Part shown: positions 1-64,000 of the stretch, piece by piece | How the letters are laid out: the number at the start of each line of letters is the position of its first letter | How positions within the stretch are numbered: position 1 is the stretch's first letter | Origin: Scenedesmus sp. PABB004 | Taxonomy: Eukaryota | Reading direction: 5' to 3' | Length of the DNA stretch: 64,000 bases | Assembly (NCBI GenBank): GCA_014905635.1 | Contig: JABVCE010000032.1 | Location: forward strand, 124,001-188,000 | The notes under the pieces: model-generated | What the model saw: only the letters and a program-made list of their open reading frames with translations | Database searches by the model: none | Told to the model about the DNA's origin: nothing | Translations under genes and position numbers: made by a program

Positions 1-761
1 GTGTGCGGCAACCACCTGCCGCGCCCGCTCACGACAATTGAGCGAAACATGGCCGTGGCTTTGCTTTCTGCATGCTTGATGCTGGAAATTTTGGGGTCAA
101 ATGCAATCGCCGCCGGCCGCACCGCAAAAAAGTCTGTGTTGATGTGGGCAGCGGTGCAGTTTATCTGGTCTGGGCAAGGCGTGTCATTGCAGTCGGCAAA
201 GATGCCGTCCACATCAGCATTGTGCATCGCTTCCAGCAGCCAAGTGTCATTGCGAATGATGACGTCAGGGTTGAGCCGGATCACCCAGTCAAACCCGTTA
301 AACCACCCTCTCGCGAGCGCCACATCCAAAGCCAGGATGGCACCTTCCTGGTAGCCTGGGTTGGTGTACTCGTGCAGCGTGACGGTGGTGTTGGGAAACG
401 TGCGCGCCAGCAGCTCTGCCCTTTCCGAGTAGCCGCAGCCCGTGGAGAAGACGGTCACCTGTGCAACGGAGCGCAGGAGCTTGGACCGCGCGATGGCCCC
501 CGGCCAGCAGCGCTTCAAGAACTGGACGTGGGAATCCGAGAATTGGGAGGTGACGTAGAGCGCAACGCGAGGGCTGCTGCTTTTTGTGAAGTTGTTGGTA
601 GTGTTGGTCGCGGGTGATCCGAGCTTCCATGCCGTGACTCTGAAAGACCAGGAAGGCTCTGCGGGAGCCCTGAGAACGTGCCACACCGCAGCCGTTGAGA
701 GCAAGGCGAATCCGAGCACGACAGCTAAGACCGTCGCCCTTGTGCTGGCGTCCGTGGACAT
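1..761 (-). CDS. Putative type II membrane glycosyltransferase-like protein, intronless, low GC, runs off the window (3' partial)
   Basis: Open frame from ATG 761 to the window edge, absent from the ORF track because it has no stop: MSTDASTRATVLAVVLGFALLSTAAVWHVL (TM) ... NPGYQEGAILALDVALARGWFNGFDWVIRLNPDVIIRND ... INTDFFAVRP; N-P-D at a GT-A DxD-like position. Confidence 0.6.
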   Translation of the reverse strand, partial: MSTDASTRATVLAVVLGFALLSTAAVWHVLRAPAEPSWSFRVTAWKLGSPATNTTNNFTKSSSPRVALYVTSQFSDSHVQFLKRCWPGAIARSKLLRSVAQVTVFSTGCGYSERAELLARTFPNTTVTLHEYTNPGYQEGAILALDVALARGWFNGFDWVIRLNPDVIIRNDTWLLEAMHNADVDGIFADCNDTPCPDQINCTAAHINTDFFAVRPAAIAFDPKISSIKHAESKATAMFRSIVVSGRGRWLPH

Positions 762-910
762 TTTTTCTTGGCGGGGCGATGTACTGCAAAATCCTTTTGT
801 AGTTGCGGAAATTCTTGTTGAATTATTCGGCGGTAAAGTGCCGGCCGACCTCGATAAAAACGTCAGGAGGGCAAAGTTGGCCCGGCAAACAGCCTGGTCG
901 CCAGCGCTCA

Positions 911-1922
911 GTCACCCGGTCACACAGTGCGATCCGACAGGCTGAAAAACATTCGGTCCTGTCGCAGGAGCGAGGCGCACGCTGGGCTGCTGCGGCAATC
1001 AATCGCAGGGCCAGCACAGAGCCAGGCAGAGTGCCCCAACGCCCGCGGCGCCGCACGCCACGGTCACAGCCACGGAGCCGTGACGCCGGCGATGGTCAGG
1101 GGGGCGGGCCGACGCGCGCCAGCACAATCGCGCGCCGCGCAGCGACTGCGCCGCGTGGCGGGCGGCCGTGCGGCGGGCGCACGGGCCCGGACAGCGGCGG
1201 CGCGCGTGCTGCGCGCCGCTGCACGTGGCGGCTGGCCCCCCCCAGCGCGCACCGGCGCTCTGCACCCTGGGGTAGGACGCCGGTCAGAACATCGCCAGCG
1301 CGAGCGCGGCCGCGAGCACGCTCAGCACGCCGGCGGAGGCGGCCGACGCGCCGCTCTGGGCGGGCGGGGCGGTGGTGGTGGGGATGGCGGTGGGCGCGCC
1401 GCCGTACGAGCCCGCGCTGCCCAGCGCCTCGGCCAGCAGCCTGCGCGCGGCGCGGGCGAGTCACGGGTGAGACGGGGGCGGGTGGGGCAGGCGCGCGCGC
1501 CGCGGGATTGGGCGCGGGCGTGTTCAGCGGCGGCGCGCCGCGGCGGCGGCCCCCAGCGGCGCGTGCCGCGCGCGCGCGCCTGGGCACGGGGTCGCTGACG
1601 GGCTGCAGCTCGTTCATCATCATGCTGTCCAGCGCCTCGTCCTGGCGCGCCGCCAGCGCGACCGCTGCGCTGCGGCTGCGGGGCGGTGACGCGGCGGGGA
1701 CGGGCACGGTCGCAGGCGCCGTCCCGCAGTCCGGGCGGGAGGAGCGCTCGCTGCGCCGCGCTCGCTGCCGGCCGGCCGGCGCCCGCCATCGCCGCGAGAG
1801 GCTGGCCGGCCGCGGCGCATTGCCGGGCGCCCGCGCCGGAGGTGGCGTCAGGCAGCCAGGCGCTCCGGGGGCGCCGCCCGATCGCCGCCCGCAGCGGCTG
1901 ACGGCGCGGGGCGGTAGGCGCA
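911..1922 (-). pseudogene. Direct duplicate of 3229-4250 (3' part and downstream region of the small secreted protein gene; lacks the signal-peptide start)
   Basis: Near-identical sequence starting GTCACCCGGTCACACAGTGCGATCCGACAGG at both 911 and 3229. Confidence 0.85.
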
Positions 1923-2085
1923 CCCCCGGGGGCGGCACCCGACTCAGCATTGCGTGAGCCGCCGCTGTTCAGCCGGCTGTAGCACGAGCAAGCCGGCCTC
2001 GGCGCTGCGGCAGCGCTGCAGGCCTGCTCGCTACGCAACGCTCTCGCGCGCCAACACAGAGACGGACGCAGCCGCGCGCCGCGCG

Positions 2086-3190
2086 ATGCTGCGCGCCGCG
2101 CTGCTCTACGGCGGCGCCAACCTCGTGAGCGTGGTGCTCATCGTCGTGGCCAACAAGGTCATCCTGGGGACGCTGGGCTTCCGCTTCCCCATCTGCCTGA
2201 CCTGGCTGCACAGCGCCGTGACGTGGGCGGGGCTGCAGGCGATGGCGCGGGGCGGCGTGTTTGAGCCGCAGCACGTGCCGCTGCAGCACTCGCTGCCCAT
2301 CGCGGCCGCGTACACCGGGTTCATCGCCTTCAGCAACATCAGGTGCGGGCGCGTGCGTGTGCGCAGGCAGCAGCGGCGGACAGCGGCGCCAGCGCCAGCG
2401 GCGGCGCGCCTCCGGAGGCGCCAGCCGGCAGCGCCAGCCAGTGGTGGTGGGACCGGGCACCAGCAGCGCCCGCCCGCTCGCAACCGCCCTGCCACACCGC
2501 CGCGCCACCGCCGCCCCCACCTCTGCCAGCATCCACATCAACACCGTCGGCTTCTTCCAGATCACCAAGATCATCTGCACGCCCGCTGTCGCCGCGGCGG
2601 AGTACGTGCTGTACGGCAAGCCCGTGGGCGCGCAAAAGGCGGGCGCGATCGCCGTGCTCGTGCTCGGCATCTGCGTCGCGACGGCGACCGACAGCGCGGT
2701 TGCCAGCAACCTGCCGGGCTGCCTCGTGGCGGCCGCGCAGGTCGTCAGCAGCGTCATGTACGCCGTGTGGGCGGGGTACAAGCAGAAGCAGCTCGGCGTG
2801 AGCGCCAACGCGCTGCTGCACCAGGTCTCGCCGCTCGCGGTGCTCCTGCTCGCGGCGCTGGTCGCGGCGCTGGAGCCGGTCGGCTGGCGCGCGCGCGACC
2901 CCGCGTCCATCCTCGGCTATGACTACACGCCCCGCGCGGTCGGCTGGATCGGCCTGAGCTCGGTGCTGGGGCTCGCGGTGACGCTGAGCACCTACCTCTT
3001 CATCGGCGCGACGTCGCCCACGACCTACAGCGTGGTGGGCAACCTCAAGACGCTCTGCATCCTCGCGGCGGGCATGCTGCTGTTCGGGGACGAGCTGTCG
3101 CTGAAAAAGGGCGCCGGGCTGGTGTGCGCGATGGCGGGCATCGTGTGGTACAGCCGCGCGGAGCTGCAGGCGCAGGCAACAAAGACGTGA
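2086..3190 (+). CDS. Nucleotide-sugar transporter, TPT/NST family (UXT/URGT-like); 2 exons, intron 2343-2529
   Basis: NLVSVVLIVVANKVIL, FRFPICLTWLH, SNIS|IHINTVGFFQITKI, IGATSPTTYSVVGNLKT motifs; GT-AG intron restores the frame. Confidence 0.9.
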
Positions 3191-3600
3191 CCCGCTGCGG
3201 CTAAAGGGCGGGGGAGCGAGCGAGCTGGGTCACCCGGTCACACAGTGCGATCCGACAGGCTGAAAAACATTCGGTCCTGTCGCAGGAGCGAGGCGCACGC
3301 TGGGCTGCTGCGGCAATCAATCGCAGGGCCAGCACAGAGCCAGGCAGAGTGCCCCAACGCCCGCGGCGCCGCACGCCACGGTCACAGCCACGGAGCCGTG
3401 ACGCCGGCGATGGTCAGGGGGGCGAGCCGACGCGCGCCAGCACAATCGCGCGCCGCGCAGCGACTGCGCCGCGTGGCGGGCGGCCGTGCGGCGGGCGCAC
3501 GGGCCCGGCCAGCGGCGGCGCGCGTGCTGCGCGCCGCTGCACGTGGCGGCTGGCCCCCCCAGCGCGCACCGGCGCTCTGCACCCTGGGGTAGGACGCCGG

Positions 3601-4400
3601 TCAGAACATCGCCAGCGCGAGCGCGGCCGCGAGCACGCTCAGCACGCCGGCGGAGGCGGCCGACGCGCCGCTCTGGGCGGGCGGGGCGGTGGTGGTGGGG
3701 ATGGCGGTGGGCGCGCCGCCGTACGAGCCCGCGCTGCCCAGCGCCTCGGCCAGCAGCCTGCGCGCGGCGCGGGCGAGTCACGGGTGAGACGGGGGCGGGT
3801 GGGGCAGGCGCGCGCGCCGCGGGATTGGGCGCAGGCGTGTTCAGCGGCGGCGCGCCGCGGCGGCGGCCCCCAGCGGCGCGTGCCGCGCGCGCGCGCCTGG
3901 GCACGGGGTCGCTGACGGGCTGCAGCTCGTTCATCATCATGCTGTCCAGCGCCTCGTCCTGGCGCGCCGCCAGCGCGACCGCTGCGGGGCGGCGGGGCGG
4001 TGACGCCGTCAGCGGCGCGCGGTGGGGACGGGCACGGTGGCAGGCGCCATCCCGCAGTCCGGGCGGGAGGAGCGCTCGCTGCGCCGCGCTCGCTGCCGGC
4101 CGGCCGGCGCCCGCCATCGCCGCGAGAGGCTGGCCGGCCGCGGCGCATTGCCGGGCGCCCGCGCCGGAGGTGGCGTCAGGCAGCCAGGCGCTCCGGGGGC
4201 GCCGCCCGATCGCCGCCCGCAGCGGCTGACGGCGCGGGGCGGCAGGCGCAGCGCCTCGTGCTCGGCAGTTTTCCCCACGCGCCCCGGGCCCCGCTGCCAC
4301 CGCTGCCAGCGGCTATGGCCGGCGTGATCCGGCGGGGCAGCGGCGCCGCGGCCGCACCCGCGCAGCAGGCCAGCAGGGTGAGCACAACAATCAGCTTCAT
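3601..4400 (-). CDS. Small secreted, possibly GPI-anchored protein (multi-exon; internal structure partly uncertain)
   Basis: Signal peptide MKLIVVLTLLACCAGAAA; exons AVALAARQDEALDSMMMNELQPVSDPVPR|LLAEALGSAGSYGGAPTAIPTTTAPPAQSGASAASAGVLSVLAAALALAMF*; the diverged copy near 54.8-55.2 kb shows conservative substitutions. Confidence 0.6.
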
Positions 4401-4555
4401 CGCGAGCGGCGTGCGGTGGGGAGGGCGGACAGGCGACGCCGAAGCTGGCCAGAGGTGATGGAGAGTGTGGCGCTCGCGAACAGCGGGCGGGGTTGAACTT
4501 GAGCTGCGGCAGCAAACCCGCATCGGGTTACACAGCGCTTTGCGCGCCGCCGGCC

Positions 4556-4997
4556 GCGCTGGCGCGGGCCCCGGCGTGCGCGGCGTGAGCGACGGGGCGC
4601 ACTGACGCACACGCTCGCACCGCAGGGAGCAGCTGGCCAGGCTGGGGCTGCGCGAGGCCCTGGCCAGGCTGCAGTCGGCGTCCGGCGGCGACACCACGCT
4701 GCTGCGCTACATCGCGCGCGCGCAGGCCAAGCTGGGGGCGGCGGTGCCGCGTAGGCGCCGCGCGGGCCGCCGGGCGGCGCGGCCGGAGCCGAAAGCCCTG
4801 CTCCGAACCCCGCCGCCGCTCAGGCAAACGCCGAGCGCCGCCGTCGCGCCAGTCCGCCGCTCGTCCGCCGCCGCCAGCGCCCGCGCACCACCTGGCCGCC
4901 TGCCGCGGCACCCCGGGGCGCTGCCCGCGGGGCGCCCGCGGCGCGATGGCCGAGGAGGGCGGGGACGCCGCGCCCGGCGCCGCCGACCGGCCGGCCT
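4556..4997 (+). pseudogene. Copy of about 18863-19298: last exon of the FUSED kinase, intergenic DNA and first codons of the invertase
   Basis: [37 protein letters not shown] and ATGGCCGAGGAGGGCGGGGACGCC match the 18.9-19.3 kb region. Confidence 0.85.
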
Positions 4998-5066
4998 GCC
5001 CTGGCCGCTTCCCAGGCGCGCAGCGCGCGCGCACGCCGCACACGGCAGCACTGCCGCCAAGCGTTG

Positions 5067-7051
5067 TCAGCTCGCGGCGCCGAGCTCGTCGCTGGCGTGG
5101 TGGTGCTTCGCACCGCCAAGCTGATGCGCCGCGGCGGCGGCGTGCCGCGCGACCGCGCGCCGCAGGCGCAGCTGGCACAGCGCGGCCGCGACGAGGAAGG
5201 CGCTGCAGAGCGCAAAGATGCGGCCGAGCGGGAGGTCGCTGACCCTCCAAAGAATGGCGCACACAAAGAGGTTGAGCGGGACGCGGAAGAGGTTGATGAT
5301 GGTGCTGCGCTGCGCCTCGGGCACGTGGCGCGCGCGCAGCGTCATCATGCTGGGCCAAAACATGCCGATGAGCACCTCGAACAGGCAGAACGCCAGCAGC
5401 TGCACCCCGCCCGCCGCGCCCAGCTCGCCCCGGACCGGATCATCGCCGCCGCCGCCGCCGCCGCTGCGGTCCGGCGCGCTGCGGTGCGCGAGCGTCCCGT
5501 TGCCCGGCTCCAGCACCCGCCACGCGTGCCGGACGCCCCCGCTCGCGCCTGCAGCCGGCGCAGCGGCGGCAGCCAGCGCGGCGCACAGGGGCGTGAGGGC
5601 TGGTGCGCGGCCCGGCGGCGGCCGCGCTGCGAGAGCCGCTCTCACCGGGCGGCTGCATGTGGAAGGCAGCGGGCACAGACAGGCAGGCCGCCGAGCACCA
5701 AAACACCGCCTGCGTGGCGAGGCCGGCCGCGCGTGCGTGGCGTCGGGCCGGGGACGGCGGGCGGCGGCCGAGACGGCGGGCGGCGGGCGGCGGGCGGCGG
5801 CCGAGACGGCGGGCGGCGGCCGAGAGGCGTGGCGCCCGCTCTCCAACAAACCCCAACCCACCTGCATCATCGCCTCCAGCCCCACCACGCGCAGCAGGCG
5901 GCCCGCCAGCGCCGTGCCGAGCAGCGAGGCGGTCATGAAGGTGGCAAAGATGAAGCCGTGCGGCAGCCGCTGCCCCCGCGGGCTCAGCGCGGGCGTCCAG
6001 AGGAAGACAAAAACGTACATCGACGCCTCGAACAGCGCCTGGCTCGCGCCCAGCAGCCAGACGCGCTCGTCTGCGGCGCGCGCGGCGCACCGCGGCAGCG
6101 TGGCGGGACGGCTCATCGCAAGGCCCAAGGCGCGGCGGCGCCAGAAATGCGCAGCCAAAATGCGCACCTTGGTGGATGGCGCGCAGCGCCGCCGCAAACT
6201 GCGCCCGCAGCGCCCCGGGCGCGGCCGCGCGGTCGCCGTAGTTCTCGCCCCACGTCGCCGCGACGACCGCGCCGCCGGCGAGGAGGAGCGCGGCGGCCGC
6301 ATCAAAGGGTGCGACGGGCCCAGCCACCCCCACGAGCGCGTCGCCGGCGAGCCCCGCGGCGATGGCAGTGAGCCCGTTGCCGACAAGCACGGCGCGCGTG
6401 AACGTGTCGGCCAGCAGCGTGGGCGGGAAGCCCGCGCCCGCGTGCGCGGCGACCGCCCAGCTCTCGAACACCGAGCACAGCAGCGACGTCGCCACGCCGC
6501 CCAGCAGGCGGCCCAGCAGCAGCGTCCAGTAGCTGCGGCTGTGCTTGGTGAGGCAGGAGAGCGCGTAGGTCGCGACGTAGGCGAGCGCGGCGCGCTTGCG
6601 CCCCCTGCGACGCGCGCGCGGCCGGGGCGGTCGTGGGCGCGCGCCGGAGCTCCTGTGCCGGCCGGCACCCCCCTCCTCGCCGCCCACACCGTCGGTCGGC
6701 GAGCGCGCCCGCGAGCGTGCCGAGCACCGCCGACGAGGCAAAGCCGGCGACGAAGAGGCGGCCGATGTCGCGCACGCCGAAGCCGTAGTGCTCGTACAGC
6801 GCGTAGACGTAGGGCCCCTGCAGCCAGTCGCCGCCCATCATGAGGCTGAACACCAGCACGTAATTTGCGCGCCAGCGCTTCTGAGCGGCCGTCCACGCGC
6901 CGCGTTCGCTGATCTCGCTGCCGACGGCCGCCGCCAGCGCGCAGCGAGGAGCGCCCGCGCGGCCGCCGCCGCGCCAGGCCGCCAGCTCCAGCGCCGCCGT
7001 TGGCAGCGCGAAGGCGCAGAAGAGGGCGGCGTAGAAGAGGCGCTCCTCCAT
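5067..7051 (-). CDS. MOT2: MFS molybdate-anion transporter (MOT2/MFSD5 family), multi-exon
   Basis: YVLVFSLMMGGDWLQGPYVYALY, GRLLGGVATSLLCSVFESW, QALFEASMYVFVFLWTPAL, IINLFRVPLNLFV. Confidence 0.9.
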
Positions 7052-7385
7052 GCCGCTCGGCCGCGCGGGCGGGCGCGGCGTCGCTGCTGCCGCCGCCGCG
7101 CGGCGGCGTGCGCTACGGCGCCGCCCGGCGCCACGACAAGGAGGTGAGCATCGCGTCGGTCATCGTGGCGGGTCTGGAGCACGCGGCGCCGGCGATGCGG
7201 GGGCAGCGGCGGCGGGCGGCGGTTGAGCGCACGCTGTTCCTTTTTTGCTTGCTTCCTTGAACGGCTGCGCGTCCAGTCCTTCCCGAAACGGCGAGAGCGC
7301 AGCCGCTGCAGCAACCGTCAGCCGCCGCGCGGGGCGGCCGCTGCGCCGGCGGTTGCCGCCGCTGCAGCGCGCGCGCCGGGCCGCC

Positions 7386-10300
7386 ATGGACGGGGCCGAG
7401 GTGCGCTGCGGGCGCAGCCGCTGCCCGCAACGCCGCTGCCAGCGGCCCAGCCGCCGCACCACCGCCGCCGCCGTCGCCAGGCGGAGCGCGCGCCGACGCC
7501 GAGCGGCGCCGCGCGGTCGAGCATCGCCGCCAAGCCGCGCGGCGAGCTGGAGGAGCTGGTGGTCGGCCTGCTCAAGACGCTCAAGCAGCGCGACGCGCAG
7601 GCGCAGGAGGCGGCCCGGCAGCTGGACGAGCTGCGCGCGGAGCGCGGCCGCCTGACCGACGAGCTGGCCGCCGCGCGGCAGCAGGGCGCTGCACAACGGG
7701 GCGCCTCGCCGCCGCGCTCAGACGAAGAGCAGGAGCCGGCCGACTGCCGCTGCCGGTGCGCGCACGAGCTGGCGGCCGCGCGGGCCGAGCTGGCGCGGCT
7801 GGCCGGCGAGCTTGCCGGCGCGGGCGCGGCGGCCGCCGCCGCCCGGTCGGAGCTCGCCGACGCGAAGAAGCGGTTTGTGCTGGTCGCGAAGCGCAAGCAG
7901 GCGGAGCACGGCGCGGCAATCGAGCAGCTCGAGGCCGCGCTCGCCGCGGCCACGGCGGCGGCGCCGGGGGCGCGGCGCCCGAGCGCGCGGCGGCGCCCGT
8001 GCCGCCGCCGCCGAGCGAGCAGCTGGCGGCGCTCAAGGCGCAGCTGGCGGAGGCGGCCGCCGACCGGGCGGAGGCGGGCATGCAGGCGCAGGCGCAGGCG
8101 CGGCGGCTGCAGCAGCTGCAGGCCGCGCTGGACGGCGCGGCGCAGCAGCTCAGGGAGGCGGACGCGGCTGCCCTGGCGGGCAAGGAGGCGGCGGCGGCGC
8201 ACCTGGCGCACATCACGGTGAGCGCTGTGTGTGTGCCAGCCGGCAGCCCCCCCCCCCCCCCGAAAGCCACCTGCTGCCGCCCTCCTCCTCGCCAGGCTCA
8301 GCACGAGCAGCGCGTGGCGCACCTGACGCGCCGCCTGGAGGCGAGCGAGGCGCAGGCGCAGGCGCTGGGAGGCCAGCTGACCGCTGCCGAGCTGGCAGCG
8401 GCCAGCGCCAGCAGTGCCGCAAGCAGTGCTGCCGCCTTGGCGAGCGACGAGCTTGCTGCCGCGCGGCAGGAGGCCGCCGCAGCGGCCCAGCAGCTGCAGG
8501 CCGCCGCTCGGGAGTGGGAGGCAGAGAGTGCCAAGTGAGTGCACGCTGGCGCGCGCGTTGGCAGTGGGGGCTGCCTCAGCCGTGCTGCCTCGCTCACGCG
8601 CGAGTTGAGCACGTGCTCCGACTCCGCTCCCACCCCTCCCGGCAGGCTTCATGCAGCGCTGGACGAGGCGCGGCGTGGTGCCGTCGAGGTCGACAGCGCG
8701 CGCTCTGCAGCGGACGCGGCCGCCGCCGTCCTGCGCAGCCAGCTGGAGGCGGAGCGCGACTCGGCTCGTTGCGAGGTGTGAGGGCAGGGCTGTGTGGCAG
8801 CAGCACCGCCGCCCAGCGCTAGCGCGTGGCTGTGCAGCTGGCGGCAACGCGCCGCTGCCGCCCGCCCGCCCGCCCGCTCCTGCGCGCCAGGTCCGGGCGG
8901 CGCAGCAGCAGCTGGACGCATGCCGTGCGCAGCTGGCGCAGCTGGAGGCGGACGCGCGCGACTACCGCTCCCGAGCGCAGGTGGGCCAGGCCGGTCGCCT
9001 GCTGGTCGCGAGTGGCTTGGCGGCTGAGCGCCGCGCGCGCTCATCTCCGCACCCTGCGATTGCAGGCCCTGCTGCGGGCCAAGGACGCAGAGGTCGCCGC
9101 GTCCAGGGGGGAGGCGCCCGCTGCTGCTGCAGCAATCGATGGGGGCCAAGGCGGCGGCGACACGGCCAACCTCCACGCCGAAGTCAGCAGGCTGCAGCAG
9201 CTGCTGGAGGTGGCAGCGCAGGCCGCGCAGGTGCAGCTGCAGCAGCAGCAGCAGGAGCAGCAGCAGCAGGTGCGGGGGCCGGCGGCGAGTGGTTTGGCGG
9301 CCAATCAGCCAGCGCGGCGGCGACCAGTGCGCTGCCGCCCCTGCCGCGTCGGTGTGGACGTGCCCGCGCGCGCGGCCGTCCGCCCCGCCCGGCGCAGGTT
9401 AGGACGCTGGAGCTGCAGCTCGTGCAGGCCAGGAGCACAGCGAGCCACCACGAGCAGCTGGCGCAGGAGGCGCACGCGAGCCTGGCGGAGACGCGCGCGG
9501 CGCTGGCGGCGGCGGGCGAAGAGCTGACGGCGGCCAAGGCCCGCCTGCTGCGCGCCGCGCGGCCACCGCCGGCGGAGCGCGCCAGCAGCACGGCGTCTGA
9601 TGATGGAGCGTCCGCGGTGGTGGAGGAGCTGACACAGGAGCGCGCCGCGCTGCTGGCGCAGCTGCGAGCGCTGCAGGTGCGGCCGCCGCCAGGCGCGAGC
9701 GCGGCCCCGGCGCCTGCACCGCAGCTCAGCCGCCGCCTCGGGGCGGCCCGCACCGGTGAGCTGGCCTGCCTGCTGTTCACACTCTCTACCTCACGCGCAT
9801 GTTCAGAACGAACACACCGCCTTCCGTGCCACGAGCGAGGCGGTGCTGGAGGCCAAGGACGGCGAGCTGCTCAGCGCGGTGCGCCAGAACGCGGCGCTGC
9901 GCGAGGAGCTCGACGGCCTGCGCCGGCGCTGCCCGCCCGCGCCGGGCGGCGCCGCCGCAGGCGCGCCTGCGGCCGGCGGCGCGTGGGTCGGCGCGGCGAG
10001 TGCGTTCCTTGGCACTGGCGGCAGCAGCGGCGGCGGCGGCGGCGGCGCGGCGTCCGCGCACAGCCCCAGCGCCGCGGCGCGGGGAGGCAGCGAGCGGCAG
10101 CTCAATGTGTTTGCGCCCTCGGAGCCGGACCTGCTCGAGTCCATCTTTGCCGACGGCGACGCTGGGCCCGCCGACGCAGGCGCCGAAGCATCCGTGGCGC
10201 TGCTGACCGGCGGCGGCAACGACGCTGCGGCCTCGCTGGTCGGGCCGGCCGCGCGGCACGCGGCGCGCGAGCAGGAGCTCGTGGCGGAGGTGCGCGAGCT

Positions 10301-10682
10301 CGAGCGCGAGCTGGCGCTGCGTGACGAGGTCCTGGCCGCGCTCAAGGCCGCCGTGCGCGAGGCAGAGGCAGCGGCGGCGCGCGCCGCCGCGGCGGGCCGG
10401 CCTGACTCGTTTGAGTACCTCAAGTCGTGCGTGCTGCAGCTGTACGTGACGGACGAGGCAGGCGCGCTGCTGCCGGTCTTTGCGCAGCTCCTTGCCTTCT
10501 CCCCCGACGAGCTCGCGCGCGCACGCAACGGCCTCGAGCGGCTGCGCGGCGCTGCTGCCGGCGACCCGCCGCTGCCGGGCGCGGCGGCGGTGGTCGACTC
10601 GGCGAGCGCCGCGCTCGCGGCGTGGACGGCCTGGGCGCTGGGCGGCGGCGGCGGCGGCGGCGGCGGCGGCAACAAGGCCTGA
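7386..10682 (+). CDS. Coiled-coil golgin with C-terminal GRIP domain, multi-exon
   Basis: Long heptad-rich exons; GRIP motif SFEYLKSCVLQLYVTDEAGALLPVFAQLLAFSPDELARA; one apparent 1-nt indel in a G run near 7968. Confidence 0.8.
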
Positions 10683-10714
10683 GCGTGCGGCGTCGTGAGT
10701 GCGGCAGGCGGGCT

Positions 10715-11610
10715 CCAGGACCTCGTCGCGCAGCGCCAGCTCGCGCTCGAGCTCGCGCACCTCTGCCTCCTGCTCGCGCGCCGCGTGCCGCGCGGCCGGC
10801 CCGACCAGCGAGGCTGCGGCATTGGCGCCGCTGCCGTCCAGCAGCGCCACAGATGCTCCGGCGCCCGCGTCGGCGAGCCCCGGGTCGCCGTCGGCAAAGA
10901 TGGACTCGAGCAGGTCCGGCTCCGAGGGCGCAAACACGGCGAGCTGCCGCTCGCTGCCGCCCCGCGCCGCTGCGCTGGGGCTGTGCGCGGACGCCGCGCC
11001 GCCGTTGCCGCCGCCGCTGCCGCCAGTGCCAAGGAACGCGCCCGCCGTGCCCACCCACGCGCCGCCGGCCGCAGGCGCGCCTGCGCCGCCGCCCGGCGCG
11101 GGCGGGCAGCGCCGGCGCAGGCCGTCGAGCTCCTCGTGCAGCGCCGCGTTCTCGCGCACCGCGCTGAGCAGCTCGCCGTCCTTGGCCTCCAGCACCGCCT
11201 CGCTCGTGGCACGGAAGGCCGTGTGTTCGTTCTGCACATGCGCGTGAGGTAGAGACTGTGAACAGCAGGCATGCCAGCTCACCGGTGCGGGCCACCCCGA
11301 GGCGGTTGCTGAGCTGCCGAGCAGGCGCCGGGGCCGCGCTCGCGCCGGGCGGCGGCCGCACCTGCAGCGCTCGCAGCTGCGCCAGCAGCGCGGCGCGCTC
11401 CTGTGCCAGCTCCTCCACCACCGCGGCCGCTCCGCCAGCAGGCGTCGTGCCGCTGGCGCGCTCCGCCGGCGGCGGCCGCTCGGCGGGCCTTGGCCGCCGT
11501 CAGCTGCTCCTCCGACGCCGCCAGCGCCGCGCGCGCCTCCCCCAGGCTGGCGTGCGCCTCCTGCGCCAGCTGCTCGTGGCGGCCTGCAGCTGCGCCTCCA
11601 GCGCACGTGG
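10715..11610 (-). pseudogene. Inverted partial copy of golgin region about 9400-10336, intron retained
   Basis: Reverse complement encodes NEHTAFRATSEAVLEAKDGELLSAVRENAAL...ELALRDEVL, with small deletions. Confidence 0.9.
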
Positions 11611-11932
11611 GAGCGCGCCGCCGGCGGCGACCGCGTGGCGGCGGCTGCTGCACGCGCTGACGGGCCTTGACCGCGTCCAGCGGGTCCCGCGGCCTGCCAG
11701 CGCCCGTGCGTGCCTCCTGCGAGCCCTGCGCCAAGTAACATGCCGATCGCGGCAATGTGCGCGCTCGCTGTGCACGCATTTGCCGTCGAAGCGTACCCGG
11801 CTAGCAGCTCCCGCGGCAACAGGCAGCATCGGCGGGGCGGGAGCAGCAGCAGCAGCAGCAGCACCGCCGGCCCGGGCTGCGCGCCGCCCAATTGCGCCTG
11901 GCGTCGCGCCTGGTTCGCTCTCCTTGCGTCAC

Positions 11933-12516
11933 ATGGCGCTAGCCTCGCTGGGCAGGCGCGCCGCGCCCAGCAGCGGCGGCGCGGCCCGCCGCAGCAGCGC
12001 GGCGCCCACGGCGGGGCCGGCAGCGCGGCGCGCCACCGCCCTGGCGCGTTCGCACAAGGTGGAGGTGCAGCACCAGGGCGCCACCTACACGCTGGACGTG
12101 CCGGAGGGCCGGAGCATTCTGGAGGTCGCGCTCGACGCGGGCATCGACCTCCCGCACGACTGCAAGCTCGGCGTCTGCATGACCTGCCCCGCCAAGCTGG
12201 TGCGTGCTGCGTGCGGGCGGTGCTGCAAGGCCGCGGCGGCGGCACCGAGCCGCCGGCACCGCGCCGCCGAGCCGCGTGCGCCGCGCAGGTGTCGGGCACG
12301 GTCGACCAGTCAGGCTCGATGCTCAGCGACGACGTTGCCGCCAAGGGCTACGCGCTGCTGTGCATGGCGCAGCCGCAGAGCGACGTCAAGATCATGACCG
12401 TGAGCGAGGTGCGTGGTGGCGCGCGCGCTCGGGGCTGCGCCGGGTGCGGGCGCAGCTCAACGCGTGCTGCCGCCGCCGCGCAGGAGGAGCTGCTGGACGA
12501 GCAGCTGTGCGCGTGA
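11933..12516 (+). CDS. Plastid 2Fe-2S ferredoxin, FdC1/FDX4 type; 3 exons
   Basis: Transit peptide followed by LPHDCKLGVCMTCPAKL|VSGTVDQSGSMLSDDVAAKGYALLCMAQPQSD...|EELLDEQLCA*. Confidence 0.9.
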
Positions 12517-12872
12517 GGGCGGGCTGGGCGTGAGCCGGGGCCGCGGCGCGTGCTAAAGCGCAGCGCCGCGCTGCGCGGTCGCGCCGCCGCACAGCCACAC
12601 GCCACTACGCCCCGCGCCCGGCATTCAAACGCTACCACCGCCCCAGCCCCGCCCTGCGCCAGCAGCGCGCCGCAGCCGCGTTTCTCGGCTCCGCGCCTTC
12701 TCCCGTACGACAGTTGGCGCCCTCCCGCACCGCCAGCTCGCGCCCGCCCGGCCGGCGCGGCCCTCGCTCATGCAGGCGCGCCCACGCGGGCGCTCAGCGC
12801 GCAGCGGCGCCCGGCGGTAGCGCGGCGGGGCACGGCGGCGCGGCGCGGCGCAGCGGCGCAGCGGCGTGCTCG

Positions 12873-15800
12873 ATGCTGCCCACCGGGCTGGAGAACTACC
12901 ATGTCATCGACCTGGTGGGCGAGGGCAGCTTCGGCAAGGTGCGGCGGCGCGGCGTGGGCGCGCCGCGCGGCAGGGTCTCCGCCCGGCGCGCACCGCCGCC
13001 GCCGCTGCTCCGTCCACCGCCGCCGCTGCGCGTCAGGTGTACAAGGGCCGGCGGCGCTGCACCGGGCAGATCACGGCCATGAAGTTTATCGTCAAGCACG
13101 GCAAGTCGGAGAAGGACATCCGCAACCTGCGGCAGGAGATCGAAATCCTGCGCCAGCTCCGCCACGAGAGCATCATCCAGATGCTCGACGCCTTTGAGAC
13201 CAAGACCGACTTTTGCGTCGTCACCGGTGGGATGGGGGGGGGGGGTTGCCAGGCAGCGGCGGCGCCGGCCCAGCGGCGGCCCGACGCGACGCCGCCGCGC
13301 CCGACGCGCCCCTTCGCCCCGCGGCGCGCAGAGTTTGCGCAGGGCGAGCTGTTTGAGATCCTGGAGGACGACCAGAGCCTGCCGGAGGAGGTGGTGCGGG
13401 GCATCGCCAAGCAGCTCGTACGCGCGCTGCACTACCTGCACGGCAACCGCATCATCCACCGCGACATGAAGCCGCAAAACATCCTCATCGGCGCGGGCGG
13501 CGCGGTCAAGCTCTGCGACTTTGGCTTTGCGCGCGCGATGAGCTGCAACACGCTGGTCCTCACGAGCATCAAGGGCACGCCGCTCTACATGGCCCCCGAG
13601 CTGGTGCAGGAGCAGCCCTACAACCACACGGTGCGCGGCGCGGCGATGGGGGGGGGGGGCACAGCGGCGGCCGCCCTGCCCTGCCCCTGCAGAACCGCCT
13701 GCCGCCTTGCCGCCGCCGCTCGCGGCAGGTGGACCTGTGGTCGCTGGGCGTGATCCTGTACGAGCTCTTTGTCGGGCAGCCGCCGTTTTACACCAACAGC
13801 ATCTACAGCCTCATCCACCACATCGTCAAGGACCCCGTCAAGTTCCCCACCAACATCAGCGGCGACTTCAAGTCCTTCCTCAAGGGCCTGCTCAACAAGA
13901 AGCCCGCCGACAGGCGCGGCCAGGCGCAGCTGCCGGCGCGCGCGCACCGCGGCCATGCGGGCGCTCAGCCGCCGCCTCTGCCGCCCCCGCGTCGCAGGCT
14001 GGGCTGGCCGGAGCTGCTGGACCACCCGTTTGTGCGCGAGACGGCGGGCGAGCGCCTGGTGCGCGAGCGCGCTCTGGCGGACGCCGTGGAGCTCGCCGAC
14101 AGCAGCAGGGCGTGGAAGGTGCGGCGGCGGCAGCGGCGGCGGCGACAGCGGGTGCGGCGCCACACAGCAGTGCCCAAGCCACGCCCCCGCCGGGCAACGC
14201 CGCGTTGCACGCAGGGCGAGGGCGGCGCGGTCGCCGGTGCGGTGTTGGCGGCGGCGCACCGCGGAAGCACGCCCAGTAGGGCCGCTGGCGCGCCCGCGGC
14301 GACGGCGGGGGCGGCGAGCCCGGCCGCGCTGCCGAGCGGCACGCCGCCGGTGCAGCCCACGCGCACGCCTTCCATGACGCGCCGCGAGCCGGCCAGCCGC
14401 CGCCTGCAGGGACCGGGTGCGCCCTGGCCTTCGAGCGCGTCGGGGCAGCGGTCAGCCGCGCCGCGCCCGCCGTGCGGCGCCGCAGCGCCAAATCCGCCAC
14501 GCCTCCCGTGCGCCGCAGGCGGCAAGGAGCAGCAGCCCGCTGCGTCGGCCGACGGCGGCCTCGCCCAGCCGCGCGCGGCGGCGCCCGGCGCCCTGGCGCA
14601 GCAGCTGAGCGCCGGTGGCGGCTCCCCGGGCGGGCCGTCCGTTGACGCCATGCTGGCGGCAGCGCGGTGCAGCGAGAGCGGCGCAGCGGCCTGGACGGAC
14701 GGCTCGACGCTGCCTGCCCTGCTCAAGGTGGGTCGGGGCCTGCCCCGCGCTGGCCGCGACGTGCCACACTCGCGGCAGCTCCAGCAGCCGTCCGCCGCCA
14801 TGCCCGCAGCTCCTGACTCCGCCGCCAGACGGCACCAGGCGTGCGTGGCTGCTGGATCCGCAGCTGCCACGCCTGCTGGACGCCGCGGGCGCGCTGCTGG
14901 GGCTGTCCGACGGCCACGCCCAAGCGCCGGCGCTTCAGGTGGTCCCGACAGCACGCCGCCGCACGGCCCTGGCCGGCGCGCGGCCCGGCTGCCAGCAGCG
15001 CCGGCTTAGCCCCACGCCGCCCAAACAATTGCCGCGCAGGACGCCCTGGCAACCGTCGCAGAGGCAGCGTGCGGCGCCAGCCCGCCCGCGTGGGACGCGG
15101 CGGCGGCCGCCGCCGAGGCGTTGCGTGCGGCGGGAGCGGGCGCGGCGCGGGAGAAGGCGGCCGTGGGCTATGCGTTTGTGGCCTTTGACGGCTGCCTGCC
15201 GCTGTGCAGCAAGCTCCTGGCAGCTGCCAGCGAGGGCGGTGGCGGGGCGGCGGGCGACGGCCGCTGGCGCGCCGCCGCTGCAGCTGCCGCGTGCCTTGCG
15301 GACAGCCTGGCCCGCGCGCAGCTGTGCGTGAGCGGCGGGGTGCGCGGCCCGGCGCTGCGGCAGGCGGAGGGCCTGCTGCAGCAAGCCGTCACCGCCGGCC
15401 TGCCGCAGCAGCTGTGCTGCTGCTGGGCCGAGGCGGCGGCGGCGGCCGGTGATGGCGACGATGGCGACGGGTCCGCAGCTGGCAGCGCCGCTGCCGCGCT
15501 GCTCGGCGCGATGGCGGCGCTGGTGACCGCGCCGACCGGCAAGGCCAACGCCTGCTGCGTGGCGGACCACTTCCCCCTCGCCTCGCTGCTCGCGGCCAAG
15601 ATCTGCGCCGCGCCCGACCGCGGCGCCGACGGCGAGGCGGAGCTGGTGGAGGTGCGTCGTTGTGGCGGCGGCTGCAGGGCGAGGCGCGAGGCCAGCTGCC
15701 GCCGCCGCCGCTGCCGCGCAGCTTGCTCACGCCCCTGCGCCCCCCCCCCCCTGCGGCGCAGGCGGTGCGGGGCGTGTTGGGGGAGGCGCTCGCGGCCGCT

Positions 15801-18800
15801 CCGGCCCACCTGGCCGCGCTGGGCCAGCGGGCAGCGAGGCACGACGCGCGCGCGCTCCAGGTGCGAGCCCCGCAGTGGCCCTGCGCAGTGTCCCGACCCG
15901 CCGCGATCTCACCAGTTTGAGCCGCCGACGCCGCAGGTGCTGCTGCACTGCTGCCGCTGCTGCGGGGCGCTGGCAGAGGCCAGCGCGGCGGCGGGCCTGC
16001 CCGACGCGCTGCTGCGCGCGGCGTGCAGCAGCGGCAGCAGCACCACGTCGCTGGCGCTGCTGGCGCTGGCGGCGATCGTGTCGGGCGTCGCAGCGCGCGC
16101 AGCTGGCATCGCCGCCGGTGACGGGGCAGCCGCTGCGGCGGGCAGCGGCGCGCGCGAGCCCGCCCTGCAGCGCCTTGCGGCTGCGCTGCGCGCGGTGGGT
16201 CCCTGCCAGGCCACGGACGTGGCCATCGTGAAGCTGTCAGGTGCGCAGAACTGGCGGGGAGCGGCGGCTGGCCACGCCCCTGCTGCCGCCGCCCGGGCGC
16301 TTCCGTGTTCCGCCGCCCGCTCACCCCGCCGCCGGGCGCCCCCGCCGGCCCCGCTGCGTGTAGCGCTGCTGCACCACAACCCCTCGGACGTGCGCGCGCC
16401 GTTTGCCGCGGCCGCGGCCATCGCCGCCTTCATGCCCCTGTACCTGCTGGCGTGCGCCCCGGACGGCGGCGGCCCCGCGCTGCGGCAGCTCATGGGCGCC
16501 GGCTGGGGCTGGCAGCCGGCGGTGCCGCCGATGGGGCTGGTCAGCCCCGACAAGCTGGCGGCGCTGCTGCGGCTGTTCAAGTACCGCCTGGGCGCGTCGG
16601 GGCCGCCCATGTGCGAGGCGCTGGAGGGCGTGCCCTGCAGGTGTGTGTGCGTGGGAGAGGGGGGGGGGGGGCAGGCCCGCCGCGCACGCCTGCGCCGCCC
16701 TCGCCGACTCGCTGCCTCGACGGCACCGCGCGGCGCAGGACGGGGCTGCTGGACGGCCCGGTGCGCCTGGTGGCTGGCCTGCTGGCGTTTGGCGGCAGCA
16801 GCGCGGCCAGCCTGGAGGCGCAGCAGGCGGGCCTGTGCGCTGCGAGCGTGGCCACTGCGCTCAGCCGCAAGGACGGCCCGCTGCTCGAGCTGTCGCCGCC
16901 GGGTGCGCGCCGCGCAGCGAGGCTTGCGCAGGCCCTCGCGCCCGCAGCTGACGCCCCTTGCACCGCCGCCACCGCCAGGCTTGATGGCGCTGCTGGAGCT
17001 GCTGATGCACCTGGCCGCCCCCGACTGCGACGGCCCCGCCCTTCTGCTTCCGCAGCCGGCTCGGGGCGCCGGCGGCGCCATCGCCGCGTGCCTGGCGCAG
17101 CACCCGCAGGGGCTTGCGGCGGCGCTGCTGGGCCTGCTGCACGAGCAACACACGTCTGCGCTGCAGGTGCGCTGCCGCCTCGCACGCGGAAGAGGTGGGG
17201 GGGGGGGGCTCTTGGCTCGCGGGGCACCGCTCTCCGCTCGCACCAAGGGCGAGGATTGCGTCCATCGCCCCGCGCAGGTGTGGCCGCAGCGGCACGGCGG
17301 CGGGCGCGAGGGCGTGGCGCGCCTGGTGGCGGCCGTGTCGGAGCTGCTGGCGGTGCCGCTCTGCACCGCTGCAGGTGGGCGCGCGTCAGCCGGCCGCGCG
17401 TGTGCTATGCCACTGCCGCTGCGCCGCCTCGCGCCCGCTGACCGCCCGCTGTCTCCCCCCCCCCCCCCCCGGCGGCGACGTGCCGCGCGCGTACCTCGAG
17501 CTGCTGGCGCAGGAGGGCGCGCTGGGGCTGCTGCTGGCAGCCGTCGAGGGCCTGGAGCCCCGCCAAGCGCTGGTGCCGATGAACCTGGTCAACCGCCTGG
17601 TGCTGACGGGGCTGCCGGTGTTCTCCTCCCAGTTCATCCAGGTGTGTGCACGCTGCTCCTGCCCCCCCCCCCTCCCACCTTCCCAACCACCTAACCACCC
17701 ACCCACCCACCCACCCACCCACCCACCCACCCACCCACCCACCCACCCTCCCACCCACCCACCGCGCGCAGGCCGGCGGCCTGGCGCCGGGCCTCGTGGC
17801 GCGCCTGCTGCGCGAGTCCTGCCCCACGCCCCTGCTGGTGGACGTGCTCCTGGTCTGCAGCCAGCTGGCGCGCGCGTCGCCCCGGGACGGCGGCGCCGGC
17901 GGCGCGGGCTTGGCCCACACCTACGAGGCGCTGGCCAAGAGCAACCTGCTGCCGCTGCTGCGGCGGCTGCTGGCCCACCCGGACGCGGGTGCGCCACGCG
18001 CCCAGGCCCCGGGCGCGTGGCGGCCGTGCGCCCGTCAGCGCGGGATGCGTCGTGGGCCTGCCGCGCTGGCGGGCGCTCAGCCCGCGCGCGTCGCCGCCCG
18101 CCGCCTGCGGCGCCCGCAGGCGTGCGCGCGCGCGTGGCCAACCTGCTGGGCAACATGTGCCGCCACAGCGGCTACTTCTACCCCGCGCTGGAGCGGCACG
18201 GCATCCTCGCGCCCCTCATCGAGCGCTGCAGCGACCCCGACAAGGGCGCAAGGTGGCTCGCCTGCTGCGCGCCGGCGCAGCGCACAGCGCACAGCACAGC
18301 GCACGCTGCCACGCACGCACCGCAGCAGCGCACAGCATGGCCCGGCCTGACGCCGCGCGTACCCCCGCGCCGCGCGCGCAGGAAGTTTGCCTGCTTCGCG
18401 ATCGGCAACGCGGGCTTCCACAACCCGAGCCTCTACGACGCGCTGCGGCCGGCGGTCGGCCCGCTGGTCGCGCTGCTGCGCGACGACGAGGAGAAAACGC
18501 GCGCCAACGCAGCGGGCGCGCTGGGCAACCTGGTGCGCAACAGCGGGCAGCTCTGCGGCGAGATCATCCAGGTGCGGCGGCCGGCGGGGAACGGCCGGCG
18601 CGCGCGCGCAGCCGGCCCGCCTGCGCTGCCCCTGCGCCGCCCGCCCGCCGACGCGCCACGGCACGGCACGCCCGCCGGGCCCCGCCCGCTGCAGACGGGC
18701 GCGCTGCAGGCACTGCTCGACACCGTGATGGGCCCCGACAGCAGCGCCGACGCGCGGCTCGGCAGCGGCGGCGGCGAGGGCAACTCGCCCGTCAAGATCG

Positions 18801-19066
18801 CGCTCTTCTCGCTCGGCAACATGTGCGCGCACAGGGAGTGCAGGTGCGTGCGCGGCGTGCGGCGCTGGCGCGGGCCCGGCGCGCGCGGCTCGAGCGACGG
18901 GGCGCGCTCAACCACACGCCCGTCGCACCGCAGGGAGCAGCTGGCCAGGCTGGGGCTGCGCGAGGCCCTGGCCAAGCTGCAGTCGGCGTCCGGCGGCGAC
19001 ACCACGCTGCTGCGCTACATCGCGCGCGCGCAGGCCAAGCTGGGGGGCGGCGGCGCCGGCGGGTAG
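12873..19066 (+). CDS. TIO: FUSED/TIO (STK36-like) Ser/Thr kinase with C-terminal ARM/HEAT repeats, many exons
   Basis: [66 protein letters not shown]-terminal [42 protein letters not shown]. Confidence 0.92.
17695..17762. repeat. (CCAC)n microsatellite in a FUSED intron
   Basis: Direct reading. Confidence 0.9.
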
Positions 19067-19244
19067 GCTGGGGACCGGGGAGGCCGAGGCAAAAGCCCTG
19101 CTCCGAACCCCGCCGGCTCGAGCGCGCGGCTACCCAGCGCCGCCGCCGCCACGCCGCCAGTCTGCCGCTCGTCCGCCGCCACCCGCGCATTCGGGCGCCT
19201 GCCGCGGCACCCCGGGGCGCTGCCCGCGGGGCGCCCGCGGCGCG

Positions 19245-22200
19245 ATGGCCGCCGAGGAGGGCGGGGACGCCGCGCCCGGCGCCGCCGACCGACCGGCCTA
19301 CCACGTCGCGCCGGCTTCGGGCTGGGTGAACGACCCAAACGGTGCGGGGCGCGGGGGCGTCGGGGCCGGCACGCGGCGTCATCATCGTCGCATAGCGGCG
19401 CCGTGAGGCGCCCGGGGCGGCAGCCAGCGTGCCCTGGGGCCTCACCGTGCCGTATCGCGTGCGCGGGACTTGGCGGAGCGGCCATTGCTGGGCCCCTGGC
19501 GCGGCATGATGCAGCAGCAGCAGCAGCAGTCTCCACAGCTCGCACCCCGCCCTCGCCCTTGCCCCGCCCTCGCCGCCCGCAGGACCGATCATGTACAAGG
19601 GACGCTACCACCTGTGAGTTCAGCCGCTCGCGCACGGGAACTGGAGAGCCGCGCGCCGACGCGCCGCCGCTCGCCGCTGCTCGCGAACGCGCCGCAGGTT
19701 CTACCAGCACCTGCCGGAGGGCTGCGAGTGGGCGTTCGGGCTGGTGTGGGGGCACGCCGTGAGCGCCGACCTGGTGCACTGGGAGCACCTGCCGCACGCG
19801 GTGGAGCCGACCGCCGCCAGCCTCGACGCGGACGGCTGCTTCAGCGGCTGCGCGGCGCTCGACACGGACGGCACGCCCGTGCTGCTGTACACCGGCGTGC
19901 GGCTGCGCACCAACCCGGGCGCCCACGCGCCGCCGCCGCCGGAGTGCGACCTGCACCTGCCGTTCATAGAGTCGCAGCTGTTTGCTGTCCCCAGCGACCC
20001 CGGTGCGCGGCGGCGGCGGCGCTGACAGCGCGCGCGCTCCCCTCGCCTGATGATGATGCCGCCCGCGCGGCGCCGCGCGGCTGCAGACGACCCGCACCTG
20101 GCAGGCTGGGTCAAGGGCGGCGGCCCGCTGCTGGGGCTGCCGCCGCCTGGGATGAACCTGACCGGTTGGCGCGACCCTTACGTCGTGGAGCGGCCCTGCG
20201 AGGCCAACGGCCACGAGTGGGTGGTGCTCATGGGCTCGGGTGCGTGGCGCGCGCGCGCTCAGGCGACGCGCACGGCTGCACACGGCGCACGGTGGACGCG
20301 GCGCCGCCGCGCGCCCGACGGCCGTTGCCGCGCCGCGCCGCGCACCGGCCAGGCATCAAGGACGTCGGCGGCGCCACCATCGTGTACTGCGTGCGGCAGC
20401 TGCGCGAGCCCTCCAGCTGGCGCTTTGACGGCCTGCTGTGCGCGGGCGAGGGCGACACCGGTGAGCGCGCCCGCCGGCCGCACTGCTGCGGGCTCCCGGG
20501 CGCGCAGGCCGGCCGTGGCCTGCGTGCGCGTGCGCTGCAAGCACCGCCCCCGGCGCAACGCGCCGCCGCAGGCGCGGTGTGGGAGTGCCCGCTGCTGGCG
20601 CAGCTCAACCCGCTGCCCCCGGCGGCGCCCACCTCGGCAGCAGCGGCCACCAGCGGCTGGCGGCGGGCGGGCGCTGCAGCCGGCGCGACTCGCGCCTTGC
20701 GCAGGCCGGCGGCGCGGCGGACGGCCCTGAGCAGCCGCAGCAGGGGGAGCAGCAGGAGCAGGAGCAGCAGAAGCAGCGGTCGTCACCAGGCGGGGGCGCG
20801 GCGGCGGGCGGCGGCAAAGCAGCGGCGAGCGCGGGGCCGCTCGCGCTGGTTAACCCGGCCGGCCAGCTGCCGCCGGGGTACGACGCCGCCGCCGCGCCGC
20901 CTGGCAGCTGGGACGAGCGCTTCACGCACTTTTACAGCATCAGCCCCGACGCCTGCACCAACCCCACCATCTACTGGCTGGGACGGTGCGCCGCACGCGG
21001 CGGCGTCGTGGGGAGGGTGGGCCAGCTGCGCGCGCGTGCAGGCGGCGCCGCCTCAACGCCGCGCCGACCGCGCCTGCGTCGCAGCTACGCGGGCAGGCGC
21101 TTCGACCTGGACGCCGCGCGCGGCCCGCTGCGGCTCGACCTGGGCGACGTGCTCTACGCGCCAAACCTCATGCGCGACGACGCCGGCCGCCTGCTGCTGT
21201 GGGGCTGGCTCCAGGAGCGCCGCACGGTGCGCACGCCTCACGGATGGGTCGGCTCGCCCCCGTGCGCGGCGCGTGGTGGCGCGCACCCCGCTGACCAGCC
21301 CGCCACACCGCGCAGGTGGGCAGCTACGACTACGCCGGCTGCATGAGCGTGCCGCGCCTGCTGCACCTCGACGGCGACCGCCTGCACCAGAGCCCCGCGC
21401 CGGAGCTGCTGCAGCTGCGGCGCGGCGAGGCGTGGTGCGCCTGCGGCAGCACGCTGTCGCCAGACGCGTCGCTGCCGCTGCCGGGGCTGGTGCGCGGCGG
21501 CCGCCTCGACATCGAGGTGCGTGGGACAGCGGTTTGTGAGAGGGGGCGGGCGCGGCCCGGCCGTCAGGCGCTGCGGCGCGGCCGCCAGGCGGGCGCAACG
21601 CGGCGGTCAGCGCAGAGCCAGCCCTCGCGCGTCCGCTGCCCCGACCGTGCCGCGCCGTGCCGCGCCGTCCCGCGCCGCGCAGGTGGTCTTTGCGCAGCGC
21701 ACCGCCAGCACCGTGGGCGTCCTGCTGCGCAGCTGGCACCAGGGCGGCGAGGGCGGCGCGGCGGTGCTGTTCAACTGGGGCAGCGGGCTGCTGGAGGTGG
21801 TGTTTGAGGCGCTGGACCCCTGCAGCCTCGCGTTCAGCCTCACCGCGCCGGCGGCGCGCCGCATCGGCGGCGCCATCGCGCAGCGCCCCGGCCAGCCCCT
21901 CGCGCTACGCCTGCTGCTGGACGGCAGGTGGGCGAGACGGGCGGCGCGGCGGCTTGTCCCGCGCCTGGCCGCCGCGGCGCCCCGCCCACTGCCCGCTGCC
22001 CGCGGCACGGCCTGCCGCTAGCGCCGACGGCGCCGCCGTTGCGGCTGCCGCCGCGTCTGCTGCGCCGCTGCCCGCAGCTGCCTGGAGGTGTTCACCGGCA
22101 CCGGCGAGGTGCTCTCCACGCGCGTGTACAGGGGCAGCCCGGCGCCGGGGCACGCGGGCCCGGGCGTCGAGTTTGTGGCGCTGGATGGCGACGCGCTGCT

Positions 22201-22441
22201 GGAGCGGGCGGCCGCCTACGAGATGGCCAGCATTTGGCCGGCGACCAGCCCCGACAAGCAAGCGGACCACCTGGCGGCCGAGCTGGTCGCGGAGCTGCAG
22301 CTGCAGCAGAGCGCGCCCGCAGCCGCTGCGAGCGCAGGGGGCGGCGCGGCGCTTGGGGCGCCCGACGTCGGCGCGGCAGAGGGGGGAAACGAGTTCGGGG
22401 CGGAGGAGGAGATGACCGCCGACCTGTGGGGGCTGGTCTGA
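19245..22441 (+). CDS. GH32 beta-fructofuranosidase/invertase-like, multi-exon
   Basis: [15 protein letters not shown], mini-exon [55 protein letters not shown]; apparent 1-nt indel in a C run near 20618. Confidence 0.9.
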
Positions 22442-23043
22442 CGGATTCTTGGCTCGGCGCGCGGGTCAACTTTGGCCGGCGGCGGCGCGCGCGGTGTCGC
22501 GCGTGTAAAGGACAGACCGACCGACCGCGAGGCGTCTGCAGGCCGCAGACTCAGCTGCGGCGCGCCAAAGGCTGGTGCGGGGCGCGTAATTGGTGGTGCC
22601 GCCGGCAGCTGCGCGTGGGGCCGGCGCTGGGCGGCACTGAACAGCCAGGGAGCAGACGGGGTTTTGGCGCCCTGCCGGACTGAACTGAGGCGCGCCAACC
22701 AGCGCGCCAGTGAGCACCCAAAGACCCTCGGGAGTCCGGCGCGAAGCTGCTGGTGTGCGTGCGCCGTTGCACAGCGCCACAGCCACCACGTCGCGCAGCT
22801 GCCCAGCTGCAGCGGCCACCACGCAAATCTGCGACCAGGAGGGCAAACGAGCGCGGCGCAGACACCTGCGCCGCCCACCGCGCTTCCGCCGCGTGCACTG
22901 CGCAGTCGCAGCGCGCTGGCAGCGCTGCCCTGTGCCGTGAGGGCGCCACACGCAAGCAACGCGCGTGCACGCCCATCAGGCAACGCTGGCGTTGCCCTAC
23001 AGCAGACAGCGTCCGCAGCAAGGCGGCGGTGGGCGCCTGCCCC

Positions 23044-25321
23044 TCACGCGCGCGCTGCGCCGCGCTGCTCGGGGTCACCGCGACCGACCGGCCTGCTGCC
23101 GCCCGGCCTGGGGCCCCCGCCACGCGTCGGGCGGCCGTCTGGCGCCAGCCCGCCGCGGCCCTGTCCTGATGTGGGGCCGCGCTCGGCGCCGCCGCCGCTG
23201 CCGCCGCTGCCCCCTCGCGTGCTGTCGGGCGCTGGCGACCGGCCCTCGCCGCGCGGCTTGCCGCGGCCGCCCTCCACGTAGCTGCCTGCAGCGTGCAGCA
23301 CACAGCACGCGTGTTGGCCCCGCGGTGGACGAGGATGGCGGAAGCGGCGCTGTGCGCGCGGTGCACGCCCACGGCAGCGCCACGGCAACGCAGCCGCCCC
23401 CCCCCCCAGCGCCCCAGGATGCATGCTCACCTCCGCGCCCGCCAAACGCGCCAGCGGAGCAGGAGCGCCTGAACTCGCCGCCGCCGCGGCCGCGGCCGCC
23501 CGTGCCGGCGGCGACCATGCTCATGCGCACAACCTTGGGGATCTTGGGCAGCACGCTCACGCTCACCGCACCCAGCACCAGCGGGCGCGTCTTGTAGTCC
23601 ACCAGCACCTGCGACCAGCCCCGGCGTCAGGCCCCGCGCGGCTTGCCCCTGCCGCGGTGCGCCCGACCGACCTGCACGGCGCACCAAGCAGGCCGGCCCG
23701 CCGCACCTTTTGCGCAGACGCTTCTTGCGCAAAGTCGATGTACGCCGTGTTGGTTTCGTGCGTACGGCTGGGCACGACCAGCACGTTGGTGATGGGGCCG
23801 TAGCTCTCAAACAGCGCTGCCAGCTGCTCGCAGGTGGTGGTGCCGGGGATGCCGCGCAGGTAGATGCCCGACGCCTCTGCCGCCGCGCAGGCCTCCGCGC
23901 CGCCCCCGTCGCCGCCCGCCGAGGCCGGCTCGCGCTCGGCCCAGGCGCCGCCGGCGGGCGCGACCGGATCCGCGGCCGCCGGCGTGGCCGCGGCGGCGCC
24001 CGCGTCGGCGGGCGCGCCGGGCAGCGCGCCCGCGCTGCTGCTGCTGCTGACCGAGCCAGACGCTGCGGCCGCACGCGGGGCGCCGGCGCCCGCAGCGCCC
24101 CCCGCGCCGGGGCGCCCCATTTTGAGCCGCTCCGCATACGAGAGGGGCGCGGCCGCGGGCGACGGCGCGCCCTCGCCCTCCCGCGCTCCCGCGACGGCGC
24201 CAGGCGCAGCCGCGCCCCCGGCAGGCGCTGCCGCCGTCGCCGCTGCCGCCTGCTCTTGCTCCGGCTGCTGCGGAGCCGCGGCGGCCCTGGGCGTGGCCGG
24301 CCCCAGGTCGCCCTGCTGCTGCTGCTGCCCCGGCCGCGCGGCGCCGGGCGGCGGCGCCCCGGCGGCGCCGGCCACCGGCGGCGGCGCTGGGCCGGCCTGC
24401 GCCGCCGCCGCTGCGGCGGGCTGCTGCGGGGGCGCCGGCGCCGCAGCTGACGGGGCGGCGGGCTGCGAGTGCGCGGCGGCCGGCGCTGCGACGGCCGCTG
24501 CCGCCGGCGTTGCAGTTGCGGCCTGTGGCGTGGCTGCTGCTGCAGGGCTGCCCGGCAGGACGCCGTTCTCTGAGAAGCGCGGCGCCCCCGCCGCCGGCGC
24601 GGCCGGCGCCGCGACGGGCCCGCCCGCCGCGTCCACGGGCGGGTGCAGGCAGAGGATGTCGTTGAGCACGAAGAAGCCCTTGTCCTGCGGCGCGAGGAAG
24701 AAAATCTGCGTGTACCGGCGCTCCGCGGCCTGCAGCGGCGGCACGCGGGTGGCGCAGGTGGGCGCTACTCGCGCAGCAAGCGCAGGCATTCTGGGGCTGG
24801 CGCGGCCCTTGTTCTGCGCGCCACTGCTGTGCGCTGCTGCTGCTCGCTGCGGCGCGGAGCGCCCAACCGCCGCCGCCGTGCGCCCCCACTACGCGCTCCC
24901 CACCGCACGGACCGCGCACCTCGTTGGGCAGCGTGAGGCGGCCGTCCACCTGCAGCAGCACGCCCGACGCGAGCGAGTACTGCGCCTCCGAGTGCTCGAT
25001 CGTGATCTTGGCGCCCTGCACGGTGCTGTTGACCTTTTCCTGGATGGCCTGCGGCGCGGGGCACGCCTGGGCGGCGCGGCGGGGCGGCGCGCGGCCCCGC
25101 GGTGCCGGGGCGGGCAGCAGTGCGCGCGCCTGCGTGGTGGCCACTGTCTGGCGCGTCTCCGGGCGCCCGTGGTGCCGCACGGTGAGCGTGAACTGGCTGT
25201 CGTCCTTGTAGAAGCGGTGGAGGTACTTGGGGTGCTTGGCGAGGACCTCGTAGTAGCGCTTCACGAACTCGTTGGCAACCCAGGATGCCGCCGGCGCGGC
25301 GCCCTCCCCCGCGCTGGCCAT
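23044..25321 (-). CDS. NTF2 + RRM + RGG protein (G3BP/Rasputin-like), multi-exon
   Basis: WVANEFVKRYYEVLAKHPKYLHRFYKDDS, RRYTQIFFLAPQDKGFFVLNDI (NTF2); GIYLRGIP...FESYGPI...AYIDF (RRM); RGG-rich tail. Confidence 0.85.
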
Positions 25322-25434
25322 GGCGGCCGCCCCGCGGCGCCCACGGAAGGCGCGACGGCCGGATCAGGGCGTTGCCGCCAAGGGCGGGCGATCGGGGCGC
25401 GCAGCGGGGCGCGCGCGTGATGCGGGCGGCCCCG

Positions 25435-27298
25435 GCTGCGCGTGCGGCCGGCGCTGCGGGGCGGCGGCGGCTCTGACAGCCAGGCGGCGCACTGCGCGGG
25501 ACACGCGCTGCAGCCGCGGTGGCGCGGGCAGACTGCGCGACAGCAGCAGCAGACGGGGTTTTGGCGCCCTGCAGACTGAGGCCCGCCAGCCAGCGCGCCG
25601 GTGAGCACCCGAAAGACGCAGGCCGGCGCGAAGTTGCTGCTGGTGTGCGTGCGCCGTTGCACAGCCACAGCGCCAGCCGCCACGTTGCGCAGCTGCCAGC
25701 CGCAGCAGCGGCCACCACGCCATGCCGCAAATCTGCGACCAGGAGGGCAAACGAGCGCGGCGCAGACACCTGCGCCGCCCACCGCGCTTCCGCCGCGTGC
25801 GCGCTACGCAGTCAGCGCGCTGGCAGCGCCGCCCCTGTGCAGTGAGGGCGCCACACGCAAGCAACGCGCGTGCACGCCCATTGGGCAACGCTGGCGCTGC
25901 CCTGCAGCAGACAGTGTCCGCAGCAAGGCGGTGCGGCGCCTGCCCCTCACGCGCGCGCTGTGCCGCGCTGCTCGGGGTCACCGCGACCGACCGGCCTGCT
26001 GCCGCCCGGCCTGGGGCCCCCGCCACGCGTCGGGCGGCCGTCTGGCGCCAGCCCGCCGCGGCCCTGTCCTGGTGTGGGGCCGCGCTCGGCGCCGCCGCCG
26101 CTGCCCCCTCGCGTGCTGTCGGGCGCTGGCGACCGGCCCTCGCCGCGCGGCTTGCCGCGGCCGCCCTCCACGTAGCTGCCTGCAGCGTGCAGCACACAGC
26201 ACGCGTGTTGGCCCCGCGGTGGACGAGGGTGGCGGAAGCGGCGCTGTGCGCGCAGTGCACGCCCACGGCAGCGCCACGGCAACGCAGCCGGCGCCCCCCC
26301 CCCCCCAGCGCCCCAGGATGCATGCTCACCTCCGCGCCCGCCAAACGCGCCAGCGGAGCAGGAGCGCCTGAAGTCGCCGCCGCCGCGGCCGCGGCCGCCC
26401 GTGCCGGCGGCGACCATGCTCATGCGCACAACCTTGGGGATCTTGGGCAGCACGCTCACGCTCACCGCACCCAGCACCAGCGGGCGCGTCTTGTAGTCCA
26501 CCAGCACCTGCGACCAGCCCCGGCGTCAGGCCCCGCGCGGCTTGCCCCTGCCGCGGTGCGCCCGACCGACCTGCACGGCGCACCAAGCAGGCCGGCCCGC
26601 CGCACCTTTTGCGCAGACGCTTCTTGCGCAAAGTCGATGTACGCCGTGTTGGTTTCGTGCGTGCGGCTGGGCACGACCAGCACGTTGGTGATGGGGCCGT
26701 AGCTCTCAAACAGCGCTGCCAGCTGCTCGCAGGTGGTGGTGCCGGGGATGCCGCGCAGGTAGATGCCCGACGCCTCTGCCGCCGCGCAGGCCTCCGCGCC
26801 GCCCCCGTCGCCGCCCGCCGAGGCCGGCTCGCGCTCGGCCCAGGCGCCGCCGGCGGGCGCGACCGGATCCGCGGCCGCCGGCGTGGCCGCGGCGGCGCCC
26901 GCGTCGGCGGGCGCGCCGGGCAGCGCGCCCGCGCTGCAGCTGCTGCTGCTGCTGACCGAGCCAGACGCTGCGGCCGCACGCGGGGCGCCGGCGCCCGCAG
27001 CGCCCCCCGCGCCGGGGCGCCCCGTTTTGAGCCGCTCCTCATACGAGAGGGGCGCGGCCGCGGGCGACGGCGCGCCCTCGCCCTCCCGCGCGCCCGCGGC
27101 GGCGCCAGGCGCAGCCGCGCCCCCGGCAGACGCTGCCGCCGTCGCCGCTGCCGCCTGCTCTTGCTCCGGCTGCTGCGGAGCCGCGGCGGCCCTGGGCGTG
27201 GCCGGCCCCAGGTCGCCCTGCTGCTGCTGCTGCCCCGGCCGCGCGGCGCCGGGCGGCGGCGCCCTGGCGGCGCCGGCCACCGGCGGCGGCGCTGGGCC
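25435..27298 (-). pseudogene. Tandem copy of the 3' half and downstream region of the G3BP-like gene (about 22610-24395), lacking NTF2
   Basis: Near-identical RRM/RGG exons and introns; stop at 25947; homology ends abruptly at 27298. Confidence 0.9.
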
Positions 27299-27540
27299 TA
27301 CCCGCACGCTGCTGTGGAGGACCAAGGGGCAGCGTCACATGCGTTTTTGCGGCGCTTGTTCTGCGCCTCCATCACCGCCCCGGCCTCACAGTCGCTCCCG
27401 GCGCTCCGCCGCTCGCCGCACGCCACCCGCGCGACCCGGCGCCGCTCGCAGGCCCCAGTCGCTGCTGCGCTGCGCCCGCGGCCCAGCTCGCCGGCGCCCG
27501 GCCTCCCTGCGCGCGCTCGCGCCCCGGGCGGCCGCTCAAG

Positions 27541-28713
27541 ATGTACAACAACATCGGCCTGCTCACCCCCCGCGGCAGCGGGACCAGCGGGCATGTGCAG
27601 GCCAACAAGTTCAACATGCGCCGCGCCCCCGTGCCCCGCTTCGGCGAGCCGGGCGCCGGGCCGCCGCCGCCGGCCGACAAGAAGCCCAACGCGGCCATCC
27701 TGGAGCACAACCGCAAGCGCCAGGTCGAGGTGAAGCTGCTGGAGCTCCAGGACGCGCTCGAGGAGCAGGGGTGCGCCGCTGCTGCCGCCGCCGCCGCCGC
27801 CGCTGCCGCCGCTCCGCGCACGCCGCACCGTGCACGCCGCCCACGTGCCCCCACGTGCCCCGGCACAGGGCGGCGGCCGAGGAGGTGGAGGCGGCGCTGG
27901 CGGCGCGCCGCGCGGAGCTGCTGGCGGAGCTGGAGCGCGAGGCCGGCGGCGACGCGGGCGGCCGGCCCAGCACCGAGACGCACAGCGTCGCGCAGCGCAA
28001 GCAGGAGCAGATGGAGAAGATGCGCAAGGCGTTCGGCCTGGGCGAGGTGCGGCGTCGGGCGGGCGGCGGCGGTGGGCGCGGGCCGCGCGTCGCCGTGCTC
28101 ATGAAGCGCCGCCGCCGCCGCCGCTGCTCCGGTCTGCGCGCGCCAGGTGGTGTGGGGCGAGGCGTTCGACCCGGAGGCGCAGGCCAAGAAAAAGCAGGAG
28201 CGCATCGAGCAGCAGCGGCGGGACGAGAAGGCGGCGTACGACGCGCGCGAGGCGTGAGTGCTGCCGAGAGAGCGGCGACAGGCGCTGCGCCTCTGCGCCG
28301 CCCCCGCTGCGCCGGCGGCGCGGCCGCCGTGCATGCCGCCGCACGACGCTGACGCGCCGACGCGCCGCCCGCCGCGCGTCCCCGCAGCGCTCGCAAGGAG
28401 AGGGCGGCGCGCGCCTCGCGGGACCGCGGGCGCGCGCAAGAGAAGAAGCCCGCCCTAGGCGGCGACGCCCGCGGCGACACGCGGCGCGACGACGGGCCGC
28501 ACGACCGCGACCGCCTGCCGGCCCGGGAGGGCGGCTACTACGGCGCCCGCGACGCGGCGCCGCAGCGCTTCGACCCGGACGACGGCGGCGTGGCATCCCC
28601 GCGCCGACGCGGCAGCGACGACGGCAACGGCGGGCGTGAGGCCGGCCGCGGCGAGCGCAGCGGGCGGCGCCGCAGCCGCAGCCGCAGCGGCCGCAGCCGG
28701 TCGCGACGCTCCC

Positions 28714-28752
<39 letters not shown>

Positions 28753-28916
28753 GCAGCGGCAGCAGCAGCAGCAGCTCGTCCAGCTCGGGCAGCTCCAGTA
28801 CCAGCAGCGGGTCGAGCGACTCGGCCGACAGCGGCAGGCGCAAGCGCCGCGCCGCGCGCGGCAGCGAGCGGTCGCCGGCGCGCGATGGCAAGCGGCGCCG
28901 GCGCGGCTCGCCGTGA
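27541..28916 (+). CDS. CWC21: Pre-mRNA splicing factor CWC21/SRRM2-like
   Basis: MYNNIGLLTPRGSGTSGHVQANKF, AILEHNRKRQVEVKLLELQDALEEQG, ETHSVAQRKQ; RS/poly-Ser tail. Confidence 0.9.
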
Positions 28917-29100
28917 GCGGCCTGCGCTGGTCGGCCTGCGCGCTGGTGGGCTGACGCGCTGCGCGCGCTGCAACAGCCGCGCTGCGCGCGCTGCAACAGC
29001 CGCGCCGCGCGGTGCGAGCCGGTCGCGCCGGTAACGAGTGGTTACCGCACGCACGAATGGCTCCTCTCCGTCGAGAGCCCCCGCCGACCCGCCCGCCCCG

Positions 29101-29803
29101 TCACGCCGCGCCTGGCGACGCCTCGCCGCCGCCGGGCGCCGCCTCGCCGCCGGCGCTGCTGCTGCTGTCGCCGTCGCCCGCGGGCGCCTTGAAGCTGCGC
29201 TCCGGCAGCTCCTCGCCCGTCTTGACCAGGTAGCGCACCTTGGCGCCGTCGGGCGACACCCTGACGCCCACGCGGCTGCGCGTCTGCCGCGCCGTGCTGT
29301 AGTGCATGACGTTGGAGTGGTGGATTGGGCTCTCCTGCCGCTTCTGCTGCCCCTGCTCGTCCTTGGTGCGGGGCGCGACGTTGCGGACGGTGATGTTGAC
29401 GCCCTTGACAACCACGAGGCCGCGCGTCGCGATGACCTTCTCCACCTCGGCCACCGTGCCCTTGTCCTTGCCCGCGACGACCTGTGGGTGGGTGTGGGTT
29501 GGCGCGAGAGGGGGGAGCAGACGCGGGGGCGCGCTCTGCCGCCGCTGCCGCTCCCAGCAGCCGCCCTCCTCGCATCCGCGCCTGCACGATGTCGCCCTTC
29601 TTGACGTGCATCTTGACCTTGACCGGCTTGCCGTTGCCGTTGACCTCGGTGCGCTCCCAGGGCTTGCCGCCGCCGAGGTTGACGCGGTTGCCGTAGTGCG
29701 CGACGACGGCGCAGCCGCCGCCGGCGCCGCCGCGGCCCGCGCGGCCCGGCGCCGCGACGTAACGCGCGCTGCGCAGCCCGGCGCCCAGGAAGGCGCTCTG
29801 CAT
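29101..29803 (-). CDS. RPL24: Plastid ribosomal protein L24; 2 exons with a GC-AG intron
   Basis: Transit peptide MQSAFLGAGLR; KMHVKKGDIVQ|VVAGKDKG, ESPIHHSNVMHYS. Confidence 0.9.
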
Positions 29804-30384
29804 GATGATGATAGGGTGGGAGTGGAGCTGGAGGTGCTGCGGCCTGCGCGGCGGCGGCAGCGGCGGCGGTCGGCGAGCAGCGGCGGCGGCGGGCGCCGCG
29901 CCAACGGCCAATTGCGGCCCGCTGCCCGCGCGGCGGACTGTGCTGCTGAGCGGGGAGGCCGTCGCGGCTGGGCGGCTCGCGGGAGCAGGCGCCGCCCGGC
30001 CGGCCACACGATGCCGGGGCGCGGCGCCGGCGCAGGGAGGCACAGGCCGCGCGCCCATTGCACCGCCGCCGACGGGCGCGACTAGGACGACCAGCCGCAG
30101 CGCGCCAGCGCCTCGCGCGGGGCAGGCCGGCGCGCCCCCGCCCGCGGCCGCCGGCGCACCCCGCTGCTCGCCGCGGCAGGCGCGCGTGCCCCGCCCTCGC
30201 TGTCGTCGTTGTCGTGCCTCGGGCTGGGCAAATGCACCGGGGAGGAGGGCGGATGAAGGCAGAGGCAGCCGGGTTCTGCGGGCGTCACCAGGAGCCCGCG
30301 CTGATCGTTCGGGACGCGCGGAGAGCCTCACACAGCCACGCACGCTAGAAGGCGAGCAGCGCGCCGCCCGCACCCACACGCAAG

Positions 30385-30677
30385 ATGGGCGCGTTCGCGT
30401 CCAAGGCCGACTCGGGGCCGCCCCCGATGCCGTCCTTTGCCGCGGCGGCAACGTCGCCCCTGGTGGCGCAGGCGGTGCAGGAGCTCAAGCAGGCGCGCGG
30501 GAGCGGGGGCGGGGCAGCAGCACGCAGCAGCAGCGGCCGGGCTCCCTCCACCGTGGCCGGGGGGCGCGTCCAGAGGCCTCAGGCGCAGCCCAGGGCCCAG
30601 AACAGCCGATCGGCGCGCGGGCGCGCGCCCAGGCGGCGCCGGCGCGGCGCAGCGCGGCCCACCGCGCGCTCCGCCGC

Positions 30678-30713
<36 letters not shown>

Positions 30714-32323
30714 GTAGGAGCCGCGCGCGGACTACCTCAACCTCCCGCCGCCGGTGCGGTACGAGGACATCCAGCGCGAGGTCATGAGTGAGTCCGCGGA
30801 GGAGCGCCGGGCGCGTCCAGCAGCGCCACGCGCCGCGCCGACCTCACCGCCGCCGCGCTCCCCCCGCAACCCGCAGTGGCGCTCAAGCCCGACGTGTTTG
30901 AGGGCCTGCGCTTCGAGATCACGCGCCCGCTCAACCAGAACTTTTTCCTCACGCACAGGCGCGCGCGCGGCGGGCGGCGGCGCAGCGCGTGCGCCCCTGC
31001 CGCCTGCCCCCGTCCCCGCGCGGCCCGCCCAGCGACCCTCCCTGCCCCCCGCACACAACAACAACAACACAGCCTGTTCCTGGGCAACCTCGAGCTGCCG
31101 GGCGCGGCGACGGGGAGCAAGCAGATGCTCAAGGTCCCGGTCGGCACGTACGAGTTTGGCGCCAACCTCATCAGCGAAAAGGGGGTGCGCGCGCTGCCCG
31201 CCGGGCTGCCGGCGCGCGCGCGGCTGCAGCGCGGTCTCGGCGCCGCTGCCCGCGCGCGCCGCCGCTCACGCCCGTCCCCGCCGCCGCCGCCGCACCGCAG
31301 CACTTTGCGCTGGGCCGCATCACGACGGACGGCCGCCTGTCGGGGAGGCTGAAGTGCGCACGCGGCACCGCTGTGCGCGGGCAGGTTGCCCCGTCCCGTC
31401 CCGCGCGCGCGCACGACCGCCGCTGCGCCGCCGCCGCGCGCAGGTACGACGTCGCGGAGTGGCTGAGCAGTCGGGTCAACATGCAGCTCAGCAACGAGGC
31501 GGGGCAGTCGCAGGTGATGGCCGACATCGACGTCAAGGGGCGCGACTGGAACGGCCAGGTCAAGCTGGGCACGCCCCAGTTCCTGGGTGCGCGGGCGGGC
31601 AGCGGGCCGGGGGCAGCGGGGCAGGGGCCGCTCGGCGGCCGGCGCTGGCAGCGCGCCGCCGCACCATGCCGTCCGCCCGCGCAGGCCTCAACTACTTCCA
31701 GTCGGTCACGCCCGCGCTCTCGGCCGGCGGCGAGTTCTTCTGGCTCGGCGGCCAGCTGCGCAGCGGGCTGGGCCTGGCGGTGCGGCACACGGGCGACAGC
31801 CACATCGCCACGCTGCAGGTCGCGACCACGGGCATCCTGTCGGCGCAGTACGCGCACAAAGTCACGGACAAGGCGCGGCGCCGCCGCCGCCCCGCCGCCG
31901 CCCCGCCGCCGCTGGCGCCAGCTCACCAGCTCCCCCCTGTGGCCGCGGGCGCCCCCAGGTGACGCTGGCGACCGACCTGCTGTGGCACTGGGCCAGCCGC
32001 GAGGCCACCGCCACCGTGGGCTACGACGTCGCGCTGCGCCAGGCGCGGCTGCAGGGCAAGATCGACAGCGTAGGCGCGTCGCGGCGCGTGGCGTGGCGGC
32101 GGGACCGTCTGCCCTGCCGGCCTGCTGCCGCTGCGTGCAGCGCGCAGCGAGCGAGTGGCAAGACGGCACACTCTTGCCCCTTGCTGCCGCCGCCCCCGCA
32201 GGCGTGGTGAGCTGCTTCATCATGGAGCGCTTTGCGCCGGGCATCAACTTCCTGCTCAGCGCGGAGCTGGACCACGCGCACAAGAACTACAAGTTTGGCT
32301 TCGGCTTCACCGCCGGCGAGTAG
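30385..32323 (+). CDS. TOM40: Mitochondrial import channel TOM40, multi-exon
   Basis: [74 protein letters not shown]. Confidence 0.93.
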
Positions 32324-32758
32324 TGAGGCCGCGCCGCGCCGCCAGCCAGCGCGCCCGGCCTCGTGCGTCGTGCGGCGGGGTTGCCGGTCTGGGGCGCCGC
32401 ACCGGAAGTAATTGCCACCGTGCGTCACGGCGGGTGGGGCCCGCGCGGCACAACCGGCGGTTGTGCAGCCGCTGCTTCGGTCGCCAGTCACGACGCCGAG
32501 CTGTCGCGCCGCCGCTCCCGCACCACGACTCTCAAAGCTCGGACGCCGCTCAGCCCGCCCCAGCGAACGCAGGAGCAGCCGCAGCAGCCGCCGCGGCGGC
32601 GCGTCTCCGCGCCTGTTGAGCGGCCAGCTCGCGCAGCAGACCGCCGCTGGCTCACTCCACGCACGCGTGACAAGCATCCGCACGTCACCCGTTGCCACAC
32701 GCCACAGCGGCATGCAGGCAATGGCGGAGCGCGGCACGGCGGGCGCGTGATTGTCAAC

Positions 32759-34194
32759 ATGCTGCTGCTGCGGCAGCTCGCGGCGGCTGGGCCGCCTGCC
32801 CGCCGAGCGGCGCTGCTGTTCGCACTGGCCAGCGCGGCGCTGCTGGTGGTCAACAAGGCGCTGCTCGAGGCGTGGCCGACGGGCGGCGCGGCGAGCGTGG
32901 CGGCGCTGCAGCTGGCCAGCACCGCCGTGGTGACGGCGCGGGCGGCGCGCGGTGGCAGCGCGCCGGGTGATGACAGCAGCACGCCGCCACCGCTCCTGCA
33001 GCGGGCCCGGCTGCGCGAGGCGGCGCCGCTGGCGGGGGCGCTCGCGGCTGCGGTGCTGTGCCGCCTCGCGGCGCTGCGGCACGCGAGCGTGGACGCCGTG
33101 GTGGCGGTGCGGTGCTGCACGCCCGCGGCGGTGGCACTGGCGGAATGGCTCTTCCTCGGCGGCAGCGCGCCGGGCTGGGCGCCGCTCGCGCTCAGTCTCG
33201 CGCTCGCGGCGGCGGCGCTGAGCCTGCACCTCGTGGCGCTGCCGCCCGCCACGCTGGCGTGGCTGGGCTGCTGGCTGCTCAACGCCGCGCTGCACGCGCT
33301 GCTGGCCGCGCACCAAGCGCGTGGTGGCGGCGGCGCGTCCGCCGCGGCGCGGGCGGCGCGCGAGAGCGCGGTCGCGGCTGTGCCGTGCCTGCTGGCTGCC
33401 GCCGCGCTGGACACGCCGGGGCTGCCCCGCGCGGCGGCGCAGTTCGGCGCCGGCGCGGCGGCGCTGCTGGCTGCGTCGTGCGCGCTCGCCTGCGCCGAGA
33501 GCTGGCTGGGCTGGGCGGTGCGCGACGCGACGCCCGGCGCGGCGGCGAGCCTCGCCGTGCTGGGCCAGGTCGCCAAGCTAGGCAGCGTGGGCGCGAGCGC
33601 GTTGGCGTGGCCGGCGCAGCGCCCCGGTGGACTGGCGCGGGGGCTGCTCGTCGCGGCCGTGCTGGCGGTCGGCGCGTATTCGCAGCGGCCACCGGGCAAG
33701 CAGCAACACGGCGCCGGCGCCAAGGGCAAGGAGGCGGCGGGCGACCCCGCGCGCGTGTGGTGGGGCGCCGTGAGCACCGCCGCTGCGGTGGCGGGCCTTG
33801 TGTGGCTGCTGGCGTCGGCGGGCAGGGCCGCCAACAGGCGAGCGGGGGCGCGGGGCGGCAGCGAGCAGCAAGCCGGCGGCATGCCGCGCTGCGCGCGTCT
33901 GCTGTGTTCGCTCGCGCTAACGCTCCGGCTGCTCTCCCGCCCCGCAGCAACTCGCCGGCCGTGGCGCGGAGCAGGCACCAGCTGGAGCAGGAGCTGCACC
34001 TGCTCAGGCAGGAGCTGCACCAGCTGCGCGGCCAGGCGGTGCGGCTGGAGCAGGAGGTGGTGCACCGAGCTCAGCAGCACCTGCCGCTCATGCACACCTA
34101 CCACGGCGGGCGTGGCGGCCCGGGTGGGGGGCCAGGTCGCAGCCAGGACGTCGACGGCGGCGGCCGAGGCAGGAGCGGGGACGGCGGCGGCGGC

Positions 34195-34226
<32 letters not shown>

Positions 34227-35678
34227 CACAGGCGATGACGGTGGCGGGAACGCCGGAAGCGGCGGCGGCGCCGGCGGTGGAGGTGGCGGCGCGCCTGCGG
34301 CGGCGCTGGGCGCTGGCGACCGCCTCGCGCGGCTGCGCGCGGCGGCGTCCAGGCCCATCCGCGTGGTGCTGATGACGGGCACGTTTTTCACCATCGACCC
34401 CAAGAGTACCGCCAACTGCTCCCTCGACGGCGTGCCCCTCGACTGCTCCGTCTCCAGCGACCAGTCCAAGGCGCGGACGCGCGCCGGCGGCGGTCTCCCT
34501 CACCCACGCCCGCGGCTGCGCCCGCGTCGGCGCACCGCGCCCGCGGCGAGCGGCCCGGCGGGGCTGCGGCCCGGCCCCACGCGCCGACGCGCGCACATGC
34601 CACAGGAGTCGGTCGAGGCGGCAGACTGCCTCTACTACCACGTCCCCTCCTTCAGCGGCGCGCCGCGCGCCAAGGCCCACCCCGGCCAGCTGCGCCTCGC
34701 GATGAGCCTGGAGAGCGCGACGTACTACTCCCAGCTCGACAACCCGGCCTTCATGTGCGCTTTTGACGCCGAGATGAGCTACCGCCAGTGCGCGCAGGTC
34801 GTCAACTGGTACAGCCTGGAGACCTTCCATGAGCTCTTCGAGGTGCGCGCGCCTGCACGCGCGCAGCTCTCGTAACCGCCGCCCGCGTCGCGCCATCAGC
34901 TGGCCGCCGCCGCCCCTCTCTCGCGCGCAGACGCCGCTAGTGCCGTTTGAGGACAAGGTGCACGCGATCGCCTACATCAACAGCAACTGCGGCGCGCACT
35001 CGGGGCGCGCCGCCATCATGCGCGAGCTCATGGCACTCAACGGCTCCGTGCCCGTGCACAGTCTCGGCGGCTGCGACCGCAACACGCCCTGGCCGCCCGG
35101 CAACCCCAGCAAGCGCGCGGTGCAGGCGCGCTACAAGTTTTGCGTGACCATGGAGAACAGCCTGGCCGCCGACTACGTGACCGAGAAGCTCTGGGACGGC
35201 CTGGCCGCCGGCTGCGTGCCCGTTTACATGGGCAGCCCGCGCGTGCGGGGGATGGTCCCCGACGCCGCGGGCGTCATCATGTACGACCCCGCCGGCGGCG
35301 GCGACGCGGCGAGCCCCCAGGAGCTGGCCGACCTGCTGCAGCGCATCGGCGGCGACAGGGCGGCGTACGAGCGGATGCTGGCGTGGAAGCACCGCAAGGT
35401 GCGCCGCGCTGGGCCGCAGCGGCCTGCCCTGCGCGCACAGCGTGTGAGCCCGCCACCCGCCACCGCGCTGCCATCTGCAGCCGGAGGAGCAGCCCAACGC
35501 CCTCTTCCGCTACCTCTGGTCGGTGCAGCACGTCTCGGGCGAGTGCTTCCTCTGCCGCTTCCTGGCAGCGCACCGCCTCGACCCGCGGCCGCGCTACACG
35601 ACCTGCCTCTTCAACGAGACCTGGATGCGCGAGGCCAAGCAGCAGCCCGTGGACGCGTCGTTCCGCTGCCCGGCCTGA
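32759..35678 (+). CDS. Fusion gene: GDP-fucose-transporter-like (GFT1/GONST3-4) domain + TM + coiled coil + GT10 fucosyltransferase; exons 32759-33837, 33948-34470, 34606-34842, 34931-35398, 35481-35678
   Basis: N-terminal FALASAALLVVNK...ALQL...LRHASVDAVVAVRCCTP...LGQVAK; C-terminal GT10 motif YKFCVTMENSLAADYVTEKLWDGLAAGCVPVYMG and IAYINSNC; the splices keep a single frame. Confidence 0.8.
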
Positions 35679-35942
35679 GCGCGCGCCGGCGCTGGCCGCT
35701 GCTGGAGGGGCAGTGCGGCGGCGGGGGCCGCGAGCGCGCGCGCGTGAGCTGCTTGAGCAGGTCGGGCGGTGGTGCGTGTTACTGGGACCGGCCAGCCGCC
35801 CGCTCGGCGCAAGCATGCGCCGCCACAACTAGTGTACAGAGAGGGGCCAGGTTGGGGAGTACAAGGAGCGCGCGCTCAATTGCAGCGGCGCCTTCCAGCG
35901 GCGGGCGCGCGACGTGCGGCAGCGCCGAGGGGAGGAGGGCAT

Positions 35943-38454
<2,512 letters not shown>

Positions 38455-38694
38455 GATGCCGGGGGTGATGTGTGGGGTGGCCACGCGCACGCGGCGGCGG
38501 AGGCCGGAATGTGTGGGGTGCGAGCGGGCGGCGTGCGGAGAGCCAGAACGAGTGGCAGCGGCGGCGCAGTTCAACCGCCGCACCCTCGCGCCGCCGCAAG
38601 CGGCGACGTCTAGTTACGCTCGCTCTCCGCTCGCGCGAGCACGCGATCAATGAAGAGTGCACGCCCTAGGGTACACGGCGCACACGCGGTGCAC

Positions 38695-40697
38695 TCAGCG
38701 CTGCCGCGCGCCCTGCCGCCCCGCAGCCTCGGCCGCGGCGGGCGCGGCCGCCCCTGCTCGCGCTGGCCCCGGCGGTGCCTGCTGCCGTTGCTGCTGCTGC
38801 TGCTGCTGCGCCTGCTGCGCCTGCCGCCGCCGAGGCTGCTCGCCCGCCGCGCTGGCACCGACGGCGCCCCCGCCGCCGTAGGCGCGCTTGGCGCGGCTCG
38901 CGTCGTCGAACCATCCGCCCACGTCCGACTCGCTCGGGGTGTAGGCGGTCACGCTCGCGGGCGAGTCGCGCGTGCCCGCGCCCGCGCCCGCGAGCACGCG
39001 CAGCCCCTCCACGCCCGTGAGCGCGCTGTGCGCCGCCGCGAGCAGGTTGTCGAGCAGCTGCTCCTGCGGCTGCGGCGGCCGGCCCAGCTCGGCGACCTGC
39101 AGGAAGCGCTCGGTCGCGTCCTCCCACGTCAGGCGGTGCAGCTGCTCCGCCGACAGCGGCGCGGGGTCGCGCGCCATGGCGTGCCGCAGGCAGCGGCTGA
39201 ACTCGTCCGGCGTCCTGAAGGGGGGGGGGGGGGGGGGCGTCGGCGGGCGCCGGCGGCGGCGTTGAGCGGCGGGCGCCGCGCGCGGGACGGGCGGCGCGCC
39301 GGCGGGCGCTCAGAACGCGCCTGTAGACGAGGCAGTTTGGGAACTGCGCGAAGAACTCGTTGCTGGGGTGCTCCGCGCACACGACCCACTTGCCCATCGC
39401 CAGCGCCTCGGCGGTGGTCGTCGCGACGACGTCGCTGAGGCTGGGGTTGATGAAGACCTTGTAGTCCGCGAGCGACGCGTCCGCGTGGTCGCGCGGGCCG
39501 TTGAAGTGCAGGTTCAGCCGCCGCGACGCCGCCTCCTGCTGCACCGCCTGCGCGGGCCACGGCGGCGGCGGCGGCGCAGGGGCGCGTGCGTGCCGGCGCC
39601 GGGTCGGCAACGACGGGTCGGCGGGTGGCGCGGGGCTGCGGAGCGGGGCTACGGTGCGCCCCTGCGGCGGCGCACCGGCAGGTCGGGCCCGGCGCCGTAG
39701 ACGTCCACCTCCACGTTGTCGCCCGTCGCCGCGGCGTGCTCGTTGAGGCGCTCCAGCAGCTCCGTGTAGCCCTTGGCCCACAGCACCTTGCCCAAAAAAT
39801 AGGCGCCCTGCGCCGGCGAGCCGGCCACGTCCGCGGTCAGGCCGCGCCAGCCGGCCCGGCCCCGCGCCGCCCCGCCCAGCGCCCCCAGCGCGCGCCTTGG
39901 ACCACGCGCGCGCGCCCTGCGCCGCCGCCGCTGCCTTGGCCTCGCCGACGCGCAGGAAGTTGGGGCTGACGCCGTGCACAAACATGGTCTCCTCGCGCGG
40001 CAGCGGCTGCACCGCGTCGCTGAGCTTGATGACCTTATGGCAGTAGATGCGGCACACCCAGGCGTTGATGTGCCTGCACGCAGCGGCGGGGGCGCGGCGC
40101 GCGCCGTCGGCGCCAGGGTGCATGCGGTGCCGTCCCCGCGTGGCGAGCGCCCGCACCGCAGCAGCGCCTCCTTGATGTGCCCCCGCTCCTCGCGGCGCGC
40201 GTAGTCGAGGTAGTTGGTGTGCATCACGCCCACGACGTGCTGGAACTTGTCCGTCCAGCGCCGCCCGTGGTGGTACCTGCGGCGGCCGCGGCGGCAGCGC
40301 TCAGTGAGGGCCGGCACGCCCGCGCACGCGCTGGACGGGCGCTGCGAGCGCGCACCAGTTGAGGTGCTCCGGCTCCTCCAGCACCGCAACGTCCGCCTCG
40401 GCATCGGGGATGTACTGCGTGATGTCGCCCACGGGCAGGATGCTGCCTGCAGCACCGGGCGGCGGCGGCCGCGCGTGAGCGCGCGGCCTGCAGCGGGCGC
40501 CGCGACACGCCTGCCGCGCCGCGCCGCGCCGCACCCTTCTCCGGCGCGTAGCGGCCGGGGTAGAAGCGGACCTTGAAGCCGCACGCCAGCCCCGTGCGCT
40601 TCTGCGCCCACTCCCGCACAAACGCCTCCTGGTCGGCCGGGGAGTCAAAGGTGACGGTGTTGGGAAAGACGCGCTCCTGGTCCGGCCGCGACAGCCT

Positions 40698-40743
<46 letters not shown>

Positions 40744-42214
40744 GCGGCGGCGGCGGCTGCGTGTCAAGACGGAGGTGCGGAGCCGGCTGGCGCGCCTGCG
40801 AGCGCAGCGGCGCGGCGCAGCGCGCACCACGGCAGCAGCAGCGTGACCTGGCGCTCCTCGTTGTTGGCGAGGTACGCGGCGCGCAGCAGCGGGTTGACCG
40901 CCGTGCCCGTCATCCAGGGCAGGCTCGCGGTCGTGACGATCGCCACGGAGCGCCCCGGGTCGCGCAGGCTGCGCGCGGCGGGCCGTCGGCGGTGCAGCAG
41001 GTCCAGGTAGTCCGCCATCTGCTGGTACCCGCCGCCGCCACCCTCGCCGCCCGTGCCGTTCTCGCCGCTGCTGCCGCCGGGCCGCTCCGGCAGCAGCCCG
41101 CCGTTGGCCTCGCGCGCAAAGAGCACCAGGCTGTTGCTGCTGCCCGACGCAGACGGCGGCTGCTGCTGCTCGTCGCCGTCGCGCCACGCGCGCGGCACCA
41201 GGTCCCACGGCGCCGCCTGCTCGCCGGCCCCCCGCCGCCGCTCGGCTGCTGCCAGGGCGCGAGCTGAAGGCTGCCGCCGCTGCCGCCGCGCGGCAGGCTG
41301 ACCTCGCCCGCCGCCGTCTGCTGCAGGCTGACCGCCTGCAGCAGCGCGCCGAGGCTCTGCAGGTTGGCCTGGCAGTTGGTCGCCGTCTCCTGCAGCGTCT
41401 GCTGCGCGCTCTGGATCGCCTGCCGCGACTGCGCGAGCAGGCGCGCCGCGACCGCCTCGAGCTGGCGCGCGCCCTCGTCCGCGGCCGCCCAGCTCGGCGG
41501 ACTGCCGGCTCCGTCGTCGCTGCCGCTGCCGCTGGCGTCCCCGGGGTCGTCGCCACCGCCGTCGCGCAGTGGCGGCGCGCGCGCCACGCCGGCGCCGCCG
41601 GGCCCCCGCCGCGCGCGCCGGCGCGGCGGCGCGGGCGCCTGGTGCGGCGTGGTCGGCTCGGGCGCCGCTGGCGGCGGCCCCGCGCCCCCGAGCTCCCAGT
41701 CGCGCGCGAGCCGCACGCGCTGGCCCCGGGTGCCACTGCTGCGCGGCCCCGCTGCTGCCGCTGCTGCTGCTGCTGCCGCGCCGCCGGGCGGCCCCAGCGC
41801 GCCCTCGGAGGCGGAGCGCTTCATGCCGCCGGGGCCGGGCGCCCCTGGGGCCCCGGCAGCCCCCGCAGCAGCGGCCCCCCTGCTCGGCGATGGCCAGAGC
41901 GACGCGTTGGTCTTGACGCGCCGCAGCAGCGCCCACTCGTCGGGCGTGCCCGCCTCGAGCAGCAGCTGCTGCAGGGGCCTGAAGCCGCCCAGGCGGGCCT
42001 CAGCCTCGCGGCGCAGGTTGTGCTCCCAGCTCTCGTAGAGGCGCTGCACGCTGGGGCTGCCGGAGCCGAGGGCCTTGGGCAGGGCGGGGCCTGGGAAGCC
42101 CGGCGCGCGCGGGCCGAGCGCGAGCGGGCCGGGAGGGGCGCCCGGCGCTGCTGCCCCGGGCCCGCCGCCCGCGGCGGCGTCGAGGGCCCCGGGCGGCCGC
42201 GGCTCGCCGGCCAT
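38695..42214 (-). CDS. DGD1: Digalactosyldiacylglycerol synthase (DGD1 type, long N-terminus)
   Basis: [90 protein letters not shown]; apparent 1-nt indel near 41230. Confidence 0.92.
40698..40755. repeat. (GGC)n microsatellite in a DGD1 intron
   Basis: Direct reading. Confidence 0.9.
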
Positions 42215-42416
42215 GGCGTGGTGTTGTGTGGGAGCGCGGAGGGCGCTCGGCGAGCATAGGGGGGAGCTCTATCGACAAAAGCCCGCTGAGCCTCCGTGCG
42301 GCCTTGTTCTCGAGCGCGTTGCATCGCCAGCGTCATCGAGCCACGCACGCCGCCACTGCACCGCCGCTCCCGCCGCCACGCACGCCGCCGCTCGACCGCT
42401 GCCGCCGCCGCCCGCA

Positions 42417-43734
42417 ATGGGCTCCAAGAAGCGCGCCGCCGCGGCTTCAGACCCCGCACACAACCAGCGCGCGGTCAAGCAGCAGCGCGCGCCCGCCGCG
42501 GAGCCGGCGCAACAGCAGCAGCCGCCGCGGGACGCGGAGCAGCCGCCGGCACGCAGCGACGGGGGCTTCAAGAACCGGGAGAAGGTGCTGGTGCTGGGGA
42601 GCCGCGGCATCACGTACAGGCGAGGGCGCGCGCGGGCGCGCCGGTGGACGGGCCGGCCGCCCCACGCCACCGCTCCGCGCCGCCGCAGGTCGCGGCACCT
42701 CATGGCCGACGTGCTGGCCCTGCTGCCGCACAGCAAGAAGGACGTCAAGCTCGACACCAAGAGCGACAGGCGCGGGTGGCGCGTCGCTGCAGCAGTGCGC
42801 GCGTCACGCGCCGCGCCGCGCCGACCGCGCGCACCACGCCCGTCGCAGGGGCGTCATCAACGAGGTCGCCGAGGAGAAGGGCTGCAGCAGCGCGCTGTTC
42901 TTCGAGTCGCGCAAACGCCAGGACCTGTACTTGTGGATGGTGCGCCGCGCGCCGTGCGCGCCCCCCGCAGACGCGGCTGCCTGCCGGCCCACGCGCCGCA
43001 CTCCGCCGCAGGCCAAGGCGCCCGACGGCCCGACCGCCAAGTTCCTGGTGCTCAACGTGCACACGATGGACGAGCTCAAGCTGACCGGCAACCACCTGCG
43101 CGGCTCGCGGTGCGCCGCCGCCGTGCTGAGGGCTGCCGGCGGCGGGCGGCGCCTCTCCCCGCTTCGAGCCCTGCCCCCCCCCCCCCCCGCACCGCAGGCC
43201 GCTGCTGAGCTTTGACGCAGCCTTTGACGCGCAGCCGCACCTGCAGCTGCTCAAGGAGGTGCTGGGCCAGGTGTTTGCCACGCCGGGGGGGCACCACCGT
43301 GCGAAGCCCTTCTTCGACCACGTGCTGTCGTTCAGCCTCGCCGACGGCGCGATCTGGCTGCGCAACTACCAGGCGCGCGGGGCGCCGCCGGGGGCGGCAG
43401 CCGAGGGCGCCGGCCCTAGTCTCAGGCCACGCGCACCCGCGCGCAGGTGGTGATGCCGCTGGACAAGCGCCGCGCCGACCCGGGCACCGCGAGCCTCGTG
43501 GAGGTGGGGCCGCGCGCCGCGCTGCGCCCGATCCGCGTGTTTGAGGGCAGCTTTGGCGGCCGCGTGCTGTACGACAACCCCGAGTACGTCGCGCCGAGCA
43601 CGCTGCGCCGCCTCGCCAAGGCCCGCGCGGCGGGGCGCTACGGCGCGCGGGTCGCGGCGCGCGCCAAGCGCCGCGCGCACGAGGCCGCGCACGCGCCGCC
43701 GGCCGACGAGCTCGAGGGCGTGTTCCGGGGCTGA
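42417..43734 (+). CDS. BRX1: Ribosome biogenesis protein BRX1 (Brix domain); 6 exons
   Basis: NREKVLVLGSRGITYR, LFFESRKRQDLYLWM, NVHTMDELKLTGNHLRGSRP, KPFFDHVLSFS, LVEVGPR...IRVFEGSFGG. Confidence 0.93.
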
Positions 43735-43739
43735 AGAGC

Positions 43740-45870
43740 GGAGCGGGGGCAGGGCGCGCGCACCTTGGACTGGTCGCTGGAGAAGAAGGAGCAGCCGAGG
43801 GGCACGCCGTCGAGGGAGCGGTGCTCTTGGGGTCGATGGTTAAAAACGTGCCCGTCATCAGCACCACGCGGATAGGCTTGGACGCCGCCGCGCGCAGCCG
43901 CGCGAGGCGGTCGCCAGCGCCCGGCGCCGCGGGCGCGCCGCCGCCTCCTGCGCCGCCGCCGCCGCCGCCGCCGCCGCTTCCGGCGCCCCCGCTTCCGGCC
44001 TTCCCATCGCCGCCGCCGCCGCCGCCGTTGCCACCGCCGCCGCCGCTGCCGCCGCCGTCGCTGCCCTGGCTGCGACCGGGACCCGCGCCCGGGCCGCCAC
44101 CGCCGCCGTGGTAGGTGTGCGTGAGCGGCAGGTGCTGCTGCGCTCGGTGCACCACCTCCTGCTCCAGCCGCACCGCCTGGCCGCGCAGCTGGTGCAGCTC
44201 TTGCCTGAGCAGGTGCAGCTCCTGCTCCAGCTGGTGCCTGCTCCGCGCCACGGCCGGCGAGTTGCTGCGGGGCGGGGCCGCGGCCGGGGCGTCAGCGCGA
44301 GCGAGCCAGGGGGCGGCAGACACACGCGGCGCGGCGCCGGCTCGCTGGCTGCCGCCACGCGCCCTCGAGAGCTCACCTGTTGACGGCCCTGCCCGCCGAC
44401 GCCAGCAGCCACACAAGGCCCGCCACCGCTGCGGCGGTGCTCACGGCGCCCCACCACACGCGCGCGGGGTCCGCCGCCGCCTCCTTGCCCTTGCCGCCGA
44501 CGCCGCGTTGCAGCTTGCCCGGTGGCCGCTGCGAATACGCGCCGACCGCCAGCACGGCCGCGACGAGCAGCCCCCGCGCCAGCCCGCCAGGGCGCTGCGC
44601 CGGCCACGCCAACGCGCTCGCGCCCACGCTGCCCAGCTTGGCGACCTGGCCCAGCACGGCGAGGCCCGCCGCCGCGCCGGGCGTCGCGTCGCGCACCGCC
44701 CAGCCCAGCCAGCTCACGCGCAGGCGACCCCGCACGACGCGGCCAGCAGCGCCGCCGCGCCGGTGCCCAACTGCGCCGCCGCGCGGGGCAGCCCTGGCGC
44801 GTCCAGCGCGACGGCCGCCAGCAGGCAAGGCACCGCCGCGACCGCGCTCTCGCGCGCCGCCCGCGCCGCGGCGGACGCGCCGCCGCCGCCGCGCGCTTGG
44901 TGCGCGGCCAGCAGCGCGTGCAGCGCGGCGCTGAGCAGCCAGCAGCCCAGCCATGCCAGCGCGGCGAGCGGCAGCGCCGCGAGGTGCAGGCTCAGCGCCG
45001 CCGCCGCGAGCGCGGCTGATCGCGAGCGGCGCCCAGCCCGGCGCGCTGCTGCCGAGGAAGAGCCATTCCGCCAGCGCCGCCGCCGCGGGCGTGCAGCACC
45101 GCGCCGCCACCACGGCGTCCACGCTCGCGTGCCGCAGCGCGGCGAGGCGGCACAGCACCGCGGCCGCGAGCGCCCCTGCCAGCGGCGCCGCCTCGCGCAG
45201 CCGGGCCGGCTGCAGGAGCGGCGGCGGCGCGCTGCCACCACCGGCGCTGCTGTCATCACGCTGCGCGCGCCGCCGCCGCGCGCCGCCCGCGCCGTCACCA
45301 GCGCTGTGCTCGCCAGGTGCAGCGCCGCCACGCTCGCCGCGCCGCCCGCCGGCCACGCCTCGAGCAGCGCCTTGTTGACCACCAGCAGCGCCGCGCTGGC
45401 CAGCGCGTACAGCAGCGCCGCTCGGCGGACGGGCGGCCCCGCCGCCACGAGCTGCCGCAGCAGCAGCATCTCGCAATCACGCGCCCGCCGCGCCGCGCTC
45501 CGCCATTGCCTGCATGCCGCTGTGGCGTGTGGCAACGGGTGACGTGCGGCTGCTTGTCACGCGTGCGTGGAGTGAGCCAGCGGCGGCCTGCGGTGCGAGC
45601 TGGCCACTCAACACAAGGCGTGCGACAGCCCGCCGTGGCTGCTGCGGGTCCTCCTGCGCTCGCTGGAGCGGGCTGGGCGACGTCCGAGCTTTGAGAGGGC
45701 CGTGGTGCAGGAGCGGCGGCGCACAGCTCGGCGGCGTCAGAGGCGACCGAAGCAGCGGCCGCACAACCGCCGCGGCGCGCGGCGCAGGCGGCGGTCGGCG
45801 GGGGCCCCGCGCGCCGTGACGCACGGTGGCAATTACTTCCGGTGGCGGCGCGCCAGACCGGCAAACCCCC
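43740..45870 (-). pseudogene. Inverted, frameshifted copy of the upstream region and first two exons of the transporter-FucT fusion gene (about 32385-34480)
   Basis: ATG 45469 MLLLRQLVAAG...; frameshifts near 45250, 45010 and 44715; retains the intron (44265-44376) with a GT donor; GT10 catalytic exons absent. Confidence 0.88.
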
Positions 45871-46025
45871 CGTCTCTGCCGCGAGCGCCGCCGCGGCCCG
45901 CCCCGCCCGCCCCGCCCTTCCGGGCTCCGCACACCACCAGCCGCTCGCACACCAAGCCAGCGGCGCTGCGGCGGCAGCACCGCACCCAGCACCTCACGAA
46001 CGCGCCCTCCTTGCCAGCAGGCGGC

Positions 46026-47472
46026 ATGGCGGAGGCGGAGATCAGCCCGGGGGAGCTCAAGTTTCGATGTGAGCCGGGCTCGTGGAGGCCGCAGCGCGCC
46101 GCGCCGCGCCCACACGCGCCCGCCGCTCCGCGCTCGCTCCCGCGGCCCGCAGTCCAGCTGAACAAGCAGCTCCCCGCCGCGATCAGCATACACAACCCCG
46201 GCGGCGAGCGCCTGGCGTTCAAGGTGCGGGCCGCAGGCGCTGCGGGCGCATCGGGGCGTCCGCGCTCGCTGGCGGCCACGCCGCCCCCCGCACGCCGCGC
46301 TGGCAGGTCAAGACCACCACGCCCAAGAAATACGTCGTGCGCCCCAGCTCGGTGAGGCCCTGGGGGGGCCGCGGCGGCCACTGCTGCCGCCGAAGCTCCC
46401 AACAACCGCCCGCGCCGTCGCACGGCGCGTCGCGCAGGGCGCGGTGGAGCCCCGCAGCACCGCCAACGTGCAGGTCATCATGCAGGTGGGACGCAGGGCT
46501 GGTGATCGGCCGCGTTGGGGGCGCAGAGCGCGGCAGAGCAGCAGCAGCACACGCCTCGGCGTCCGCCGCCCCTGCTCGAGCACGCAGGCGCAGAAGGAGC
46601 TGCCGCCCGACTTTGCCAGCTGCAAGGACAAGTTCCTGGTCCAGGTCAAGGCGCTGGAGGCGGGCGAGGTGGGTGATGTCTCGCGGTTGGGGGTGTGGCC
46701 GAAGCGCACGATCACGTGCCGTCCGCCGTCTCGTGTGCCCGCCGCCGCGTGCGCAGGAGATCACGCAGGACACGTTCAAGGCCGGCAAGGGCGTCAAGGT
46801 TCGACGGCGCCAGCAGCACCGCAGCAGGCTGCTGGGCGCCCGCGCAGGGCATCGCCGGCGCCGCGGCGACCCGCACGACTCCCGCACTGACTGCGCATTC
46901 ACAGGACACCAAGATCCGGGTGCTGCTGGAGGGCCCGCCCGCGCCGCCGTCGCCGGTGCCCGAGGTCAACGAGGTGGACGAGGACGCGCCGAGCCGCGCG
47001 CACGCCGACGGCCTCAGCAGCGCCGCGGTGACCGCGCCGGGCGCCGACCCCGCGTCGCTGGGCCAGGAGAACCGGGCGCTGCGCGCGCAGCTGGAGCGAC
47101 TGCTGGCGGAGCGCGACGCCCTGCGCACCAAGGTGGGCCGCGCTGGCGCGCGCGAGACTGTTGAGGGGGGAGCCACCGCAGCACGCGCCGTTTTGACGGA
47201 CGGCGGCGCCGCTCGCGCCCCCCCCCCCACCCCACCCCCCCCCACCCACCCACCCTCCCCCCCCCCCCCCCCCACACACACACACCCGCCCGCAGCTGGA
47301 CAAGGCCGGCCGCGGCGCCGCCGCCGCGCCGGGCGGCAGCAGAGCGTCCGCGGGGCCGTCGGTCGCGTCGGTGCTGCCGGTCCTGCTCGTCGGCCTGCTG
47401 GCCTTCCTCGTGGGCCACTACCTGCACAGCGTGCCGGTGGTCAGCAAGCTGCTGGGCAAGGAGGAGGCGTGA
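46026..47472 (+). CDS. VAMP-associated protein (VAP27/SCS2 family; MSP domain, coiled coil, C-terminal TM)
   Basis: ISPGELKF, ERLAFK|VKTTTPKKYVVRPSS, CKDKFLVQ, GPPAPPSPVPE, TM VLLVGLLAFLVGHYL. Confidence 0.9.
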
Positions 47473-49198
47473 GAGCGGCGGCTTTGGAGGGCATACCTGG
47501 ACGCGGTTGGGGCGCGGGGTGCCTTGTGCGTGGCTGGCGTGTAATTGCTGGCGCGCAGACGGCTGCATGCAACCTGCGCTCAGGAGTGCGCTCGCACGCC
47601 GCGCCCGCACAACCCGCGCAGCCGCTCGGTGACGGCGCGGGCGGCGCGCGAGAGCGCGGTAGGGTTTAGCAGGCTGCGCCCGCGCTGCGCATCGCTCGCG
47701 CGCAGACGTCCCTGCTGGGCCGCGGCGACGCTCGCCGCTGCTCCACACGCTGCACATTCACAGGACACCAAGATCCGGGTGCTGCTGGAGGGCCCGCCCG
47801 CGCCGCCGTCGCCGGTGCCCGAGGTCAATGAGCTCGACGAGGACGCGCCGAGCCGCGCGCACGCTGACGGCCTCAGCAGCGCCGCGGTGACCGCGCCGGG
47901 CGCCGACCCCGCGTCGCTGGGCCAGGAGAACCGGGCGCTGCGCGCGCAGCTGGAGCGACTGCTGGCGGAGCGCGACGCCCTGCGCACCAAGGTGGGCCGC
48001 GCTGGCGCGCGCGAGACTGTTGAGGGGGGAGCCACCGCAGCACGCGCCGTTTGACGGACGGCGGCGCCGCTCACGCCCCCCCCCACCCCACCCCACCCCC
48101 ACCCCACCCACCCACCCCCCCCCCCCCCACACACACACACACACACCCGCCCGCAGCTGGACAAGGCCGGCCGCGGCGCCGCCGCCGCGCCGGGCGGCAG
48201 CAGAGCGTCCGCGGGGCCGTCGGCCGTGTCGGTGCTGCCGGTCCTGCTCGTCGGCCTGCTGGCCTTCCTCGTGGGCCACTACCTGCACAGCGTGCCGGTG
48301 GTCAGCAAGCTGCTGGGCAAGGAGGAGGCGTGAGAGCGGCGGCTTTGGAGGGCATACCTGGACGCGGTTGGGGCGCGGGGTGCCTTGTGCGTGGCTGGCG
48401 TGTAATTGCTGGCGCGCAGACGGCTGCATGCAACCTGCGCTCAGGAGTGCGCTCGCACGCCGCGCCCGCACAACCCGCGCAGCCGCTCGGTGACGGCGCG
48501 GGCGGCGCGCGAGAGCGCGGTAGGGTTTAGCAGGCTGCGCCCGCGCTGCGCATCGCTCGCGCGCAGACGTCCCTGCTGGGCCGCGGCGACGCTCGCCGCT
48601 GCTCCACACGCTGCACATTCACAGGACACCAAGATCCGGGTGCTGCTGGAGGGCCCGCCCGCGCCGCCGTCGCCGGTGCCCGAGGTCAATGAGCTCGACG
48701 AGGACGCGCCGAGCCGCGCGCACGCTGACGGCCTCAGCAGCGCCGCGGTGACCGCGCCGGGCGCCGACCCCGCGTCGCTGGGCCAGGAGAACCGGGCGCT
48801 GCGCGCGCAGCTGGAGCGACTGCTGGCGGAGCGCGACGCCCTGCGCACCAAGGTGGGCCGCGCTGGCGCGCGCGAGACTGTTGAGGGGGGAGCCACCGCA
48901 GCACGCGCCGTTTTGACGGACGGCGGCGCCGCTCACGCCCCCCCCCACCCCCCACCCCACCCCACCCACCCACCCTCCCCCCCCCCCCCACACACACACA
49001 CACCCGCCCGCAGCTGGACAAGGCCGGCCGCGGCGCCGCCGCTGCGCCGGGCGGCAGCAGAGCGTCCGCGGGGCCGTCGGCCGTGTCGGTGCTGCCGGTC
49101 CTGCTCGTCGGCCTGCTGGCCTTCCTCGTGGGCCACTACCTGCACAGCGTGCCGGTGGTCAGCAAGCTGCTGGGCAAGGAGGAGGCGTGAGAGCGGCG
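46894..49198 (+). repeat. Tandem triplication (period about 860 bp) of the last two VAP exons plus downstream sequence
   Basis: CAGGACACCAAGATCCGGGTG at 46902, 47761 and 48622; stops at 47472, 48333 and 49189. Confidence 0.92.
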
Positions 49199-49451
49199 TC
49201 GGGGGCACACCTGGGGGGCGGTTGGGTGAGGCAATGGAGGGCGCGCGCTCGCGGGGGGGGGGGGGGGGGGGGGGCAAGCATGCAGGCATGCGGTGTAATT
49301 GCTGGTGCGTGACGGCTGCAGGGGCCACAGCGGCCCAGAGGCGATCCTCCCAGCTTATCTCCGCGAAAAGCCACGTCTGGGCACGCTGCTGCAGGCGCCC
49401 TCCGGCGCCCACGCGGCGCGCATCGCGGCATTCCTGGCGAGCAGGCACCCT

Positions 49452-49793
49452 TCAGGGAGCGGCAGGGCGGCGAGGGCGACGCGCGGCAGCCTGCCGCGCG
49501 TCGCCCTCGCCGCCGCGCATACGATGCGCTCGGTGCTGTTTGGGGGGGGAAAATCGCACATCAACGCTGAGGCCGCTGTGGGCGAGCAGCTCTGGCACCC
49601 ACTCCACCTCCCACAAGCCTGAAACAAGAGTTTCGGAGTTTGGTAGTACCCACACTACTGGCAGGTGAGCCTCCTTGGTAGGTGGTCGCCAGGTTGAATG
49701 ACTGTTCGATCCATTGAACAAAAGGCTGCCAACAATTAAAATGACTGATGAAGATATCGTGGCGAGGCTCAACATAACAGCTCGGGGGCGCAT
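49452..49793 (-). pseudogene. Low-GC 5' fragment of a type II membrane (glycosyltransferase-like) gene, truncated near 49520
   Basis: MRPRAVMLSLATISSSVILIVGSLLF (TM)...LPVVWVLPNSETLVSGLWEVEWVPELL; AT-rich upstream; GC rises abruptly below about 49520. Confidence 0.45.
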
Positions 49794-50064
49794 TGACGAT
49801 GGGACAATTTCTCCACAAACACGCGAAGTAGCATGGCGGATATAGCAGTGGCGGTACAAAAGCCCACCTGACAACACGTGTTCTCAGCAAAAAAAACTGT
49901 GTTGTTGTTTCTGCAAAAATTTGGCACTCGCCGCGGCGGCCATTTTGGCACTCGCCGCCGGCAGCGCGCGCACGACACCTTGTGCTTGGGCTCGGCGTCA
50001 GCCTGCGCGAGCGTCGGCGGGCAGCGCGTACGAGTCCGCAGTGACCCCTGTCGCCGTCGCCTCG

Positions 50065-50429
50065 CAGCGTGCGGAGCAGTTCATCGACCGCTTCGTGCGC
50101 GCGCTGCCGGCGGCGATCAGGGCGCCGGTCGTGCACATCGTCAAGCCGTCCTGTCGGCGGCGCGCAGCATCGTTGACCGCAGCCCACGACCGCGTGCTGC
50201 TCGCAGCACGCCCTCACAGCACCGCTGCCGCTGCCGCCGCGCGCAGTGCGAGGTCGACACCGAGAGCGTGGGCCACGTGCTGTGCAAAAAGGCAGAGGAG
50301 CTGGACGCGGCGGCGATCGTCATGGCCAGCCACAACAAGGACCGTGTTGCCGAGTTCTTCCTCGGCAGCGTGAGCCAGTACTGCACACACCACAGCAAGC
50401 GGCCCGTGGTCATCGCGCCCGCCAAGTGA
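50065..50429 (+). pseudogene. 3' fragment of a universal stress protein (USP-A) gene
   Basis: VVHIVK|CEVDTESVGHVLCKKAEELDAAAIVMASHNKDRVAEFFLGSVSQYCTHHSKRPVVI; no 5' exons; donor after VK reads CC. Confidence 0.8.
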
Positions 50430-50668
50430 AGCTGGCGGCGCTGTGAAGCTGGCGGCGCTGTGGCTGGGGCACTGGCGGGCGCCACGCACGCGTGCCTTGC
50501 TGGCGGGGCCCAGCGATGCTCTGCGCAAGCGCCGGCGTGGCTTGCTGCTGCTGGCTGCCGCGGCGCTCACGCAGGCCTGGTGCTGGCGACGAGCGTTGCA
50601 CGCTGCACCGTCCGGTGGGAGCACGAGGTTACACACACCTGCTGCGCATGGGCAGCCCTGACCGCCCG

Positions 50669-51738
50669 CTAGTCGTCCAGCAGGCCCAGCTCGTGCAGCC
50701 TGTCGAGCGCCATGTAGGCGGTGGTGATGGAGGGCAGCAGCATCTCGCCCGACACCATCAGCCGCCGAAACTCGTCCAGCGGCAGCCGCAGCACCTGCGG
50801 CAAGCGAGCGGGCGGGCGGCGGCGGCGGTGAGCGGGCGGCGCGGCACCCGGCTGCAGCGCCCGCCCGGCAGCATCTGCACGCGCCTCCATGCTCGCCTCC
50901 TCCGCGTCCCGGCTGCCCGGCTGGGGGTCGGTGCCCGGGCGGACCACCAGGAACGGCACGAAGCGGTTCATGCACCACTTGACCTCGGGCAGCCCCGGGT
51001 GCTCCGGCGCCAGCAGGCGGTGCCACTGACCGCCCGCCAGCCAGGCCTGCGCGCGCGATTTGACGCGGCACCTGGCGGCGCGGCACACGGCCAGCCTCGA
51101 AAAAGCGCCACAGAGCCGCTGCCCGCACCCGCCCGGCGCGACCGCCGCCGCGCACCTCCTCGCTCAGCTCGCGCGCGGCGCACTCGGCGACGTCCGCGTG
51201 GCGCCCCGGGTCCAGCCCGCCCGTGGGCAGGCAGTAGGCCAGCGCGTGCGGGCCCTGTGCGTACTCGCGGACGAGCGTGACCTGGCGGCCGCGCAGGCAG
51301 GCGTGCGGCGTGAGCCCCAGGCGGTGCCCCCCTTGTCGCCTGCGCGCCCCGCGCAGCCCGGCCACCGCCGCACTTCGCCGCCCCTGCGGCCGTCCTTGTA
51401 GGGGTGGAAGGGAAAGGTGACCGCGAAGCAGAAGTTGGCGCGCGGGTGGCCCATGACGTCAAGTCGAGCACGCGGCACTGTTTGCCGGGGTGGCACGGCG
51501 GTCGCGCGGGCTGCGGTCAGCGCCGGCCAGGTGTGTGCGTGCCCGTCCAGCCCCCCTCGCTGGCCGCACCTCGGCGGGGCTGCCGGGCGCAGAAGCGCAC
51601 GCGGCGGTCGTACGGTCAGGTACGGTCAGGTCAGGTCAGGTCAGGTACGGTCAGGTAGCGGCTGTGCAGCGCCTCCGACACGAGCTCGTACTGCTGCATC
51701 GGCGCGACCTGCAGCGCCGGCTGCGGGTGCAGCTGGCG
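50669..51738 (-). pseudogene. Nudix hydrolase gene disrupted at its 5' end
   Basis: VTLVREYAQG, LPTGGLDPGRHADVAECAARELSEE (Nudix box), LPEVKWCMNRF; first exon has an ACCTG/ACCGT expansion with a stop (51609-51657) and abuts a LINE. Confidence 0.8.
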
Positions 51739-53410
51739 AAAAAAGACAAAGATAGTTACACCACAGGCTCGCGCCCATTGGTCCCGCGCCCCTTAAGGAC
51801 GGTGTCCCGCATCTTCCAGATGTCCATCACATAATCTGCCACAGAGTGAACAGCAAGCTGATCCTGCAGCAGGTCACCAAGCAGATAATGCCGAGCCTGC
51901 TCCAGTGCTGCACACCGACCCGCCGCGCCGGTAACGGCAGCCCGAGGGGCTGCCGCACCAGCAGCGACGCTACTGACGCTGACCGCCGCGCTGACATCAG
52001 CAGCCCGAGGGGCCGCCGTAACAGCCGCGACGCCGCTGTCGCTGATGCTGACCGCCGCGCCTGCGTCAGCAGCCCGAGGGGCCGCCGCGCTAGCCACGAC
52101 GCCGGGGTCGCTGACGCTGCCGCTGCCGCCGCCGCCAGCTCCAGCCTCCAGCTCCTGGCTGCCGCTGGCCGCCAGCTCAACACCAGCCGCACGCAGGTGC
52201 GCAGCCAGCGCGCCAGCATGCGCGCCCCCGCCGCTGGCACCGAGGTCCGCAAGCAGCGCAGCGAGGCGCGCAGGGCGGCCGGGCGCGCCGCACTCAAAGA
52301 GAAAGTGCGCGGCCGACTCGGGCGCGCGCGCCGCGCAGCAGGGGCAGCGCTCCCGCTCCGCCTGCTGCGCGACCAACTCCCCCCGGCGCGCGTGGCTATG
52401 GGCAGCGCGCAGCGGGAGGCACTCCATGCGCAGGCGCATGAGCAGCTCCGCCGGCCGGCCGCGCCGCAGAGCCAGCCCAGGTAATCCCGGGCGCACGGCA
52501 CGCCGGCGCGGCGCGTGAAGGAGCGAGTAGAGAAGACGCCGCTGCCAAAGGCCTCCCGGTAGCGCCGCGCCACCGAGCCGCGGCCGGCGGCGGCCTCCCA
52601 GGCGCCATCGATGTGGTCGCCAGCAAGGTCGCAAAGGTGAGCAGCAAACTCGTTGCGGCTCATGCCTGCAGGAGGCCGCCCACGCCCTTCCACCACGGCG
52701 TGGCGGGCCAGGCGTCGGCAACGCGGCGCAGCAGGCGGTCGGCTGGCAGGGCACGCAGGCGGTGCTAGCGCAGCATGAGGGTGTCGCACACGACATGCAG
52801 CGGGGTGATGCCCGGCTCCTGCTGCAGGCACGCGTGCGACACGTTGGCGGGCACCCGGTCATGCGCCGCGCATGATGCGCGCCTCCAGCCCCGCCTGTCA
52901 CGAGTCGAGCTCCGCGCGGCGTTCGACCGTGGGGCGGGCCCAGACCTGGGCCGCGTGCGTCAACACAGGCTGCACCACGCCCGTGAGCGTGAGCAGGCGC
53001 AGGCGCAGCGGCAGGCGCCGCTCGCGCAGCACCGCCGACTGAGCCCAGAACGCCTTGTCCGCAGCAGCCTTGCGGCGCTGCAGGTGGGCGTCCCAGCTGC
53101 GGGCGCTGCGGTCGGCCGTCAGCCACGCGCCCAGGTACCTGTACCCAGTGACGCGCGGCACCTGCTCCGCGCCCCACGACCACTGGTAGGCCGCCGCGTG
53201 GCGCCAAGGAGCTGCTGCATCTCCGCCGGGCCGGCCGCAAGGCTGGCGCAGTCGTCCGCGAAGAGGAGCGCGACCAGCTTGTCGTCGGCGGCGCCTGGCT
53301 CGGGCGCGGGTGGCGCCGCGCCGGCGGGCGGCGCGGGCGGCGCGGCGGGCGCGGGCGCGGCGGGCAGCGGCACGCCCATCGGGTGCCGGGTGCTGCTGCG
53401 TGGGCTGCGC
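51739..53410 (-). mobile_element. 5'-truncated, degenerate non-LTR retrotransposon (LINE; L1/RTEX-like ORF2 C-terminal half)
   Basis: RT motif LLFADD, YRYLG, C-terminal zinc knuckle CPCC...ESAAHFLFEC; internal stop at 52898 and frameshifts; ORF stop at 51756 overlaps TGTAA, followed by a short T-rich tail. Confidence 0.85.
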
Positions 53411-53544
53411 AGGCGGCCCGGTCGGTGGCTGAACGCTCCCTGCGGACGCATGCCGGGGCGCACGCAGCGGCAGAGGCGGGCAGCGAACCTACAAAACCAA
53501 GCTGGGGAGCGTGGAGGGCGGTCTCATCTTGCCGCTCAGACCTT

Positions 53545-54336
53545 TTACACGCACAGAAAGCTCCCATTGCCGACGTTCCGTCGCCCCAGCTCGCCACTCA
53601 AGTGGCAAACGCCGGACGGTTCAATGTACCCCGCCCAACCTGCATATGATTCTGGAAAATGGAATACAGCGCGCCCTGTTGACGCCTGTGCTAAGTGCGG
53701 CCGGCCGCAGCGCACGACCATGAGGTCCATGTCGTGCAAACGCTGAGCTTTGTTGGCCCGCCAATGCCAAACAGGCACAGAACGGTTGAAGGGTGTTCTG
53801 AATGCACATGATTCCCATGGCGCAAATATCTGGTGCTGCTCGCCAGCGCAGCCCCATTTTTGATAAATGTAGTTAGCATTGACCAAGAAGCGCTGCCCTG
53901 CCAGTGAGTTGATGTTTGCGGCAGCGGCGTCGTTTGAATCGTCTGGCAGACCCAGGCCACTGCGGTACAGAGAGTCACTTCTTGCTCCGTGGACCATGGT
54001 TACGGCGTGCAGAGTTGTAACATTGAGTCGCGGCTCCATGCGCTCGTTGCGCAGGGTGAAGTCTCTGTCCTCAAAGTACGCTGGGTATAGATTTTCATCA
54101 AACAGGCCAAAGCGCCCGATGGCACCGCGCGTCATTGCAAACGCGTTGAACTGCCCGTCCGCATCGCGCATGTTGGACCTGCGACGGCAGGGTGAGTTTC
54201 AGTACGTTGCGTGCCATTGACGCATGCGTCGTGCCACTCACCATGACATGAGCCCCACGTCCACGCGCGACGCCGGGTCCCAAAAGTGACGCCCCAGCTG
54301 CCTCAGTGATCCCGGCTCCCAGGCCGTGTCGCGCGC
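53545..54336 (-). CDS. Glycosyltransferase-like gene (GT2-like), 5'-truncated, one intron (about 54178-54241), low GC
   Basis: DTAWEPGSLRQLGRHFW...VGLMSW|SNMRDADGQFNAFAMTRGAIGRFGLFDENLYPAYFEDRDF...YIYQKWG...PFN; upstream replaced by copied host DNA at 54337. Confidence 0.7.
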
Positions 54337-55376
54337 CGCAGGCAACAAAGACGTGACCCGCTGCGGGCTCTCGGGTGAAGGGCGGGGGAGCGTCGACGGC
54401 GTGCTCGCGCGAGCGAGTCGAGCGAGTCGAGTCACCCGGTCACACAGTGCGATTCGACAGACATTATTCAGGCCTGTCGCGCAGTGGCGAGGCGCACGCT
54501 GGGCTGCTGCGGCAATCAATCGCAGGGCCAGCACAGAGCCAGGCAGAGTGCCCCCGACGCCCGGCCCGACCTCGGCCGCCCCACGCCTCGGTCACAGCCA
54601 CGGAGCCGTGACGCCGGCCAATGGTCAGGGGGGCGGGCCGACACACGCCAGCACAACCGCGCGCCGCGCAGCGACTGCGCCGCACGGCGGGCGGCCGAGC
54701 TGCGGGCGCACTGGCCGGGCCAGCGGCGGCGCACGTGCTGCGCGCCGCTGTGCGCGGCGGCTGGCCGCCCAGCGCGCACCCGCGCTCGGTACCCCCTGGA
54801 GGTAGGCGCCGCTCAGAACATCCCGAGCGCGAGCGCGGCCGCTAGCAGGCTCAGCACGCCGGCGGAGGCGGCCGACGCGCCGCTCTGGGCGGGCGGGGCG
54901 GTGGTGGTGGGTATGGCGGTGGGCGCGCCGCCGTACGCGCCCGCGCTGCCGAGCGCCTCGGCCAGCAGCCTGTGGGCGGCGCGGGCGAGGCACGGGTGAG
55001 GCACGGGTGCGTGGTGGGGCACGTGCGCGCGCCACGGGATCGGGCGCGGGTGGCTGCAGTGGCGCCGCGCCGCGGTGGCGGCCCAGCGGCGCGTGTCGCG
55101 TGCGCACGCCTGGGCACGGGGTCGCTGACGGGCTGCAGCTCATTCATCATCATGCCGTCCAGCACCTCGTCCTGGCGCGCCGCCAGCGCGACCGCTGCGG
55201 GGCGGCGGTTTGGGGCGGTGACGCCGTCAGCGGTGTGGATGCGCGTGGCGGGGAGCATCCTGCGCTGCGCTGCGCGAGTGTGGAGTTGCTGCGCCGCCAG
55301 CTGGCTGTCGGCCGGCGCCCGCCATCGCGCGAGGAGCCTGGCCCACCGCCGGCCCGCGGCGCATTGCCGGGCGCCC
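54337..55376 (-). pseudogene. Third, more diverged copy of about 3171-4160 (last codons of the NST gene plus 3' exons of the secreted protein)
   Basis: CGCAGGCAACAAAGACGTGACCCGCTGCGG shared with 3171; encodes QDEVLDGMMMNELQPVSDPVPR and ...LAAALALGMF*. Confidence 0.85.
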
Positions 55377-55434
55377 GGGCGGGCGGCGGCGCCCGCCCGC
55401 AGACGCCGCCGCCAGTCCCCCCCCCCCCCCCCCC

Positions 55435-55909
55435 TTACTCCTCGATGATGCGGCTGAGCGCGGTGATGAGCGTCTTGAGGTTGCGCTGCACGCCCGTGTC
55501 GCGGCTGAACACGCTCACGTCGGCGCTGATGCTCTCCACGTGCTCCAGCGTCTTGCACAGCGTCAGCACCGCGGCGCGCAGCGCGCGCACGTTGTCGTCG
55601 GTCAGCACCGCGCTCTGCAGCGCCTGGATGTCGGCCGCGGCGCCCGCCGCCGCCTCGGTGAGGTGGTCCAGGTTGGCGACCAGCCCGCCCGCGCGCAGCT
55701 CCTGGTTGTGTTTAGGGGGGGGGGGTGCAAGACAGGCAAGCGCGCGGCGTGCTGCAGGCGGCAGCGGCGGCGGCGAGCGCCCAGCGCGTGCCTAGCGCCT
55801 CGCTTGCCCCACCCCCCTCCCCTCAACCAGACCTGCAGCAGGGGCGTGACCTCCTTGGTGAGCTGCGCCGCCTCCTCCAGCAGCGGCGCGGCCTCCTTCA
55901 GCGGCCGCC
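55435..55909 (-). pseudogene. TGD2: TGD2 C-terminal fragment (two exons, intron 55702-55832)
   Basis: LTKEVTPLLQ|ELRAGGLVANLDHLT...VLTDDNVRALRAAVLTLCKTLEHVESISADVSVFSRDTGVQRNLKTLITALSRIIEE*. Confidence 0.8.
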
Positions 55910-56042
55910 TTTTTTAGGCCTGCACGGCCTCAAAGAACTCGTCAACGCCCTCCTGCAGGGCGTTGGGTGCCGCCTACACGACGACAGGGTCGTCGTGTGG
56001 GCGGCACATTAGACGTGCAGCCTGCCACCGCCCCAGCCTCGT

Positions 56043-56384
56043 TCACCCAGGCGCGAGGGCAGGCGGAGCGCGCCCGCTGCCAATCAGCCTGCACACATTC
56101 GGGCGCTCTGCGTCGTCGGAGTAGTAGCTGCGGTAGGTGATGCCTGGGTCAAAGCTGTGATTGTTCACAGAAGTGAGTGGTGGTGATGGTTGAAAATTCG
56201 CGCCTCTCGTCAACTCAGGGTCGACATCTGGAACTCCAGGTGGCACGACGACTGAAACTTTTGACGGATTTTGAAATCTGTGAGAGAAAAGAACGATTAT
56301 AGTGACAAACGACCAGCACAGGGCATACTGTTTGTGCCGTGACCTGGATTTTTTGGCCGGCGAGCCCGGCTGTTTATTCGACAT
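56043..56384 (-). pseudogene. Low-GC short or truncated type II membrane protein ORF
   Basis: MSNKQPGSPAKKSRSRHKQYALCWSFVTIIVLF (basic tail + TM), Pro-rich stem; AT-rich upstream 56450-56500; no recognisable catalytic domain. Confidence 0.4.
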
Positions 56385-56579
56385 CCGGTTGCAAATGAGC
56401 GGAACGCTGTGCAACTGGGCAGTGTGCTGAGACTGTGCAGGTGGCCAGTTTTACATCGATTTTTACAACTTTCTCCTATTTTTGATATGTACTAAAACCA
56501 GCAAACCCCACGCATTGGGCGCTCTGCATGGGAATCCTTAGCTTTGCCCGACGACGGCTGGCGCGGCGCGGCGCTCACG

Positions 56580-56976
56580 TGAAGGTGGCTCAGCGGCATC
56601 CACGATGAGGTCGCTCTGGTTGGCATGGACCACGCTGTTCCGTGGATGACGCTCGACACATCGATCACCTGCGGGCGTGGGTGTGCAGGCGCCGAGGCCG
56701 TGTGCCGGGCGCGGCTGCCATCGGCGGCACTGGGGCACGCAGTGCAACCACCGCAGCCCCAGGCGCAGCTCGACGAGCGTCGGCCTTGTCGAGACTTCAC
56801 GCTCGGCACGCTGTCCACCGCGACGCCGCGGATGCAGGAACAGAAAAGCGGCGGGGGCTGGTGAACAGCCTGCGAGCTGGTGGCAGGCGCTGGCAGTTCG
56901 CGCGCTCGCCCGCCGACGTCCCCAGCCGCACCGGCGTGCCACGGTGATGCCGCAGGCAAGCGGGAACTCAATCGTC
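56580..56976 (-). pseudogene. TGD2: Degenerate TGD2 MCE/MlaD-domain exons
   Basis: IEFPLACGITV.., IRGVAVDSVPSVKS and PRNSVVHANQSDLI pieces, with frameshifts and intron remnants. Confidence 0.65.
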
Positions 56977-57215
56977 GTACTCGTGGATGAGCGTGACCTG
57001 GCGGTCGCGCAGGCAGGTGCGCAGCGTGAGCCGCAGGCCGTGCCCCTCGTTGCCTGCGCGCCCCGCGCAGCCCGGCCACCGCCCCACCTTGCAGCCCCTG
57101 CGGCCTTCCTTGTGGGGGGGGGGGTGTGGAGGGCAAGGTGGCCGCAAAGCGAAAGCTGGCGCGCGGCTGGCCCACGACGTCCGTCAAAGTCAAAGTCGAG
57201 CACGCGGCCCTGCGA
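56977..57215 (-). pseudogene. Diverged copy of Nudix exons (about 51262-51478)
   Basis: GRVLDFD..VVGQPRASFRFAAT and intron plus VTLIHEY match the Nudix locus. Confidence 0.75.
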
Positions 57216-57364
57216 GCGAGGGAAAGGCGGGCTGCCTTTGCTACCGCCACAGCTGTGCGCGCAGACGCCCCTCGGGTTCATGTTAGGGTTCTTTTTTAAA
57301 TGCCATAGGCATAGGGTGCCAATTGCGCAGCGGAGCCTGGGGAGTCCACATCGCGCCAGCAAGA

Positions 57365-57434
57365 ACGCCCGCTCCTTTTGTTTAACCACGCCCGCTCCTT
57401 TTGTTTAACCACGCCCGCTCCTTTTGTTTAACCA
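57365..57434. repeat. Perfect 23-bp tandem repeat x3 (ACGCCCGCTCCTTTTGTTTAACC) just downstream of the 57466 GT gene; mirrored at about 62775-62844
   Basis: Direct reading. Confidence 0.9.
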
Positions 57435-57465
57435 TCCCCAACCCGCGTCACTGAGCCCGCTCTTG

Positions 57466-58260
57466 TCAGCATGGCCACACTCCGCGAGCTGTTGAGTGAT
57501 TCCATGTCCCAAGCTTCGTCCAGCTCTGCCCAGCTAACTTTAACTTGACATAGTTGTGGAATGACAGGACTTTTGGAACGTAAACATGCTGCGCTTTGTG
57601 GTTGTGGACAATTTGTGAGATGAAAGGCCCGTCTGCGCCGTAGTTATTGATCTCCCAAGTCGTATTGCCGATTAGGTCACGGTCGATCAGAAACTGGGCG
57701 GTGTCAATGCAATTAGGTCGTGGATTGCTGCCCTTCAAAAGCAGGGGCTCACCGCCACGTAACTGGTCAAACGTGTACACATGACCTGCAGTGGCTTTAG
57801 GAAGCCACTCCCAAAAGCTTGGGTGCATGGCGTTGTCATCATCAAGAAAGTACACCATGCCGCCTTTGATCAACTGCAGCGCACGGTTCCGCTGCGGGTT
57901 TCCTGAGATTCCAGGCGACGTGTGAAACACTTCCAATACTTTGGGGTTGTCGGGGAATGCGGGGACAACGTCTTGCAGCGCCTTTGCATCATAGACGATA
58001 ATCCATTGGTGCACACAATCAAACTGTATGCTAGACGCCGTTTCAGCCATAAACTGTTTGGTTGTCCTGCTCCACGGCGTGACAATTGTAAGCGAAACGT
58101 TCACGATGCATCGTGGGCGGCTGACGTCAGCGAAATCTATTTCTTTGTTCTGGAGTCGAACGCTGCACATAGCCGTCCAAGCAACGTATGTGAATGCAAA
58201 CAACAAAACTGCCGAGATGATTGCGCATGTGCACAGGGCGATGTTGCGCCACGGTTTCAT
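57466..58260 (-). CDS. Intronless low-GC GT-A glycosyltransferase (GT2/GT43-like) with N-terminal TM
   Basis: TM IALCTCAIISAVLLFAFTYVAW; LTIVTP, WIIVYD, SGNPQRNRAL, MVYFLDDDN, IDTAQF, YGADGPFI. Confidence 0.85.
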   Translation of the reverse strand: MKPWRNIALCTCAIISAVLLFAFTYVAWTAMCSVRLQNKEIDFADVSRPRCIVNVSLTIVTPWSRTTKQFMAETASSIQFDCVHQWIIVYDAKALQDVVPAFPDNPKVLEVFHTSPGISGNPQRNRALQLIKGGMVYFLDDDNAMHPSFWEWLPKATAGHVYTFDQLRGGEPLLLKGSNPRPNCIDTAQFLIDRDLIGNTTWEINNYGADGPFISQIVHNHKAQHVYVPKVLSFHNYVKLKLAGQSWTKLGTWNHSTARGVWPC

Positions 58261-58427
58261 TTTTTAGTTCAAATGAACCAACGAATCTTGGCCACGCCAA
58301 GATTCGTGCAGCTGTTAAATGAATTTTTTTTCCCATAACACGGCTCAATCATAACATTTCAAAACATTCAAAATACATTCATAACTAACAGCCCGCTGTG
58401 GAACTCACCACAGGTTCGCAACGAGAG

Positions 58428-59801
58428 ATGGTCAAAATAAGACGGGACATGCTGCTGCCGCTAGTAGGCTTGTTGTTCATTGTTCTGTGCACGACCGCGC
58501 TGCTCCAACAGAGTTTATGTCACCGGCTTAAAACAATGCACGACCCGAGGGCAACCATTCAACCTGCACACGCTCAGTTGAGTACTTTGTTCAAGCCGGC
58601 CTTGCGGGCGAAGCTATTGCACCTCCAAAACGCAAGAAATGGTTTCGCAGCGGAGCTAGCTCAGGTGCTCCTAGCAGCCCCAACCGCCATCAGGTCTGCT
58701 CGGCGACCCTACCAATGCACATCGGCCAAGGTGTATCCGATTTCGTTCTCCCTCCCTCGGCAATACTTTGCATCTGTCGTCGCGCCAAAAGCTCAAAACT
58801 TTTCCACGGTTATCCCTGGCGTCCGAGAAACGTATGTGTTCAAGCCACGCAATGGCGACAGCCCTCACCAAGTGTTGGAAGCAGAGAAAAAGTACCGTGA
58901 CGACATGGCAAGGAGTTTGTTCGCCATCACATTCAAAAAGGCAGGTTGGGACTGCATGCGCCATGTTGAAATCCTCGCCGCGGGCGCGCTGCCATTGTTC
59001 ACTGACATTGAGGGCTTGCCGGCAGGCACCATGGCTGCGCACCCTGTCGAGGTTTACAAGAAACTGCGACGCTGGCCAGGCATAGAACTGCAGGGATTCC
59101 CAGGCACGCGGCCCTTGCCAGGGAAAAGCTTGCCCACATTCCCCCTGACGCTCAGCAAAGATGCGGTGCAGTGGGCCCTGACTGCGGCTGTTGAGCCATT
59201 TGTTTATCAAGCCGCAGTTGAGTCGCTTCTCGCCATCAGCACAGCCACACTTACCACGAACGCAATGGCACAGTACCTTGTTGAGACAGTGGGAATCGAC
59301 CCCCAGCACAGCAGGGTCCTTTACATTGCGTTTCCACTTGAAGCGGATTACCAGGGAGATACAGTGCTGATCGGCTTGCAGCAAATAATGACTGTGCCTG
59401 TTGTGGATTTCCCTGCCATCAAGCACATTTATCAAACAACAGCAACCTTCAAGGAAAGAGTGTTTTCAGAAAAGAAAAAGGCACTTTACGGCGCAGGTTT
59501 TGGGTATGCATATCAGCTGGCAGAGCCGTTTGGCCTCAACAGGACGGATGTTGCAGGCCGCCTTGCAGCCGGGGAGTTTGACTATGTTGTGTTTGGGTAC
59601 GCTCACCGCGCATATTGGAAAGAAGTGTGGAGGTCGGCTGTGTGTGGTTTGTTTGCCACAGAACGCACTGTTTTCATTCACGGAGACGATGTTCCGCCCA
59701 GCGACGAGCAACTCAAAGTGATGAGTCAGTGTGCAGATTGGATTTTTGCCAGAGAGATGCCAATAGGCTGCGAGATGACGCAGAGGAGCCGGAGCGCCTG
59801 A
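58428..59801 (+). CDS. Intronless low-GC glycosyltransferase-like protein (GT-B/exostosin-like motif) with N-terminal TM
   Basis: TM LLPLVGLLFIVLCTTALL; VYPISFSLP, VIPG..ETYVF, SLFAITFKKAGWDCMRHVEILAAGALPLF, VFIHGDD; start could be GTG 58398, ATG 58428 or ATG 58449. Confidence 0.75.
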   Translation: MVKIRRDMLLPLVGLLFIVLCTTALLQQSLCHRLKTMHDPRATIQPAHAQLSTLFKPALRAKLLHLQNARNGFAAELAQVLLAAPTAIRSARRPYQCTSAKVYPISFSLPRQYFASVVAPKAQNFSTVIPGVRETYVFKPRNGDSPHQVLEAEKKYRDDMARSLFAITFKKAGWDCMRHVEILAAGALPLFTDIEGLPAGTMAAHPVEVYKKLRRWPGIELQGFPGTRPLPGKSLPTFPLTLSKDAVQWALTAAVEPFVYQAAVESLLAISTATLTTNAMAQYLVETVGIDPQHSRVLYIAFPLEADYQGDTVLIGLQQIMTVPVVDFPAIKHIYQTTATFKERVFSEKKKALYGAGFGYAYQLAEPFGLNRTDVAGRLAAGEFDYVVFGYAHRAYWKEVWRSAVCGLFATERTVFIHGDDVPPSDEQLKVMSQCADWIFAREMPIGCEMTQRSRSA

Positions 59802-59841
59802 ACTTGCGCGCACTGGCAGCGCCGCCCGGTGTTGTGGGGCA

Positions 59842-62157
59842 GCCGCGGCGGTGGCGAGTTCAGGCGCTCCGGCTCCACTGGCGCGTTTGGCGGGCGGGGA
59901 GGTGAGCATCCATCCTGGGGGGCGCTGGGGGGGGGGGGGATGGCGGCGCCGGCTGCGCTGCCGCGGCGCGTCGTGGGCGTGCGCCACGCACCGCGCGCAC
60001 AGCTCTGCTCCTGTCGCCGCCCTCGTCCAGCGCGGGGCCCGCGCGCTGTGTGCTGCACACGCCGCAGGCAGCTACGTGGAGGGCGGCCGGGGCAAGCCGC
60101 GCGGCGAGGGCCGGTCGCCAGCGCCCAACAGCACGCGTGGGGGCAGCAGCGGCGGGAGCGGCGAGCGCGGCCCCACACCAGGACAGGGCCGCGCCGGGCT
60201 GGCGCCAGACGGCCGCCCGGCGCGTGGCGGGGGGCCAGGCCGGGCGGCAGCAGGCCGGTCGGTCGGGGCGAGCGCGGCGCAGCGCGCGTGTGAGGGGCAG
60301 CCGCGGCACCGCCTTGCTGCGGACACTGTCTGCTGCAGGGCAACGCCAGCGTTGCGCAATGGGTGTGCACGTGCCGTGCTTGTGTGGCGCCCACGGCACC
60401 CTGTGGCAGCGCAGTCGCAGCGCGGCGGCGGAAGAGCGGTGGGCGGCGCAGCTGTCTGCGCCGCGCTCGTTTGCTCTCCTGGTCGCAGACTTGCCGCACG
60501 ACGTGGTGGCCGCTGCGGGCTGCAGCTGGCAACTGCGCGACATGGTGGGTATGGCGTTGTGCTGTTGCACAGCTGCAACGGTGCACGCACACCAGCACCA
60601 GGTTCGCGCCGGCCTGCCCAGGCTTCGGGTGCTCACCGGCGCGCGCTGGTTACCGCTCCTCAGTTCAGTCCGCCACAGGCCGCCAAAACCCCGTCTGCTG
60701 CTGCTGTCGCGCAGACGTCCCGCGGGGCTGCAGCGCGTGACCCGCGCAGTGCGCCCTGCCCGGCTGTCAGTGCTCGGCCTTTGGCAGCACCGCAGCTGAA
60801 TCTGCGGCCTGCAGACGCCTCACGATCGGTCAGTCTTTTACACACGCGACACCGCGCGTGTGCCGCCGGCCAATCGACCGGCGCGCCGAGCTCAGAATCC
60901 GTCAGACCAGCCCCCACAGGTCGGCGGTCATATCTGTTCCTCCGCCCCAAACTCGCTCCCTCCCTTTGCCGCGCTGACGCCGGGCGCCCCGACTGCCGCG
61001 CCGCGCCCTGCGCTCGCAGCGGCTGCGGGCGCGCTCTGCTGCAGCTGCAGCTCCGCGCCCAGCTGGGCCGCCAGGTGGTCTGCCCCCTTGTCGGGGCTGG
61101 CCGCCGGCCAAATGCTGGCCATCTCGTAGGCAGCCGCCCGCTCCAGCAGCGCGTCGCCGTCCAGCGCCACAAACTCGACGCCCGGGCCCGCGTGCCCCGG
61201 CGCCGGGCTGCCCCTGTACACGCGAGTCGAGAGCACCTCACCGGTGCCAGTGAACACCTCCAGGCAGCTGCGGGCAGCGGCGCAGCAGAGGCGGCAGGCG
61301 CGACGGCAGTGCCGTCGGCACTAGCGGCAGGCCGTGCAGCTGGCAGTGGGCGGGGCGCCGCGGCGGCCAGGCGCGGGACAAGCCGCCACGCCGTGCGCCT
61401 CGCCCACCTGCCGTCCAGCAGCAGGCGCAGCGCGAGGGGCTGGCCGGGGCGCTGCGCGATGGCGCCGCCGATGCGGCGCGCCGCCGGCGCGGTGAGGCTG
61501 AACGCGAGGCTGCCGGGGTCCAGCGCCTCAAACACCACCTCCAGTTGAACAGCACCGCCGCGCCACCCTCGCCGCCCTGGTGCCAGCTGCGCAGCAGGAC
61601 GCCCACGGTGCTGGCGCTGCGCTGCGCAAAAACCACCTGCGCGGCGCGGGACGGCGCGGCGCGCCCGGTCAGGGCAGGGGGCGCGCGAGGGCTGGCGCTG
61701 CGCTGACGGCCGAAGCGCACGCCTGGCGGCCGCGCCGCGGCGCTGATGGGCTGGCCACGGCAGCCCTCCCCCCACCGCTGCCCCGCGCACCTCGATGTCG
61801 AGGCGGCCGCCGTGCACCAGCCCCGGCAGCGGCAGCGACGCGTCCGGCGACAGCGCGGTGCCACAGGCGCACCACGCCTCGCCGCGCCGCAGCTGCAGCA
61901 GCTCCGGCGCGGGGCTCTGGTGCAGGCGGTCGCCGTCGAGGTGCAGCAGGCGCGGCACGCTCATGCAGCCAGCGTAGTCGTAGCTGCCCACCTGCGCGGC
62001 GCGGCGGGCTGGTCAGCGGCGCGCACAGCACTCGTCGCGCGTGGGGGCGAGCCGTCCAATTCCCGAGGCGTCCGCACGGTGCGCACCGTGCGGCGCTCCT
62101 GGAGCCAGCCCCACAGCAGCAGGCGGCCGGCGTCGTCCCGCATGAGGTTTGGCGCGT
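59842..62157. pseudogene. Inverted, diverged copy of about 21157-23490: G3BP-like last exon (+, about 59842-60293) and invertase 3' exons (-, 60902-62157)
   Basis: GSYVEGGRGKPRGEGRSPAP on +; [33 protein letters not shown] and LEVFTGTG on -; introns retained. Confidence 0.9.
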
Positions 62158-64000
62158 TATGGCTGAAACGGCGTCTAGCATACAGTTTGATTGTGTGCAC
62201 CAATGGATTATCGTCTATGATGCAAAGGCGCTGCAAGACGTTGTCCCCGCATTCCCCGACAACCCCAAAGTATTGGAAGTGTTTCACACGTCGCCTGGAA
62301 TCTCAGGAAACCCGCAGCGGAACCGTGCGCTGCAGTTGATCAAAGGCGGCATGGTGTACTTTCTTGATGATGACAACGCCATGCACCCAAGCTTTTGGGA
62401 GTGGCTTCCTAAAGCCACTGCAGGTCATGTGTACACGTTTGACCAGTTACGTGGCGGTGAGCCCCTGCTTTTGAAGGGCAGCAATCCACGACCTAATTGC
62501 ATTGACACCGCCCAGTTTCTGATCGACCGTGACCTAATCGGCAATACGACTTGGGAGATCAATAACTACGGCGCAGACGGGCCTTTCATCTCACAAATTG
62601 TCCACAACCACAAAGCGCAGCATGTTTACGTTCCAAAAGTCCTGTCATTCCACAACTATGTCAAGTTAAAGTTAGCTGGGCAGAGCTGGACGAAGCTTGG
62701 GACATGGAATCACTCAACAGCTCGCGGAGTGTGGCCATGCTGACAAGAGCGGGCTCAGTGACGCGGGTTGGGGATGGTTAAACAAAAGGAGCGGGCGTGG
62801 TTAAACAAAAGGAGCGGGCGTGGTTAAACAAAAGGAGCGGGCGTTCTTGCTGGCGCGATGTGGACTCCCCAGGCTCCGCTGCGCAATTGGCACCCTATGC
62901 CTATGGCATTTAAAAAAGAACCCTAACATGAACCCGAGGGGCGTCTGCGCGCACAGCTGTGGCGGTAGCAAAGGCAGCCCGCCTTTCCCTCGCTCGCAGG
63001 GCCGCGTGCTCGACTTTGACTTTGACGGACGTCGTGGGCCAGCCGCGCGCCAGCTTTCGCTTTGCGGCCACCTTGCCCTCCACACCCCCCCCCCCACAAG
63101 GAAGGCCACAGGGGCTGCAAGGTGGGGCGGTGGCCGGGCTGCGCGGGGCGCGCAGGCAACGAGGGGCACGGCCTGCGGCTCACGCTGCGCACCTGCCTGC
63201 GCGACCGCCAGGTCACGCTCATCCACGAGTACGACGATTGAGTTCCCGCTTGCCTGCGGCATCACCGTGGCACGCCGGTGCGGCTGGGGACGTCGGCGGG
63301 CGAGCGCGCGAACTGCCAGCGCCTGCCACCAGCTCGCAGGCTGTTCACCAGCCCCCGCCGCTTTTCTGTTCCTGCATCCGCGGCGTCGCGGTGGACAGCG
63401 TGCCGAGCGTGAAGTCTCGACAAGGCCGACGCTCGTCGAGCTGCGCCTGGGGCTGCGGTGGTTGCACTGCGTGCCCCAGTGCCGCCGATGGCAGCCGCGC
63501 CCGGCACACGGCCTCGGCGCCTGCACACCCACGCCCGCAGGTGATCGATGTGTCGAGCGTCATCCACGGAACAGCGTGGTCCATGCCAACCAGAGCGACC
63601 TCATCGTGGATGCCGCTGAGCCACCTTCACGTGAGCGCCGCGCCGCGCCAGCCGTCGTCGGGCAAAGCTAAGGATTCCCATGCAGAGCGCCCAATGCGTG
63701 GGGTTTGCTGGTTTTAGTACATATCAAAAATAGGAGAAAGTTGTAAAAATCGATGTAAAACTGGCCACCTGCACAGTCTCAGCACACTGCCCAGTTGCAC
63801 AGCGTTCCGCTCATTTGCAACCGGATGTCGAATAAACAGCCGGGCTCGCCGGCCAAAAAATCCAGGTCACGGCACAAACAGTATGCCCTGTGCTGGTCGT
63901 TTGTCACTATAATCGTTCTTTTCTCTCACAGATTTCAAAATCCGTCAAAAGTTTCAGTCGTCGTGCCACCTGGAGTTCCAGATGTCGACCCTGAGTTGAC
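62157..64000 (+). repeat. Near-perfect inverted duplicate of 56209-58052, continuing beyond the window
   Basis: Both arms 1844 bp within the window; I noticed only one substitution (63108). Confidence 0.93.
62159..62743 (+). pseudogene. N-terminally truncated copy (194 aa, no TM) of the 57466-58260 glycosyltransferase
   Basis: Identical from the internal Met MAETASSIQFDC to the stop. Confidence 0.8.

Follow-up and report, generated by a model that had tools for sequence, protein, structure and literature searches.

Introduction

The best described compartments of the kind considered here are the small outlier chromosomes (SOC) of the Mamiellales, such as chromosome 19 of Ostreococcus tauri, whose features are taken here from the available text of PMC5082852, PMC5498103 and PMC3491373. 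The last of these, in the same portion, draws an analogy to the glycan islands of Prochlorococcus and states that no outlier chromosome was seen in Chlamydomonas, Volvox or Chlorella. The SOC holds mainly species-specific genes with few conserved housekeeping ones, differs in size and content from strain to strain, and is linked to virus resistance. Outside the Mamiellales, the available text on the prasinophyte Pseudoscourfieldia marina (PMC13213038) describes LTR-rich outlier chromosomes that are complete, with two telomeres. In the Scenedesmaceae, endogenous giant viral elements have been described (PMC13315243), and the main text of that report, in its available portion, contains neither 'glycosyltransferase' nor 'methyltransferase'. 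A survey of mostly open-access main texts found in print no outlier chromosome in the Chlorophyceae and no low-GC glycosyltransferase region in the Sphaeropleales.

The window analysed here, a stretch of 64,000 nucleotides from Scenedesmus sp. PABB004, lies on a 331-kb contig, C27, with a telomere at one end. A preliminary description of this DNA had drawn a parallel to the Ostreococcus outlier chromosome, which GC, duplication and glycan gene content of C27 make stronger than that description could see. C27 is similar in size to the SOC (260–415 kb in O. tauri), has a lower GC than the sampled rest of its genome, contains internal duplications and inversions, and carries glycosyltransferases, FkbM methyltransferases, an epimerase and TPT-family transporters, with glycosyltransferase and transporter paralogues in new contexts as well as putatively foreign genes. 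Unlike in the SOC, however, low GC does not extend along the chromosome and is limited to the cassettes and the glycan genes, many housekeeping genes, including single-copy RPL4, have normal codon use, filler fragments come from C27 itself, and the host, whose order is presumed from named best matches and the telomere motif, seems to be a core chlorophyte. With the P. marina chromosomes, as far as the available text describes them, C27 shares lower GC, richness in repeats, and carbohydrate and methyltransferase genes, but it shows a single telomere and little transposon content, along with debris of host genes. With the Scenedesmaceae elements, in the available account, it shares clustered, non-host-like, intron-poor genes on a green algal chromosome, but no hallmark genes were found in the C27 segments scanned. 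We consider it fairly probable (roughly 0.6) that the low-GC ORFs are part of a hypervariable compartment for surface glycans on C27, shaped by foreign entry, reshuffling and selection. In our best reading, which is one by analogy, this compartment may work like the Ostreococcus SOC, yet embedded among single-copy housekeeping genes.

A contig of outlying composition

Without its satellite, C27 has a GC of 0.738, compared with a median of 0.79 in other sampled contigs; C27 itself was binned and the rest of the genome was represented by 49 samples from contigs of at least 60 kb, so that a second such region might escape. In 7-kb bins, 29 of 43 on C27 fall below 0.76 GC, whereas only 2/49 samples from large contigs elsewhere do so (p = 2e-13), and 300-bp windows below 62% GC (380 of 6,126 on C27 vs 17 of 6,826 in the 49 samples) are in an excess far beyond chance. 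Low GC is patchy along the contig, i.e. 6-kb bins span 0.63–0.80. Other small low-GC contigs, considered as similar regions, were rejected: C54 is rDNA, C52, C57 and C64 are telomeric pieces, and C62 is the left end of C27 again, a repeat opposite the telomere that was assembled a second time. Internal duplication makes up 31–50% of 110-kb slices of C27 vs 1.5% in the single control, C28.

Pfam identified RPL4 (its sole match in the genome), a tRNA synthetase, SecA, porin, Brix and other housekeeping genes on C27. Codon use follows a gradient, with GC3 at 0.58–0.72 in the cassettes, a median of 0.86 in 11 host-like glycan genes and 0.96 in housekeeping genes (18 on C27 and 14 on the control contig; difference p = 0.98); glycan-related genes of C27 as a whole range from 0.58 to 0.98. 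Housekeeping genes interleaved with rearrangements, together with lower GC, are also what a mating-type or other recombination-suppressed locus of the big-outlier type, passively gaining duplications and foreign genes, would display; yet housekeeping GC3 is unchanged, nearly all of the foreign genes relate to glycans, and RWP-RK is absent from the scanned C27 segments while the same scan found one on C28, which makes such a locus very improbable.

The Pfam scan covered 238 of 363 predicted C27 segments and, as control, 113 segments of C28. On C27 it matched GT61 (twice), GT31, GT47, STELLO, GT92, GT10, RXYLT1_C, DUF5672, TPT (twice), epimerase and Methyltransf_24, whereas a GT or TPT match occurred in 0/113 control segments. 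Overall, some twelve genes of C27 look like glycosyltransferases, and sugar transporters and methyltransferases accompany them. This enrichment is not exclusive: across four families, FkbM, GT61 and Methyltransf_24 among them, 15 of 20 matches lie off C27, three of the four families having been picked after they were sighted on C27. Two host-like genes of this kind lie in the window:

2086..3190, plus strand: host-like nucleotide-sugar transporter (Pfam TPT)
34603..35663, plus strand: host-like GT10 fucosyltransferase exons (GC3 0.96)

The former was duplicated together with ORF1 (see below; second copy at C27:198048-198996, 93%), and the latter follow a transporter-like ORF without a Pfam match.

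Anatomy of the low-GC ORFs

1..761, minus strand: ORF1, intact, 281-aa type II membrane protein, GT-A-fold predicted glycosyltransferase; ends at C27:123916, 85 bases outside the window
49452..49793, minus strand: ORF2, duplicate truncated at its 3' end, keeping roughly 88 initial codons; full 350-aa RXYLT1/GT47-like gene at about C27:202497-203549
53545..54336, minus strand: ORF3, 5'-truncated GT2-like gene; 63-bp GT-AG intron at 54179-54241
56043..56384, minus strand: ORF4, low-GC 113-aa fragment with a weak hydrophobic segment (1.16); identical copy from 63825 (plus strand)
57466..58260, minus strand: ORF5, intact, 264-aa type II membrane protein, GT2-like predicted glycosyltransferase with DDD motif (family profile)
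58428..59801, plus strand: ORF6, intact, 457-aa type II membrane protein, probably GT-B/exostosin-type (motif comparison)
62157..62743, plus strand: 5'-truncated inverted sequence copy of ORF5, without the anchor

The preliminary description had placed six foreign-looking, low-GC ORFs at the coordinates of ORF1 to ORF6, where all are indeed present, and had overlooked the copies of ORF5 at 62157-62743 and of ORF4 from 63825. Their GC (0.51–0.61) and GC3 (0.58–0.72 vs 0.96 in housekeeping genes) are low as described, and the 150 bp upstream have only 37–52% GC; 'A/T-ending codons', however, was an overstatement, G/C-ending codons still being the majority. The N-terminal membrane anchor ascribed to five intronless ORFs holds for four (KD19 maximum 2.1–2.6) but not for 56043-56384 (1.16). 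As genes, ORF1, ORF5 and ORF6 are intact, while ORF2 and ORF3 are cut-down cassettes and ORF4 is a fragment. Pfam run directly on the six ORFs gave nothing above cut-off; glycosyltransferase identity could be supported for most, namely by the fold of ORF1, the GT2 likeness of ORF5 and an RXYLT1_C match of full-length ORF2 (35.7 bits vs a curated cut-off of 27), with a weak galactosyltransferase-type match for ORF3 and a shared motif only for ORF6.

The predicted structure of ORF1 (pLDDT 87.8) superimposes on GT-A enzymes with a Z of 12.7 and an rmsd of 3.4–3.8 over 182–192 residues, and N164 and D166, invariant in its family, form an acidic motif after the fourth strand, as in GT-A. By this model ORF1 is a GT-A-fold protein, with predicted sugar transfer. 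It is under purifying selection, its paralogue at C27:196419-197261 being 90% identical (dS 0.27, dN/dS 0.21). ORF5 itself scores below the Pfam cut-off, but its family profile matches GT2 structures (E = 6.5e-6) with the DDD invariant. ORF6, which points away from ORF5 beyond an AT-rich spacer of 167 bp, reached a best Z of 5.6 in fold comparison; Foldseek returned no match at E = 0.001 or better, and none of 18 family members has a GT Pfam match. A motif shared with ORF2 over 41 columns (E = 1e-4, probability 56.5%) suggests that ORF6 is probably a GT-B/exostosin-type glycosyltransferase. ORF2 retains only the 5' quarter of a 350-aa gene that is present in full 29 kb away, and in ORF3 the 5' end is missing, cut off at a duplication junction (54337). 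ORF4 has no longer copy in the genome; its family has no Pfam match above cut-off, and its Atlas relatives are short hypothetical proteins only.

Duplicated host fragments and junctions

911..1922, minus strand: host repeat of about 1 kb, probably a gene for a small secreted or GPI-type protein; further copies at 3229-4250, 54430-55391 and C27:188814-189773
50064..51738, no strand: fragment of host DNA, duplicated, from a Usp gene and its neighbour; matches C27:238291-239914 at 87%
51742..53540, minus strand: decayed retrotransposon-like fragment (translation motifs), by its motifs presumably a non-LTR retrotransposon remnant
54337..58052, no strand: 3.7-kb block; inverted duplicate from 62157-64000 onward (C27:186157-189866), 99.5%
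55419..55963, minus strand: duplicated host fragment joined to the 3' side of ORF4; 91% to C27:235767-236317
59839..62157, minus strand: fragment of host DNA, duplicated, from the 3' part of GH32 and its neighbour; matches window 21156-23493 at 85%

All intact cassette blocks of C27 (6/6; null 7.6%) have duplicated host fragments at no more than 300 bp on both sides, e.g. the GH32-derived fragment begins 38 bp past the stop codon of ORF6. At each cassette the left and right fragments are broken copies of different donor genes, both of them C27 genes. Insertion with target duplication was discarded, since the flanks come from different genes. The 1-kb repeat lies upstream of four low-GC cassettes; it was rejected as a site-specific cassette slot because breakpoints differ between copies.

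With two duplications 99.5–99.8% identical, contaminant DNA or misassembly might be suspected, but C27 contains no Ns, carries a telomere and single-copy RPL4, its host–cassette junctions recur in diverged copies (98.4%), and the ORF1 paralogues, under selection as they are, lie 10% apart; an artefact is therefore extremely improbable.

Origin of the cassettes

The ORF5 and ORF6 families had been described as frequent in giant-virus and bacterial data, and 426/480 and 512/534 pattern-matched stretches, respectively, were confirmed in viral contigs. The ORF5 clade (6 sequences, UFBoot 100) is nested within a larger one (99), in which 30 sequences are viral and 8 bacterial. Seven of these eight are from Pelagibacteraceae genomes, a likeness to marine bacterial surface-glycan islands that we presume the label SAR11 island to fit; such islands, however, are operons, while C27 has eukaryotic membrane-anchored single-gene cassettes. 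The abundance of the ORF5 and ORF6 families in viral contigs, along with giant-virus insertions reported for 18 Scenedesmaceae genomes (PMC13315243, available text), would suit endogenous giant virus remnants reduced to glycosylation genes. Yet viral identity reaches at most 43% for ORF5, 32% for ORF6 and 43% for ORF1 (only 4 loci), an anchor occurs in 0/61 viral relatives of ORF5 and 1/54 of ORF6, and the cassettes are single genes amid host debris rather than a gene-dense block. A search for NCLDV core genes in the flanks had been proposed; no capsid, DNA polymerase B or packaging ATPase gene appeared in the 238 of 363 C27 segments scanned by Pfam. Viral remnants are thus quite improbable. 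For ORF3, full-length ORF2 and the DUF5672 gene, single-protein scans, which detect close relatives only, found no close viral relatives.

The best named matches are chlorophyte, i.e. Raphidocelis (45–46%) and Monoraphidium (49%): ORF6 shares a clade with a Raphidocelis protein (support 0.995) and ORF1 with one from Monoraphidium (0.996). Recent direct transfer from a virus, or from a bacterium, as the preliminary description might suggest, is unsupported, because the closest relatives are anchored algal proteins. That description had named vertically inherited chlorophyte orthologues as best hits that would speak against it; of this, chlorophyte best hits alone were found. Old algal glycan genes, inherited vertically and depleted of GC during long non-recombining or hemizygous residence, with the compartment still hypervariable, would indeed account for the supported clades, for the anchor in most relatives and for the ORF3 intron, whose position is apparently common to homologues (several matches start at the same point) and which, with best named relatives in other Sphaeropleales, fits long residence. 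Duplicated host fragments, however, show no significant AT-ward drift (422 vs 386 changes in 13 hand-polarised pairs, p = 0.22), adjoining housekeeping genes stay at GC3 0.96, cassette junctions are sharp and named relatives are only 45–49% identical, so that purely vertical descent seems unlikely.

In the compartment reading that we prefer, the contig represents one chromosome arm, capped by a telomere, in a green alga of very high GC. Cassettes, each with about 130–275 bp of AT-rich upstream DNA and a gene, mostly free of introns, whose membrane-anchored product is a glycosyl- or methyltransferase, would have come in on separate occasions, out of a pool of lower-GC genes common to algae and, at greater depth, to giant viruses and marine bacteria. 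Repeated intrachromosomal breakage and rejoining may then have copied, moved and truncated them, leaving broken neighbouring host genes as filler, with selection retaining intact cassettes. Their products may act in the Golgi together with co-located nucleotide-sugar transporters and so vary a glycan of the cell wall or surface; viruses or other parasites would most likely supply the pressure.

With a counterpart in a core chlorophyte, the origin and rearrangement of the Ostreococcus outlier chromosome become testable, as does its possible restriction to a single order; on C27, filler is traceable to source genes and cassette ages are readable from GC3. The ORF1 and ORF6 families are candidate glycosyltransferases for algal surface-glycan variation. 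Removal of contigs with abnormal GC in genome projects, as in the available methods of PMC13315243, could discard such regions. More tentatively, virus-defence 'glycan-switch' chromosomes might recur across algae, built from Golgi-anchored single-gene cassettes circulating from alga to alga and from chromosome-restricted shattering and rejoining with host-gene filler, C27 being this process caught in an essential arm with cassettes of every age. A GC contrast of at least 9 points marks only 4 of 84 loci of ORF1-family relatives, which speaks against the preferred compartment reading. C27 cassette families cluster in other algal contigs too, with 6/84 ORF1-family loci elsewhere also bearing relatives of other C27 cassette families.

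The low-GC cassettes

Mean GC of the window is about 77%, dropping sharply at six ORFs that a preliminary description had singled out as far poorer in GC than host genes. All six are present, with GC of 0.51–0.61 and third-codon-position GC (GC3) of 0.58–0.72, compared with a housekeeping GC3 median of 0.96 both on C27, the contig carrying the window (18 genes), and on a control contig (14 genes). Three of the six are intact:

1-761: ORF1, intact (281 aa), ending just beyond the window edge
49452-49793: ORF2, first quarter of a 350-aa gene, whole at C27:202497-203549
53545-54336: ORF3, with a 63-bp intron and its 5' end cut off; homologues extend ~100 residues farther upstream
56043-56384: ORF4, in two identical copies; a genome search found no longer one
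57466-58260: ORF5, intact (264 aa)
58428-59801: ORF6, intact (457 aa)

An N-terminal transmembrane anchor had been ascribed to the five intronless ORFs; a clear hydrophobic helix is seen in four, the exception being ORF4 (KD19 maximum 1.16). Besides full-length ORF2, three further intact cassettes of this build lie outside the window, i.e. an ORF1 paralogue, a Methyltransf_24 gene and a DUF5672 gene.

The ORF1 model (pLDDT 87.8) matches GT-A enzymes (Z 12.7, rmsd 3.4–3.8 over 182–192 residues), the ORF5 family profile, in which DDD is invariant, matches GT2 structures (E 6.5e-6), and full-length ORF2 scores above the RXYLT1_C cut-off. Galactosyltransferase-type matches to ORF3 are weak. ORF6, with a best structural Z of 5.6 and a single motif in common with ORF2, is only probably a glycosyltransferase.

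Patchwork architecture of C27

Every intact cassette consists of 130–275 bp of AT-rich upstream DNA, as had been described, the coding sequence and 6–285 bp downstream, followed by high-GC duplicated host DNA. Such duplicated DNA lies at most 300 bp away on both sides of all six intact blocks, versus 7.6% of random unduplicated intervals, and among 21 unique gaps of 0.6–3.2 kb at C27 110–240 kb, the seven with GC ≤0.59 are cassettes. The two flanks of a cassette derive from different genes, which argues against insertion into one target; we therefore infer that cassettes were placed by patchwork rejoining. ORF1 was duplicated together with its adjacent transporter, and the copies' dS of 0.27 and dN/dS of 0.21 argue for function and against contamination.

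C27 (330,915 bp), on which the window occupies 124001-188000 (G000:C27), ends in telomeric repeats directly preceded by a 24-kb array of a ~281-bp satellite (G000:C27:306680-330548; L025-L028). GC falls below 0.76 in 29 of its 43 bins versus 2 of 49 samples from contigs of at least 60 kb (p 2e-13); these 49 belong to a set of one sample from each of 72 other contigs (median GC 0.79). The sole large-contig sample as low as C27 (L289, G000:C8:150001-157000; 0.72) has no visible low-GC ORF, and the small contigs of low GC consist of rDNA or telomeric sequence, or assemble the C27 left end a second time. Duplicated DNA makes up 31–50% of four 110-kb C27 slices versus 1.5% of one slice of the control contig C28; since pair identities span 79–99.8%, these duplications are of many ages. 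For two stretches tested, no long high-identity copies were found off C27.

Individual rearrangements include an 8.5-kb tandem duplication (99.8%; G000:C27:28284-45276; L010, L009) with an almost intron-free multicopper oxidase gene and an FG-GAP ORF, bacterial-looking in amino-acid content yet with GC3 of 0.86–0.89, and an inverted SecA pair (90%; G000:C27:204768-209282 and 220498-225075). In the window, a gene's 3' part is tandemly triplicated up to the truncated-ORF2 junction (46860-49226), a fold-back inverted duplication (91%; 9444-11583) affects a GRIP-domain gene at its 3' end, and one end of a probable retrotransposon fragment (51742-51975) shares 96% identity over 234 bp with the rDNA-repeat contig C54. 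Some host fragments we take to be GPI-type or LINE.

Gene content and the outlier-chromosome parallel

Coding segments were predicted with a purpose-built codon model, and Pfam was searched with 238 of the 363 C27 segments and 113 of the 174 from C28, segments below 50 aa or of low score being excluded. C27 yielded GT61 (twice), GT31, GT47, STELLO, GT92, GT10, RXYLT1_C, DUF5672, two TPT transporters, an epimerase and Methyltransf_24. These matches lie at 53–232 kb; the 113 C28 segments contained no GT or TPT. With 0.83% of genome bases, C27 carries 2 of 6 GT61, 1 of 8 FkbM, 1 of 5 Methyltransf_24 and the single DUF5672 match genome-wide, a count biased by the choice of these four families; GT61, FkbM and Methyltransf_24 thus occur elsewhere too. 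Ordinary genes are also present, among them the genome's sole RPL4 match, and neither viral hallmark families nor RWP-RK were found in the 238 segments.

Eleven host-like glycan genes (GC3 0.74–0.98, median 0.86) bridge cassettes and host genes in GC3. G000:C27:53000-70000 (L008-L006), with GT61, an FAD-oxidoreductase-like gene, an epimerase fused to a TIM-barrel domain, a TPT transporter, FkbM-like genes and GT31, is an older, largely ameliorated glycan cluster. Several large cysteine-rich, surface-protein-like repeat proteins are encoded at G000:C27:700-13200, 71500-74900, 83800-88500 and 260000-264200, the left-end one being assembled also as contig C62. The window's fucosyltransferase has a 70% paralogue at G000:C77:537697-538773.

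The proposed parallel to the Ostreococcus small outlier chromosome holds for gene content and turnover, but not for low GC over the whole length or scarcity of housekeeping genes; because these two defining features fail, C27 is a variant of this chromosome type rather than a member. From what is established for type II Golgi enzymes, and given the anchor–stem–catalytic layout, co-located transporters, selection and rearrangement seen at C27, cassette products would be predicted to transfer sugars to glycoconjugates of the wall or surface and to methylate these sugars. Copying, truncation and replacement of cassettes could then alter the coat, and parasites may select on such changes, as proposed for O. 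tauri chromosome 19 (PMC5082852; PMC5498103). PMC3491373 reports that no outlier chromosome had turned up in Chlamydomonas, Volvox or Chlorella, and PMC13213038 extends their range to another prasinophyte; a passage of PMC6731263 adds nothing further, and viral insertions are reported in Scenedesmaceae in a main text that does not mention glycosyltransferases (PMC13315243). The main texts of open-access papers searched yielded no report of such a chromosome in core chlorophytes.

Origin of the cassettes and related loci

A horizontal origin of viral or bacterial type had been suggested. Named chlorophyte matches exist for ORF6 (two Raphidocelis proteins, 45–46%, the best named ones, with close locus numbers and each on a contig of 111,154 bp) and ORF1 (Monoraphidium, 49%, after anchored proteins at 61% and 54%), but not for ORF5 (best matches 70% down to 48%). 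In FastTree analyses ORF6 groups with Raphidocelis (0.995) and ORF1 falls into an eight-member clade including Monoraphidium (0.996). Viral relatives of ORF5 and ORF6 are numerous but distant (43% and 32%), giant-virus MAG names accounting for 15 and 24, respectively, of 80 contigs listed. In a reduced ORF5 tree (the 6 core sequences with 30 of the 61 viral and 24 bacterial ones, further database proteins being left out), the core clade (support 100; sister relationship weaker, 79) is nested within a larger group (99) that comprises the full set of 30 viral sequences and 8 of the bacterial ones, seven of these from Pelagibacteraceae. This nesting makes a remote ancestry of ORF5 in a viral or bacterial pool plausible, although the closest relatives look algal. 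Slow GC loss in place without recent entry is the main rival explanation; AT drift in host debris is not significant (422 vs 386, hand-polarised), which makes this rival less likely.

ORF1 relatives occur at four viral loci. Viral-collection contigs of up to 330 kb carry them (L201-L203), with an N-terminal anchor scored in two viral entries, which points to a possible vector. Relatives of further C27 cassette families are encoded next to the ORF1 relative at six of 84 loci, although three of the six may be one organism, and at four of the 84 the relative lies at least 9 GC points below its own flanks. At seven loci picked by hand, glycan or methyltransferase-type families (DUF268 and GH125 counted) were matched by 14 of the 28 ORFs nearby, and L205, L214, L236, L251 and L266 carry tightly packed series of ORFs that lack introns and have hydrophobic N-termini. 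The hosts of these loci are probably algae. At L208:22-1047, an ORF1 relative at 48% GC adjoins a SUI1 gene in DNA of 66–76% GC, the same host/low-GC mosaic in another organism.
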